Below, piece by piece: positions 1 through 64,000 of a stretch of DNA of 64,000 nucleotides. The DNA lies in the NCBI RefSeq assembly GCF_021028975.2, contig NC_059429.1, positions 111,290,001 to 111,354,000 of the forward strand, written 5' to 3'. Source of the DNA: Sphaerodactylus townsendi (Eukaryota). Positions within the stretch are counted from its first letter, which is position 1, and the number at the start of each line of letters is the position of its first letter. The notes beneath the pieces were generated by a model. It had not been told where the DNA came from and searched no databases. It was given only the letters and a program-made list of their open reading frames with translations. A program made the translations under genes and the position numbers.

Positions 1-934
1 GTTAAAAAAAAAAACCTTTGTGGCATCCCTAACAAAAAGCAGTCTTCAACAGTATAAGGGTATCAGTCAAAATCATCTGTCTGGGAGCAAAGAACCAACT
101 ATACATGGAATAGCAAGGCAAATAACAGTTTACTTGATGTTTCTTTTCTGATGAAAAGCACTCATGGGAGGCTGTAAATTGCAGCAGGCAAATAAGTTAC
201 ACCCCCTGATGCTTTTTCACCCACACAAGGAAAAAAAACTTGAGTGGAAGTGAATTGAAGTAGAAAAATACAATTTCTTTGGTCAGATTTGCAGCTACTG
301 TACTTATGGATGCTAGCTTTTTTTTTAGCCCCAATGAGCATAAATCAAGCCATTATATGGGCTTATATGACCAGATCTGTTGAAAGTTTTTGAAGTTTTG
401 CGTAGTTTGCCCTAAGGAGAACAAAAGAATGAAAACAGCAAGGAATATGTAGTGGACAACTAAGAAACCACTCTTGAACTGGAAAACTAATAATTATGTG
501 TTCTTCTAAAAATGGAATACAAATGTGTTTACTAGAACCTCTCAACAAAAATAGACATATTGGATTAGGTTAGCAGCTATTTCACTTTCACGTTTGTCCA
601 TTTTGTTTATACTTAAACATAAGCCAATGAAACTAATTAAACTAAGGATTTGTTCCTTTGTATGTTTACTCGCTTCTGATTCTGAAGGGTTGAGATAATT
701 GATATGTTCAATAGGCCTGTCTCATTCATATGTAATCAATGATCTGTGCATTAGACACAAAAGGAAGCCCATGAAAATTCATGAAGAGGTTTATTCTAAT
801 TAGCTTATCTAAGACTTCAGACTTTCTTTTCACCTCTTGGCACTCTAACTAACGCTTAGGAAGGTGTCAAACTGCTTTCAAAGAGTCAAAGCTCTGTTCA
901 ATTTCTTTTTAATGTTACCGGCAGATGATTGCCA

Positions 935-1260
935 GTAAATTCAAGAGAAAGAAAGGATTCCTTCATAACTCACATATTTACTGAATTGCCTCCCACAGGA
1001 TGTGGCCGCTGCTTAGATGGCTTTGAGAGGAGATTAGGTAAAATTATGAAGGTTGGCTCTGAAAGCTAAATGAACTTCCATGTTCAGGAGCTGTGTATTT
1101 CTGAATGCCACTTTCTGGGGAATAAAATGGGAGGGCAGTTTCTTTCATGCCGTTTCTGGGCTTCTTAGCAATAACCGTTTGGCCATTTGGGGAAGCAGGA
1201 TCCTGAAACAGATGTTCTTTGGTATCATCTGATCAAGCAGGGCTACCTTATGGTCTTAAG
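935..1260 (+). mobile_element. Old degenerate CR1 LINE 3' end
   Basis: Resembles the CR1 copies at 53.8 kb and 61.6 kb (ccacaggatgtgg...ttagatggcttt...gagattag). Confidence 0.5.
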
Positions 1261-2907
1261 AGGATGCAAATGCTACCGAAGCATGAGGACATTCTGCCTC
1301 TCCACACACAGTTCACCAAGAAGAACGTTTAGTTCCTTTGGTTGCTGTGAAGTTTTCCTTCCTTCACAGCACTACAGTAACTCAGCCAACTATTAGAGCA
1401 GCAGGGGTGAGGAATGGTTTGGCTCACAGTCAGAAAGATTTCCACCTGCATACTCTCTGACCCATGCTCCATGTACACAAATATCCTCAGTTTCCTCTGC
1501 TCTCTTCACAGAACTGAGGTAAATTTCCCTCTGTTACTTCCCTCCCCCCCAAAAAAACCCTCTTTTTTGGCACATCCTTGACTTCACCTTTCAGCCCCTT
1601 TCCCTAGCCACCCCTTACGGGTGTTCTCTTTCGATCCCTCCACCAAGATTCTGTGACATAACAGCAACTCCGCAAATGGTTTAGCGCTCAGCTAGTTTAT
1701 GCTGAAGTCAGCCCCCTTCAAGCCACTGCATTCCCACACGCTAAGGGGTTTGTATCAAGCAACCATAATGAGGCCTCCTTTGTTTTCACAGAAGACAAAA
1801 TTGTTCCCAAGAACTAATCTATGGCTAATCTATGCACTACGGCAGGATCATTATGGCCAGACATGTTTAAGGTACTTATGTATGTCCTCTGGAAGTGAGA
1901 GAAGGAGACAGAGCTCAAGACACAGACACAGAGAGAAGTCCACACTTTATCATGCAAGGTGGCCACAAGAAAAGATGCTGATTTAACAAAGTGCATTTGG
2001 TAGCACACATTGTGCTTTGCTTGCAAACACAGCCCACTTTCCGTGAAAAGACTCAGCCCAGAATAATGTGGTTATGGTAAAATGTTAGGATGCACTAGGG
2101 CCTTTCAAGATCCCTAGATAGTGTGCTTTCCACTGATGAGCTGCAAGGTTCAATCGCTGAAGCTGGACGTTAGAGCATGAAACTCAGCAAGCAGAATGTA
2201 TTGCTCTGTTTATTGGGTAACAGCAGAAGGTCAAGTTCCCCATATTTCTGCTAGATCTTGCCAATCCAGAAGCTTCATGCTACCTGCCAATAGCAAGGGC
2301 TTAAGTGATACACACTGTTCCTTTCTGTGTCCAAAGAGGGCTCTGAAGTCTAAGCATAGACCTTATGTGGTAGCTCACTGGGCTGTGTCCCCATCTCAGA
2401 CCACACAGTTCCTGTCAATTCCTGGATTCCCTAATAAAAAGAGCAATTTGGATCATATACAAAATCTCTCTCCTGTTGGCATCTTACAGAAGAGTCGAGA
2501 TGTCCACACATTGATTAAAAGCTTAAAAGGAGAATGTTTATTAGGGAACTACATTTCATATAGGAAATAGGACATACAGAGACAATCAGTCGCTACATTG
2601 CTAGCTAGGGAACAGAAGAACACTTAACTTCTGAGGAGGAGGAAATTAGACTCAAGAATATCAGACTAAGGATGGACAAGAGGTGGCACGAAAGGATGGA
2701 CGGGTCTCTAATCTTACAGCCCTACCTAGCTGACCACTTGCCTGTCCCCTGCTGGGTCTTCTTCTCAGTTCCTTCTCATGCTGGACATTGCTACTTCCAA
2801 CATCTCCCCCACTATAAGCAACTTCAACTAGCACCTGTGAAACTGGGAACAGGAAAAAAAGAGTTCCAGGCCAGAAGGCATCCTAAGAAGTATCTTTCTT
2901 TTTAACC

Positions 2908-3307
2908 AAAATGGGTTCAGAGGAAAGTGGCCAAAATAGTAACAGGTCTGGAATCTATGTCCTATGAGGAAGGGCTTTGGGAGCTAGATACGTTTAGTCT
3001 GGAGAAGAGAAAGCTAAGGGTAGATATGATAGCCATGTTTAAATATTTGAAGAGATGTCTTGCTGAAGAGGGAGAAAGCTTGTTTTCTGCTACTCCAGAC
3101 ACTAGGACAAGAAGTAATGAATTCAAGGTGCAGGAAAAGAGATTTCCCCTATAGGAAGAACTTCCTGTTAGTAAGGGCAGTTTGACAGTAGGATACACTG
3201 CCTTGGAGGGTGGTGGAGTCTCCTTCTTTGGAGGTTTTTAAACAGAGGCTGGATGGCCGTCTGTCAGGGGTGCTTTGATTGTGGCTTCAGGCAGGAGGTT
3301 GGACTAA
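2908..3307 (+). mobile_element. CR1 LINE 3' fragment
   Basis: ORF GLESMSYEEGLWELDTFSLEKRKLRVDMIAMFKYLK...RTRSN is the typical CR1 ORF2 C-terminus. Confidence 0.88.
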
Positions 3308-5546
3308 CTATGCTGCTTTGGATACCCAGTGGGGAGAAATCTGAGGTATAAATGAAGTGAATAAATAAATATCTCCTCCCCAAAATGAAGCACTCTATGA
3401 ACAACTCAATTCCTATCTTGGGGTTTGTAACTGCAGAAGTTGGTCATTTTAGTGCAGAATTCCAGAATGTGAAAAATGCATAAGGTCTCGTCAAGGCTTT
3501 GTTTTAGCCTAGTTCACCTCTGGTATAATCCATTATAAACAGCAGACTTGACTCCTTAATTTGCAAAGGTCTTCTCTATGAAAGGAAATTGCATTAGGAG
3601 GATATTGGCACATTTGTGGAATGCCCTGGCCGTGGTATTGAACCAAGAATACAGAAGCCAGATCTGCAGAACTGCTGTTCATGTCCACCACTGTGGAATC
3701 TTGATAGGATTTTTTTTTGGGGGGGGGGGACGGGGGGGGGGGTAATACCTGCACCTGACTTTGCCTTTCTTTTCTGTAGGAAATAGATATCATGAATAAT
3801 GGGGCTGCCTATATTAAAGCCCTGTCTTTTCTACCATGAAGGAGAAAGGAATCCCCAAATAGTCATGGTTCTTAACATTTATACAGCCCTTTCAGAATTC
3901 AAAGCACTTCACACTTTTTTCTGTAATCCATACAGTATCCCTGTAATTTAGGCCAGTATTACCATTCCCATATTGCACTGGATGTGGGCAGGCCTGAGAA
4001 CAGTGAGGCAAAGTGGTCAGAGGCAAAATCTGAACCCAGGGCTTTCTGCATGATAGCTGACTTTCCTAGCTAGTCAACACATTGCCAGATTGCAAAATGT
4101 TTGATGTCAGGATCTAATCTTAGGCTAAAATGAAGCACTGGAGAGGACTGAATACTTGAGCTCAGGGACACTGAAGCTATATGGCTGTCAGAGCTAAAAA
4201 AATTTGTTGGCACATGGAAATTCCAATCCAAAAAGAACTATCTCTCTTTGTCATGTCTCTAGCGCTGTGTTTATACTTTTTAAGTCCAGGGTTTCCTGAA
4301 GAGCTTGATGCAATGCATGCATTACAAGGCACTGAAAAATCCTGCTTTCTTTGCAAACAAACCCCCCCCACCCTGTTTATCAAACTAGAGGCACATTTTG
4401 TGCACTGCCACTTTAACTTGCTCAGTCTGCCAGCTATGGAGTCCCATCAGTTCTGGCAGAGGTGGGGCTAGCTCTGGACTAGTTGTAGAAAAGCATGTAT
4501 GAGTGGCTAGTTAACTGTTTCCTACCCAGGCAAGGGCCGAAAGAAAGACATAAAGAATGCTTTTGAAGGGAGACAGATTGTTATGCAAGAAAAGAGGAGA
4601 GAAGGCACAGTTTGTTTGACAGGCAGAGCTGTGCCCTGTGAATGCGGGACAAGTTACTTTAGCCACTAATCTTAAAGCAACAGCCCTACTCCATGGGTTT
4701 CTTTGTGTATACATGTGTGGGGGGGGGGGAGGGAAGACTCACACTGCAACCCACATAGTTTTCCAGAGTACAATGGAAACAAGAGGCCTCCTTCCTTGAA
4801 GAAGCCTGTCCATTCATCTTCACCCCCATGCATAATTCAGCTCACATATATAATGAATGCAAAGAGAAATAGCTGATGCTGGGTACACTGGGCTATGAAA
4901 AATAATGCCAGGTGTGTCCCATCCTGTGTAAATGCCTGCCCTAGTGATGGAGCATTCAGCAAATGGGGGTGGGGGGAAGATGCCATTTGCTTTCAGTTTG
5001 AAACCAAAACTTAAAACATTCAGTGAATAGACAACAGAATCCAGGAAACAGGATTTTGATCCCAATACTGCAGTCTCATAAGTGAACGGGTTGTTCAGTG
5101 CAGTCCTGTCCCACGGTACATATTCAGGAACTAAACCCCATTGTAGGTTTCCATGCCAGTCTTCTTCCATCATTACCTGCTAAACATTTCAGGGTTCATT
5201 TTTGTGTGCTTCTCTCCCCCCACCCCCAACACTGCCATTCATTTCAGATTTCTAACCATCAGTCAGAACCATCGCCAAACATAACAGGAAAATCTGACCC
5301 CCAAACCAGACAGAGACAGCCGAGAATCCCCTCCCCCTGCCTCCAAGGCCAACACTGTTGAAATTGCTGAAATGCAGACATAAAACACACCTCTGTTCCA
5401 ACAACATCTTGCCTCCCAGCTGCTCCCTTGAGCATCCCCTGAGGGAAACGCAACCTGCTTTTGTCTACCAGCTTCACATCCAGGAATTTTGCACACTATA
5501 ATATTGGCTGACATCCCTCCCCTTCTGAAGCCAGCTAAGCCTTTAC

Positions 5547-5729
5547 CTTCTGTGAGCTGAATGACTGGGTCCAGTGATATAAAACCAGCCTGTCCTTGGA
5601 TCGGAAAGCAGGGTGTGCCGGGTCCTGGATTTCCTCTGTCTCCATGGATTTGCCTGCTGCATCGTTCTCCAGGGCTGAAATGGGCCACCAGCTGCAGTTG
5701 GTGGGAGTAACATTGTTGGGAGTCGCCAT
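5547..5729 (-). CDS. GDAP1L1: GDAP1L1 coding exon 1 (61 codons); remaining exons not seen, presumably left of the window
   Basis: Translates MATPNNVTPTNCSWWPISALENDA...LVLYHWTQSFSSQK, matching the recalled GDAP1L1 N-terminus. Followed by a phase-0 donor AAG|GTAAAG. Synteny with OSER1 and JPH2 fits. Confidence 0.93.
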
Positions 5730-7199
5730 GACAGCCCGAGATTATGGAAGAGCAGGAGAAAGGAAGAGCTGCAGCTGCTGTACTATCGAAGCATCACATG
5801 GGCTCATGGAAACAGCATCCTTGCCGGAGCCGAAGGGCTCGAAATTCATTACTCACTCCGGATTGGCACAGGGAGCCCAAGGCAGCAGGATCAGAAGCAG
5901 CATCTGGTTTTGGAAGAGAAAACAGGAGTGTAGCTGGGTGTGTGCTACAGCACAACCTCTTTACAACCATGGCAAGGTTGCCACTGAGGCTGACTGCTGC
6001 ACTGCTCACGCGTTGTTCCAATCACAGACACAACAGAGAGTCCGTGCCACCTGACGACAAACCTGAGCATCCACACGCTGCCGGAGGTCTTGCAGCTTAT
6101 TGACAATATAGGACAGCCTTTCTTTGATCAGAATGGCTTCTGGCAAGATATGAATCCACATGTTGAAGTATTCCAATATCCAGATAGAGGGGACTGATGT
6201 TTACTGAGGTTAATTTTACTTCTACTGGCAGGCAGATCTGGGATTCTGATATAATTTTTCCCCCAATCAGAAAGTCCCGTTGTGCAAATGAGGAGATTCT
6301 TTGTTTAATCCCCGTGCATTTCTATCATTTTAAACCTGAGAGCATTTTCTGACCTTGACATTTTTTTAAAAATCACATTTCACTGAAGATAAGCTGTTCA
6401 GAAAGTAAGGAGAAATATGGGTCAAATTTATAGAGCCTCTCACTGGCTAGCAGCCATGACAACCAAATGGAACATCCACGTTCAGAAGTAGTATATCTTG
6501 GAGTATACCGGGGGGGGGGAGCAAGGGATGAATTCCACCTCAAGCCCCTGCTTTAAAACTTCCAATAGAAGCTGATACAGTGCTTTTACAGAGATGGGAT
6601 GTCCGAGATGGGATGGGGAGGCGGACACATGGAGAACAGTCTTAATGTCCAAACTCCTCTGCATAGACAACGAAACACTTGAAGGTTCATTGATTTATTC
6701 CTGCTAGAAAGAAAGAAGGCAGAAGACTGTTCTGAGTTCATCCCCTCAGAACAGTGATAATTTGGAACAGTATTCCCCCACCCCACATGTGAAGCAAAAC
6801 AGAGGAACTTTCACTGAAGCAACCCTCTAGACTGCCAAGGTTACATTGGCAGATAAGCACCTGCGAACAGCACAAAGCAATTCAGAGCATAGAGCAAACA
6901 GGCCCCATGGCAGCATCCCGACAGTCACTTATACATTGTTGTACTGCCTTGGGTGCTGTGGGACAGGTGTTTTACCCCTGCTTACCCTCAGCATCATTGT
7001 ATTTTCATGAACCTTCTGGGTTTTCCTACGTTTCCTTTCTCTAACCACCTTGCCGCAATGTATTGGTAAAGTTCACAACAAGGTGTTGATTGTCCCATCA
7101 ATGCCCTTTCCCCCTCAAACAGTGACCCCCAAGGGCTTAAGAAAGGCAATTAACACCTGATTATAGTGTTATATTTATAATAATGTGTTCATTGCTTGC

Positions 7200-7417
7200 A
7201 GAGCCAGTGTGGCATAGTGGCTAAGAGCAGTTGATTCTGATCTGGAGAACAGAGTTTGATTCCCCACTCCTCCACATAAAGTGACCTTGGCCCAGTCACT
7301 GTTCACTCAGAACTCTCCCAGCCCATGAGGAGGCAGGCAATGGCAAACCACCTCCAAACATCTCTTGCCTTCAAAAATTCTATGGGACCACCATAAGTCA
7401 GCTGTGACTTGACAGCA
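7200..7417 (+). mobile_element. Squamate tRNA-type SINE with RTE/Sauria-like tail
   Basis: Head tggcatagtggctaagagc...gtttgattcccc (A/B boxes). Related copies at about 29245, 36608 and 40991. Confidence 0.65.
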
Positions 7418-7501
7418 TGTACACTACCACAGTGTTATATTGCTGTGACAGTTTGTCTGTTAGGTTCTGTGGATCCCTAGTTTTCATTTTTGAAAATCCA
7501 A

Positions 7502-7641
7502 GGCTCCTTCCGCACATGCAGAATAATGCACTTTCAATGCACTTTGCAGCTGGATTTTACTGCGTGGAATATCAAAATCCACTTGCAAACAATTGTGAAA
7601 GTGGATTCAAAGTGCATTATTCTGCATGTGCGGAAGGGGCC
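7502..7641. mobile_element. Palindromic MITE of about 140 bp (possibly PIF/Harbinger-derived)
   Basis: TIR ccttccgcacatgcagaataatgcacttt / aaagtgcattattctgcatgtgcggaagg. Further copies at about 16965-17550 (interrupted), 39202-39354, 52878-53016 and 61430-61551. Confidence 0.8.
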
Positions 7642-8021
7642 AAAGTCTTTTGTTGTGGACATATTCCCCCCACCCTGTATCTCCATAACCATAGGTGCTA
7701 TAGACATGCTTAAAAAAAAATCTGGAGAACCTACAGATTGCTATAATGTTACCATGCTATACCACTATGTCAACTGCCAGTTTAAAAAGTCCTGTGATGG
7801 CATTTGGGGGGGCGGGGGCAGACAATGGTCAATGGGGACAGGTGTAGCAGAGGAGATATGTGGGGAAACCTGCCATATGAAAGTCTAATTACTCCTATGC
7901 TGGTATCAGTTGCTGAAGTCACTGTTTATGACCTGATCTATTGATTAACTATTGATCAGTGAGATAGCCATTGCTTGCATGCTAGTGAGCACGTCCATCT
8001 GAAGTTACAAAGTTAACTCTG

Positions 8022-8210
8022 GGGTGTTGTGTGTTTTCTGGGCTGTATGGCTGTGTTCTAGTAGCATTTTCTCCTGACGTTTCGACATGATCCTCTGAAG
8101 ATGCCAGCCACAGATGCAGGCGAAACGTCAGGAGAAAATGCTACCAGAACACGGCCATACAGCCTGGAAACCACACAACACCCCAGTGATTCCGGCCGTG
8201 AAAGCCTTTG
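8022..8210 (+). mobile_element. Penelope-like terminal repeat (inverted, hairpin arrangement) with hammerhead motif
   Basis: Inverted arms around 8090. 15-bp TSD ACAAAGTTAACTCTG at 8007-8021 and 8211-8225. Confidence 0.8.
8091..8133 (+). ncRNA. Minimal type I hammerhead ribozyme motif (Penelope-associated)
   Basis: TCCT-CTGAAGA-T-GCC...GGC-GAAAC-GTC-AGGA: stem I TCCT/AGGA, CUGANGA and GAAA cores, stem II GCC/GGC, no stable helix III. Confidence 0.7.
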
Positions 8211-8804
8211 ACAAAGTTAACTCTGATTGAGCCATGCCACCACGGGCATGAGACAGCAGATAGTACCAAGATGTAACCAAATGTACAGTAATGTAGATGT
8301 GTAACAGGAAAGATTTCTTATTTTATCTCCATGTAACCCTCTCTTTATAGTTAGTAAACTCATATATAAAAGCAACTGAGAATCTGTCTCTTCTGTTCTA
8401 CTCTGTTAATGTATATATATATATAGATACAGATATATACCCAACAAAGTCTTTATCTGCTCCTTCTTGCAATTTAGAATCACTTAAGTCCAATTTAGAG
8501 TCACTGGAGGAGGTGCCCGAATATCTCAACTTAGCAAGGGTTTGTACTTGGATGGCAGACCACCCAGGATGACTAAGGTTGCTATGAAGAGGAAGGTGAT
8601 GGCAAACCACTTCTGCTCATCTCTTTCATGGAACACCCTGTGGAGGGGGTTGTCATGAGTCAGCTGCAATTCAACAGCATGTTTTCCTGCTTTTCTAGCT
8701 TGGAAGAAGGCTCCTGAGGCTGGAGGAAGGTTTCAGACTCAACTGAGCAGAGTGGTAGGTTACATGAGAGAAGATGATCTAGAGCATTTGGGAACTTTCT
8801 AGAG

Positions 8805-8989
8805 CAGTGGTTCTCAACCTTCCTAATACCGCCACCGTTAAATACAGTTCCTCATGTTGTGGTGACCCCTAACCCTAACGTTTATCCATTTTACAGATGG
8901 AGAACACTGATGCAGAGAGTCTTAGGCGACCCCTGTGAAAGGGTCATTCAACCCCAAAGGGGTCCTGACCCCCAGGTTGAGAACCACTG
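8805..8989 (+). mobile_element. SPIN/URR1-like non-autonomous hAT MITE
   Basis: TIR CAGTGGTTCTCAACCT / AGGTTGAGAACCACTG, 8-bp TSD TTCTAGAG. Subterminal sequence matches recalled URR1/SPIN. Confidence 0.88.
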
Positions 8990-9006
8990 TTCTAGAGCTC
9001 TTAGAC

Positions 9007-9141
9007 CATAGGTGTCGAACTCGCGGCCCTCCAGATGTTATGGACTACAGTTCCCATCATCCCCTGCCAGCATCCTGCTGGCAGTGGATGATGGGAACTG
9101 TAGTCCATAACATCTGGAGGGCCACAAGTTCGACACCTGTG
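9007..9141. mobile_element. Hairpin hAT MITE
   Basis: Near-perfect palindrome, 8-bp TSD TCTTAGAC (8999-9006 and 9142-9149). Confidence 0.88.
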
Positions 9142-9559
9142 TCTTAGACTGTAACTTCCCACAACTACATTTTACCTTTTAAAAATGCTGAGTGGACTCA
9201 TTCAGGGACCTTCTAGTCTGTTGGATAACTTGGCACCTGGCCTCCATTAAATGGTTCTCTGAGTTGGTACCTCAATACAGATGTATACAGTGTGTGTCAA
9301 TGGGATTGTTGTTGTTTTTGAACTTGCCCTTTAGGATACACAGAAGTTGCAGACCAGAATAATGATTTTTAGACACTTACATAGCGCTTTCAAGAGTTCA
9401 AAGCACTTCATATACATTATGTTGCAAATCTTACCATCACCCTGCAAGGCAGGCCCATATTATTATGCTTTTGATATAGATTGGGGAAGCTGGCTTGCCT
9501 AAGATCACAATTACCTATTGAGTTCATGGTAGAGGCAACATTTGAACCCAAATGGTGTT

Positions 9560-9760
9560 GGGTATAGTTTTAGCATGTTTTATAACATCTGTTCTTACCA
9601 CAGTATTTCCTAGTGTTTTGCTATGCCTGAGTCCGAACAAGGGAGGGAGATAGCAACCAGGAAGATCTCTGACTATAGGCCAATATTTAAGAATAGTTCT
9701 TTTAATTAATGTGAGAAAGTGGTCGTCCGTAGTCCTGATAATTATACTTAAGTTAAAGGT
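9560..9760 (-). mobile_element. Fragment of a Penelope-like ORF (RT to GIY-YIG linker)
   Basis: IKRTILKYWPIVRDLPGCYLPPLFGLRHSKTLGNTVVRTD resembles the KHW...PP...R..NL.D.LVR.D linker of vertebrate Penelope-like elements (recalled). Confidence 0.55.
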
Positions 9761-11164
9761 TTCAAAAGGTTTCAAGTTGATTTTTACATTTGGGATAAAG
9801 GTTTCATGTTTGTAACACAATATTATTAAATATTATTAAACACACACTCCTTTGAGAGTTTTGCATCCCTGCCCCTAAACTTCACCACGCAACTATAGTC
9901 CAACAGCCTGATGTATCTGCGGAACTACCTCTCCCATCATACCCCTTGGACAGCAGATACAACAGGCTGTTGGACTATAGTTCCATGGGGAGGTTTGGGG
10001 TAGGGATTAACAAGGCTATTCATCTAGCTCTGGATCTCAGCGACACTGCCCCATGGTGCTAGAGAGAGAATGAATTTTCTAGCTATTGTTCCTTCCTCTG
10101 CAACCAATTCCTCTTGCATCACCCAGCTGTCTATTTTTGTTGCTATGATTGGCCACAAACACCTAAGAAATGAGCATTCAGAAACCTTGATTACCTTGTC
10201 AGTAAGTGTCCCATTTCCTAGACCTTCTGACAGTCACAGGTCCTTCAAGTTCATAGGCAAACAGGAACAATCCGCTTTCCCCAAGTTTAGGAGTTTATCA
10301 TGTTGAAAGGGGTCTCCAAACAGTCCTTGTGAAGGGGGATAGTGGCACCTCCACAATATCTTCTTGCCCTACAATTTATTCCGAAAATCCCCGCCTATCC
10401 CCACTTTAAGCTAGGAATTAGCCTGTTTGTGCTACTAACAAGAGTCAGAATTGGGGACAAAAGGCAGCCTCAGGCCAGTTGCTAGGGCTCAGTCTCAGCC
10501 TACTTTGCAGGGCAATCAAGAGGGTGTAACTATGAGTTCTTGTGCAGAAAGAGATGGGAAAGAACAAAAATAATTTTGTGGGGGAGAACATGATAGAGTT
10601 GCAGCTCATCCAACATTCCCTTTTAAAATTGAGGCAAGACGATTCCCATCTCCCCACCATTCCAATCTACTGCTGATTCCTACATCAAGTCATGGCTTCA
10701 GATTACATGATGCTGGTACCCAAGCCTCATCTTTCTCTAGGGCCAAAATTGTGGACAGAAATGTGCCACTTTGTACAAGGCAGCAACAGAGGCAGAAATA
10801 TCTGTGAACATCCGCAGAAAACAAGTTGTTGTGAATTTCAAGAATTCTTCCCATCCCAAATAAAACATCCTAAATAATGCAATATTTTGTAGCTTGTTTG
10901 AAGTACAACAACCTGGAGTAGTTTCATCCTGATTTTAATAATAGTTCAGCATTACCACAGGCTAACCAGCAGGAAAAGACTATTGGACGGCAGAATCCAC
11001 GTTCCTTTTTGCACCAGTGTTGTTTTTGATGAAAGTAGCCTGTTTCCCCAATGACGCTTCTGCAACTTGTTGGGATCAATTAGAAGTTATCAAGAGAAAC
11101 AGGAATTTTATTTGATTCTATGCGTTTTACAAAAAATTGCTCACAAGTGGATGCCTGGATGTGG

Positions 11165-11330
11165 AGGGCCCAGGCTAATCTGAACTGGCCAGATCTCCAA
11201 AGCTAAGCAGGTTCAGTACTGATGAAGTAATTGGATGGGAGACCACCAAGAAATATCAGGGGAAGGCCATGGCAAACCACTGTTAAGTCTTTTGCCTTGA
11301 AAATTGTACAGGGTTGCCCTAAGTCAGCAA
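11165..11330 (+). mobile_element. 5S rRNA-derived SINE (5S-Sauria-like)
   Basis: gatctccaaagctaagcagg...ttggatgggagacc resembles 5S rRNA, followed by a ggcaaaccac...gccttgaaaa Sauria/BovB-like tail. Confidence 0.65.
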
Positions 11331-14228
11331 ACATACAAGCAAATGTCTGGAAATAGCTGAAATGCAGAGGATAACTTGCAATCAACAAGCACTTACAAGC
11401 AGTCTGAACATGTGAGTAGACTCTACATATGTACAGACACATAGCATGGGGTATTGGGGACAGTGACATAATAAAATCAAAGAAAATTGGATTCAGATAG
11501 TGGCTCAGTCATGATACTTGCAGGGTAGCTTTGGGCCAATCAAGATCTCTCAACCTATCCTATCACACAGAGATCTTGCGAAGATAAAATGGAATTGTCC
11601 CATGAATACCATGTTGAGGTTTTTGAAGGAAAGAAGGGATCCGCACACAGTAAGTGAAGGGATTCTCACTCCAAAATACACATTCCTACTTAAAGTGTAG
11701 GGGATCCCAGCACAAATGCTCCTATATATATGTGTGTAAATGTGTGTGCAGCCTTCCGTTTTGTATATATACGTTATATATAAATACTTGCTATGTAGAA
11801 AGCAAATGCAAACAGTAGCAAAATGAGTTTTCCCACAAAAGGGGCATTTGAAAACATGCTCTGAAAACATTAATTTAATGCCAGCATTGGTTTTACTGAT
11901 CTGCAGCTGTGACCTGTGCATTTCGCTCCCCAACTCCAAAACCTTAATTTTTGCATTCTGATAAGAAATAACACAACCTGCATTTTTTCAGTATATTTAA
12001 AAATCGAATGTATTTCATCCTTCTGTTAAAGTGCCTGTCCTACACAGTAAGATATTTCACTTGAACAAACAGGCTGTACCAGGGATCATGGAACCAGCAT
12101 GAAAAAATAAACACCCACTAATGAAGGGGACTGCAATGAGGAGGGGAATTAAACAGGACCAGGAAAATCTGGTAGAATCCAACCCACAGATTTTCTCATC
12201 TCATAAGATTTACTTTTTTGGCACCCACTGGAAGGTTTAAGCTGCGAGTTCCCAACCTTTGAGAGCCTGCAAGCACATTTGGAATTTTAACACGTCATGG
12301 GCGTAGCACCAAAATGATAGCCACGGCTTAACTTCAGTAAGACAGTGCAGATCCTTGAGCTGTGATAGCAGCTGTTGCCTAAGCAACATTTCAAAAAATC
12401 TGCACAGCCAATCAAACCTTCAATAGTCAATGAGAAGCTACTTGGTGCTAACCCATTTTCTAAAAACACATGGTAGGCACCAGAAAGGGTGTGTGTGGGG
12501 TGTGTGTGTGTGTGTGTGCCATGGCATCCACGGGCATGAAATTCAGGGGGACGGCTCATTTAAGTTATGATAAACCCCTATACCGGGTGTTTTTTTTTCA
12601 GGCATTACTGCACTGAAGGCTTTTATTTAAATGGGCAGATTTGGAGCAAACGAAGAACTAGTGCGGAGACAAAAAACGGCTCTCATCACAGAACCTATAG
12701 CTCCATCTAGTGGATTATTTATTATACAATAAACATTGTAAGACTGATTTTAAAAGACCACTTCCACTGACCCATCCTGGATGATTGTACCTTTCTGCTG
12801 GTTATGTAGCAATCCCCAAGAAAAGGAATTTGACTAATTAACTAAAATACCAGAAGTTGATCTTACTGCCTTCTACTCTCGGTGCCGGCACTGACTTTTC
12901 TTGCCCTTGTAGTACCCTAAAATGGTGAAAAGAAAATTAATCTGTGGTAAGGGATTACACTCTGGAGACATTCTGTACCAAGGACATTAGAAAGCTTTGA
13001 AAAAAATCAAACCACAGTGAAGGGTTCATTTCCAGGGAAATGGAAATAGGTCAAGTGCTTATGCTTTGTTCAGTTTCCTTGTTACCTCTTAAAATAGGCT
13101 CTGTTACCATAGTTTCAAAGCGAACCCTGATCTTAAAGCAGCAAATCAACCCCACTGTCACGCAATGTATATTTTCCCTACATGCTTGAGCACAGGATGA
13201 GAACGTGTTTGTCAAAACTGTCAGATGATTTAACGTCCTTCGTGAAATGTGAGGAAGTTATCAAACACCTTTAAAGTGCAAGGAATTAGAAGCGAAATAG
13301 AGAAAGCGGGGGGAGGGGGCATATACACATTTATGGATTGACTGCAACATCAAGTGGTAACTTGAATGTGAGAATGAGGTATCGCAAGTTAAATGTGCAT
13401 GTCTTTTCAGTGAAGTAATTTCATAAATTCAGCTGGAAATCATCAAGAGATCAAGAGAACAACACTGCAACGTTCTCTTTTGCCAGTTCCCTCAAAACAG
13501 TATGAAATGCCGTGCTCTTGCGTGACCTCCATTCATTTCAATCTGGTTCGACTAGGACAACTTTCTTGCAGGACTGAATACAGAGTACTTGAGAAAGTCA
13601 TTCAAATGAACGTGAGAACCTGCCCAACTATTATTGTGTAGCTAGAACGGCACAGCTTTTTACACACAATTATTTTTCATTTTTTTCAGCTGCTTTTACC
13701 TTTAATCTTACTAAGCAGTGGCAAAATATGCCATACCTCATTTCAAATTTCCAAGTCCTATAAAAGGAAAATGGATCTCTCTTTTTCTCTCCCCACTTAG
13801 GCAGAAGATTGTTCCTGTTTGCTGGAGCCTGTAGTTGCTCCCGGGCATAGAAGCACTCAGCTCTCGGTAGATGTTTCTCCAGTCATTTCTGTGATTGAGC
13901 GATACCTATCTTCTATGTTCTATTTTCAACTCACAAACAAGATGATAAAATCTACTGCGTATACATTTATTTTACTTATAAAATCATTATGCTGCCACTA
14001 GAGGTAGTACCTGAACAAAATTCAGGATTATAACCACAAAACAAATTCCTAATTTAAAATTTAAGATTAACGATGCGATGCTATCTCCTTTCTAAAGCTC
14101 AGACAGATGTGAAAAGGGAAAGCAAGCTTAGAGTGCTTAAAGCCATGTGGCTTGCAAGATCCCACTGACAAAGCAGGCTAAACTTTGTGTGGCACGCACA
14201 GCTGCTCTTTTAACATGCTGCCAGCTAT

Positions 14229-14270
14229 TTTAGAAGTCTCCATTTAGAAGTCTCCATTTAGAAGTCTCCA
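14229..14270. repeat. 14-bp tandem repeat x3
   Basis: TTTAGAAGTCTCCA three times. Confidence 0.9.
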
Positions 14271-14377
14271 TTGCTTGCATAACTACTAGAAGGAATCCAG
14301 TGTCCACTTATGTCAAAAGCTCGCAGAGAAGGTCCACATCTGGAATTTTCTTGTGTTTAAGTTTCTATGTGTTAATG

Positions 14378-14555
14378 TATTGTCAAAAGCTTTCATGGCC
14401 GGATTCAACTGGTTGTTGTGGGTTTGGGGGGCTGTGTGGCCGCTGTCTGGTAGATCTTGTTCCTAACGTTTCGCCTGCATCTGTGGCTGGCATCTTCAGA
14501 GGTGTATCACAGAGGGAAGTCTGGACACACAGCCTGGAAAACCCACAACAACCAG
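14378..14555 (-). mobile_element. Penelope-like terminal repeat with hammerhead motif (14462-14502)
   Basis: Reverse complement of the family at 8.1 kb and 42.9 kb, short inverted arm, degenerate TSD ttctat(g/a)tgtta. Confidence 0.8.
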
Positions 14556-15187
14556 TTCTATATGTTACTTGCAAATCCAGCTGAGTAATGTTCCAGATGC
14601 AGGAAGACTGAGCCACTGAAACACTTCTCACCAGACGAATCAGCTTATAATTCTTCAATACAGTACAAAATCCGTATGCGAGAAAATCCAAAAGCAGAGT
14701 GCTAAACAGGAACAGAGGGTAATAGATTCTGGGGTACTTCAACAGCTTATTCTTAAGAGCTACAACTGAAATTTTGACCTAAACAAAATGTGAAATGTAT
14801 TTTGCAAGCAAAACAAAGGCACACTGAGTGCAAAATTGCTCAGATAGGTCTTGCTGTTCCCTACTTGTGCCAAGCCATTTCTCTGCAAGTATCTCTGAAA
14901 GAGATCTATTAAAAACTTGAGGTGAACATATACAAGGAACTCTCTCTGCATTTCACTTTTTCAAGATTTGGCTCAAACTTAACCCACTCATTACATTTTC
15001 TTTCAAAACAGAATAGCTTGCTAGGTTTTAAGCAAGATGACACTTCCGATTTTTAAAATACAGTTATTTTTGGAGAAATAGTGAGAACGTTAGAATGGAT
15101 CAAGGAGGGGATACTTTGCTGAAGTCCATTTCTGAAACAGTGAATCCAATGCATCTTTCAGACACAGGCTGTTGTCTCTTTTTTCAC

Positions 15188-15193
15188 TTTATT
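15188..15193 (-). promoter_or_regulatory. Candidate polyadenylation signal of OSER1-A
   Basis: AATAAA on the minus strand about 135 nt downstream of the stop codon. Confidence 0.5.
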
Positions 15194-15326
15194 TAAAAAA
15201 CTACACTGTATGGCGCAAATAAACATTTGATCAAACACGCAGCAATAATAATGGATACATTTCAAACTATGGCACTGAGGGAACATCTCACTACCACCAC
15301 TGAACAGCCAACCCGTGATTCTCACG

Positions 15327-16029
15327 TCAAGTGTACATCATCTCTGCCATGTGAGACATTTTCTTGGGAATATACAAATAATACTCCATGTACCCTGAAA
15401 GATCTTCAATAGTCACATCATCCACAAAGACGCGGGCTTGCTCAGAACACGACCGGGCAGAGCCTGATGAACACGTGCCAGAGGGTGACCTGTTTGGCAG
15501 CGACTGCGAACGCACCTCCAGGACGGCCTTTTCACATTCCGACAGGACGCTCCGCAAGCCAGAGAACGAATACGCCTCTATTGCCTGCCACGGTTTGCAC
15601 CGGCATTCCTTGTCCAGACAAGAGCACCGCTTCCCGTAACTCAGCTTGGATAACGCCTGGAAATCTGAAGGATGGCTGGGATCCAGGCCGGTCTCAAAGG
15701 CCAAAGAAAATGCAGAGCAGCTCTTTCTCAAATTCTCGGAAGGCTGCTCGCTCGTACAAGTGCTCCAGTGCTCTGCTCTGGGCCTTCTGCAGTTATTGCT
15801 GTCAAAAAGAGGACACCTCTTTCCTCCCAAATATGGCTCTTCTGTAATGCCAGGGTCTGGACTGAGTTTGCTCTTTGAAACATCCACCTGGTTTTTGTGT
15901 TTAAGCTGGTTACTGGTGGAAGATGCTTTCATGCTGCAGTATGTAAACTTGGGGGGATGCAGGACGGGGGATTTGGAACGCCTGCGGCGCTGCGGCCTCG
16001 TCATTCCTCTCAAGGGTTTCCTTGCGCAC
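15327..16029 (-). CDS. OSER1: OSER1 paralogue A, last coding exon
   Basis: Acceptor tctctcttcag|G. Encodes [28 protein letters not shown] and the OSER1 C-terminus [35 protein letters not shown]-stop. Confidence 0.95.
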
Positions 16030-16509
16030 CTGAAGAGAGAAGAGCAGCATTATTCAGAATCTCATACCCAAATAAAATGCATTTTAAATAAAAGAGATTT
16101 TCTATCATTCTGAGTATTGAAGCACATCAATAGAAAAGATCATGAGGCTGGATTTGGCGCAGTGTTTTTGTGGGAGCAATGGCTTCTACCTGACGAGTGT
16201 GACTTTCTCAGCTCCCCCATTCCGTGGCAGATGAAAACGCCCCCTCCTACAAATCCTTCTCCTTATGTTAACTACAGCTAACAGAAGTCATAGAACTTAT
16301 TTCTGTCATTTCTGAACTACCCTCATCATGCAACAGGTTATTAAAGGACGGTTGCAGTAGGCTGCAAGAGAAGATCACATCACTAATTTTTAGCTGAACT
16401 TACTGGCTAAACAGCTATAACAACTGCATAATGGAATATAAAGAAAATGAATTTAATCTTTGAAGGGGGATGTGTCTTGGACAAGCAACTGTTCAGGAAG
16501 AAATCTTAC

Positions 16510-16611
16510 CCATGCCAGGTCTCTCTTGAGCAGACGGTTTGATGCCTGGCTCCATCCACGGTTGCTCGGACAGGAGCTCTCAGGCCGGTACCTTCGCTCA
16601 TAGGTGTAGAC
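16510..16611 (-). CDS. OSER1: OSER1 paralogue A, middle coding exon (102 nt, phase 2/2)
   Basis: ttaacgtag|G...CATGG|gtaag. Encodes [34 protein letters not shown], similar to recalled OSER1 GEGTGVRAPVRTA...SKDSWHG. In frame with both neighbouring exons. Confidence 0.92.
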
Positions 16612-16977
16612 CTACGTTAATGGGAAACCAGAATGAGAAAGCTTTGCTCTCAAATGAAAGGTTTGCTGGCAGATTCGAATGACGTTTAAAGTACAGTCGA
16701 AGGCATGCCTAGATGCCTCTCCAATCATCTGAAAAACGACTTTGCAATTTATGGCTTACGTATAAATGAGTGAGAAATACGATGTGATGTTGTCATACTG
16801 CCACCTAATTTTGTTGTTGTTGGAATTTTAGCACTAAAAAGCTAAACAAACTGCCACTGTGTCTTGGGTAGGAAATGTCTTGGGTAGGGAAAAGTCCGCC
16901 TTGTCCCTATACATTCCACTATGTGATGGTTAAGGGCACCACTCATAGGCCCCTTCTGCCTCATAGGCCCCTTCTGC

Positions 16978-17437
16978 CAAAGGCGTAGCTAGGGAAAATA
17001 AAGCCCGGTGCAAAATCTGAGTTTTGCGGTGGGGGGGGGGGCATGTTTGTGTATCCTTAGGAGACTGTCCTGATGTTACCACCCAGGTTTGGTGAAGTTT
17101 GGTTCAGGGGGTCCAAAGTTATGGACCCTCAAAGTGTAGCCCCCATCTCCTATTAGCTCCCATTGGAACCAATGGGGGATGGGGACACCCCCTTTGGGAA
17201 TCCATGACTTTGGACCCCCTGAACCAAACCTCACTTAACTTGGGTGGTATCATCAGGAGAGTCTCCCAAAGATACCCTGAAATTTTGGTGCTGCTAGCCT
17301 AAAAAGTGTACCCCCTGCAGGCCTAAAACTGAAAAACACTAAAAATACAAAAAACAAACCTGAATGTTTGTGCCCCCTGGTGCGCGTCCGGTGCAACGTG
17401 CACACACCCCACCGTCCCCCTTGTATCTCCGCCTTTG
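16978..17437. mobile_element. Non-autonomous hAT-like element nested in a palindromic MITE
   Basis: Ends CAAAGGCG / CGCCTTTG, 8-bp TSD ccttctgc/ccttatgc inside the MITE TIR. Core is shared with the element at about 35-36 kb. Confidence 0.7.
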
Positions 17438-18420
17438 CCTTATGCACATGCAGAATAATGTATATTTGATCCACAGTAAGTAAAATCCAGCTTCAAAGTG
17501 CATTGAAAGTAGATTGAAAGTGCATTAATCTACGTGTGCGGAAGGGGCCATAGTCACTAACTGGTGATATTACTACCGGTACACAGTTGATCTGTATGAA
17601 TCTGTTCAAAAGATAACCCAATTTGTTCCTAACACACTTTTTCAATGAAGAAGTATATAAGCTATATGTGGCTATTATTCCAAACATATTGTACAGTTGG
17701 CTTTTATTTAAAATAAACAGGTGGCCTTCCATGACTGGATCATCAATTCAGTAAGTAAGAGGACCAGTAATACAGCATAAATAAGGCAGATAACGTATGC
17801 TTCCTCTTGATCTTAATCCCAATAAACAAAACAAGGGATATGTTGGTTAGAATCTTGCCTTTAACTTTCAGTAATGCGAGCAAACAACTAATCAACCAAT
17901 GGAACAGCAAAAAAGATCTGAAAGCTAGCTTGAATTCAAATCCTAAAGCATGCTATGTAAACATGAGTATCTGAAATCTGTAGGGATTGCTTTTATGTAA
18001 CATATTTGCAATCAGAGCGCTAAACCTACTGAAAAACAACTACTGTTTCTGCAGAATGGGGAATGGCTGGGTTTGAAAATGGAGACCCAGTTACAAGCAT
18101 TCCAAAACAGCATAATTTCAACAAAGTGGAAAGAATAAAAAACATCTCCAACAATGTACGACAGCAGAGGTAAGGGTAGAGAGCACAGAAAACACGTTCA
18201 AGTAGCTTAGGTGAAGGCAAATGAGATTCCAGATCTTAACTGTTAGTAATTGTACAAAGCTTCACTTTTTGGACAATGAGTATGGATTACTGAAAAAATC
18301 GTGATGATGTATTTTCTCCAATTCTTTTAAATGGTTCTTAAACACCCCCTTTACTATAAATCAAATAAAACATGCCTTCAATTTTTAATGGTTTGAATGC
18401 GGAAAGATGAGCATTCACAT

Positions 18421-19090
18421 TCCAGGTTAGACTACTGTAACTCACTCTACACGGGCTTGTCTTTAGCCATGATCCGCAAATTAAAACTCATTCAGAATGC
18501 AGCAGCCAGGCTGCTTACGGCAGTTTGAGCAGGGATCGAATTACACCGATCCTATACCATCTGCACTGGCTGCCGATTGAGTTCCGGATTATGTTTAAAG
18601 TGTTGGTTTTGACCTTCAAAGCCGTTCGCGGTCTCAGACCTGCATACCTGAGGGACCGCCTCTCCTCATATTGCCCCGGTAGGCTCCTCTGCTCCTCGGA
18701 GGAGGACCTACTCGTGATCCCTGGCCCAAAAATGATCAGGCTGGCCTCTACGAGGGGCAGGGCCTTTTCAGCCCTGGCCCCTACCTGGTGGAACAGGCTC
18801 CCTCGGGAGATCAGGGCCCTGCGGGACTTACAGAGTTTTCGCAGGGCCTGCAAGACGGACCTGTTCTGCCAGGCGTTTGGCCAGCCTGATTAAAAATATA
18901 TCTACCATGTTATCTGGCCTCCCGTGGGCACAAAAGGGGGGAGGGGGTAGCCGGACGCCATCCACATTTTTAAATGAGTTCTGTTTTTATGTAACTGATA
19001 TTTAAATTATGTTTTAAGGTATGTTTTAACCTTGTTGTGAACCGCCCTGAGCCCTCAGGGGGAGGGTGGTATATAAAATAAATTAATAAA
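18421..19090 (+). mobile_element. L2-type LINE 3' fragment
   Basis: ORF ...ITPILYHLHWLPIEFRIMFKVLVLTFKA...RAFSALAPTWWNRLP. 3' end ttgtgaaccgccctgagccc with an AT-rich tail. Confidence 0.88.
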
Positions 19091-19320
19091 TTGTGGAATG
19101 CGCCTCCCGTTGAAAGACATTTATACGCATGTCTTTGGATGTACTTTTGGAGTTTAACAAGGCTGAACTGCTTTCTTCCTGGCCAGTTTTTGCACCCTGC
19201 TCATCCACATGGGAAAATGCCTACGTTGTTAACAAAAACACTTAACATGGTTTACATCTGAATAGGTTAGAATCCCAATAAAAAGATCACCAACAAGAAT
19301 AGTACAATAACCATGAGACA

Positions 19321-19435
19321 GCCACAGATGCAGGCGAAACATTAGGAACAAGATCTTCCAGGCCACGGCCACACAACCCGGAAAACCCACCACAACCAGT
19401 TGAATCCGGCCGTGAAAGCCTTCAACAACACATTC
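19321..19435 (+). mobile_element. 5'-truncated Penelope-like terminal repeat
   Basis: Same family as the 8.1 kb copy. 12-bp TSD AACCATGAGACA at 19309-19320 and 19436-19447. Confidence 0.8.
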
Positions 19436-19471
19436 AACCATGAGACAAATTCATGTGGCTTTAGTCACCTA

Positions 19472-19567
<96 letters not shown>

Positions 19568-20421
19568 CTACTTGACCTGCCATATAATGAATACTAACAA
19601 AAGAAAAATAAATTACAGTGAGATGAGTTGGAGAACATTACACAAATCCACTAAAATCCACCAAAGAAGCACCAGTGACAATACTACATTATTACTTGTA
19701 TTATTACATTTAGCTCAGATGCAGTTTGACTCATGTTGACACTGCATGTGAAAAGACATTTTACAAAAAACAGGCTGAGGTAATTTGGTAAGACAATCCG
19801 AGGTTTCATTTCTACCAACATCCATGTGACTGAGGGTACACATTTTCCTGCATGATTTCAAAACTTTTTTTGCCAATCACAAATGGAAATGGATATAAAT
19901 ATATGATGAGAATACATGGTAGCCTTTCATTTAGAGAAAATGCTATCCCATGGAATACTAAAGCTGAGATAGAGGCAATGGACAATATAGTATTTACTAA
20001 CGGCAAAAGTACATCTTTTCTTCCCCAATCGATCCTACACCACAACATTAACTGCAGTGGAGAAGGATCTGTTTAATAAATATTTTATTAAATATGCAAG
20101 CCAATAGCTAAAGCTACTATTTCATATTGGAACCAAGGCTGGAAAAACTGCAGATATCTAAACAACTCCTTGATGGAAACTACACACGTTAATTATTTTT
20201 TGAGCTCTGATCAGGATTCTTTACAGATAGGGAGGGAAAGAAGATATAGTGTCACGCATGGAAGCAAATATGACAAATGAACTATAAAATAGTACTATAA
20301 AATAATAAAAAATAGAAAGATCCTTCTCACTGAAATGTGCTGATAACTGACATTCAGGCCATTACAGTCCAGATAGGAAGGTCTGTTGTCATTCAAGGTC
20401 ACAGCTAAACAGACTGCCATG

Positions 20422-20648
20422 ATATTGTCGAAGGCTTTCATAGCCAGATTCAACTGATTGTAGTGGGTTTTCCGGGCTGCGTGGCTGTGGTCTGGTAGAT
20501 CTTGCTCCTAACGTTTCACCTGCATCTGTGACTGGCATCTTCAGAGGTGTACACCTCTGAAGATACCAGCCAAAGATACGAAGCGAAACTGGCCTCAGGA
20601 ACAAAGATCTGAACCAGCGACCACCACAACCCTAGGAAAACCTACCAT
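20422..20648 (-). mobile_element. Penelope-like inverted terminal repeats with hammerhead motif (20507-20547, minus)
   Basis: Palindrome centre tcttcagaggtgt|acacctctgaaga. 12-bp TSD CAGACTGCCATG at 20410-20421 and 20649-20660. Confidence 0.8.
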
Positions 20649-21829
20649 CAGACTGCCATGGGTTTTTCCTGCATTACATGGAAGCCATCCCACATAAATG
20701 TGACATACACATAAAAGACTTCATGTGATTATTTAATATGGAATAGGATTGCAGTCTATTCCATTGTTTACCGAACATACTCTCTTACTCTCATTGTCTT
20801 CCACTTTTATAATCCAATTTTTGTCATTATTTATTATATATCTTGTCAGATACCTTTTTTGTACTGTTTAATTTTTGTAATGCTATTCCTACTGCATCAT
20901 TTGTTGTCTGTCTTGTGCTATTTGACCGCATTATTTTACACTGTGTAATCCACCTAAGTCTCAGCGAGGAGGACAGGTTTTAAATAAAGTAGATAAATAA
21001 ATGATTGCTAACTTGTTTAGCAACAAAAGCATCATGTGATACAGTTCCTTATTTCATCAATAGGCTCCAACTAATATACTGAAATGTAACTTTGCACAGT
21101 AACACATACACGATGCTTTATCCAGCATTTTTCACAATGATAAACCCTCAATTAAATTATCAGTAGTAAATTTTCTTTAGTGGACACCAATGATGGCAAG
21201 ACTGTCACGTGGATATGAAGCAAGTAATCACTGTTCAGTCTAGAAGAAACTAAAATGTATAAGCATTGATAGGAAGAGACCCATGGCTCAGCAGTAGAGT
21301 ATCTGCTTAGCATGCCAAAGATTCTAGGTTCACACTGCTGACCCAGATAAGACCGCTAGTCTGACCAGTTTAGGACAGCTTCATGTCTTCATTGACAGGT
21401 TGGGATTCAAAAGATAAGCATTTTATGGTTGCAAAACACATGCAACAGCTCCAAGAAATAATAATGACAGCTGTTAAAATTTTGCAGCTGGACAATGCTA
21501 AAAGCTATAGTTACATTGTCTTAGCAGTGGAGCAAAGTCATCCAAGTTGGTTAGGGCATGCCTCCAACTGTTCAGGCAGGGCTATGCAAATTTTTTTGCT
21601 ATTCTCCTGGGCTGCAGTGGGGTGGCCTTTCCAGAATTACTGTAGCCTAGCTCCATCAATTTCTCTCTTCCTTTTCTGCACCTGTCACATTCTTTTTTTG
21701 GTGTTTTTTAATTCATTTTCATTTCTTTTTTTCCTTTTTTTGTAGGGGGTAGGAAGTGGATGACTTTGCCCCACTGAAAAGAAGACTGCCTCACCATTAG
21801 TCCAAGCTGTTTTTCTTTTTCAGTGGGGC

Positions 21830-22240
21830 CCTGTCATCCAGGCTGGTTATATACAAGAGCCTCTATATAAGGGTGGGACCAGTAAGAAAACCACTTGTGG
21901 CCAAAATTCTGCTCTTATGAATCCTACTGTACTACCTGTTGCAGGGCCCACCTTCTGATGGCCGCTTCAATTGAGCCCTGTGGGTCCAATCTGTAGAGTC
22001 TCACAAAGGCTGAAAAGGAGGACCAGGTGGCTGTTCTACATATTTCTCCAGAAGGAGCCCTGGCAGCAAATGAAGCAGATGCACCCGCTAATCTGGTCAA
22101 ATGGGACATGATGCCACTGAGAACGCTGAGTTTTGGACCGTGCAAGCTGTCCAAATACAGTCTAATTCATCTTGCTATGGCTGCTTTTAGAAGCCTTTTT
22201 TCCCCAAGCAGTTGTTTCCATAAAGCATGGGCAGGGGAGT
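21830..22240 (-). mobile_element. DIRS-like retrotransposon fragment (tyrosine recombinase C-terminus)
   Basis: SHLTRLAGASASFAARAPSGEICRTATWSSFSAFVRLYRLD matches the H-S-T-R...ICRAATWSS..TF.RHYRLD motif of DIRS1 recombinases. Confidence 0.75.
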
Positions 22241-24219
22241 CTGTAAGATGCAGATCCTGAGGAACAGATGTAAGATGCAGATCCTAAGATGGATTTTTGG
22301 GGAACAGCCAGCATCTCTGCAAATTCCTACCAATTTCCTCTGTATAAGCAATTATTGTTAATTTATACTAATAGTTTGATTGGTGGCTTTTGTAAATTTA
22401 CAACGGTGCCATTCTTAGCAATCCACAATTCAGTTGTGGGAATTGGCATCTTGCTGCTTATGATTGTCCTCAGTGTAATGGTAGTTCATGCCAGAACCGC
22501 ATTCTGATTGAAATGTCCACAGTACTCACTGATCAGGAACTTATACAAGCTCGAGTTCTAAGCCAAATATGAAGTTTATGGTGAATTCCAACTAAGGGGT
22601 GACAGAGAAAATAAAATGAATAAGAAGATTCCCCCCACCCCCACACACAAACTCATTCCCCTAATGTTCTATATTTTATCCTCCAAAGAGCTGATCCTGA
22701 GGCTATTTTGCTTAATGACTTATTCAACACAACAAAAAGGCCTTTTGTAAGTCTTTTCCTAGAGACCATTATGGGTAAATATTAGTTACTGTATTTTCCC
22801 CGCTAGGCAACCACCACTTTCTCTGAATTGCTAACTTTCCCCATCCCTTCTCATGCAACTATTTTGATTTTCTAAGAATTTAATTACTCATCAGTAGAAT
22901 AGACAAGCTGGGAAGAAGGCAATTAAAATTCAGTGGAAGTGTAAAATGTTTATATTGGTTGAACTACAAAGTAACTTTATGTTGTTCTTAACAATGCAGT
23001 TAGTTTTACCCTATGACAACAACCATTCTGCTTTTCAACAATTACACCTGGAGTCTTATACGAAATGAAACAATTCCATTCTGTTATATCCAGCACTATA
23101 AAGCAGGCCAACAAATGATTCAGAGTGCAAAACCAAAGAAGTTGTATGCTCTACAGCAAGTCAATACACTCCACATGTCAGACTTATCCAGTGTTTTCCA
23201 TTGGCACTACTTTTAAATACACAGTGTGTGTGCATGGCAGCCACAGGCTTCGATTCATCAGAGAACATCCGCAAATAGAGGGGAGTGCTCTCTTCTCTTG
23301 ATGTTCCTAGGGGGTTCTCTGTCCTCCAGGAATTCAGGAGCAAGAGAGGGAAACAAGGAAGTTTCCATTAACAGAGATCCCTTCTGTCCATGGGAAATCC
23401 TCTGGTGGACCCAAACCTATATCATAAAGAGATATGTAATTTATTAACATTTCAAATTAATGCTTTGGCCCCAAAAGTTTTAGAATTATGTTGTAATGCT
23501 ACAACGAGACATTCACTTGTTGAGCAGACTTACTGAAGTCCTCAGCAAATCAACATTTTTAAAAATTAGGATGTCAGACCACTGTAAGACAACTTTTGTC
23601 AAGACACACAAGGGTATCTTCTCAAGGAGAAGAACAGAACAAACACTAACACACGCATGCTTTTAATGCATTAGCAAGCAAATTGTGAAAAATGGTTGGG
23701 CAGTCCGAACTAAGGGGCGAGGGAGAAAATCTGCACACAAATATCCCACACTGATCATTTTGTTCCATTTTCAAAGGAAAGCACAGATCCTATACAGTTG
23801 CATTTAAGATCGAGGCCAACAGGTCTTTTCCTCAATCAAGCATACAGCTTGAAAGACGACAAAGAGCGGCAATGCTCTCTGACAAGGACCTTATGCAAGC
23901 TCGGGTTCGAAACCAAATATGCCGTTTATGCTGAATCTCTCCAGACAAAGAAAGCTCTACATACACGCGAAATGTTGAATGAAAGTAGACAACAGTCTCG
24001 GGCGTTTGGTGGAAGCTTTAGTCACCCCAGCCGTTAGCACACAGAATAAGGCAGGTGCAGCATGAGATATAGGAAGGGGGGAAGCATGGGAACCCTGACT
24101 CAGTGGCCAGTCCCCAAGGACCCTCTGCCTCAGGCAAAAAAGGCGGCTAAGAGAGTTGCCTGCAAAGGGGCCCGCTAAGTGAATCCCAATGGAAGAGCTC
24201 ATTCCCTCCCCCCAGACAG

Positions 24220-24760
24220 CCACTTTCCACCTCCGCCACCCAACAGACTAAGAAAGTATCCATCATCCGCAACGCGCCACTCACCAGCACACTCGCCACA
24301 GTCACTGTCGGAAGTGATCGAAAAAGCAACAACAGGAAGTGGCGACAACAGCCGCGCATGCCCAAATCGCAGAGGGAAGCTTCCCCGCGCGCATCTCGCC
24401 AATAGGGAGGAGAAGAGTGGGCTCGTCTCTCGTCCGGGAGGAGCGCATGCGCATTGAGGCCAACCTTCCGTCATTCGCCAGATCTGGGCTCGCGTTCTGG
24501 TACTCTCGCTCGCAGGGTCGCTTCTACATCCGGGTCGTTGGCTGTCGCTTCTCAGGCGGGAGGACGGCGGCGTTCGAGGTTTTCCCTAGGCTGCTTCACT
24601 GACTCGAGTACGTTGGTCCTCTTAATCAACCGTCGCTGGCGCTTGCTGGTCTCTTCCAAACCGAAAAGGGCTCAGCGCAGCGGTGCTTGTTTCTCTTGAG
24701 TCACAACTTCGGGCGTTGAAGCCTCCGTGTTTAGAAGATTCTTCCTTAGTGCTGAGTCTC
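24220..24760. promoter_or_regulatory. CpG-island, probably bidirectional promoter between the two OSER1 copies
   Basis: Dense CpG. NRF1 palindrome GCGCATGCGC at 24443-24452, ETS/GABP CGGAAGTG at 24309-24316 and CAGGAAGTG at 24333-24341, CCAAT at 24399-24403. Minus-strand donor CTG|GTGAGT at 24285/24284 fits a non-coding exon 1 of copy A. Confidence 0.8.
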
Positions 24761-24792
24761 TGGTAAAACGGATTAGGGAGTCCTTTTGCGGG

Positions 24793-25007
24793 TTCTTTAA
24801 CAGGTGGAGACTCAACAGGTAGAGAGGATTCTTTAACAGGTGGAAACTCAACAGGTAGAGAGGATTTGTTAACAGATGGAGACTCAACAGGTAGAGAGGA
24901 TTCTTTAACAGGTGGAGACTCAACAGGTAGAGAGGATTTGTTAACAGATGGAGACTCAACAGGTAGAGAGGATTCTTTAACAGGTGAAGACTCAACAGGT
25001 AGAGAGA
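24793..25007. repeat. 36-bp minisatellite, 6 copies
   Basis: Unit TTCTTTAACAGGTGGAGACTCAACAGGTAGAGAGGA starting at 24793, 24829, 24865, 24901, 24937 and 24973. No spacers. Confidence 0.95.
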
Positions 25008-26339
25008 CCTGTGTTTTAATATCGGCTCCTCTTGACGCGTGGTCACCGGGGGTCGGGGCTGAATTTAGGTCAGATTTAAGCATGACGCTATCGGACAAGC
25101 ACCTCGTCGGTGACCTGGCGTTTCCTAAGGTCTGGCCTACCCATTCAGCAGAACGAGATGTCGAATTAGTGATGCAAAAATTAGTTTGCTGAGAATGGGA
25201 AGTGTGTTTGTTATTTAAACCTTGAATCGATTATGCAGGAATAATAATAAGAGTATTAATTTGTTGTTGATTAAGTAACTGCTTATTAGATACTTAGTGC
25301 TGTTTTGGAATTAAAGGTTAGAAGCTATTGAATTATAAACTATGCAGAGTTCTGTCTGAATGATATTAGTACTGTAACTTTAAGATCCAGTGTGTTAGAG
25401 TTAATATATGTATAGTCAATGGGATTCTGTATTTTCTTTTTTCTCTTTCTATATTTTCTTATCTATTTTTGAATTATATTTCAGAAAACTAAGAAAAATA
25501 TTATTAAAAAGAACTAGTAAGCGATGCTTATTCAGCTTGCCTTTCTATTTTGAAGGCTTCTCTGTGTTAGAGAAGGGAAAATCCCCTGTCAGTTGAAAAC
25601 TACAAACAAATCTAGGCCATTCCAGGTAAAGGGTTTAGTTCTGCCTGCTCTGTGGCTTCTGCTCGTGGAGGCTTGCTTAGTGGAAGGGTGTGTTCAGAAA
25701 ATGCGATTCCCTCGTGCAGTGAGGGGTATTACAATGCACTGTCTCAGCGCTCTGTCACTTCATGCTGTGTTTGTACACAGGGTTTAATATGCATTGCTTC
25801 ACATAGCAGCTGAGTAGTCTGCTTAAATCAGGTGCTGGCAATGTGCTGCATCACATGTGTGCATTTTACTTGCCCAGTGGTGACACATTTATATCAGTTC
25901 TGAGCTTGGAAGATATGAGATGAGTCATCTTCATCTGGCTTCCGGTCTAGAATTCCCTGCCTCAAAAGGCTCATCAGAATCATAAAATCATAAAATCATA
26001 GCGTTGGAAGGGGCCATACAGGCCAATGCAGGATCAGCCTAGAAACTACCTCATGCCTGATCTCTGGCGGATTTATTAAAATATGTTATGGAAGTGTATT
26101 TTAATGCTTCAATTTGTAATGCAGGTTTTATGTTGCTGCTTACATATTTATATGCTGACTTTTATTCTAGCTATTTTAGTTTTGTTCAGGGTTACTGCTG
26201 GCCGTTCACTTAAATTGCTTTCTTTAGGTCTATTTATGCTTTTATTTCTTGTTCGTATTGAAAGCCGCCTTGAGAATTACAATAAAAATATGGGACAAAG
26301 TTACTAAATAGGTGAAGTGTTACTCGTTGCTGTGTCCCC

Positions 26340-26870
26340 ATCACAGAAAAAAATAAAGTAAAAATAAAAGAATTCAATAGAAACAACCAGGGAGAAGGGC
26401 CAATAATAGGTATTGGGTATGCCAAACAAAAAAGTCTTCACCTGTTAGCAGAAGACAATGATATCAGAAGACAAAACTAATCTATCTGGAGAAGAATTTT
26501 CAAAGTTTTGGTGCCATGAACGAGAGGGCCCTTTCTGAGATCACCAACGTGTGTAGCTTCAGATGGTGGGAGCACCTGAAGCAGTGCCTTTGATGATGAT
26601 TGGAATGAACAGGTAGGTTCATACTGGAGAAGATGGTCCTCAAGTTATACTGGCCACAAGTATTGCAAGGTTTTAAAGCTCAATATGAGCCCCTTGAATT
26701 GGGCCCAGAAGCAAGTTGGTAGCCAGGATACACCGAGAGAGGTTGAAGCGATACGGTACCTATGACCCATTCCAGTCAGCATTCTGGCTGCAGCATTCTG
26801 TACCAAATGTAACTTCCAGACAGTCCGCAAGAGTAGCCCTACATAGGGCACATTGTGGCAATTTAATTTA
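26340..26870 (-). mobile_element. Degenerate L2-type LINE 3' fragment
   Basis: ORF YVGLLLRTVWKLHLVQNAAARMLTG...WLP...FKGLILSFK. Confidence 0.75.
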
Positions 26871-27447
26871 GAGGTACCAGAATATGCACCAGCTCATGGC
26901 TTCATTCAGGAATCACTGAAGTTCACCAGTCGGCACTCATTCCATTAACTCACTCAAGAATGGTACATTTGAAACTGGATGGTAGCCAACACTTGTGGGT
27001 TTAGAGTAGATTTCTATCAGAGGGAATGGATCACTTTCTTCTTTAAGGCAGGTCGACCACCTCCTCTCTCAAGGAGACATTTACTGCCTCCTGGACCCAG
27101 TCTGCAAGCTCCCTAGCAGATTTAAGCAAGCAGTTGGGAGGTCTCAGGTTTCCAAGAACTCTGTCCACATCCTCACATTGTATAAGCTGAAAGGTGTCCC
27201 ACACAACTGGACACATTGGTACCCGGGGACTATCCTATCCTGTCAGTATTAATGTAGAATCCAAGGCAGAGGATGGGAGAGACTTCATTCGGAAAGGGCT
27301 TAGCAAAATAATTGCAGTGGTCTGCAGAGAATTCCTCCTGCTCTATGCTGAACCCAGTAGGTCCGGATCCACCCAGAAGGGTTCTGCAGGTCTACACTGT
27401 TAGATACCTAATGAGATAGTTCACAATACAAACTCCACATCTTAAGA

Positions 27448-27583
27448 CAGTGGTGGTGAACCTTTGGCACTCCCAATGTTATGGACTACAATTCCCATCA
27501 GCCCTTCCAGCACGGCCAATTGGCAGGGGCTGATGGGAATTGTAGTCCATAACATCTGGAGTGCCAAAGATTCGCCCCCATGG
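27448..27583. mobile_element. Hairpin hAT MITE
   Basis: Palindromic, 8-bp TSD TCTTAAGA, core related to 9007-9141. Confidence 0.8.
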
Positions 27584-29870
27584 TCTTAAGATGTACCGTG
27601 GACAGAGATAGGGGACTCAGGCCGATAAAGCCAAGCCCCCTCCCAAACACAAAAAGAGATCAGTAGAGAGTCATGGTTTGCCTGTTGTATGTTTGGAAGT
27701 TCAAACTACAATTTGGATTATGAACTATTGTTGAGGCGTTATCCAAATTGAGGCAAACCACAGCAATGAGAGAAGGAATTATATCTGGAGGAGTCTTTCA
27801 AGAAGACAGAAATTCCTTTTCTACAACCAGTGCTGCAGACGTGCCCAGTACTAAAGCAAGAGGTAGCTGCAGAGTGCTGCACTGCATGCTGTCTCAGCCT
27901 GTTCTGCCATTCCTAGTTCTTGCATGATGTTACAAAGAGATATGCTGTATTTGCATTATGAAAAATAATGTACAATAAAGTAGCCTGCCTTCAAGTTTTT
28001 TACTTGTAAATTCAATATTAATTTTCTGTAAAGGCAGACCGTTCTCATGTACCTGCAATCATCCATTTGCTTGGTAGGTGACTAGCACAGGAAGCTGTTG
28101 TAGGCACAGGAAGCTGTTGTAGGCACACGCCGCTTCCTTTTGGGTTTTCGTCGGTGCCTGATTCAACACCTGGTGTATACACCAAGCACATTGTGACACA
28201 TCGATCCTTCTAGATGTGTCATAATGACATCCAACAAGCAAGGCAAGTAAGAAACCTACCTGATTAAATCATGCCAGAGCCAACAAACATCACCTGAGAG
28301 GAGCAGGGAGGGAGGTGCATCCAAGTGAGCACCGTTCTAGTAGTTTTTCTACTCTCTCTTTTCCTTGTCAACTTGAGCTCTGAAGGCTGGGAAAATCGGC
28401 TTTCCTTGTTGGTGTACAATTCAGCATAGGAAGGTCAAACTATTCTTACTCTTTGAAAGTTGTAATAGCTGTTTTCAGTAGAGCAGTACAGACATGCTTA
28501 TAGGGGGATAATTCAGGACAAAGCAGTTTTATTTTTATCTTATTTTTATTTTATTCTTTGATCTATATCCCGCCCTCCCCCGTAGGGCTCAGGGCGGCAG
28601 GCAACAACTGTCATAAACAACAAAATATCAACAATTATGCCACTATGTGTGTATGGAAGTTTGAGGCATAATTACTCTTGAAGTAAGTCTGCTTGCAGTC
28701 AGTGAGACTCTAGAATCATGAATGCTTTCTTGAGAATAAGGCCTGTTGAATTTGATGTGGTTTATAATATAACTATCATGTTGCAAGTCTGGGCTTTTAG
28801 CATAGCCTTCTGGTTGGTTTGCTGGTATTCTGTGCAGAGGGATGGCGTATTTATTATTGTATAGAGGAGCATTCAATCATGAGGGGACCCCATATAAAGT
28901 CAGAATGGGGAAAATATTGACAAGCTAGGGCAGTATAGGCTTTCAATGTATAGGCTTTCATGGCACTTAGGCTTTCAATGTTTCCACCTGAATAACATTG
29001 GTTGCATGCTCTGTGTACTTTTTCTCAAAAGTCAGTCATATTGAATTTAGTGGGGTTTGATTCAGAATAAACATGCCAGATTGAATTTTTGGGGAAACTG
29101 TAGCCTCAGACATTTAGAGCTTGGTAGAAAACGCCTCGGATATCAAAATTACTTAAAGGTCCCCAATAGACTGTTTGTTATACAACTTAAATTTTGGGGT
29201 AAGGAAGGGGTGAAATCCTGATAGATGAAACCAATAAGCTGTTGAGAGCCAGCATGATGCATTGGTTAAGAGCAGGGACTTGTGTTTGATTCCCTACTCC
29301 TCTACATGAAGCCTCTGGGTGAGCTTGGGCCAGTCAGTTCTTTCAGAACTCTTTCAGCCCTACCTGCCTTACAAGGCGTCATATGATTGTAAGCCACTTT
29401 GAGGTAGAGAAAAGCAGTACATCATAGAAAACTGGTAGGGACACTGGTCTGTGCTGTTAGTAGGAGATTGTTATGTTTCATGAGTCACGTGTGTGGAAAT
29501 TAACAAGTTGCGTGCAGACTGGCTTTTCCAGAATGAATTTAGTAATGATGAAGCAGCCCTTGTGTGAAGTTTGTCCTAGATGTACCTTTCTTCCATTTGC
29601 TGTTGCTTCTTGTCTTGTAATCCTTCATATAGCTTCATTCTTTCCAAAAGAAGTGGAACTGCTTATTATATTATTTGGATGTTCCACACAGAATTGCTGT
29701 TAGCTTTTTGACTTTCTGATACATCTCCAGATAATGTTTCAGCTTGGGCACTTTCACCAGTGAAATATCAAATGAAGTCATACCTATTCAGGTGTGTCTG
29801 TGTTATTTTCATGTGCTTATATTCTCTCTTCAGCCTGCAGAGAGGGAGAGCAGTGGATTGTGCTCCAGAA

Positions 29871-29932
29871 ATGTCGGAGATTGAGGAGAACCTTCAAGCA
29901 GCTTTCAAAAAGCTAAGAGTGGATGCAGAGGG
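29871..29932 (+). CDS. OSER1: OSER1 paralogue B, first coding exon
   Basis: Encodes [21 protein letters not shown], donor GG|gtaagc. Pyrimidine-rich acceptor ctctcttcag ends at 29833. Confidence 0.9.
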
Positions 29933-29987
29933 GTAAGCAACAACGCAGTGAAATTTAGCATTTGTGTGATTTTTTAAAAATTACATA

Positions 29988-30309
29988 CCGTGTTTCCCCG
30001 AAAATAAGCCCTATCATGATTTTTCAGGATTTTTGGAGGATGCTTTAAATATAAGCCCTCCTCCAGAAATAAGCCCTACCGGTAGTTACAGTTCAGGATG
30101 GTGTGATCCAGCAGGGTTCTCCCTGCCAATGAGGATGTGGCTTGCATCACATGTGACGGGGAAGCAATGGGGCTGCTGAGAGCCCGCCTTAATGAATTGT
30201 GAAGGTACCATATTTCCCCTAAAATAAGCCCTACCCTGAAAATAGTCCTAATGCATCTTTTGGTGCAAAAATTAATATAAGACCCTGTCTCATTTTCGGG
30301 GAAACACGG
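29988..30309. mobile_element. Tc1/mariner (Tigger-like) MITE
   Basis: TIR CCGTGTTTCCCCGAAAAT / ATTTTCGGGGAAACACGG flanked by TA on both sides. Confidence 0.85.
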
Positions 30310-32225
30310 TAGTAGGAAACCTGGAGAGAGCCAGCATGGAAACCCGATTTTACATCCTCACACCATGGAAATTTGCTGCGTGATGTTGGGAGAGTCATAC
30401 ACTCTCAGCCCTGACCCTGGTTAGTATTTGGATAAAGACCTCCAAGGAATACCAAGATGGAGCAAACCAACAGCAAACCACCTTTGAACGTCTCTTGCCT
30501 TGAAAACACTTTGGGGTCACAATAAGTCAGATGTGACTTGACAACAAGAAATAAAAAAGGAAGAGGAACCTAAACAGAAATTATCTTTGTATTTAATTCA
30601 GTTCATTTTTTTAAAAATAGCTGTCTTGGTGGAGGAGAGAATATGTATGATGAAGAGCCACTAAACATTGTGGCTCCTTACTCCTCTGCCCTCAGATACC
30701 TAGTTTACTTCTGTCATCCTTTCTGTAGTATGGTCCCTGGTTTTAATTTCTAAAAAAAATTTCCACAGCACTTCTTGAATGTTCAGTGTGGTTCATGTCT
30801 GCTAACAGCATTTTCTGTCCTCTTATAAAGGTAGACCATGTTACAAAAATAGGGCTGATACTGAAATAACAGTGGTGCTGTTTGAACTGAGAACTTCCTA
30901 GTATGCCCTTATGTACTACTCTATAGCAATTTGTGGGGGACTCCCAACTTCTTTGCAAACAATATAAACTTAGTGCAAAATTAAAATCTTCTGTGGATCG
31001 AATTTAGGAAGGGTGTGTGTGCGGATCTTTTAAAAGAGGCTTCAGATATCCTGCCAGCTCCGGTTTAAAATAGTACAACTTAATTAAGCTGCAATGTCTG
31101 AATTGACAGACCACAGCTTGCAATTCACTGGCAAGCCAGAACTAGAAACTATGGGTTGTACTAACTTGGACGGGTGTGAGAAATTACAGCCTTCCTCAAA
31201 GAATATTTGCATTGTGGAGTGGGAATGAACTTGTGAACTATATGAACCTGAGGGTGGAAAATGGAAGGAGGCTCAAACTGTCTTGAGTGTATAAATGACT
31301 GACTATGGTTTAGCATGGTGTATGAACTGAAGGTCGAGGAAATAACTGCAGATGTATGACTACACAGTTCTTACATCTAGAAATATGCCTACCTCTGAGA
31401 GACTACTGAAGTCTGAATTCCCATTCATTGTATTTCATGTACCTCCAAGGTAGTTGCTTTTATGCTTCAAGTGTGAGTGAAAGAGCATATCAGTGTCTTA
31501 CCTGAAGCTGACCTGTGGTGCTAAACTGCTAACTATGTTTGTGAGTAAGTTATGTGCCGTCACGTTGCGTCTGATTTGTGGCAGCTCTACGAATGAATGA
31601 CCTTTAAAACATCCTGTCATTAACAGTCTTGTTTAGGTTTTGCAAACAGCTAAGTAGCATTCCTACTGGAACTTGTATTGCTAAGTTCAGCTCATATTGT
31701 TTCCCCCTTAACCATAACTGTCTCAGTTGTCTTAGAATGGAACACTTCGGATTTGTTTGTTCATGCTACTTTAGATTGGCCATGACTCATTATTGACAGC
31801 AGTTGATTTGTTTGGCCTTGATTTTGGTCCTGACTGGATCAAGCCGGTGGTTTCTTTTGTATCCTATCAGTGATCGTTTCAGGTGCCTGAGAGCAAGCAT
31901 TAGCATGGGACCGTGCTGATAATTTTCAGCCACTTGGTGGAGATGCTAGTTGGGATGGTATTAATTATAACCATACTTGAATCTCTTCAGAACTATTTAT
32001 TAGGGATTAGCATATTTCCTTGGAGGTGAGCAGCGGGACTAGTTTGGGCAAGGTATTGGTAATTACTAATAAAACATCCCTCTGTGATGGGATATATGCC
32101 AACCGAACAGCATAAAAATAGAAAGCATTATTGACTTGCTGAACTGTTGTTTTCCCCATTCTGTCCTGCAGGGATTTTATAAGGTTCAGAGAAACCTTTC
32201 TAAATTAACTTGTCTGCCAAGAAGC

Positions 32226-32610
32226 TACTGCTGCGTGTTCTAATGCGAGTGTTAGGCTATTGAGCTTCAACTACTGTTGCACTCTGGCTATAACTAATTT
32301 TTCATATGCGTATGTATATACATGAATTTATAGCATTGTTCATATTTTTTATATTTTTTATATTTCATTAATTTTCAACACAATCACTTCTTGTTAACAA
32401 CATCCAAAAGGTAAGTTTAACAACATCTACTTTGTGGATGAAATATAATGTAATGATGTAAATTCATGTATATATATACGCATATATATATATGTATATA
32501 TATACGCATATGAAAAATTAGTTATAGCCAGAGTGCAACAGTAGTTGTGGTCTTATTACTAATATTTACTGCTGCGTGTTCTAATGCGAGTGTTAGGCTA
32601 TTGAGCTTCA
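32226..32610. repeat. Fold-back insertion flanked by a 44-bp direct repeat
   Basis: Direct repeat 32226-32269 = 32567-32610. Perfect 46-bp inverted arms at 32268-32313 and 32502-32547. Confidence 0.9.
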
Positions 32611-33039
32611 CCACTGCCCTCCATTCACTGAACATATGCACTAGAACAGACTCCACGACTGCACTTGGCAGGAGGCAGTAGGAGAGACTGGACAAACTGT
32701 GCTGCAAAGAAGCATGTCCACCACTTTCTCATTGAGGACCCCTCTGGAGGTCTTTCCGGGAGCGCCAAGGTTTTGCAATTACAGATTGCAAATGTGACGA
32801 ACACACAACAGCCACAAAAAAACCACAAAACATTCCAACTGCTTGACAAGCAGCAACTTGAGATTGTGTCATAAATTCCTTGCTAGGCTCATTCTGTTGT
32901 GCACAATAATGACTCTGCCCTCCCACTCCAATATGCCGTGTCATGCTTCCAGTGAAGTTTCTGTCGCTGTTGACCTTAATGTTTTATTTCTTATAGCCCT
33001 CCTAGTGCTATGAAAAAGACAATAACACTAAGAACAGTT

Positions 33040-33205
33040 GAAAGCAGCAAGCGAAGAGGAAGAGCCAACATGAGATGGATTGACTCAATAAAGGAAGCCA
33101 CGGCCCTCCGTTTGTAAGACCTGAGCAAGGCTGTTAATGATAAGATGTTTTGGAGGTCATTCATTTGTAGGGTTGCCGTGAATCGGAAGTGACTTAACAG
33201 CTCGT
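33040..33205 (+). mobile_element. RTE/BovB-like LINE 3' fragment
   Basis: gaagaggaagagccaacatgagatggattgac...gggttgccgtgaatcggaagtgactt is typical of RTE 3' ends (RGR..MRWID). Confidence 0.65.
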
Positions 33206-34222
33206 AGACACGGAGTTAGGGAGAAAATGGGAGAGAGAAAAAATGAATGGTGTATCACAAATTCAGAAAGCCAGAAGGTCACCATGGATGAATGTAAGGC
33301 TTGTTTCTAGAATATACCTGTAAAAAAGTGTAAAACATGTTGTTTGTCCAATAATTATAAAAATAGCCTGTTCAATGACATTAGAACAGGTGGAGCACGT
33401 GCGTTGCTTTATTTTGGTGTGTCTTCCATTTCTAATCACTGTTTCTTGAGGCTTTCCTTAAATCTGTGAAGCAGTGATCTTAGTTTAGATACAGTTCCCT
33501 GTTGGTTTTCTCTTCAGAAAAAGTGGAAGCGTTGCTATTCTTGAGAAACAAGATGGAAACCCATGACAAATTGTGGGGTGAAAAGGAATAAATTATTTGT
33601 TAGTTTCCTCACTGTACCTCAATTCCCCTTTCCATGGTTCTATAAGCACTTAGGACTTGAGCAAGCCAATTCTCCTATCTTTGATCCACCCCCCACCCCC
33701 CACCCCCACTTCCCATAAAATGCTCAACTGATTTTAGTATTCTTTGCCTCCAAGATTCTGGGATGTCGCAGAATTCTGAGTGACTGTTTCTAGAGCAGCG
33801 CAAAGAGAATTGTGCCTGATGTTTCTGTGTATCTCTGGGTTAGCGTGTTTTTGGAAATGATGCTAATTTGGGGGCTTAAGTTGCCATTAAAGGTCTTTAT
33901 GGTGTTCTGTTTTAGTCTATTAGTGTGAAAAATCTTTGTAAATTAATGCTGTGCACAGAAGCTGAAAAATACATAGGGCTCTAAAAAATCCATTTACTTT
34001 AAACTCATAATCGTTCAAGTGCTGCATGGCAGTTAGCTGGCTCGCTTCAGGAAAAATCTGTACTATGCGAGCAAAAGTTGTTTGGCTTAGTAGGTCACTA
34101 AATAAGCCAAGTATAAATATATTAACAAGTACCATATATATCAGAAAGCAGAGGTCTATTAACCCTACTGCAGGATTTTTGGTGGGGGTTTTTTTCAGAA
34201 GGCTATTTTTTCCCCATTTCAG

Positions 34223-34333
34223 GTCCACTGCTACACTGTCTGTGAGCGAGTCGACATCTCTGAGACCGCCTGTAAGACCTACAGATGAAACCAAACAGAA
34301 GAACATGAATGCATCTAAAGAGAGCTGGCACTG
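34223..34333 (+). CDS. OSER1: OSER1 paralogue B, middle coding exon (111 nt, phase 2/2)
   Basis: ccccatttcag|G...CACTG|gtaagg. Encodes STATLSVSESTSLRPPVRPTDETKQKNMNASKESWH. Confidence 0.92.
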
Positions 34334-34705
34334 GTAAGGTGGAAGCCTGAGCCAGGCTAATGGAACCCCATCAGATACGGAGTGTTCTGCCAAAGTTCTT
34401 GGTCCTCTAGAGCAGCTTAAAAGTGACCAGTACCAATGCAGCTGATGCATGATGTTGAGCCTGAGAGGCAGGACGATGCAAACTGGTGCTGCCTTGTATT
34501 CCAAGTGATTTTAGCCCCTCCTTTTTAATATAAAATAAAGAGCTGGCCCTTGACTTCCTGTTGACAAAAAGGTGCTGCATGAGGGAATGGAGGCAGATCT
34601 TGCCTGCACTGCAGCATGCCACTGTTCCTTAGCACCTCAGAAAAAGTGCAAACCACAGGCCTGTGTTGTTTTGTGATGGGTGAGGGATCAGCTGTCTACT
34701 TACAC

Positions 34706-34816
34706 CATGTTCATGAACTACAATTCCCATCAGCCCTGCCACTTAGCCATGCTGGCAGGGGCTGATGGGAATTGTAGTCCATGAACATCTGGAGGGCCAT
34801 AGTTTAAAGACCCCTG
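34706..34816. mobile_element. Internally deleted hairpin hAT MITE
   Basis: Same core as 27448-27583, 8-bp TSD ACTTACAC. Confidence 0.75.
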
Positions 34817-34985
34817 ACTTACACTACTGCAGATAATGTAAGTATCCCATCCTTTGGCAGATTACAATCAGTACTGTGTATCATCATTTAGGAGTAGGAG
34901 AGTAGATCAATTTGTGTGCAGGTTTTCATGCTGTTCCACATCACTGGGGGACCAGGAGGCGAATCGTGGTCATGCTAGTCCACCC

Positions 34986-36179
34986 CAAGGATGTAGGTAA
35001 GGGGGGGTCTCGGGTTCAACCCCCCATTCATGTTCGAAGCTCCGCCCCCCGTTTGTGGGTTTTAAAAACATTTTTAGTGGGTTTTTTTGTTTTTGGCGTG
35101 CAGGGGGCGCATTGTTTAGGCTAGCAGCACCAAACTTTCAGGGATTGTTTGGGGGACTCTCCTGATTATACCACCCAGGTTTGGTTCATGGGGTCCAAAG
35201 TTATGGATTCCCAAAGGGGGTGCCCCATCCCCCATTGTTTCCAATGGGAGCTAATAGGAGATGGGGGTTACACATTTGAGGGTCCATATCTTTGGCCCCC
35301 ATGAACCAAACGTTTCTAAACCTGGGTAGTATCATCAGGAGAGTCTCCTAAAGATACCCTGAAAGTTTGGTGCTTCTAGCTTAACAATTGCACCCCTGAC
35401 AGCAGGCACCCCCCAAATTTCCCCAGACTCTCCTTTTAAATCCACCCCCTTTGGCATGAATTTAAAGGGAGAATCTGAGGTCCTCAGTGGAAGAAGAAGA
35501 GTTTGGATTTATATCCCCCCTTTCCTTCCTGTAGGAGACTCAAAGGAACTTAGAATCTCCTTACCCTTCCCCCCTCACAACAAACACTTGAGAGAGCTCC
35601 AAAAAGCTGTGACTAGCCCAAGGTTACCCAGCTGGCATGTGTGGGAGTGCACAGGCTAATCTGAATTCCCCAGATAAGCCTCCACAGCTCAAGCGGCAGA
35701 GCAGGGAATCAAACCCGGTTCCTCCAGATTAGAATGCACCTACTCTTAACCACTACGCCACATTGAAAGTGATGCTGTTTCAGGGTGGGGGATAATCCAC
35801 CGCAAAACAGCATCACTTTCAATGTTGTTCAACTGGGGACTCCAGATTTTCCCTTTAAGGTGGATTTAAAAGGAGAATTTGGGCTCTCTAGTTTAAACAC
35901 CATTGAAAGAGATGCTGTTTGGGGGTGGATTCCAACATCACAGTGGCTGGCGGGGTGGGGGTGGGGGTCGCAAAACTCAGATTTTGCACCGGGCTCCATT
36001 TTCCCTCTATGCCTCTGCCCAGAGGGGAGGGCAGAAGGAGCTGCCTGCTGGGAGCCCAGCTGGTGGGGGGCAGGGGAGGGAAGGGCGGCGGAGTCTGCTG
36101 TCCCGGCCTCGGAGACGGCCATGCCCTAGGGGCGGGTGGGGGTGTGCCCCTCCATAAAAAATCTATACCTATGTCCCTG
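34986..36179. mobile_element. Large non-autonomous hAT-like element with nested SINE (about 35490-35761, minus)
   Basis: Flanks gtccaccc/gtctaccc, internal inverted blocks, core shared with 16978-17437. Confidence 0.55.
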
Positions 36180-36607
36180 GTCTACCCCCATTCTGCCACT
36201 GAGCAGTTTAATGCTTACATAGAGGCCTTTGTGCATAGAGCCTAATGTCTGTAGGACATTTCCACTGTTGCATAACCTTGCAGTGTCTGGGCCACAGGGA
36301 CAGAAGCAGGTGTGCTGTTGGTAGGGTGATCTTGCCATTCCAGTTCCTCTGCTGCACACACAGTTCAAATGTCTGCACACGTTTCAGACCTTTGTTTCTT
36401 ATAAATGTTTGTTTCAAGAGGATTTTTCCTGTATTTCCACAGTCTCTTTTTTTTTGCTTGCTTGCTTTTTAATGAAACTGTGGGGAGAAAAAGAAAGAAA
36501 TCCATCTCAGGTTAGCTATGAAAAGTACTTAGAGCTTATTTTCTACTGTAGAAATCCTTGTGATACATTCTGTCTTATTCCTTTTGGAATGAGGAAGGGG
36601 AGAAGGG

Positions 36608-36890
36608 AAGCAGGTGTGGTGGTTAAGAGCAGGTGGATTCTAATCTGGAGAACCAGGTTTGATTCCCCACTTCTCCACTTGAGTGGCAGAGGTTTATCTG
36701 GTGAACCAGATGTGTTTTCACACTCCTACATTCCTGCTGGATGACCTTGGGCTAGTCACAGTTCTTCAGAACTCTCTCAACCCCACCTACCTCACAAGGT
36801 GTCTGTTGTGGGGAGAGGAAGGGAAAGGAGCTTGCAAGCCACTTTGAGTCTCCTTGCAGGAGAGAAAGGTGGGATATAAATCCAAATTCT
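36608..36890 (+). mobile_element. Squamate tRNA-derived SINE
   Basis: ggtgtggtggttaagagc...ggtttgattcccc head, highly similar to the copy at 40991-41262. Confidence 0.75.
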
Positions 36891-37186
36891 TCTCCTTTCT
36901 CAAGGAACCCAAGATGGTATAAACTAATGTGTTGCATATATTAATTAAAAAATACACAATGTAATGCAGAGAACTTTAAAGCACCACAATAGGACCCAAG
37001 ACAAAGAATGCATTTTCATGCACTCTAGTATAAAACCTCAGTTCTATGGAAGGCATTTCTTTTCTGTTCAGTGCATGTGAAAATAATGATATTTTCTAAA
37101 TTATCAGGAAGTTGCAGAGTCACAATACAGTGTGGCTTGATGGTCATCGGTGCAGAATAAACAACTAATTTTGCTTCACTTTTTAG

Positions 37187-37853
37187 TTGTTTGAGGAAGC
37201 CCTTGAGAGGAACTGTGAGAACACGGCGGCGGCGGTCAAAGTCCCCAATACTCCATCCCCCCAAGTTCATCCACTGCAGTGTCCAGACGTCTTCCTACAG
37301 CCAGCCAGCGTCCAAGAGTTCCACCAGCTCCTCTGAAAGTAGCCCTAGCCCAGATATGCCAGCTCCAAAGATTGAACAAGCCCATCATCTTCTCAGTGAC
37401 GTTGATCCCGGGGAGAATGGTGGTGAGCCACCGGAAGCACGTGCCGTAGAAACTCTGAAGAACAAAACTGAAGGTGGTGCTGTTTCTCTTCCCACTGCCA
37501 TTCTAAAAGCCACAGATCTTGCTGACTTTCAGTCCCTCTCTGAGCAACATAAAGGCGGTATCTGCGCATGCACAAACAAGCACTGCCAGTGTCAGGAATG
37601 GCAGGACATGAAAGTCTACAAGTTTTCTGACCTACAGAACTCTCTTCCATCAACGCCCGAAAGAACAACACGTGTACAGAACAATTCCCAGGTTCTTCTT
37701 TCAAGAACTCCTTCCTGCTCTCCTAGGTCTTGTTCTGAGCAAGCCAGGGCTAATGTGGATGATGTGACTATTGAAGACCTTTCAGGGTACATGGAGTATT
37801 TCCTACATATCCCTAAAAAAATGTCCCACATGGCAGAAATGATGTACACATGA
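37187..37853 (+). CDS. OSER1: OSER1 paralogue B, last coding exon
   Basis: Acceptor cactttttag|T. Encodes [32 protein letters not shown] and [32 protein letters not shown]-stop. Exons sum to 62+111+667 = 840 nt (279 aa plus stop). Confidence 0.95.
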
Positions 37854-37937
37854 CCACTGTGGGGTGTTGTCAAGAAAGGCTGTGGAATCTGGCCTTGGTC
37901 ATGTCTCATCTGAGAGGCCTTTGCTCTCTGTGCTCCT

Positions 37938-37943
37938 AATAAA
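37938..37943 (+). promoter_or_regulatory. Candidate polyadenylation signal of OSER1-B
   Basis: AATAAA 85 nt after the stop codon. Confidence 0.4.
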
Positions 37944-39419
37944 GACACCTCTGCATCACATTCAATCTTTTGGTTTTCCACACTCATTAATGGCCACAAA
38001 TCCAAACCCAGTTGACTGCAAAAGCTGGAAGCAAGATCAGGGCAAGAGATTGCCATGTAGAATCTATGTTTAATGAGTAACCAGCTTGGATAAATGACTA
38101 AAATGTTCAGAATATCCATTTACGGAACTGACGCAGCAGTCCAAGCAGAAACCAGAGCTGACTCTCTGTATGAGCTGAAAGATGTATCTTGCCACTGCTA
38201 ACTTTCCGCAGATAGTTCACAGCATCTGTACAAGTCTCCACTAGTTATTAAAGTATGGAAATGCATTATAACTGATAAAATCCAGTCTCTTATGACCTGA
38301 TCTTGCTTCCTGTTCGGGTCTTCTCTAGTCTCCATCAAACCAGACGTTACTTTGGAGTGTAATCCTTCATCCCTTGCATGCAAATACAAGTTGCTTTTTC
38401 TCTGTCTTTTTGGCATTGCTTTAAATGCATTGTAAATACAATCAAATCAGGTTTTTGCAGGGCACAAATCCTGTGGAATGAGCAATCAGCAAATAGGAAA
38501 CGTAAATGTTGGGTTCAGTAATGAGAATGTAGACAGGTACTAAAAGCTCACCTACTTCTTTTTGCCACTAGGTGTCAGCCTTGTACCATATACATAATTG
38601 ATGACCTATTTAAAAAGAAGCGGTGCATCAGCCACTGGATTCTGTGACTCTTGTTACAATTTCCACTCAGAACTCATTTAACTGGCTTTTCAGTAATTTT
38701 GGAAATGTCGTTGGTATATATTTATTTACTTGCTAAAATATTTATATCCCACATGACCTTGTTGCTCAAAGTAGCTTACAAATCAATTAAAAGCAGCAAA
38801 ATGAATTGTTTCCATTAAAGAGACACTTGCAGCAAAAAAGATGTAACTGTGGGTTTGACCTGCTGAGAAAAAATTGTTTCAAAGAGTGAAAGTGTCAGTT
38901 GTGTGGGCACAGACTCTTATTGATGCCAGACAGCAGGAGGCTTAAGTTGGGGAGCTGTTAGTACGTGGTAGCTTTGAGCCTATTTGGCATAGAGGAATCT
39001 ATGAGAGCAAACAGTCCTTTTATAGCTTGCAATTCACATAAGAGTCGTATCCAGCACCTCGACTTGAAAGCAAGCTGGCAGCTAGTGGAGCTGTTTCAAG
39101 ATAGGCAAGGTACGTTCCTTCTGGATATCCTCTGACAGCAATCGGGCTGATGCATTCTGAACCGCCTCATGGTTCTGGGTTACCTTTCAGGACAGCTTCA
39201 TAGGCCCCTTCCTCACATGCAGAATAATGCCCTTTCAATCCATTTTCAGTGCACTTTGCAGCTGGATTTTGCTGTGTGGAATAGCAAAATCCTCTTTCAA
39301 ACAATTGGGAATGTGTATTGAAAGTGCATTATTCTGCATGTGCAGAAGGGGGCATAGACCACATTACCATTGTGTTACCAAACAAAAATGAATTAGCGTA
39401 GTGGGATCAGCAAGTAAGA

Positions 39420-40600
39420 AGGAAGAGGGGTCAAGCCAGATGCGAACAGCAACAGGCACTCTTAACCACAATTCCAGCCTACTTTTCAAACAGCAAGGAA
39501 AGGTCCATGATCAGCCTCCCACCCCCCAGGCTATTAAACTGCTCCACAAACACCAGCTCCACTGGATCTACTGCTGTGCCTACTTTTTAAAAAATCACCC
39601 TTCCTGGCCAAGATCACTTCTGCCTTGTCTGGATTCAGTCTGTTCTGCTGTAGCCACTTAATCACGGCCTCAAAGTGCTGGTTCAGAGCCAGGATGGATG
39701 AATCTGATATGACCTCTTGGATAATGAAATATACAGTTGAGTATCATCTGCATATTGATGCCACCCAGCTCCAAAACTCCAGATGATCTTAGTGGCCTCA
39801 AATAAATATGAAGAACATAGATGGGAAAATAGGACCCTGTGGAACCCCAGCAAAGGGAGATTAGGGACGGGCCTATAATTGGCCATCTCATTGGAGGTCT
39901 AATAACTTCTTCTTTCAAAGCGTCCCCTCCCCATCAGTCAGAGAGATGATTAATGATTTTAATGAATGGTTCCAAAACCTTTTTTCTGCCAAAGTTTTAA
40001 AAACCAAGACAGGCACAGGTCAAGAGCATGAGAGGCGGCTCTAATGCTCCCAAGGATCAATCTTGAATCGATAACAAAAAGACCAGCAAGTACTTCTGAC
40101 TGTTCAGGTCGCTGACCTTACTCTCAATTAGGTCTCCAAGTCAAAATGAATGAGAGAGACATAAGCAGCAAACAACTTTGCAAAAACATTACATCTGGGA
40201 CTACATTATATCACTCGAAAGGTTGAATTTGAGCAATAAGCAAGTCACGAACCGCTTCAGACGGTTGAGTTGAATGAGATGCTACTGGCATAATGGTGCA
40301 GAAAAAACCCTTGGCCTTCACTGCCACTTCATAGAACTGCAAATGGACTCTGTGTCGTGTTCTGACTCATCTTAAGCCTGCTGCTTTAGTCGTCTTCCAG
40401 TTCAGCAACTTCCCGACAGATCACTGAGGTGAGGCCTATCTCAGCATGAGACAGAAACCCTGTTTAGGCCCATGGAATCACCAGGGAGGCTCTCAAAATC
40501 ACTGAGCCATCTGGAAACCAGCAGGATCTGTTAATCTCTGAGGAGGCAGCAAACTCCATTGTGCCTCCTTCAGGCCATGATTTGACCAAGACAACAGCCA
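39420..40600 (-). mobile_element. Old fragmented L2-type LINE pieces
   Basis: RT motifs ANYRPVPNL and HQYADDTQLYIS on the minus strand. Confidence 0.7.
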
Positions 40601-40990
40601 AACTTCCAGCCTCCTATTCGCATCACCATCGAGCGCCTCAGTACGATGGGTGTCCTTTTTCTCTAAGATGGGCCTGTTGTAACGGAGACAGTCCTGTGGT
40701 GGTCCTGAGCTTCTCTTGAAAAAGCAGCCTCAGCACACATAATGGACTTAACTGGTGTTTGCAACTTACAAAAAATTAAAAAGCTGAAAGCAGTGGTAGG
40801 CAGTGCAATGTACAGATGAGATGTTTTAAAAGGCAACCAACACAGCTGTCTAACAGCCTCGTAGACAAAAATCTTCCCTCCTGACAGCATCTTTTTGTTG
40901 CTTTTCCTGTTTACTAAGTCTGCGCTTGGGACTGCCAAACCAATATGGGAATCCATGTCAGAAGATTCATTCTGTGTAGATAACACACCA

Positions 40991-41262
40991 AGCGTGGTGT
41001 GGTGGTTAAGAGCACTGAATTCTAATCTGGAGAACCAGGTTTGATTTCCCCACTCCTCCACTTGAGCAGTGGACTCTAATCTGGTGAGCTGGATTTGTTC
41101 TCCCTGTTCCTCCACATGAAGCCTGCTTGGGTTAGTCACAGTTGTCTTAGAGTTGTCTCTGTTTCAGCCCCACCTAACTCACAAGGTGTCTTGGTGGGGA
41201 AGGGAAGGTGATCGTAAGCCACTTTGAGACTCCTTGCAGGAGAGAAAAACAGGGTATAAAAA
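40991..41262 (+). mobile_element. Squamate tRNA-derived SINE
   Basis: Same family as 36608-36890. Confidence 0.75.
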
Positions 41263-42779
41263 AACACTCTTCTAATCAGACCAACTTGAAGTAGTGCATG
41301 GAGCCTTGGCCACTGTGTTGTGAAGTCCTCCGGGATAACAGGTTGGCTTTTGCGTGAAACAGGTTGCTGGACTAAATGGATCAACAGTCTGATTCAAGAG
41401 GCTGTTCTTATGTTCTGATTCTCATCATATACGGCTTTGATGTTTTGTCATCTGCCAGCAAGTGCAACCCCTATATAGAAACTGCCCACTCTGTGAGTTA
41501 AGATGAGATTTAACAGTGCTGGAAAGACACTGGGACATAGTTTTATTTTCCTGTACACCCTGGAATTTGTATATACTGAGTTGTCACTCTGTGAGAAGAC
41601 CTTGCTTCCTCCTGACAACCTAGAGGAGGATGCCTTTTCAACAGCCAGCCTGCGAGAGGAAACACAATATGACTTGAGGTCAATCGTGAAAGGGATTGTG
41701 GTGACTGACTGATAGTTCTAAACTCAGTAATTACAAAGTGTTTGGGACACTTACTATTTTATGTGTCTGCAAGTCCATTTGCTATGGCTTTGCGCTCCAA
41801 AAGTGGCAGGTTTTTTCCTCCCTCTTTTCATTCAGGGACGGTTAAGTTATTGGGGCCTAGAGATAACTTGGAAAATTCCTGGCACGTTAATGATTTGTAA
41901 TGTCTGCATAACGTAGTCATACAGATTAACTCCAAGTTTGTCTTTGTTCCTATATGATGTGCACATGTTCTTTTTAATGCCATGTTCAGGAAACATATTT
42001 TCTTCCTTCTCTTTCTACATAACGAGAGACAGGTGTGACCAAAGTAAATGAAAGTTTACAGGAGGAGGCTGGGCTTGTCTGCTTTTCTGATCTATTTCCT
42101 CCACCCCCTTTTTGGAAGATGTTTCAAGTTCTGGAAAGAGCTTTAGTTGTGCAAAGGAAACAGGAGTAAGGCATGAAAGCACTTCTTAAGAGCCAGTAGG
42201 TCAGTTACACGGCACAGTTCTTGTATACTCATACTGATGCCATTTTCTGCCACCATTTGACCTCACCATTAATCTTGTAAGTGTAAGATGCCAAGCTGTG
42301 AGCAGGTGCACAGTAGGGCAAAATCTGCTCCTAACAGGGTAGCTACAGTCAGAGCAGTTACGCACCAAATCGCTGGCAAGGAAAACGAAACCTGTTTTTA
42401 ATTATCTCTACTATAGTGAGTGCAGCACATACCCAGGCGCTTAAAAAAAAAAGTTGTAACTTCCTATGTTCTGTTCACCATAAAGCAGAGAAATTGAGGC
42501 CTTCATGCCGGAGAGGGGGAGTCTGTCTTGAGAAAGAATGCCATTAGCTTATGTCATTATTTCACTTTCATCCTGCCCCTTTTCCAAGGAGATATAACCT
42601 GATTCTTCCTTCCACAACGACCCTGCGAGGCAGTGAACAGCAAGTGGCGGGTCCAAGATTATCCCGCTGGCTCTCAGGTCTTTTCCTCCTACCATTTTTG
42701 TCAGCGGTCAATCCTTTATACAAGTACTTAAAAAATGGACTGATAACCCCACCCGCAATACAATGCAGTCAACCACACC

Positions 42780-43003
42780 TTTGCATAGCAATTTCCACCC
42801 AAACACTTACTGATTAGTTCCCCACCCTGGGACATGGACAATATATACCCCACTAACATTTCCTTCTCACTGGACACAGTGTGTAACAGACGTCTCTCAG
42901 TGATACACCTCTGAAGATGCCAGCCACAGATGCAGGCGAAACGTTAGGAACAAAATCCACCAGACCACGGCCACACAGCCCGGAAAACCCGCCAGAACCG
43001 GTT
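42780..43003 (+). mobile_element. Penelope-like 3' region/terminal repeat with hammerhead motif (42908-42948)
   Basis: CCT-CTGAAGA-TGCC...GGC-GAAACGTT-AGG followed by the family tail. Left boundary uncertain. Confidence 0.75.
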
Positions 43004-43249
43004 CTTCGATGGCTTGCTTTCTTGAGAGAAGTATTTCAGATCAGAACAGACTGCCCCTGCTTTCAGAGAATTACAGGTGCTTTCCAAGGGAAGGAAATGC
43101 CCCACCTCAGAAAAGCGGCCTTTCAGGACCGATCGACCCCCCCACACCCTTGCACATTATTCTCTCTCTCTCTCTCTCTCTCCCCCCCCCCCCCCCCCTC
43201 CGCTTCTGTGGCCGTGAGCACAACTTTTCTCTTTCTTTCCAAACGGCAC

Positions 43250-43660
43250 CAGGCGAAGATCGCGCCGGACGCTTCTGGGCGTGCTATTTTTAAAAGCTGC
43301 TCTTGCTTTCTGCGCCTGCCCTCCTCCTTGGTTTCTTGGTCCCAGTCCAAAAGTGTCTGTGTGTGTGCATGGGCCGCGGGGGGGGGGGGGGGGGCGAGCC
43401 CCCCATAAAAGGGGCCTGGAAAAGGGGCCGGGCTCTGGGAGTTTATTTTAGGAGCAGCCTTGGGGATCCGATGGCCTTGTTAGGGCAGAGTTGACCTTTC
43501 TGCCGGAGGCGGTGGAGGGAAGAGGGCAGGGGGGGCTGCAGGCGAGAGCCGCAGAAGCGTGGAGCTGATGGGACGCTAAAGAAGGGCGGCACAGCCGGGG
43601 GGCCTCCGGGAGCAGCCTGGGAGGGCGCGCGGGAGAAGGCAGGAGGGGTGGGGGCTTCAA
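43250..43660 (+). promoter_or_regulatory. JPH2 GC-rich promoter region with MEF2 site and CArG box
   Basis: CTATTTTTAA (MEF2 consensus YTA(W)4TAR) at 43284-43293 and CCATAAAAGG (CC(A/T)6GG) at 43403-43412, in CpG/GC-rich sequence upstream of the JPH2 ATG. Confidence 0.7.
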
Positions 43661-44156
43661 GACCCACAGCTCTTCCTTGCACCCCCTCCTAGGCTCTGAA
43701 AGGGGCCGGCTGCCATCCCGTCCAGTGGGGCCCTGCAAGGAGGCTGCAGGGATGTGCAACCGGGTCCCCAGCAGTTGAGCATCCCCCCCCCCCTTTGCCC
43801 GGGGCATGGTTTGGCGGAAGGGATGTGGGCTCGAGTGGCTTGCAGCTGAGAGGGACCTTCTTCGCCCGCGTCTCCAGCCTGCCCCCAAAAGCCAGTTCGG
43901 AGTCTTGCCCATGCCTCCTCATCCAACAGGTTAGCCTCACTCTGCAGGTCGCCCTCGCTCTGCATCCCTGCAGGCAGCACCCTTGCCTTTTCTTACCTCC
44001 TCTTGTGAGGACGCAGCACTTTGTTCTGGAGCCAGCTTGGAGAGCCCCCTCGACGATGCCAGTAGCCACACATTCTGCTTTTGCCTAATGGCAAGGCCAC
44101 CTGGCTAGAATAGAAAGGAACGGGCCCCAAAAAGAGAGAAGAGTGGACATTTGTGA

Positions 44157-44612
<456 letters not shown>

Positions 44613-45009
44613 TGAGCTAGAAGCTGTGGCTCAGCCAATGGAAAAGGATTCAGTTCTGGTCCCTGAACCTGTTGCTGGACAGGTGAAATGAAGATTCTGC
44701 AGTAGAAAGTTCTAGTCTTTCCAGAAAAACACACTTTATATAAAGTTGCGGTCCGATGCACACATGGATACACGTTGTCTGTATCCATGCACAAGTCCCT
44801 AGGTGATGCTTCAGCTTCATGTGCATATATGGTTGCACTGAGATATCACAGAATTAACCATCTAGGACACAGATGTACATATTTAAGACCATCATGCACT
44901 CTAATTCTAGTGCTACTCCTGACATGTAAATGCTGACAGCACCATTGCAGAGATCATACACCCCTGCTATGCAGATTGCAACGGTGCAGTCATGCCATGG
45001 TGGGTGTGG

Positions 45010-45195
45010 AAAGTCCCATCAAGTTGAGTTGACTTATGGCAACCCTGTAGGGTTTTCAAGGAAAGAGACATTCAGAAGTGACTTGGTATTGGCTGCCTCT
45101 GCATATCTTCCTTGGTGGTCTCCCATCCAAATGTTAACCTCGGCTGACCTAGCTTCGCTTCTGAGATCTAACAAGATCCATCTAACTCCGGGCAA
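45010..45195 (-). mobile_element. 5S rRNA-derived SINE (5S-Sauria-like)
   Basis: Reverse complement of gatctcagaagcgaagctaggtc...ttggatgggagaccacc, plus the Sauria-like tail. Confidence 0.65.
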
Positions 45196-46230
45196 CCTGC
45201 CATAATATGCTTCAAATCTGGCTGGTTGAGTGAATATCCAACTCACAATGGGTAATCTAGCCAGAGGTGAGCATACTGTTTCTGCGTAAGGCAGGGCTGA
45301 TAGATGGTGCTGTTCAGTTGGAACTGATGTACTGCCTTCTGCACATATGCACACAAAACTCAAGTACAAAAAAAAATTGAAACAGAGCTTCTCGGGCTTC
45401 TAAGTTGCTTTTTGGGGTTTTGTCTGCAACCGTCTGGATTTTCCACTGGTTTAGATGCATCCCTGCTCAGAAATCACAGCCGTTAGTAACTTGCAGTTTT
45501 ATTTTTTGAAAGCCCCAAGAAAACTTCTCATGTGCTCAGTTGCCCTTTCTAACCTGGTGCAAGGTTATTGATACAGAATTGGTAATGGTCAGGGTTGGTT
45601 AGCAGTGGATGTATTTTTAGTCACTCAAAAGTAGGCCGTGACTTAGGCACACAAGTATTAGCACGTCAGAATGCTTCACGCAATAAATAATCCTCTCTAG
45701 AGCTCTGTGGGCTACCATATTCACTCAAGATCTCTGTCCAGCCCATTCTAATTGATAGGGACAGCTTAGCAAAATGTTGAATGAACGTGCTTTAGAAAAG
45801 GGTGGTGAAATTAGAGAGCGGGGAAGGAGCCCAGTTGGGACGAATGGTCAACCACCAGTGAAGACTGGGGAAAATGTTCTCCAGCAGGTGACAAGGTGTT
45901 CTCATAAATAGTGATTTTTCTTTGCAGTTTCATCTGAGATTGAAGGACCTGTTTGATATCATGTGTGTGAGGCCCCCTGAGTTATCCAGTGCATTGTACT
46001 CAATAAACCTTTTGGTACAATAGTCCTGCATAGATCGCCTGTCTCCAACAAGTAGCTCATTCACTGGCTGCAGCATAGTAGCCAGGTAGAGAGTTTGAAA
46101 GTGATCCATCCAGATCCAAGACAAACCCTTGGCTGGCTCTGACCAGTGGCTGTGCAGAACCAGCCACTGGTCATACATCACTTGGGGTGACAAAAGTACT
46201 CTCAATTAGTCCTGGGCAAATTACATATAG

Positions 46231-46732
46231 CAGTGGTGGCGAACCTATGGCACAGGTGCCAGAGGTGGCACTCAGAGCCCTCTCTGTGGGCACACGTGCA
46301 CAGAGTTCGTCATGTGCTAATAGTGTAATTATTTCAGGGAGATTATTAGCATTAAACCTAAGACCTAGTTTTGAGGAAGCAGTGTAGGTAATCCTGTTAA
46401 GCGCTGTTAAACCCTACTGATTTTCATGGGAAGAACGAAAGCGTGATCCTTTACCTGGAAGTAAGCTTGGTTGCTGGGGTTTGCTTCTGAGATATATAAA
46501 CCCTCCTAGGGTCGTGATTCACCTGTTTGAAGCATTGCACAGTTGCTTCAAAGCAAAGCCACCAACTATTACCAAGCTTACTCCCGAGTAATGCGCACCT
46601 TGGAGCCAACCGTTTTTTCTATACTAAAACTTCAGTATTCAGGTTAAATTGCCATGTTGGCACTTTGCGATAAATAAGCGGGTTTGCGGTTGCAGTTTGG
46701 GCACTCGGTCTCGAAAAGGTTCACCATCACTG
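46231..46732 (+). mobile_element. Non-autonomous hAT element (about 500 bp)
   Basis: TIR CAGTGGTGGCGAACCT / AGGTTCACCATCACTG, 8-bp TSD ACATATAG. Confidence 0.9.
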
Positions 46733-47346
46733 ACATATAGGGATTTCAGTCACAGAATCGCATAGTTACAGCATCATATCCTATAGATTAAGGAATTCTG
46801 TACTGTCATGTACTCCAACTGGCCTGCTAAGAGAACTCTCCTGATCTTTCTCCTATGGAACAGGTTGTGGTCAAGGTTACTTAGAAACCACGCCTAAGCG
46901 AAAAGGATCACAACTTTTTCTCCTGTTTCCAGATGTGTGAGGTGGCTCACTTTAAACCATTCAAGGCAGAGATGTATTGTATATACTTATGAATGCATTA
47001 ATAAACAGCAGACTTGCTCTGCAGCTGGGATGGGGGATGGGGGGACGGGGTTGAGAGAGAAGGCAGTTCCATCCGCAAAAGTGGTTTTGACACATGAAGT
47101 ACATTAGTTTGTCACTGAAATGGTTTGTGAAGCACCAGCTACTGCACACATCTGATAATACTTCACTGGTTGAATCCAGTTATTAAGATGTTCATAGTTA
47201 CATGCTACTGCTTTACTTACATCTTGAGGCATAGTGGGAAATAGTAAATAGACTCTGGCCTACAGCTTTTATTACCAATTGTTTGATGAACGTGCCAACA
47301 ACAAGCGAAGGCCACTTGTCATTCAGGTTGCACAAATGTTCTAGCA

Positions 47347-47532
47347 CAGTGGTTCTCAACCTTCCTAGTGCTGCAACAATTTAATACAGTTCCTCATGTT
47401 GTGGTGCCCCCCAACCCTAACATTTATCCTTTTTACAAATGGAGAACACTGATACAGAGAATCTTAGGCGACCCCTGTGAAAGGGTCATTTGACCCCCAA
47501 AGGGGTCGTGACCCACAGGTTGAGAACCGCTA
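47347..47532 (+). mobile_element. SPIN/URR1-like hAT MITE, second copy
   Basis: Same sequence as 8805-8989, 8-bp TSD TTCTAGCA. Confidence 0.88.
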
Positions 47533-50026
47533 TTCTAGCAGATGTACTGTTCCCTGTGGCAATATTATATTCTAACTTGGATCTTCCAGTACTGATGGGA
47601 TTTGAATTTGTTTATTTTTGCAAGCTGTTTTGGCTCTGGTGTGCTGCAATAAAGTAATAGGAACCCTGGCAAATTTGATTCTTAGAGGGTTAGAGTTTTC
47701 TTTGTAGTGGCAAATGGCCATTTGGATTGCATTTCATCTTGTCTCATTTTTGCATGGTACATTTATTAAAGTTTTCCAATGTATCAATACAACTGCCTAA
47801 TTAAATTCTTAATCAAGCAATGGCTGGGTGATTTGTTGAGAAAAATATTGATCAGATGATTGCGCTAAACAGGTCTCCTCTATTATAGAACATAGGAGCA
47901 GTTGTGCTGGATCAGGTCAGTTTCTTGTTTCATACAGTGATCACCCAAATATTCCCTGGAACGCCTGCAAATAAGGCACAGAATTAAAAGCCCTCCTTAG
48001 ATGTTGCCTCCTCCCCCCCCCATCAGTTTACTGCCCCAGATATGGAGGTTCCATCTAGTCATTGTAGTCAATAGCTAGTGATGGATCTGCCCTTTATGAA
48101 TTTGTCTAAATGCCCCACCGTGCTTTGGTGTGGGTATTATAAAACAAATCTTCATTCCTTGTGGCTTGCAGTAGTTCAGTCTGTTAAATGAAAGCATCCT
48201 AACTCTACTCCTGCTTCCCGGTTACATAGCGCCATGGACAAGCTGTTGTGTTGCCCAACAGCCATTTTGAATTTGCTTTTCATGGGCAGAGTAGGTCTTT
48301 TTCATCTCCCTTTGTTATCGGAACTGTAAATGTATACACCAGACAATATTGTGTAACACTCAGAATAACATGGTTTGAATAGAGGGAAATCTGGAGCAAA
48401 CTTGAGTTGTCCTAAGTTGCATTGTCTTTAAAACCAGCATTGAGCTCCATAGTGGGGTTTACTGTCTTTGCTTGTGAAGAGGAACAAGTGAACCAGATTG
48501 GCAATTTGGCCTTTTGTTAATCAGTGAAGTGGCACAGAAATCTTTCTGTAATGGCAAACTTCCCTACAACTTTTTCAATTTGCTTAATCTTGTTGATTCA
48601 GATGTTTCGTATCATATATCACACTATAGCCAAGCACTCAGTTCCTCTGACTGAACAGCATCTATGTTTTTGGAAGAGGAGGCTATGATTTATGCTAATC
48701 CTGCTCCTCCACTGCAGTTCCTCTCTTTGCTCCAATATTGTTCTTATGGGAGGGGGGTCTGGTGACTCTCAGAAAGAAAACTTTGGAGGCTGTATAGGCT
48801 GCTGCAAGAGGGCAAAGTTGGAAACTCCTCCTCTGTGAAATCTGTGGTTGGGAGCCACTGAACACTTACAGTACAGTATATTAGGGTTTATTTTATTATA
48901 TACTGTGTAGGTTATTTTCTTATGAGATGTGTCTGCAAAAAGGGATACCCTTCCCCTTTTTTACATCTGTCTTCCATTTAGAGGATCTTATTTTTCTTTC
49001 TCCCCTCCCTCCTTCAAGTGTTGTGTTCTGTATTGGTCTCTGAGAGATTTCTCTAGAATAATTAATACTCTTGGGAATTTCCTAATGATGAAGTGATTCA
49101 TTAAGTTGACAGTTAAGTGTTTCAGCCTCGGAGATCTCTGTTGATATTTTTGATTTCCTTCTCATGGGAATGTGGTTTTTTCATTTAGAGGAAAGCAATT
49201 CTAGTACATAGGAATAATTATCTGCCTGATGATATGCACATTTGAGAAGTACATTTCAGCAATATATATTTTAATGACTAGCAAAAAATAGATACTGCTC
49301 AGGGCTGTCCTAACGCATGGGAATATTAGGGAGTTGCCTGGGGGCCCCATGAGCATAGGGGCCCCATGCTAATCTATATATGTGATGACTTGCTGTCAAT
49401 AAATAAATATGATACTATACTAAAATATAAATATTTGTCATTGGAAGATGCATATTTAGCATGCGTTTTACTAAAGATAATGAACAGTACTAAGGTTAAT
49501 CTTTAACATAACAAGTGGACATTGGCAGTCACCTCTAATTTAGTATCATGGTCATCTCTGCAACCACGCGTGCATGTACGTGTACGTATCTCATGCACTG
49601 CTTTGCCCAGGGGCCTATAATGCTGTTAAGATGGCCCTAATACTGTTACATATTATGGTTGAAATAGCTTTCCCATCTAGTGGGAATTTCACTATATTAT
49701 ATCTCAGACTTGCAGTACAATCACAAACAGAGTTATACCCTTCTAAATCCACTGAGGTCTGTGAGCTTAGAAGAGTGTAACTTTTTAATATTGCACTGAC
49801 AGTGTATGAATGTATTTTAGTAGATTTGTCAGCTGTGGCTTGGGAATTTCCTGGAGATTTGGTGGCAGCATTTGGGGAGGGTGGAATTTGTGACAATCAG
49901 CAGGGCTGGGATGACACAGAATCTACCCTCTGAAGCTATCATTTTGTTCCAGGGGAACTGATGACTGAACACTGGAAACCAGTTGTAATTTCAGTACTCC
50001 AGTACTGGAGTCTGGCAACCCTAGTT

Positions 50027-51832
50027 CAGTGATGGCGAACCTTTTCAAGACCAAGTGCCCAAACTGCAACCCAAAACCCACTTATTTATCGCAAAGTGGT
50101 CCACCCACTCTTAAAAAGACCATCGTTAGATCCGGGTGATCTGGCCAATTACCGCCCCGTTTCGAATCTTTCGTTTCTGGGGAAGGTAATTGAGAGAGTG
50201 GTGTTGGAGCAGCTTCAAGGTTTTCTGGATGACGCGCTCGGCTTTTCGACCCCTTCCAGTCGATCCGGCTTCCGTGCTGGGCATGGGGCTGAGAACTGTT
50301 CTCGTCGCTGTCACAGATACGCTTACGTTAATACAGCATGACCCGAGGTAGTTGGTTACAGCTGCACAAGGTATTGCTTGATCTTACAGCAGCGTTCGAT
50401 GTGGTGCGATCACGACCTTTTGACCCACCGAACCTGGCTGTCTCTGGAGTCGCGGGGGCACTGTCCTTCAATGATAAGTATGCGATACCGTTTCTCGGGG
50501 GGTCCGGACTCAGCCAAAGTGAGATTATTATTAGGGATCAGGCCTCCCGGAAGTGCACCCGCTGTTCATTCTGCGGTGTACCCCAGGGGCATTGCTATCC
50601 CAGCTATTATTTAATATCTATATGCCCTTGACCCCTTGCTCCAGCTGCAAATTACGGAGTTTTGGGCTAGCACTTGTCATCGAGTATGAGGATGACGCGC
50701 AGCTCATTCTGTTGATGGATGGAGAGGAGCAGTCACACTTCCCTCTTGGCTCTACAGGCATTGTGCTGGAAGGCGGTTGCTGGTTGGTTGCGACAGAGCA
50801 AGTTAAAACTGAATCCTATCGAAGGCGGAGATCCTTTGGCTTGGCCAGCGAGTAAAGGATTTTTCCAGCCGCCCGGTGTGGGAGGAGATCACATTAGGCG
50901 CCGACCCCCCTCCGTTCGCAACCTGGGGAGTCCACCTGGATTACGTCTCTTTCAGTGGAGAACCCGGTGGCCCATATAACCCGGGTTGCTTTTTTCCACC
51001 TTCGTCAGGCCAGGCGGTTGGCTCCCATTCCTCCCAAAGCGGACCCCTAGCCACAGTGGTCCATGCAGCGGTCACCTCCAGAGCTGGACTAGTATTGCTA
51101 ACTTCACAAGCTCTCGCGAGGCAGCTTCCCTTGCGTCTACAGTTCGGAGAGACTAAGAAACTGAGGGTCCAACATGCGGTACGGCACGGTTTGCTTACAA
51201 GGCAGCGCCATTTACAGGGAACACATCCAATACGCTTTGTGCTGCGCCAGCTGCATTGGCTCCCCAGTAGAGTTCGAATCATTTTCAAAGGTGTTGGATG
51301 CTTTTGACCTTTAAGGCCTTACGTGAGCTTGGGACCCTCATTACCTGCATGAGGACTGCGCATCACCCCATATGTCCCTACGGCCCTCTCCGGCTCGGCT
51401 GAGGCCAATCTTTTGGTGGTCCCTGGCCCCTCAATGATGCGACTGGCATCCACACGGGCCAGGGCGCTTCTGACTCTGGCCCCGGCCTCTGGTGGAACAC
51501 TCTTCCACCAGCCATCCGAGACCCCTCTTAAGGGACAGCAGGGGAGTTCCGCCCAGGGCCTGTAAAATGGAACTGTTCATGAGGGCCTTTGGAGAGGACC
51601 AAAGGCCGCTGAAGGTGCCTTTTAGCTCTTAACACCTGGAGTCCTTCCTGTCTAATGGGACTCCACCATTCCCACTCCCCTCTTAGGGGAGGATTTAAAA
51701 TTAGGGTATTTGGACGCCTCTTATTTTTCTACTGCTGTTTTTAAAGGTTTTAACCATATTTATTTGTACTGAGATTCATGTTGTACACCGCCCAGAGCCC
51801 CTTGGGATGGGGCGGTATAAAAGTTTAATTAA

Positions 51833-51879
<47 letters not shown>

Positions 51880-52315
51880 AAGTGCCAACATGGCAATTTA
51901 ACCTGAATACTGAGGTTTTAGTATAGAAAAAACGGTTGGCTCCAAGGCGCGCATTTCTCAAGAGTAAGCTTGGTGGTAGTCAGTGGCTTTGCTTTGAAGC
52001 AACTGTGCAACGCTTCGAACGGGTGAATCACGACCCTAGGAGGGTTTACTCAGAAGCAAACCCCATTACCAGTAACCGAGCTTACTCTCAGGTAAAGGAT
52101 CATGCTTTTGTTCTTCCCATGAAAATCAGTAGGGTTTAACAGCGCTTAACAGGGTTACCTACACTGCTTCCCCAAAACTAGGTCTTAGGTTTAATGCTAA
52201 TTATCTCCCTGAAATAATTACACTATTATCACATGACAAACTCTGTGCACACGTGCCCACAGAGAGGGCTCTGAGTGCCACCTCTGGCACCCGTGCCATA
52301 GGTTCGCCACTGCTG
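50027..52315 (-). mobile_element. Second copy of the 500-bp hAT element, split by an L2 insertion
   Basis: 50027-50098 plus 51879-52315 reconstitute the reverse complement of 46231-46732. 8-bp TSD CCCTAGTT. Confidence 0.9.
50099..51878 (+). mobile_element. 5'-truncated L2-type LINE (about 1.8 kb) with (TAAA)n tail
   Basis: RT motifs LANYRPVSNLSFLGKVIERVV, LLDLTAAFDVV, CGVPQG and LHWLP. 6-bp TSD AAAGTG. Confidence 0.9.
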
Positions 52316-53798
52316 CCCTAGTTTTTAAACATTTTAAAACTGTTTACCTAAACCAGACCAGAATTTGATAGTAACAAAGCTAGCAATTGTGCCGTGTTAA
52401 TAACAGCCACACAGGCACACTCAGAAGTCCCATAGATTTTATTTGCTTACAGTGTTGGAATTTGCTATACTGCCTTATTTAACTGATACATCAGTATTTT
52501 AAATGGAATTATACTTCATATCTAGTCTAAAGAGCTAAATTAAAAATCCCAAAGAACATTCACGTGATTAAAATTCCCCCATTCGTCTATCCAGTTTTTA
52601 CAATATAACTGGTCACTAAAAGACAGTCCAAATAAGATTCAGATAGAGCAATCCTGACCTGGTCTAATCATAATCCTGCTTTGGAATATTAAGGCTTGCT
52701 CCCATGAAAGTGGTTTTAAGATTACACTTGGACTTATTCTTTGGAGGAGAAGAGTTCTGTGTAGTCTGAAAGATTTTATACTTTTCCTATCAATTAAAAC
52801 TGATTTAATGAAAGCATACCATCTTGTCCTTACTCTCACTTAGAAACTATTCGCTCACTTTTAAATGGTTTCTCAAAGGCCCCTTCCGCACATGCAGAAT
52901 AATCCGCTTTTAATCCGCTTTCAATGCTCTTTGTAGCTGTGCGGAATAGCAAAATCTCCTTGCAAACCATTGTGAAACTGGATTGAAAACACATTATTCT
53001 GTGCGTGCAGAAGGGTATTGGCCTGGATGTAAGTTTCCCCCCCTCTAGTTTTTATAACTCTTTTTCCAAAGGCCATTATTATGTATGTGAAGTGCTTTGA
53101 ACAATCAAAAGTAATGTTTAAATGCTAAGTTTAAGATGTCGACAACTATTAACAGTTTTGCACAAAGAGACAGTTCAGCGGGAAAGGACATTACATTGCA
53201 CTCCTGGAGAAAGTTTCAGTTGGAGAATTCCTGCTTCTCTTCTGCTCTTAAAGGTTAGCAATTCTTGCTGGATGTCCTGTAGAAATAATCTCTGCTATGC
53301 AGGGCAACATTGTGTGTAATGCTCAGAAGTGAGAAATGCTTTCTTTCATGGGGCTTACTCCCAGGTAAATATGAAAAGGACTGCAGCCATCGTCGAGGTT
53401 TATAATGCTCTGCCATGCTGGGGTTAAGGCCGGAGAAGAAATGAGTTGTCTTTTGCTGCTCTTTCATTTTCATTTAGCTTCTTTGAATGTCTGTCCTTCC
53501 CTAGCCCTGTGCAATGGTTGAGTCATCAAATGATGGGGGAAGGGGGAGCGCAGAGTGGCTGATTTATTCCTGTGCCTTTAAGCAGAAACCAGCCAGTAAA
53601 GTTTTCCACAGAATGGAGATGGAGCATTATTATCACCTCCCAAACTCTGCAGAGAATGACACAAAACTAGAAGCTAAGAAAAAAAATGAATGGCTCGTCT
53701 TCTGCCTGCATTGGGTGCTGCTGAATGGGATAACTCTGGGGCAGGTAGGGTTGCCAACTTCCAGGTATAGCCTGGATATCTCCTGGAATTGCAACTGA

Positions 53799-54370
53799 AC
53801 ATAAGAACATAAGAACTAGCCTGCTGGATCAGACCAGAGTCCATCTAGTCCAGCATTCTGCTACTCGCAGTGGCCCACCAGGTGCCTTTGCAGGATGCAG
53901 GATGTGAAAGCAATGGCCTGCTGCTGCTGCTGCTCCTGAGCACCTGGTCTGCTAAGGCATTTGCAATCTGAGATCAAGGAGGATCAAGATTGGTAGCCAT
54001 AGATTGACTTCTCCATAAATCTGTCCAAGCCCTTTTTAAAGCTATCCAGGTTAGTGGCCATCACCACCTCCTGTGGCAGCATATTCCAAACACCAATCAC
54101 ACGTTGCGTGAAGAAGTGTTTCCTTTTATTAGTCCTAATTCTTCCCCCCAGCATTTTCAATGAATGCCCCCTGGTTCTAGTATTGTGAGAAAGAGAGAAA
54201 AAATTCTCTCTGTCAACATTTTCTACCCCATGCATAATTTTATAACTTCAATCATATCCCCCCTCAGACGTCTCCTCTCCAAACTAAAGAGTCCCAAACG
54301 CTGCACCTCTCCTCATAAGGAAGGTGCTCCAGTCCTTCAATCATCCTTGTTGCCCTTCTCTGCACTTTTT
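53799..54370 (-). mobile_element. CR1 LINE 3' fragment
   Basis: ORF NTRTRGHSLKMLGGRIRTNKRKHFFTQRVIGVWNMLPQEVV, with an (ACATAAGA)n tail. Confidence 0.9.
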
Positions 54371-57300
54371 TTTTACTTCCAGCCTTCAAACAGCCTTCAA
54401 ACAACTGACTTCCAGCCTTCCAACAGCATTTCCCCTACAACAAAGGTTTTGGTTTGGAGGGTAGACTAGATGGCATTATACTATAGTAAGTTCCTTCTGT
54501 TCTTCAAACCTTACCCTAGCTGGGACCTCTCCCCCTCCAATTTTAGGAATTTCCCAACCAGAGGTTGGCTACTCTACATTCAAGGTCCTTTTCAGGCATT
54601 CAGTTTTGGTGCACCATATGTAATGAAGGCAACTTCTATTCACAGTTGTCCCGATACGTCTGCGGACACCATTTTGTGTGAGTAGGGCAATGTGTACAGC
54701 TTTAGTATGGGCAAAGGTCTACCCTCCAAGACCCAGTGTTCTGTTTTCATGCACCAAAGTTGTATTATGGAAAAATATGCTACTCTATTCACATAAAACA
54801 TTGCCATATTTGCACAAAAAGGTGACTCTGCAAATTGTAATTCTGAACTAGGCCCTAGAGCGTAGATCAAAATATCCATACAATGGGTCTGGGAACAAAT
54901 TTGTCTCTGTAAACAATAGGGAAGTCCCAGTCCTGGAGAAGGATGTGTAAACTAAAAGGACACATTTGGGGAGGTATACTGTAATGGTTTAAATGGGCAG
55001 TTTGTAGGAACAAGTCACTTTGGCATGACCCAGGACCAAAGGGATGATTTTGATCCTGGACCAAGAAAATTGCCTGTGTGACTCGTGACCCCTTAAGTCT
55101 AGGGTTATTAGCTCTGCATTTGGAAATAACTGGAGATTTTGGTGGCAGAACATGGTGAGGGCAGGGTTTGGCGAGGGCAGGGACTTTGGCATGGAGTAAC
55201 GGCGTAGAGTATACCCTCGACAGTAGCCATTTGCTCCAGGTGAATTGGACTTGGTCTTCCACAGATCAATTGCAATAGCTGGAGATTTCCAAGTGCCACT
55301 TGGATGATGGCATCCTTACCCCCTTAACTTACTATTTTATTTAGAAAATGTGTATGCCACCTGTCCAAAAACCTGCTTGGGGCAGCTTGTGAAATCAAAA
55401 TCATGAAAACATTTTTTTTTTAAAAAACTGTATAAAATTATCAGTGATAAACAAGTCACAAGATTCACTATCTTTGAAGGTATCCTCTGTAGCTGTTAAT
55501 GAGGAAGGTCTTTTTTCTTCCATGCTTGCTCATTCTAGGCTTGTTTTATAAGTTAAAGCACTATTGAGAGCTAGTGGGAATTAAAATATAAAGAGCTGGT
55601 TTATTCCAGTGTTCCATTTAGCTCATCCCAGCCCACCAACTGCTCTCCAGGATCACAGGCAAAGGTCTTTCTCAGAAGGGCAGCCCGGGAGCCTCCATCT
55701 GCCTGGGATTAAGCCCAGGGCCTACTATGTACAAAATCTGTCTTCTCCCACAGAGTGGTGGCCTTTCCCAGTACACGCGAACTCCTCCCTGAGCTTATTT
55801 CACTCAAAATGATCATTCTCTGGATGGGGTTTGTGTGTCCTCTGGGGAAGCTACTGAGGAAGAAGGCTATAAAAATACCCCATGTGCAACTGGCGGTTTG
55901 CCTATGAGAAAGCAAATCCTGAGGGGAGTGAATGCTTTCATGCTGGTAATAAATATTTGTGTTTCTCTAGCATAGTTTATCCCAGGATACCCTTGCTGTG
56001 TGGAGATGGGGTGGGGAGAGTGGTGGCTTGCTAATTTGAGGACAGGACTTCATGGTATTGAGTGATGGAGTAGGTTTTGCTGCGTTGGTGGTTTGCCAGT
56101 TACTGAGGTAACCGTATCAACAGAAGGAGGACAACGAAACAGGGCAGAAAAACTGGCTTGAGCGAAATTAATGTTCTGAAGTAATTGATGGAAAGGAACC
56201 AGGCTCCTTCTGGGGAGGATTGGCCACAACAAGAAGGCTTTTGTTACACTTCACATCTTGCTGCTTTGAGAAAACACAATAGTCTTTCTTTCCAGCCACC
56301 CTCCTCATAGAAAACGCATCATTCTTCTTCTTGTGATCCAAGTAGGAATCATCTCAGTGAAGTCCAGTCTCAGCATGTCTGCTGGAAGAGATCCAGGGAT
56401 ATGGTTCCATTTTTACAGGTGTGGAAACAGATGAGAGGGAAGAAATTAAATGATTTGCAGACCCTGCAAATTCTTCCTTAGGCTGTATCCATTCCCAGTA
56501 AGAGCTGAAGCATTAAAGTACATGATGGGTGGGAGGACAGAAGGCCAAGTGTGCTGTTTTGCAGAAGGAGCTTATAAGCATTTCAGAGCAGGGAAGAGAT
56601 AGTTCAGTACCTGCATTATACAGGCTTGGTTCATTTCCCTTCTGCTGTCTCAAATGAAATGAAGTCAAATTACAAGGCTTTTTGTATTTATCTTTACAAT
56701 GAATTTCTCCATAAACTTGAAGAAGTCTCTGAACTGGGCTGGCTCTTAAGAGGAATTAGGCAAGGAGACTTTCCAGAGTGTGTATAGGAGGACTGTTTTT
56801 TAAAAACCCTGTCAAGTTCACTGTTATTGCAGATAATGATCTGTTGAGATGAAAACTAAGAAAACCTCTATGCAAAGTCTAGAGAAGCGCCTTACACTGC
56901 ACAACTATCAAATAATTTTAATTGCAAGAGAGAAAATAAGAAAAGAGTCACAATATGGCAAACAGAGAAGGGAAAGAGGTACAGGTGCCAATTCTGGGTT
57001 GAGAAGATTCCTGGAGATTTTGGCGGGGTGGAGCCTAGGAAAGGTGGTATTTGGAGAGGGAAGGGACCTTAGCTGGGTATAATGCCATCGAGTCCACCCT
57101 CCAAAGCAACCATTTTCTCCAGAGGAAGTGATCTCTGTAGCCTGGAGATGTTATAATTCCAGAAGATCTTCAGGCTCCACTTCGAGGTGGCCAATTCTAA
57201 AAAGAATGGGCTGCTATCTGTAGTCACCTTATGCAGTATCCATCTAGGAATTATGATACTGCATGGAAGCACATTCCTCTCAACTTGCAAAATATCCAAA

Positions 57301-59133
57301 TCCACTGTCTAGGGTGGGAGGAGAAGTAGATTTTTCCACGTGCAACATTTGAGTGCTAAGAAAATGAGAGATGCTTGTAAAAGAAGCTCAATGAAGATGT
57401 ATGGCTTGTGGTCTGTGAAACAATTGCATGTTTGTTATTCATTCACACAGAGAAGGTTTATGTAGAAAGTCTCTTCATTTACAAAAAGCTTCTATGTTAT
57501 TTTAAAAGTTACTATGATATAGTGGTTGAACTAGGGGCTGGGAGACCTAGGTTCAAATCCCCAGTCTGCCAGGGGATCACTATACACTCTTACCCTAACC
57601 TACCTCACAGAGTACTTGCAAGGATTAAGTAAAGATGGGGAGAATAATGTCTCTCTGTATGGTGTGTGCTTCACCAAGTTCCTGATTCTACTGCTCACTG
57701 ATACCTTTGTTCTTTATGCTGTCTCTTTTTGTGGGCACTGAAATAATTGGCTATAAATCTAAAAATAAAGTGAGTTGTATTTTAAACTCCCTCTCCCTCT
57801 TTATAGATAACCTGAGAGAGTTTTGTCCTCTGATAATGAAACTAATTTACACAAACAGTGCTTTTATTACAAACCGTGATAAGGCTTGACGAAGGCTTTT
57901 TCACAGTTGTAAAGTAACCAACTAACAAGAGCTTTGTAAAACAAATTTTAGGGCTAATATGAAAGTTCACAGCTGAATTTTTCTGTTATGAAATAGGCTG
58001 TTTGGAAAGGGGATGGAGAAAGGTTTCATGAAATCCTTCTCCGCATGTTTCATTGCTTGACCTTTTCATCATGCTTTCCAACTGCTGAGCACTATTTGTT
58101 TCTGCTTTTTCTTCAACAAAAAAAGATTTCATACAGGAAGTATTCCCCTTGCTCTTAGTTTCAGTCTGATGCCATTCTGAATCTAAAAAAGCTGTATGTA
58201 GCATCATGGTGAGGCTAAAATAGAGTGGGACCAGTGCTTTGTCTCCTCCATTTGTCTTTTTTTTTGTTAAAGAAAGCGGGAAGAAAATAGTCCCATTTTC
58301 AGTAAGTGGGGTTAATTATCAGTAAGTGAGGTGGTACTTTTTGCAGTTCTTGCCCCCATCAGGAAAAAGGGAAGTCGTAAACAGAAAAATTCTAGTTCAA
58401 CCCTGATAGGTTCTTCTTTAAACTTAATAGTTCAGGTCCACCATATTTAACATCCAGGGGCTAGAGGAGGGACCCCCAACCTCTTTGACCCCGGGGTACC
58501 TTTGGAATTCTGACACAGGGTGGTGGGTGCAATTGCGAATTGGCTGCTAGGAGAGGTGGAGCAAACCACAAAATGGTTGCTGCAGGAGGCGAAGCTAACT
58601 ACACAATGTCCGGGAATTAGGTTATACATAATTCTAATAGTAAACCTGCAAGATTTCAGGCAAGTGCTGTTTAACATATTGCCTTTTAAAACAAACATAG
58701 TTTAGAAATATGTTTTGCATACTCAGCTTTCCTTCATTTACACAGTGAAGATCCTTGTGTTATGGTGGCAGTTGTTGCCAAAGCAGTTTAAAAAATCTAC
58801 ACAGCTAGATGTCCACCGCCTAATCAGAAGTCTTGCTAAGCAAAAGACCCACTATCCCCTCTCACTTTCTAAAAACACTTGGTAGGGACCAGGAAAAGTA
58901 TCGAAGAATACCACAATGCCCACGGCACCATGTTGGGGACCCGTGGTGGGCCAATGGATCCTTGGAGTCATTTTTCCAAATACCATATTGGTCATAGTCA
59001 GCTGAAACTGGAAAGTAGGTGATTATTATTAATGGAAAAATTGTGAATATATTTGCTGCCTGAAAAACTATTCTTTCATATACATTGTCTGATAAATATT
59101 ATGGATTAACTTAGTCCTCATTTTCGTTTCTAG

Positions 59134-59914
59134 GCACCTACCAAGGACAGTTCACCAATGGTATGCGCCACGGCTACGGTGTCCGACAGAGTGTGCCTTA
59201 TGGCATGGCAGCTGTAGTCCGCAACCCTCTAAGGACCTCCCTTACTTCCCTACGTAGTGAGCACAGTAACGGCACCTTGCTGCAACATGATTCCCCCTCA
59301 GCTAACCTGGAGAACCTTCCCATGACACCTACGATCACGCGGGGCGGTTTTGCTCTCAGCTTGTATGGAGATGCAGATGCTGGAAAGCTGAAGAAGGGAG
59401 GGCTCTTCAGAAGGAGCTCCCTTTTTGGGAAGTTGAAGAAATCAGAGTCAAAGACTTCCTTGTCCAGCCAAAGAAGCCGGCTCAGTTTTCTGAAGAGTGA
59501 GAGCGGGGTAAGTTCTGGTAGCGATGTTGCCTCCACAGCTAGCTTGGGAGAAGGTGCAGAGGGAGAGGATTTCCCACCTTTTGATGCCGATATTGATGCC
59601 ACCACGACGGAGTCCTATATGGGCGAGTGGAAGAATGACAAACGCTCTGGGTTTGGTGTGAGTGAGAGGTCGAGTGGCCTGAAGTATGAGGGAGAATGGC
59701 TGGATAATGTACGGCATGGATATGGTTGCACCACGTTGCCTGATGGCAAGAAGGAAGAAGGGAAGTACCGAATGAACGTCCTGATCAAAGGCATGAAGAA
59801 GCGGGTGATACCTCTGAAAAGTGCCAAGATAAGACAGAAAGTGGACCGGAGCATAGAAGGAGCTCAGAGGGCCTCAACCATTGCCAGGCAGAAATCTGAG
59901 ATTGCAGCTTCTAG
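59134..59914 (+). CDS. JPH2: Junctophilin-2 coding exon 2 (MORN repeat, joining region, last two MORN repeats, start of helical region)
   Basis: ttttcgtttctag|GC ACC TAC. Encodes [26 protein letters not shown]...[14 protein letters not shown]...EIAASR, donor AG|gtaaga. In frame with exon 1. Confidence 0.97.
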
Positions 59915-61037
59915 GTAAGAGCTCAAAGCAGTGGCCTCAACTAAGCCAGTACGGAAAGTATTCAGAGTTTCATTTTAAATTATAAATTGGTATTTGCAAC
60001 TGATGATCAGATTCTAGAAGTGTATATGCATATATCTGTGTTAGATGGACTGTGTCAGACAAACAAACAAAACTGTGTCATACAAATACATTCCTGTATA
60101 TTAAATAATGCAGTATTTGGTGCTAAGGATTATTATTCACCCATGTAGGCATATATCCTTGTGTTTGAACATACCTTCAGGACTCAGTGATGGATGGAGA
60201 ACTTCTGGAAGATAATGAAGAATTCTTATGACCGAGTTCTTATGCTATCCCTCTTTATTAATGTGATGGGGCACAGTTTCAAGAAGTGGTGATTAAGTTG
60301 CCGTGGCTTTGGGAAGATTAATATTGGACAATGTATGGCACTGTCTTGTACCAAACCATTCTCCAAGTTTTGTTGCCTGTGACTAGTAAAAGCTTTGTGA
60401 GGTCTTGAATTGAAGTATCACCTGAGAACCTGTAAACCTCATGGTTTATAAAGGCAAAGTGTGCTCTCTACCTTTAAAGCATGGCTTCTTCCATTATTTT
60501 GTGACAGAGGCATTGTTAAAATCGTACTATCTGTAATGATCTATAAAATTAATGAGTAGATTGGAAAATAAACTGGAATAAACTAGGGCAATGTAAAAGA
60601 CTTTATTAGGAGTGTTCAGATAGAATGAAATGTGCTTGTGTTAGATTGCCTATTGAAATGTAGCAGATATCCAACCTGAAGGGAAGGTACAGTGAACGCA
60701 AAGGACATCACGTGTGTAAATGGCCTCAGTCTTGCTCAGTCCACCTCATTAGCAAATCATGATCCCTCATGGCTTCTGTTCATGCAGACCTCATGATGCC
60801 AAGCATTTGCTCAAAAGCAATCCTTCCTATCTTTTTAACCAACGAAAAAGAAGATTGGGTGCAACTCATTATTTTTAAAAATAAAAATTTCCTAATTCTC
60901 TTCAGAACAGGTTGACCACAGCCATTTTGTGAATTTAGGGTTACCATGTACTTGCTGGGAAGAGGAGATCTCTCCTCCTCAGTAGACCTTGCATGCCAAT
61001 ACTCCAATACTGCCAATACTCCAGTGTTTGGTAAGAA

Positions 61038-61075
<38 letters not shown>

Positions 61076-61582
61076 TACCCGAAACTGATGTCACACTGTC
61101 ATATATATATATAACATCAGTTTCGGGTAATGCAATCAGTGGCGTTGGGGTAAAATGGTGCCTGGGGCAAAATGGAGCCCCCCATGGGCCTCTGCTCCCC
61201 ACCCCCTGCGGTGTCCCACCCCCCGCGCCCCTTTGCCCACTTACCTTAGTTTAGCGGGCTGCAAAGAACAGCCTGGCTGGGCGAGGCCAGCTGGTTGGCT
61301 TCTGCCAGGCTGGGTAGGGCGAGGGGGGAAGGGGAAGGAGTGTGGGGGGTGATTTTCCAACCCCCATGTGACCTCAATGGCGTGCGCCCGGGGCACGGCC
61401 CCCCCGACCCATGGTAGGTACGCAACTGCATTCAATCCACTTGTACAATTGTTTGAAAGTGGATTTTGCTGTTCCACACAGTAAAGTCCAGCTTCAAAGT
61501 GCATTGAAAGTGGATTGAAAGTGCATTATTCTGCATGAGCAGAAGAGGCCTAAGTGTTGTGTCCGTGAGCTTTGAAAATGCG

Positions 61583-61950
61583 TTGAAAATGCTGGGGGGA
61601 AGAATTAGGACTAATAAAAGGAAACACTTCTTCACACAACGTGTGATTGGTGTTTGGAATATGCTGCCACAGGAGGTGGTGATGGCCACTAACCTGGATA
61701 GCTTTAAAAGGGGCTTGGACAGATTTATGGAGAAGTCGATTGATGGCTACCAATCTTGATCCTCTTTGATCTGAGACTGCAAATGCCTTAACAGACCAGG
61801 TGATGGGGAGCAGCAGCAGCAGCAGAAGGCCATTGCTTTCACATCCTGCATGTGAGCTCCCAATGGCACCTGGTGGGCCACTGCGAGTAGCAGAGAGCTG
61901 GACTAGATGGACTGTGGTCTGATCCAGCTGGCTTGTTCTTATGTTCTTAT
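61583..61950 (+). mobile_element. CR1 LINE 3' fragment of the same young subfamily
   Basis: Nearly identical to the reverse complement of 53799-54160, tail gttcttatgttctta. Confidence 0.9.
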
Positions 61951-64000
61951 TTATATTCTTTTGAATTACTGGCTTTTGCATGAACTTACCCTTACCCTTT
62001 CAATTGATACTTGCTTGTCTTGAATACTTTACTGCAATAAAATCAGACACATTTTGGCTGAGAGACAGAATTTGGCTGTGCTTTTAGACTGACAGCCTCA
62101 ATTACATACACAAACTGATTTTCTTCATGAAGACATATTTACAGTGCTTAAGGCTGTCTGGTCCACTCTTCATCTTCACATCATTCCTGAAACTGGCAGT
62201 GGCATAGATGTGTCTGGATTAATTTTGTTTGCGTGGAACATTCCAGCTACTTCTATATTCTCCAATTTATTTAAAAATTATTTCATTAAAAACATATTTG
62301 AACATATTTATTGGCTTTTTAAAATATAGCTGTTTTAATTATTTCCCCCCAGCTTGGTCACAGTTTCAGGAAATTTTTATTTCCTAATGATAATTAGGAA
62401 TTCCTGACTTTTACTAGTTTTTAAATACGAGAACCCTGTTTGATGCAAACTTTAAGCAGAGGCGTAGCTGCAAGGGGACAGGGGGCGATGCACCGAGCAT
62501 GTGCCCCTGTGGGGATGTGGTGAGGGTGTTCTGGGGCGGGACAGGGGTGGAGGATTCACCGGTGCACCGGGTGCTTTCCCCCCTTGCTATGCCTCTGACT
62601 TTAAGAGCTAGGAAAAACTTCTGCCTGTGCAAGTGGTATATGTAGGTAGAAACCAAAACATAGGGAGGGAGAGCAAGAGCAGTCATACTGGCCCCATCCC
62701 CTCCTACACATATCCAGCCAGGAAACCTATGCCTTATCCCCTGCCTATGCACAGATAGCCAGGTATCCTCTATTTTCTGAACTCTCCCCTTGCCAACAGC
62801 CACAGTGCCCCCTTGTTTTGCTGTTACAGTTTTGGTGGTTCCACCTAACATAGTAGGAGAATGCACTATACTTGTATCACATTGCCTTATTCACAAAAAA
62901 TGGCAATGTTGCTATTGAGAAAGTTGCACACAGTGTGCTGCCCCCACATGTGAGGCAGGAGAACCAAATTAGTAGTGACTGAAAAGGGCTACTACAGAAG
63001 CATGGCTGCGCAGGAGTACGCCTGCACCCCTGTGGCCCCGTCTCCTCCCCCCGGTCTCCCCCTTACCTTTTCCACCTTTCTGCCGGCTGAAAACAGGCCA
63101 GGCTGGTGGGGTGGGGCCAGGCCTGGAGGGGCGAGGGGGTTGGGGAGTGATTTTTGTTCCCCCAGGTACACATCTGGTGCAATGCGCCCCCGCCCTCTTT
63201 TAGCTCTGCCACTGGGCTACTAGGTCCAAATAAAGCTGCTTTATACCAGGTCAGCCTGTTGGTTCATATGATTCAATAATGTCTGTTTTGACAAACAGGG
63301 AAAGGCCTTCCCAATACCTGCCTGTCTTCCTGATATTCTTTAAGTGGAAATGCTAAGGATTGAACCAGGGACCTTCTGGGTGCATGGCTTTCCCATAGAG
63401 CCGTAGCTCATCTCATGCATCCAACCTAGAGTCCAAAAATCAATAACAAACATTGATATGAATTGGTGCTTTGCAAAACCCCTCCCATGTCTGTGTGCTT
63501 CTCCCATTCCTATTGGTAGGGTTTGTTCAGGAAAGTCTAATGTGTTGCAACCTTTGTTAATCTGATTGACTACACAGTCTTCTAGTAGTGATTCATTTGT
63601 CTCTGCAAAGATGTTAATTGGAGACTAGCAGATGTTTGAGGTAACAGACCTTGTCATAAAAGACCTGGGGTAATTTTACACTCATGCTTTTGTATCAGCA
63701 GAACTAACCAATATTAATGGGGAGGCATAAATAGGGAATTAGTTTGTTGATGGATGGCCTGTTTTTATGGCAGTGTTTGTTCTCAGCCATAGCTTCATGA
63801 GTTTCAAATAAAGATGTATTGCGTTGTTGCAAACAACAAACTTGCATTTAAATTGCCGCTTTGTTTGGTTAAGTACACAAAAGAGGGAACCAGAGTTCCA
63901 TTTTGATGTATATTGTGAGAAGAAAACACTGATTTTTTAAATCTGCATCTGCTATTCGCAACCAGTGTGATGTATATCTACACACACAAACTGTTTTTCT

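What the first reader, a model, noticed from the sequence alone, without database searches (positions are those of the whole stretch)
15327..37853. Two intact, diverged OSER1 paralogues arranged head-to-head
Seen: two complete three-exon OSER1 ORFs on opposite strands (A 293 aa, B 279 aa). Both have GT-AG sites, equivalent intron positions, phase 2/2, and no stops or frameshifts. They share the [21 protein letters not shown] and CxC-x4-CxC-xx-W blocks, and 38 of the last 42 residues are identical. The central region is strongly diverged and I see no intron similarity. Established: human has a single OSER1 between JPH2 and GDAP1L1. Inference: an old DNA-level inverted duplication, not a retrocopy or assembly duplicate, with both copies kept under purifying selection. 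I do not know of a description of this arrangement.
Basis: partly seen in the sequence, partly recalled or inferred. Interest (0 to 1): 0.85.

Follow-up and report, generated by a model that had tools for sequence, protein, structure and literature searches.

The report
Ancient OSER1 gene pair, already annotated
This gecko carries two working copies of the stress-response gene OSER1 back to back; both are already in the public annotation, and the pair is an old duplicate kept by reptiles and birds, with no second copy found in mammals.

Summary
The window is Sphaerodactylus townsendi CM037618.2. So the pair is already annotated.

- It is a DNA-level inverted duplication, with introns at the same codons.
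- Both copies are under purifying selection. dN/dS against Eublepharis is 0.11 for A and 0.27 for B.

The age is far greater than "old":
- Both types occur in squamates, tuatara, turtles and birds. Crocodilians show only A.
- The arrangement GDAP1L1–A–B–JPH2, with A and B divergent, is the same in two geckos; a bird shows the same B–A–GDAP1L1 order and divergent orientation.
- In two trees B groups with mammalian OSER1 (100/99), so B is the true orthologue.
- A is a separate clade, sister to all tetrapod OSER1.
- A sauropsid-only duplication is rejected (AU p = 0.002 and 0.0006). An amniote-stem origin is not rejected (p = 0.16).
- It follows that mammals, and probably amphibians, lost A.

One conserved CpG island lies between the two genes.

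No paper in the library describes the paralogue.

The parts
19473..19549 (-). Gene A (OSER1-like, sauropsid-retained paralogue), coding exon 1, ATG at 19549; donor GT at 19472
   Evidence: joined model equals XP_048354891.1
16510..16611 (-). Gene A coding exon 2 (102 nt, phase 2 in, phase 2 out)
15327..16029 (-). Gene A coding exon 3 with stop codon. It carries the basic motif, the Cys motif and the conserved C-terminus. Pfam DUF776, 88.9 bits.
29871..29932 (+). Gene B (orthologue of mammalian OSER1), first coding exon from the ATG. An AG acceptor with a pyrimidine tract lies just upstream (about 29833). This implies a further 5' non-coding exon.
   Evidence: the GenBank model P0226 starts in an upstream exon at 28224
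34223..34333 (+). Gene B coding exon 2 (111 nt, phase 2/2)
37187..37853 (+). Gene B coding exon 3 with stop codon; Pfam DUF776, 59.1 bits
   Evidence: 100% to XP_048354649.1
23901..25000 (.). The only CpG island between the two genes (GC 0.53, CpG o/e 0.75). It is a candidate shared bidirectional promoter. It aligns to a CpG island at the same place in Eublepharis.
Evidence: No transcript evidence.
24793..25006 (.). 36-nt tandem repeat, 5.9 copies, 91% matches, at the edge of the CpG island
   Evidence: seen as repetitive ORFs
1..5729 (-). GDAP1L1-like gene (GST_N domains), on the same strand as A and downstream of it. Its annotated start maps to about 5729.
   Evidence: gene call in L002, mapped as window = 29550 - locus position
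44169..44555 (+). JPH2-like first coding exon (MORN repeats), downstream of B on the same strand. A further MORN exon lies at 59163-59918.
   Evidence: Eublepharis shows the same neighbour
16969..17346 (.). Interspersed repeat in intron 1 of A. Related copies lie in intron 2 of B (35070-36027), matching in both orientations. It is not ancestral intron similarity.

Best explanation
The window holds two functional members of the OSER1 (DUF776) family. They arose by one ancient tandem inverted duplication of the whole gene, introns included.

B is the orthologue of mammalian OSER1. A is a second paralogue that sauropsids kept. No annotated A-type protein was found in mammals or amphibians, so it was probably lost there.

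The duplication predates the mammal-sauropsid split. The best trees put it before the amphibian-amniote split and after the coelacanth split.

The two genes are transcribed away from each other, 10.3 kb apart between their ATGs. A single conserved CpG island lies between them. I infer that it serves both genes through 5' non-coding exons.

A is the slower-evolving copy and keeps more ancestral residues. B sped up on the squamate stem, mainly in its serine-rich centre.

What is shown: gene structures, identity with the RefSeq models, clade membership, synteny, purifying selection. What is inferred: the shared promoter, expression of each copy in this species, and any division of labour between them.
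For: - Structure and exact match to XP_048354891.1 and XP_048354649.1.
- DUF776 in both.
- Distribution: A-type proteins in squamates, tuatara, turtles, crocodilians and birds. B-type in squamates, tuatara, turtles and birds. The two types are often on one contig.
- Arrangement: the same divergent order, with A next to GDAP1L1, in Turnix velox. In Eublepharis macularius A is next to GDAP1L1 and B next to JPH2, as in the window.
- Tree of 69 rows: B+mammals 100/99, plus amphibians 98/96, A clade 100/99.
- Tree of 62 rows, with monotremes, marsupials, ray-finned fishes and sharks. It follows the species tree everywhere. B+Mammalia 100/99; Amphibia+(M+B) 92/87; A 100/100; all tetrapod sequences against fishes 100/99.
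- AU tests: A+B as one clade is rejected (delta lnL 44.9, p 0.0006; delta lnL 46.7, p 0.002).
- Diagnostic columns: at 5 of 6 columns where A and B are each at least 90% fixed but differ, mammals share B's residue. At 4 of the 6, fishes share A's.
- dN/dS against Eublepharis: A 0.107 (bootstrap 0.06-0.19); B 0.268 (0.18-0.40). dS between A and B is saturated.
- CpG island: 23901-25000 is the only island between the genes and aligns to an island in Eublepharis. Islands also lie between the pair in Turnix and upstream of A in Gavialis.
Against:
- The placement of A outside amphibians is not secure. A+B+mammals as one clade is not rejected (p 0.08; p 0.16).
- Absence of A in mammals and amphibians rests on two things: annotated proteins (all 59 A-type clusters are sauropsid), and 10 kb either side of OSER1 in Xenopus tropicalis and platypus.
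- The 10 kb between the ATGs is long for a classical bidirectional promoter. No start sites are known.
Confidence: 0.88

Rival explanations
1. The duplication happened on the sauropsid stem, after the split from mammals. A and B would then be each other's closest relatives, and the B+mammal grouping would be an artefact of unequal rates.
For: Only sauropsids carry two copies. This reading needs no losses. The A stem branch is long (0.24-0.25).
Against: The AU test rejects A+B as one clade in both data sets (p 0.0006; p 0.002). B+mammals has 100/99 support in both trees. At 5 of 6 fixed A/B differences mammals share B's residue, while at 4 of the 6 fishes share A's.
Confidence: 0.04
2. The duplication happened on the amniote stem, after the split from amphibians. 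It would be followed by one loss in mammals and none in amphibians.
For: The AU test does not reject A+B+mammals as one clade (p 0.08; p 0.16). It needs only one loss. Xenopus has no second copy within 10 kb.
Against: Both best trees put amphibians with B+mammals to the exclusion of A (98/96 and 92/87). At A residue 90, amphibians, mammals and B share His, while A and fishes share Tyr.
Confidence: 0.3
3. One of the two copies is an unexpressed or decaying gene in this gecko, and the intact frame is a leftover.
For: There are no read data for this species. B evolves faster: omega is 0.27 overall and 0.52 in its central third.
Against: Both frames are intact in every sauropsid order sampled, apart from B in crocodilians. 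Omega is far below 1, with bootstrap maxima of 0.23 and 0.44. Splice sites are canonical. All four conserved motifs are kept.
Confidence: 0.03
4. The near-identical C-termini (38 of 42 residues) come from recent gene conversion between the inverted copies, not from selection.
For: Inverted neighbours can convert. The C-terminus is much more alike than the rest.
Against: The DNA of that part is only 84.5% identical over 71 nt, although the protein is nearly the same there. So many silent differences have built up. The same C-terminus is kept in fishes, amphibians and mammals, which have one copy.
Confidence: 0.03

Closest known systems
Mammalian OSER1 (C20orf111, Perit1), a FOXO-regulated oxidative-stress protein (PMC11336091)
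   Same: Gene B shares the following with it:
- the same family (DUF776);
- the same three coding exons and phases (platypus);
- the same place beside JPH2;
- the same orientation relative to GDAP1L1, which for human is from my own knowledge of the locus and was not checked here.
B groups with mammalian OSER1 at 100/99.
   Different: The gecko B protein is 279 aa. It evolved fast on the squamate stem (branch 0.30-0.33). No function has been tested in any reptile.
[quoted passage not shown]
   Same: Gene A is a member of this clade (100/100). Exon 3 identity is 91% to Paroedura, 88% to Elgaria, 74% to tuatara, 70% to turtles and gharial, and 62-65% to birds. It sits in the same position between OSER1 and GDAP1L1.
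   Different: Nothing of substance differs. The naming is inconsistent between species. In this genome both copies are called '-like'. In Alligator the A type is called plain OSER1.
Human lncRNA OSER1-AS1 / OSER1-DT
   Same: PMC8177763 reports it at 20q13.12 on the positive strand. From my own knowledge, which was not checked here, this is opposite to OSER1 and between OSER1 and GDAP1L1. That is the place and orientation gene A has in sauropsids.
   Different: It is non-coding. No sequence comparison was made, because human sequence was not to be used here. Divergent transcripts from CpG-island promoters are common and need no lost gene to explain them.

Membership tests
OSER1 / DUF776 (PF05604) family | Pfam DUF776 match above the gathering score | tested here: met
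   A exon 3 scores 88.9 bits and B exon 3 scores 59.1 bits, against a cut-off of 25
OSER1 / DUF776 (PF05604) family | Vertebrate gene structure: three coding exons, introns in phase 2 and 2 at conserved codons | tested here: met
   The same three-piece pattern is found in Turnix, Xenopus, Gavialis and platypus loci.
OSER1 / DUF776 (PF05604) family | Conserved blocks FKKLRVD, [15 protein letters not shown], CxCx4CxCxxW and the C-terminal ...[14 protein letters not shown]...[12 protein letters not shown] | tested here: met
   82 alignment columns are at least 90% conserved with the same residue in both clades.
Orthologue of mammalian OSER1 (gene B) | Groups with mammalian OSER1 in a gene tree that otherwise follows the species tree | tested here: met
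   B+Mammalia 100/99 in both trees
Orthologue of mammalian OSER1 (gene B) | Conserved neighbours: next to JPH2, on the same strand | tested here: met
   MORN exons at 44169 and 59163 on the plus strand. The same holds in Eublepharis.
Sauropsid 'OSER1-like' paralogue clade (gene A) | Monophyletic with bird, turtle, crocodilian and tuatara 'OSER1-like', and separate from B | tested here: met
   A clade 100/99 and 100/100. A+B monophyly is rejected.
Sauropsid 'OSER1-like' paralogue clade (gene A) | Lies between OSER1 and GDAP1L1, divergent from OSER1 and co-oriented with GDAP1L1 | tested here: met
   Window, Eublepharis, Turnix
Bidirectional-promoter gene pair | Divergent orientation with one CpG island between the two genes | tested here: met
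   The single island at 23901-25000 is conserved in Eublepharis
Bidirectional-promoter gene pair | Transcription start sites within about 1 kb of each other, and co-expression | not testable with these tools
No start-site data are available.
Processed retrocopy | Lack of introns, a poly(A) tail, and a location unlinked to the parent | tested here: not met
   Both copies keep both introns and are adjacent

The most novel reading that the evidence does not exclude
Gene A is a distinct, pre-tetrapod second OSER family member, in effect an 'OSER2'. It is the slower-evolving, more ancestral-like copy and shares a bidirectional CpG-island promoter with OSER1. Mammals would have lost its coding capacity but kept divergent transcription from the same promoter as the lncRNA OSER1-AS1/OSER1-DT. 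Crocodilians would have made the reciprocal choice, keeping A and losing the canonical OSER1.
Probability: 0.12. Interest if true: 0.55.

Novelty: already known. Interest (0 to 1): 0.3.

Why it matters
OSER1 is a little-understood FOXO target. [quoted passage not shown] That paper's phylogeny used eight species and no bird or reptile.

Three consequences follow if the reading here is right:
- All sauropsids carry a second, strongly constrained paralogue, and none was found in mammals.
- Bird and reptile "OSER1" data can refer to either gene, because names are inconsistent between species.
- Knock-down results in chicken or lizard cells may be buffered by the second copy.

It also gives a clean case of an old tandem duplicate with lineage-specific loss. 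None of this is a new kind of biology. The pair itself is already in public annotation.

Tried and rejected
- **Read evidence.** So there are no junction reads for either copy. The local blastn of gene A against gene B started at 15393. Only local arithmetic (dN/dS, residue counts) used the full stored coding sequence.
- **Joined models.** The joined spliced models were never sent to a search tool. Searches used single exons by reference. Afterwards they used the stored proteins P0217 and P0121, which a local comparison showed to be identical to the joined models.
- **Mammal relic test.** The aardvark locus came back without DNA. Platypus showed no A-like piece within 10 kb either side of OSER1. 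This covers too little of the intergenic region to say much. Human sequence was not used.
- **Failed look-ups.** Latimeria and Mauremys gave nothing.
- **FOXO motif.** One FOXO core motif (TGTTTAC) lies between the genes, against 1.3 expected by chance, and it is not conserved in Eublepharis. That is no support for a conserved FOXO site.
- **Rfam.** No family reached threshold over 16100-64000.
- **Logan 'proteins' of 228-274 aa close to A** (P0003, P0010, P0012, P0224). These are exon-3 frames read into the intron, not spliced transcripts. They give no expression evidence.
- **Papers.** Five searches found nothing on an OSER1 paralogue. The phrase 'serine-rich protein 1-like' occurs in no paper of the library.
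- **Rejected readings.** Retrocopy, assembly duplicate and recent gene conversion were considered and rejected (see rivals).
Full report
**What is there.**
- Gene A is on the minus strand: 19549-19473, 16611-16510, 16029-15327; 293 aa.
- Gene B is on the plus strand: 29871-29932, 34223-34333, 37187-37853; 279 aa.
- All introns are GT-AG and phases are 2/2.
- The introns split aligned codons: G26/G21, and codon 60/58.
- The proteins are 52% identical over 270 aligned residues.
- They share FKKLRVD, [15 protein letters not shown], CxCx4CxCxxW and 38 of the last 42 residues.
- Both last exons match Pfam DUF776.
- At DNA level only coding pieces align between the two genes, apart from an interspersed repeat present in an intron of each.

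**Whose genome, and is it annotated.** A protein search with B's last exon returned a 100% hit of 279 aa from Sphaerodactylus townsendi.
- A's counterpart sat inside a 90% cluster headed by Paroedura.
- A local comparison showed that the joined models equal XP_048354891.1 (A) and XP_048354649.1 (B) exactly.
- The window is CM037618.2:111290001-111354000.
- So both genes are already RefSeq models, each named "OSER1-like".

**How widespread.**
- A-type proteins are found in squamates, tuatara, turtles, crocodilians and birds. Exon 3 identity to the window's A runs from 91% down to 55%.
- All 59 clusters that score above the coelacanth protein are sauropsid.
- B-type proteins are found in squamates, tuatara, turtles and birds.
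- Many species have one of each type on the same contig.
- In Turnix velox the locus reads B(-), 4.3 kb, A(+), then a GST-domain gene (+), which I take to be GDAP1L1.
- In Eublepharis it reads GDAP1L1(-), A(-), 13 kb, B(+), then a MORN gene (+), which I take to be JPH2.
- The window is the same: GDAP1L1 from about 5729 (-), A, 10.3 kb, B, then JPH2 exons at 44169 and 59163 (+).

**When it arose.** I built two maximum-likelihood trees (LG+C20+F+G4).
- The first had 69 rows.
- The second had 62 rows. It added monotremes, marsupials, gar, bowfin, teleosts, sharks and a chimaera, and it follows the species tree at every other node.
- Both give B+mammals at 100/99.
- Amphibians come next, at 98/96 and 92/87.
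- The A clade (100/99 and 100/100) is sister to all tetrapod OSER1 and lies inside the coelacanth.
- Holding A and B together costs 45-47 log-likelihood units and is rejected (AU p 0.0006 and 0.002).
- Holding A, B and mammals together is not rejected (p 0.08 and 0.16).

So the duplication predates the mammal-sauropsid split. Whether it also predates amphibians is open.

Six columns are fixed differently in A and B.
- At five of them mammals share B's residue.
- At four of them fishes share A's.
- At one (A residue 90), amphibians, mammals and B share His, against Tyr in A and fishes.

Xenopus tropicalis and platypus show a single three-exon OSER1 and no second copy within 10 kb either side.

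**Selection.** Coding sequences of both Eublepharis genes were recovered from their loci and reproduce the stored proteins exactly.

| Pair (Sphaerodactylus vs Eublepharis) | dN | dS | omega (NG86) | bootstrap 95% | bootstrap max |
|---|---|---|---|---|---|
| A | 0.043 | 0.40 | 0.107 | 0.06-0.19 | 0.23 |
| B | 0.115 | 0.43 | 0.268 | 0.18-0.40 | 0.44 |

- B's central third has omega 0.52; its ends have 0.21 and 0.14.
- Between A and B synonymous sites are saturated.
- Across clades A has 137 columns at least 90% conserved, against 105 in B.
- Both copies are therefore constrained, A more strongly.
- The like C-termini are kept by selection, not by recent conversion. Their DNA is only 84.5% identical.

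**How it probably works.** OSER1 is a FOXO-regulated factor that protects against oxidative stress (PMC11336091). Nothing is known for the paralogue.
- The only CpG island between the two genes is at 23901-25000. It aligns to an island at the same place in Eublepharis.
- Islands also lie between the pair in Turnix and upstream of A in Gavialis.
- B's first coding exon begins at a splice acceptor, and a GenBank model places an upstream exon at 28224. So 5' non-coding exons exist.
- I infer, without transcript data, that one island drives both genes in opposite directions.
I reached the island independently and confirmed its position and conservation. Its remark that human has a divergent lncRNA at A's place could not be tested here. 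A paper gives only the band and strand of OSER1-AS1, and human sequence was not used.

**Limits.**
- No reads could be laid. 
- The joined spliced models were not sent to search tools. Exons were searched singly by reference, then the identical stored proteins were used.
- Absence of A outside sauropsids rests on annotated proteins and two 10-kb flanks.

**Verdict.** This is a real, intact and constrained gene pair. It is an ordinary tandem duplicate of a known family and is already annotated. Its deep age, its absence from the mammals examined and the inconsistent naming appear not to have been written up in the papers searched.

Noticed in passing
L005 (Gavialis gangeticus MDVQ01000059.1) and the protein lists: Crocodilians show only the A type. 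No crocodilian appears among the 120 best B-type hits, although turtles and birds do. No B exon lies within 10 kb either side of gharial A. In Alligator mississippiensis the A-type protein carries the plain name OSER1. They may have lost the canonical OSER1, the reverse of mammals.
   Followed up: partly
P0214 (Paroedura picta XP_077183295.1, contig of 177.5 Mb): Paroedura has a further A-type protein of 293 aa, flagged LOW QUALITY PROTEIN. It is on a different chromosome-scale contig from its A/B pair. It could be an extra copy or a retrocopy.
   Followed up: no
window 24793-25006: A 36-nt tandem repeat (5.9 copies, 91% matches) sits at the edge of the intergenic CpG island. It produces long repetitive ORFs on both strands (SLPVESPPVKES...).
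   Followed up: partly
window 18525-18893 (+) and 50876-51307 (+): ORFs share a '...LHWLP..FRI.FK...' peptide, typical of an interspersed repeat. Several other ORF peaks (for example 14383-14742, 20389-20604 and 42917-43408) share 'PATDAGETLG.RSTRP.P.SPENP', which is another repeat family.
   Followed up: no
window 19550-29870 against Eublepharis (L006/L007): 44% of the 10.3-kb intergenic region still aligns, in the same order, between two geckos whose synonymous-site divergence (dS) in these genes is about 0.4. Blocks of 76-82% identity lie just upstream of each ATG and at 25777-25921 and 28699-28764.
   Followed up: partly
window 50001-51400 and 42801-44600: There are further CpG-rich stretches. 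The one at 44101-44600 covers the JPH2-like first coding exon. The one at 50001-51400 lies in its first intron and overlaps a repeat-like ORF.
   Followed up: no

Follow-up and report, generated by a model that had tools for sequence, protein, structure and literature searches.

Two OSER1 genes lie head to head on opposite strands of a 64,000-nucleotide stretch of Sphaerodactylus townsendi DNA (the window). OSER1-A, on the minus strand, comprises exon 2 at 19473..19593 (ATG at 19549, acceptor at 19593 or 19556), exon 3 at 16510..16611 and exon 4, whose coding part, with the DUF776 domain, occupies 15327..16029. OSER1-B, on the plus strand, has exon 2 at 29834..29932 (ATG at 29871), exon 3 at 34223..34333 and the coding part of exon 4, again with DUF776, at 37187..37853. 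The spliced coding sequences (minus 19549-19473, 16611-16510 and 16029-15327 for A; plus 29871-29932, 34223-34333 and 37187-37853 for B) yield exactly the RefSeq proteins XP_048354891/2 (P0219) and XP_048354649/51 (P0121), which confirms both start codons. The proteins are 47% identical (141/302 columns), their open reading frames are intact, and both resemble OSER1/C20orf111 (PMC11336091) in exceeding the Pfam cut-off for DUF776 (PF05604; 62 and 90 bits, against 25) and in terminating in the invariant C-terminal segment. Intron positions are common to A and B, which indicates duplication at the DNA level and rules out a retrocopy origin. A search of the S. townsendi genome with B exon 4 returned two matches, A and B, and no third copy was found with this query. 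Paroedura picta has a third, A-derived 'low quality' copy (P0216) on another chromosome-scale contig, possibly a retrocopy. Over 19300-30100, four DNA-like runs (three samples, one from a second organism) give long contig pieces covering most of the interval, none spanning all of it; these runs behave as genomic DNA, with even intron coverage and no splice joint among the joints listed, and the pieces argue against an assembly artefact.

The pair is flanked on one side by the first coding exon of a GDAP1-family gene (5547..5903, minus strand, ATG at 5729), whose following exon is found 10 kb before the window begins and which we take, from synteny, to be GDAP1L1. On the other side the anchor is the first coding exon of JPH2 (44166..44612, plus strand). 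The gecko order is thus GDAP1-family(-), A(-), CpG island, B(+), JPH2(+). The human order is JPH2(-), OSER1(-), OSER1-DT(+), GDAP1L1(+), which places B in the position of human OSER1, and A in the position and orientation of OSER1-DT relative to the anchors. The original prediction had A sitting where human has a divergent lncRNA, and the gecko order fits this.

Squamate A models include an internal donor in the last exon that leads to a conserved 50-nt alternative downstream exon (12867..12916, minus strand), so that the invariant C-terminus is replaced; the C-terminal tails of Paroedura, Salvator and Podarcis map there by tblastn, and those of the Lacerta and Vipera models look similar. Two Paroedura A models run on into 5797-5903 (minus strand), the 5' part of the GDAP1-family first coding exon, which serves as their acceptor exon; as modelled, read-through from OSER1-A to GDAP1L1, starting at the island, is possible in Paroedura. 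CpG-rich stretches at 50000-51400 and 18440-19000 have open frames similar to fragments of LINE reverse transcriptase and are not promoter candidates for A or B.

In a 200-bp scan, the CpG island extends over 24121-24834 (714 bp; GC 0.56, CpG observed/expected 0.89), and the interval 24220-24760 within it has GC 0.58 and observed/expected 1.03. The one further island call between the ATGs is a weak 287-bp continuation at 24921-25207 (GC 0.48). Measured from about 24450, the A ATG is 4.9 kb away and the B ATG 5.4 kb. The scan therefore bears out the claim that this is the sole CpG-island promoter candidate between the start codons at 19549 and 29871, roughly 5 kb from either.

Motif content was evaluated against 5000 dinucleotide shuffles of 24220-24760. 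The NRF1-type palindrome GCGCATGCGC (24443..24452) is present as a single copy in the 64-kb window (P = 0.0016), and two ETS/GABP-type sites, CGGAAGTG at 24309 and AGGAAGTG at 24334 (24309..24341, plus strand; GGAAGTG cores starting at 24310 and 24335), are also above chance (P = 0.003-0.005). Additional to those in the original prediction are a second NRF1-like site, GCGCATGC (24354..24361, plus strand), and an ETS-like CGGATGT (24526..24532, minus strand). The elements that the prediction had listed (NRF1 palindrome, two GGAAGTG sites, CCAAT box and minus-strand GTGAGT) are all present, but the CCAAT box (24399..24403, plus strand; P = 0.41) and the GTGAGT hexamer at 24284 (P = 0.25) occur at chance level. 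The island contains neither a GC box nor a YY1 consensus, 23-26 kb is free of FOXO consensus sites, and polyA signals and U1 sites flanking the island follow no clear asymmetric pattern. Human divergent gene pairs show an excess of NRF-1, CCAAT, YY1, Sp1 and GABP motifs (PMC2077898), in agreement with the enrichment of NRF1, GABP and CCAAT-type motifs in bidirectional promoters that had been invoked for this locus. Like human divergent CpG-island promoters, the gecko island lies between opposite-strand genes and carries NRF1 and ETS sites above chance; it differs from them in that its two genes are mutual paralogues, its two-way activity is predicted, and GC box and YY1 consensus are absent (PMC2077898). 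As a promoter, the island is an unremarkable example of a familiar class.

Both A- and B-type proteins are found in lizards, snakes, tuatara, turtles and birds. Crocodilians have A-type and no B-type proteins among the matches listed (three lists of the best 120), which may reflect either loss of B or ranking. By hand count, A and B are on contigs of the same length in 43 species (26 squamates, 2 turtles and 15 birds). Bird contigs bearing both types are as short as 17.9 kb (17,935 bp, mousebird), 30.5 kb and 46.2 kb, and in the bee-eater A and B are on two small contigs. Among squamates, A evolves more slowly than B (gecko-anole identity 81%, versus 61% for B), and in birds the two rates are about equal, or B is the slower.

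Phylogenetic analysis was carried out on 57 proteins hand-picked from about 300 (18 A, 17 B, 10 mammals, 9 amphibians and 3 fishes). A is recovered as a single clade (100/99), and B clusters with every mammal in the set, monotremes included (100/99). An A+B clade, as expected from a duplication confined to reptiles, is rejected (AU p = 0.0034), as is A+mammals (AU p = 0.0035). With the diagnostic blocks removed, B+mammals retains an SH-aLRT of 96, and the rejection of A+B becomes borderline (p = 0.047). Derived consensus columns number 5 for B+mammals and 0 for both A+B and A+mammals. The SECE motif is carried by 126/129 A-class, 18/22 amphibian-class and 18/22 fish-class proteins, versus 0/151 B-class and 0/68 mammal-class proteins, with classes assigned by best BLAST hit and counts inflated by near-identical isoforms. 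Mammalian OSER1 is thus a B-type paralogue without the SECE motif of fish, amphibians and A. No named mammal is found among the A-type matches listed (annotated proteins; best 120 of about 630 per search). A divergent mammalian A was also sought among 50%-cluster representatives, and the most A-like of the 10 checked were chicken, bee-eater and ptarmigan.

The grouping of B with mammals and the rejection of A+B suggest that the duplication took place before the mammal-sauropsid split and that A was subsequently lost in mammals. On the tree, the AU tests and the consensus columns, A appears as a coding gene of non-mammals that is ancestral to that split. We consider it very probable from the protein sequences that the duplication is this old, that mammals lost A and that mammalian OSER1 is the derived copy. 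An inverted tandem duplication of at least exons 2-4 would have left a copy on either side of a single island; exon 1 may have been copied with them, or new divergent activity may have been captured in the process. Any inverted symmetry left in the island is at the level of shuffled sequence (score 22, versus a shuffle mean of 23.7; P = 0.73), and non-coding similarity between A and B consists of interspersed repeats only.

Copy A appears degenerate in the pheasant family. One chicken A model (LOC770857 isoform X4, P0386) is without the conserved C-terminus, the ptarmigan A models (P0384/P0497) are repetitive with internal deletions, and guineafowl A (P0059) is whole but divergent. A may be undergoing parallel decay in pheasant-family birds, and this degeneracy is a possible reason for the paralogue having escaped screens based on chicken.

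The human lncRNA OSER1-AS1 maps to chr20:42839726-42854667, plus strand (PMC8177763). In Table S4 of Hezroni 2017, XLOC_043069 (chr20:42839570-42855166) is paired with one lizard gene lost in mammals, given by the identifier ENSACAT00000016797 only; the row is anchored by FITM2 and OSER1 and rests on synteny, with sequence similarity of 0 and lizard as the only species (PMC5577775). ENSACAT00000016797 is a candidate for copy A. The OSER1 locus is not discussed in the main text of Hezroni 2017 as searched, and the origin of OSER1-DT is partly foreshadowed by this one synteny-only row of its supplement (PMC5577775). To this row the phylogeny adds a particular lost gene, one whose location and direction fit. 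Several lncRNAs are known from genes that lost coding potential (XIST/LNX3, JPX/USPL and LOC102606465/LOC768855), and OSER1-A and OSER1-DT resemble them in that a sauropsid coding gene is apparently missing in mammals and a lncRNA is found in the same place and orientation (PMC5577775). A precedent in arrangement is the DPH5-divergent lncRNA LOC102606465, derived from the lost LOC768855, which like OSER1-DT is a divergent partner at a common promoter (PMC5577775). The present case differs from these in that the lost OSER1-A would be a paralogue of its promoter partner, and the link to OSER1-DT is based on synteny, with similarity of 0 (PMC5577775).

Since the tree places the duplication before the split, the human lncRNA more likely arose later, as a relic of A. 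Its exons (116 nt at +3.96 kb, others at +6.4 kb, a long one at +8.9 kb, and more at +12.8 and +13.9 kb) loosely parallel those of gecko A (121 nt at +4.8 kb, +7.8 kb, a long one at +8.4 kb and an extra at +11.5 kb), a likeness that is suggestive only, because many isoforms make such matches easy. We hold it somewhat likelier than an even chance that OSER1-DT is a relic of the A transcription unit. A weaker but substantial possibility is that A was lost after the ancient duplication and OSER1-DT was newly built from unrelated exons at a still-bidirectional promoter, so that only the direction of the promoter survives. The zero sequence similarity speaks for such a new transcript, as does the frequent use of new exons or transposons by lncRNAs at lost-gene loci (PMC5577775); the loosely parallel exon layout is a suggestive point on the other side. 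Among human pairs of lncRNA and lost gene in synteny, 241 were found, 53 above chance, so that most are expected by chance (PMC5577775).

The duplication, taken as older than the mammal-sauropsid split, would have occurred on the amniote or the tetrapod stem. In the free tree A falls outside amphibians as well (94/89, a node that is not starred), yet a clade of A+B+mammals is compatible with the data (AU p = 0.155), which leaves both stems in play. A tetrapod-stem duplication with independent loss of A in amphibians draws on the free-tree position of A outside amphibians+B+mammals (SH-aLRT 92) and on 4 columns in its favour versus 2 for the amniote grouping. However, it needs two losses, amphibians retain SECE as A does, and the amniote-stem alternative is not rejected; we regard the older date as rather unlikely.

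Turning to the use of the island, the strand skew (T over A plus G over C) is negative to its left and positive to its right, with a cumulative minimum at 24402. The sign flip between the ATGs is significant (P = 0.00075; P = 0.004-0.005 with island and repeats masked), and the bootstrap 5-95% range of the change point is 22.2-25.5 kb. Across 84 kb, the two strongest skew switches are at the island and in a GC-rich stretch upstream of JPH2 (42800-43700, switch at 43266), which is likely the JPH2 promoter; between B and JPH2, the intergenic DNA also has negative skew (-0.026). As a switch is also seen at the unidirectional JPH2 promoter, skew marks a promoter and is no proof of two directions.

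Gene models of other species provide further evidence, their RefSeq 5' extensions being gene-model output. Exon 1 of the Paroedura picta RefSeq B model matches 24350..24590 on the plus strand (tblastn E = 1e-11); the N-terminal extension of P0131/P0228 aligns to 24350-24583 and then to B exon 2 at 29832-29873. The reading AHA(H/Q) of the NRF1 site recurs in the 5' extensions of Paroedura, Podarcis, Python and Liasis B models, and IRV, the plus-frame reading of 24526-24532, also occurs in those of Paroedura and Podarcis; none of the Podarcis, Python and Liasis extensions mapped to the gecko island by sequence. A models of galliforms and swans/geese have GC-rich-looking 5' extensions, and no A-type extension showed a sequence match to the gecko island.

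On the A side, the minus-strand donor CTG/GTGAGT (24279..24287, intron from 24284) is the predicted end of a non-coding exon 1. As a 9-mer, scored with a rough matrix, it is the top minus donor in 23.5-24.8 kb and ranks 2/524 among minus GT sites between the ATGs. On the B side, the candidates for the exon 1 donor are 24763 and the repeated sites of a minisatellite (36 bp x 5.9; 24793..25006, plus strand), where one or more ends of B exon 1 may lie. Each unit of the minisatellite bears moderate donor-like sites of the CAG/GTAGAG and CAG/GTGGAG types (scores 4.9-7.4). At about 24590, the counterpart of the likely Paroedura B donor, the gecko has GC instead of GT; given the donor-like sites in each unit, the length of the B 5' UTR might vary with the repeat unit.

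The original prediction that one island drives both copies thus gains indirect support from its being the only island, its motif enrichment, the skew switch at 24402 and the models of other species that start there. The island very probably is a bidirectional promoter common to A and B, as predicted. NRF1 and GABP-type factors would hold the unmethylated island open, and polymerase would initiate in both directions near 24.4-24.5 kb. On this model, A has a short non-coding exon 1 that stops at the 24284 donor and is joined to 19593/19556. Exon 1 of B would extend from about 24.35-24.5 kb as far as a donor located at 24.6 kb or beyond, with 29834 as the acceptor. Separate promoters, with one copy on the island and the other mainly on a non-CpG promoter within the 5-kb interval, for example at about 28.2 kb for B, are improbable. 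The GenBank-derived S. townsendi B model (P0215) does have a different upstream exon, at 28224, and several strong donors are present in both introns of the inter-ATG interval. However, island-type first exons occur in the B models from Paroedura, Podarcis, Python and Liasis, the island itself contains a strong minus donor, and the skew is already directional on either side of it. The short upstream coding exon of P0215 (28224-28246, plus strand) adjoins a good donor at 28247 and may be a prediction artefact.

A reptile-only duplication, in which an inverted copy beside the OSER1 promoter captured an existing lncRNA-type transcript whose human form is OSER1-DT, would account for A occupying the OSER1-DT position and for the lack of mammalian A among the matches listed, and such islands often show divergent transcription (PMC2077898), but it is very improbable, as it conflicts with the AU rejection of A+B (borderline without the diagnostic blocks), with the derived columns and with the lack of SECE common to B and mammals, and demands that mammals and B gained an identical motif in parallel. 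The OSER1 protein is indeed subject to convergence, as seen from a 6-residue deletion common to B and therian mammals and absent in monotremes. The original prediction had read the human locus in the sense of such a capture of pre-existing lncRNA-type divergent activity by the duplicate; with the tree dating the duplication before the mammal-sauropsid split, that reading is left unsupported.

Taken together, the gecko has two intact OSER1 paralogues head to head around one NRF1/ETS-rich, likely bidirectional island. It is likely that the pair arose by inverted tandem duplication before the split, and that mammals lost A and kept its transcription as OSER1-DT. From the sequence evidence we infer the start sites, factor binding and co-expression, and the descent of OSER1-DT from A. 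To the joint reading we give an even chance: OSER1-DT/OSER1-AS1 would be the fossil of a second OSER1, the amniote ancestor having had a one-promoter pair that is still present in reptiles and birds, mammals having kept the derived copy while the ancestral-type copy became a lncRNA, and pheasant-family birds independently undergoing decay now.

Databases carry the pan-sauropsid OSER1 pair under the name 'OSER1-like', and a literature search, covering sources other than subscription journals, returned no paper describing it. The case is one of hidden paralogy with mammalian loss, combined with a candidate gene-fossil lncRNA, both of which are known kinds. OSER1, a target of FOXO, is reported to lengthen life and to increase resistance to oxidative stress (PMC11336091); the tree of that paper includes no reptile or bird, and 'duplicat' and 'bird' are absent from its main text. 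If the present reading is true, human OSER1 would be a derived B paralogue without SECE and not a simple 1:1 orthologue of the sauropsid genes, which would matter for carrying OSER1 function across species. Expression of two copies from one promoter in reptiles and birds would raise a question of dosage for long-lived, stress-resistant lineages. OSER1-DT, a human lncRNA studied in cancer, would gain a concrete origin, and living states of one promoter could be seen side by side: before the loss in lizards and turtles, possibly during decay in chicken and ptarmigan, and after it in mammals.
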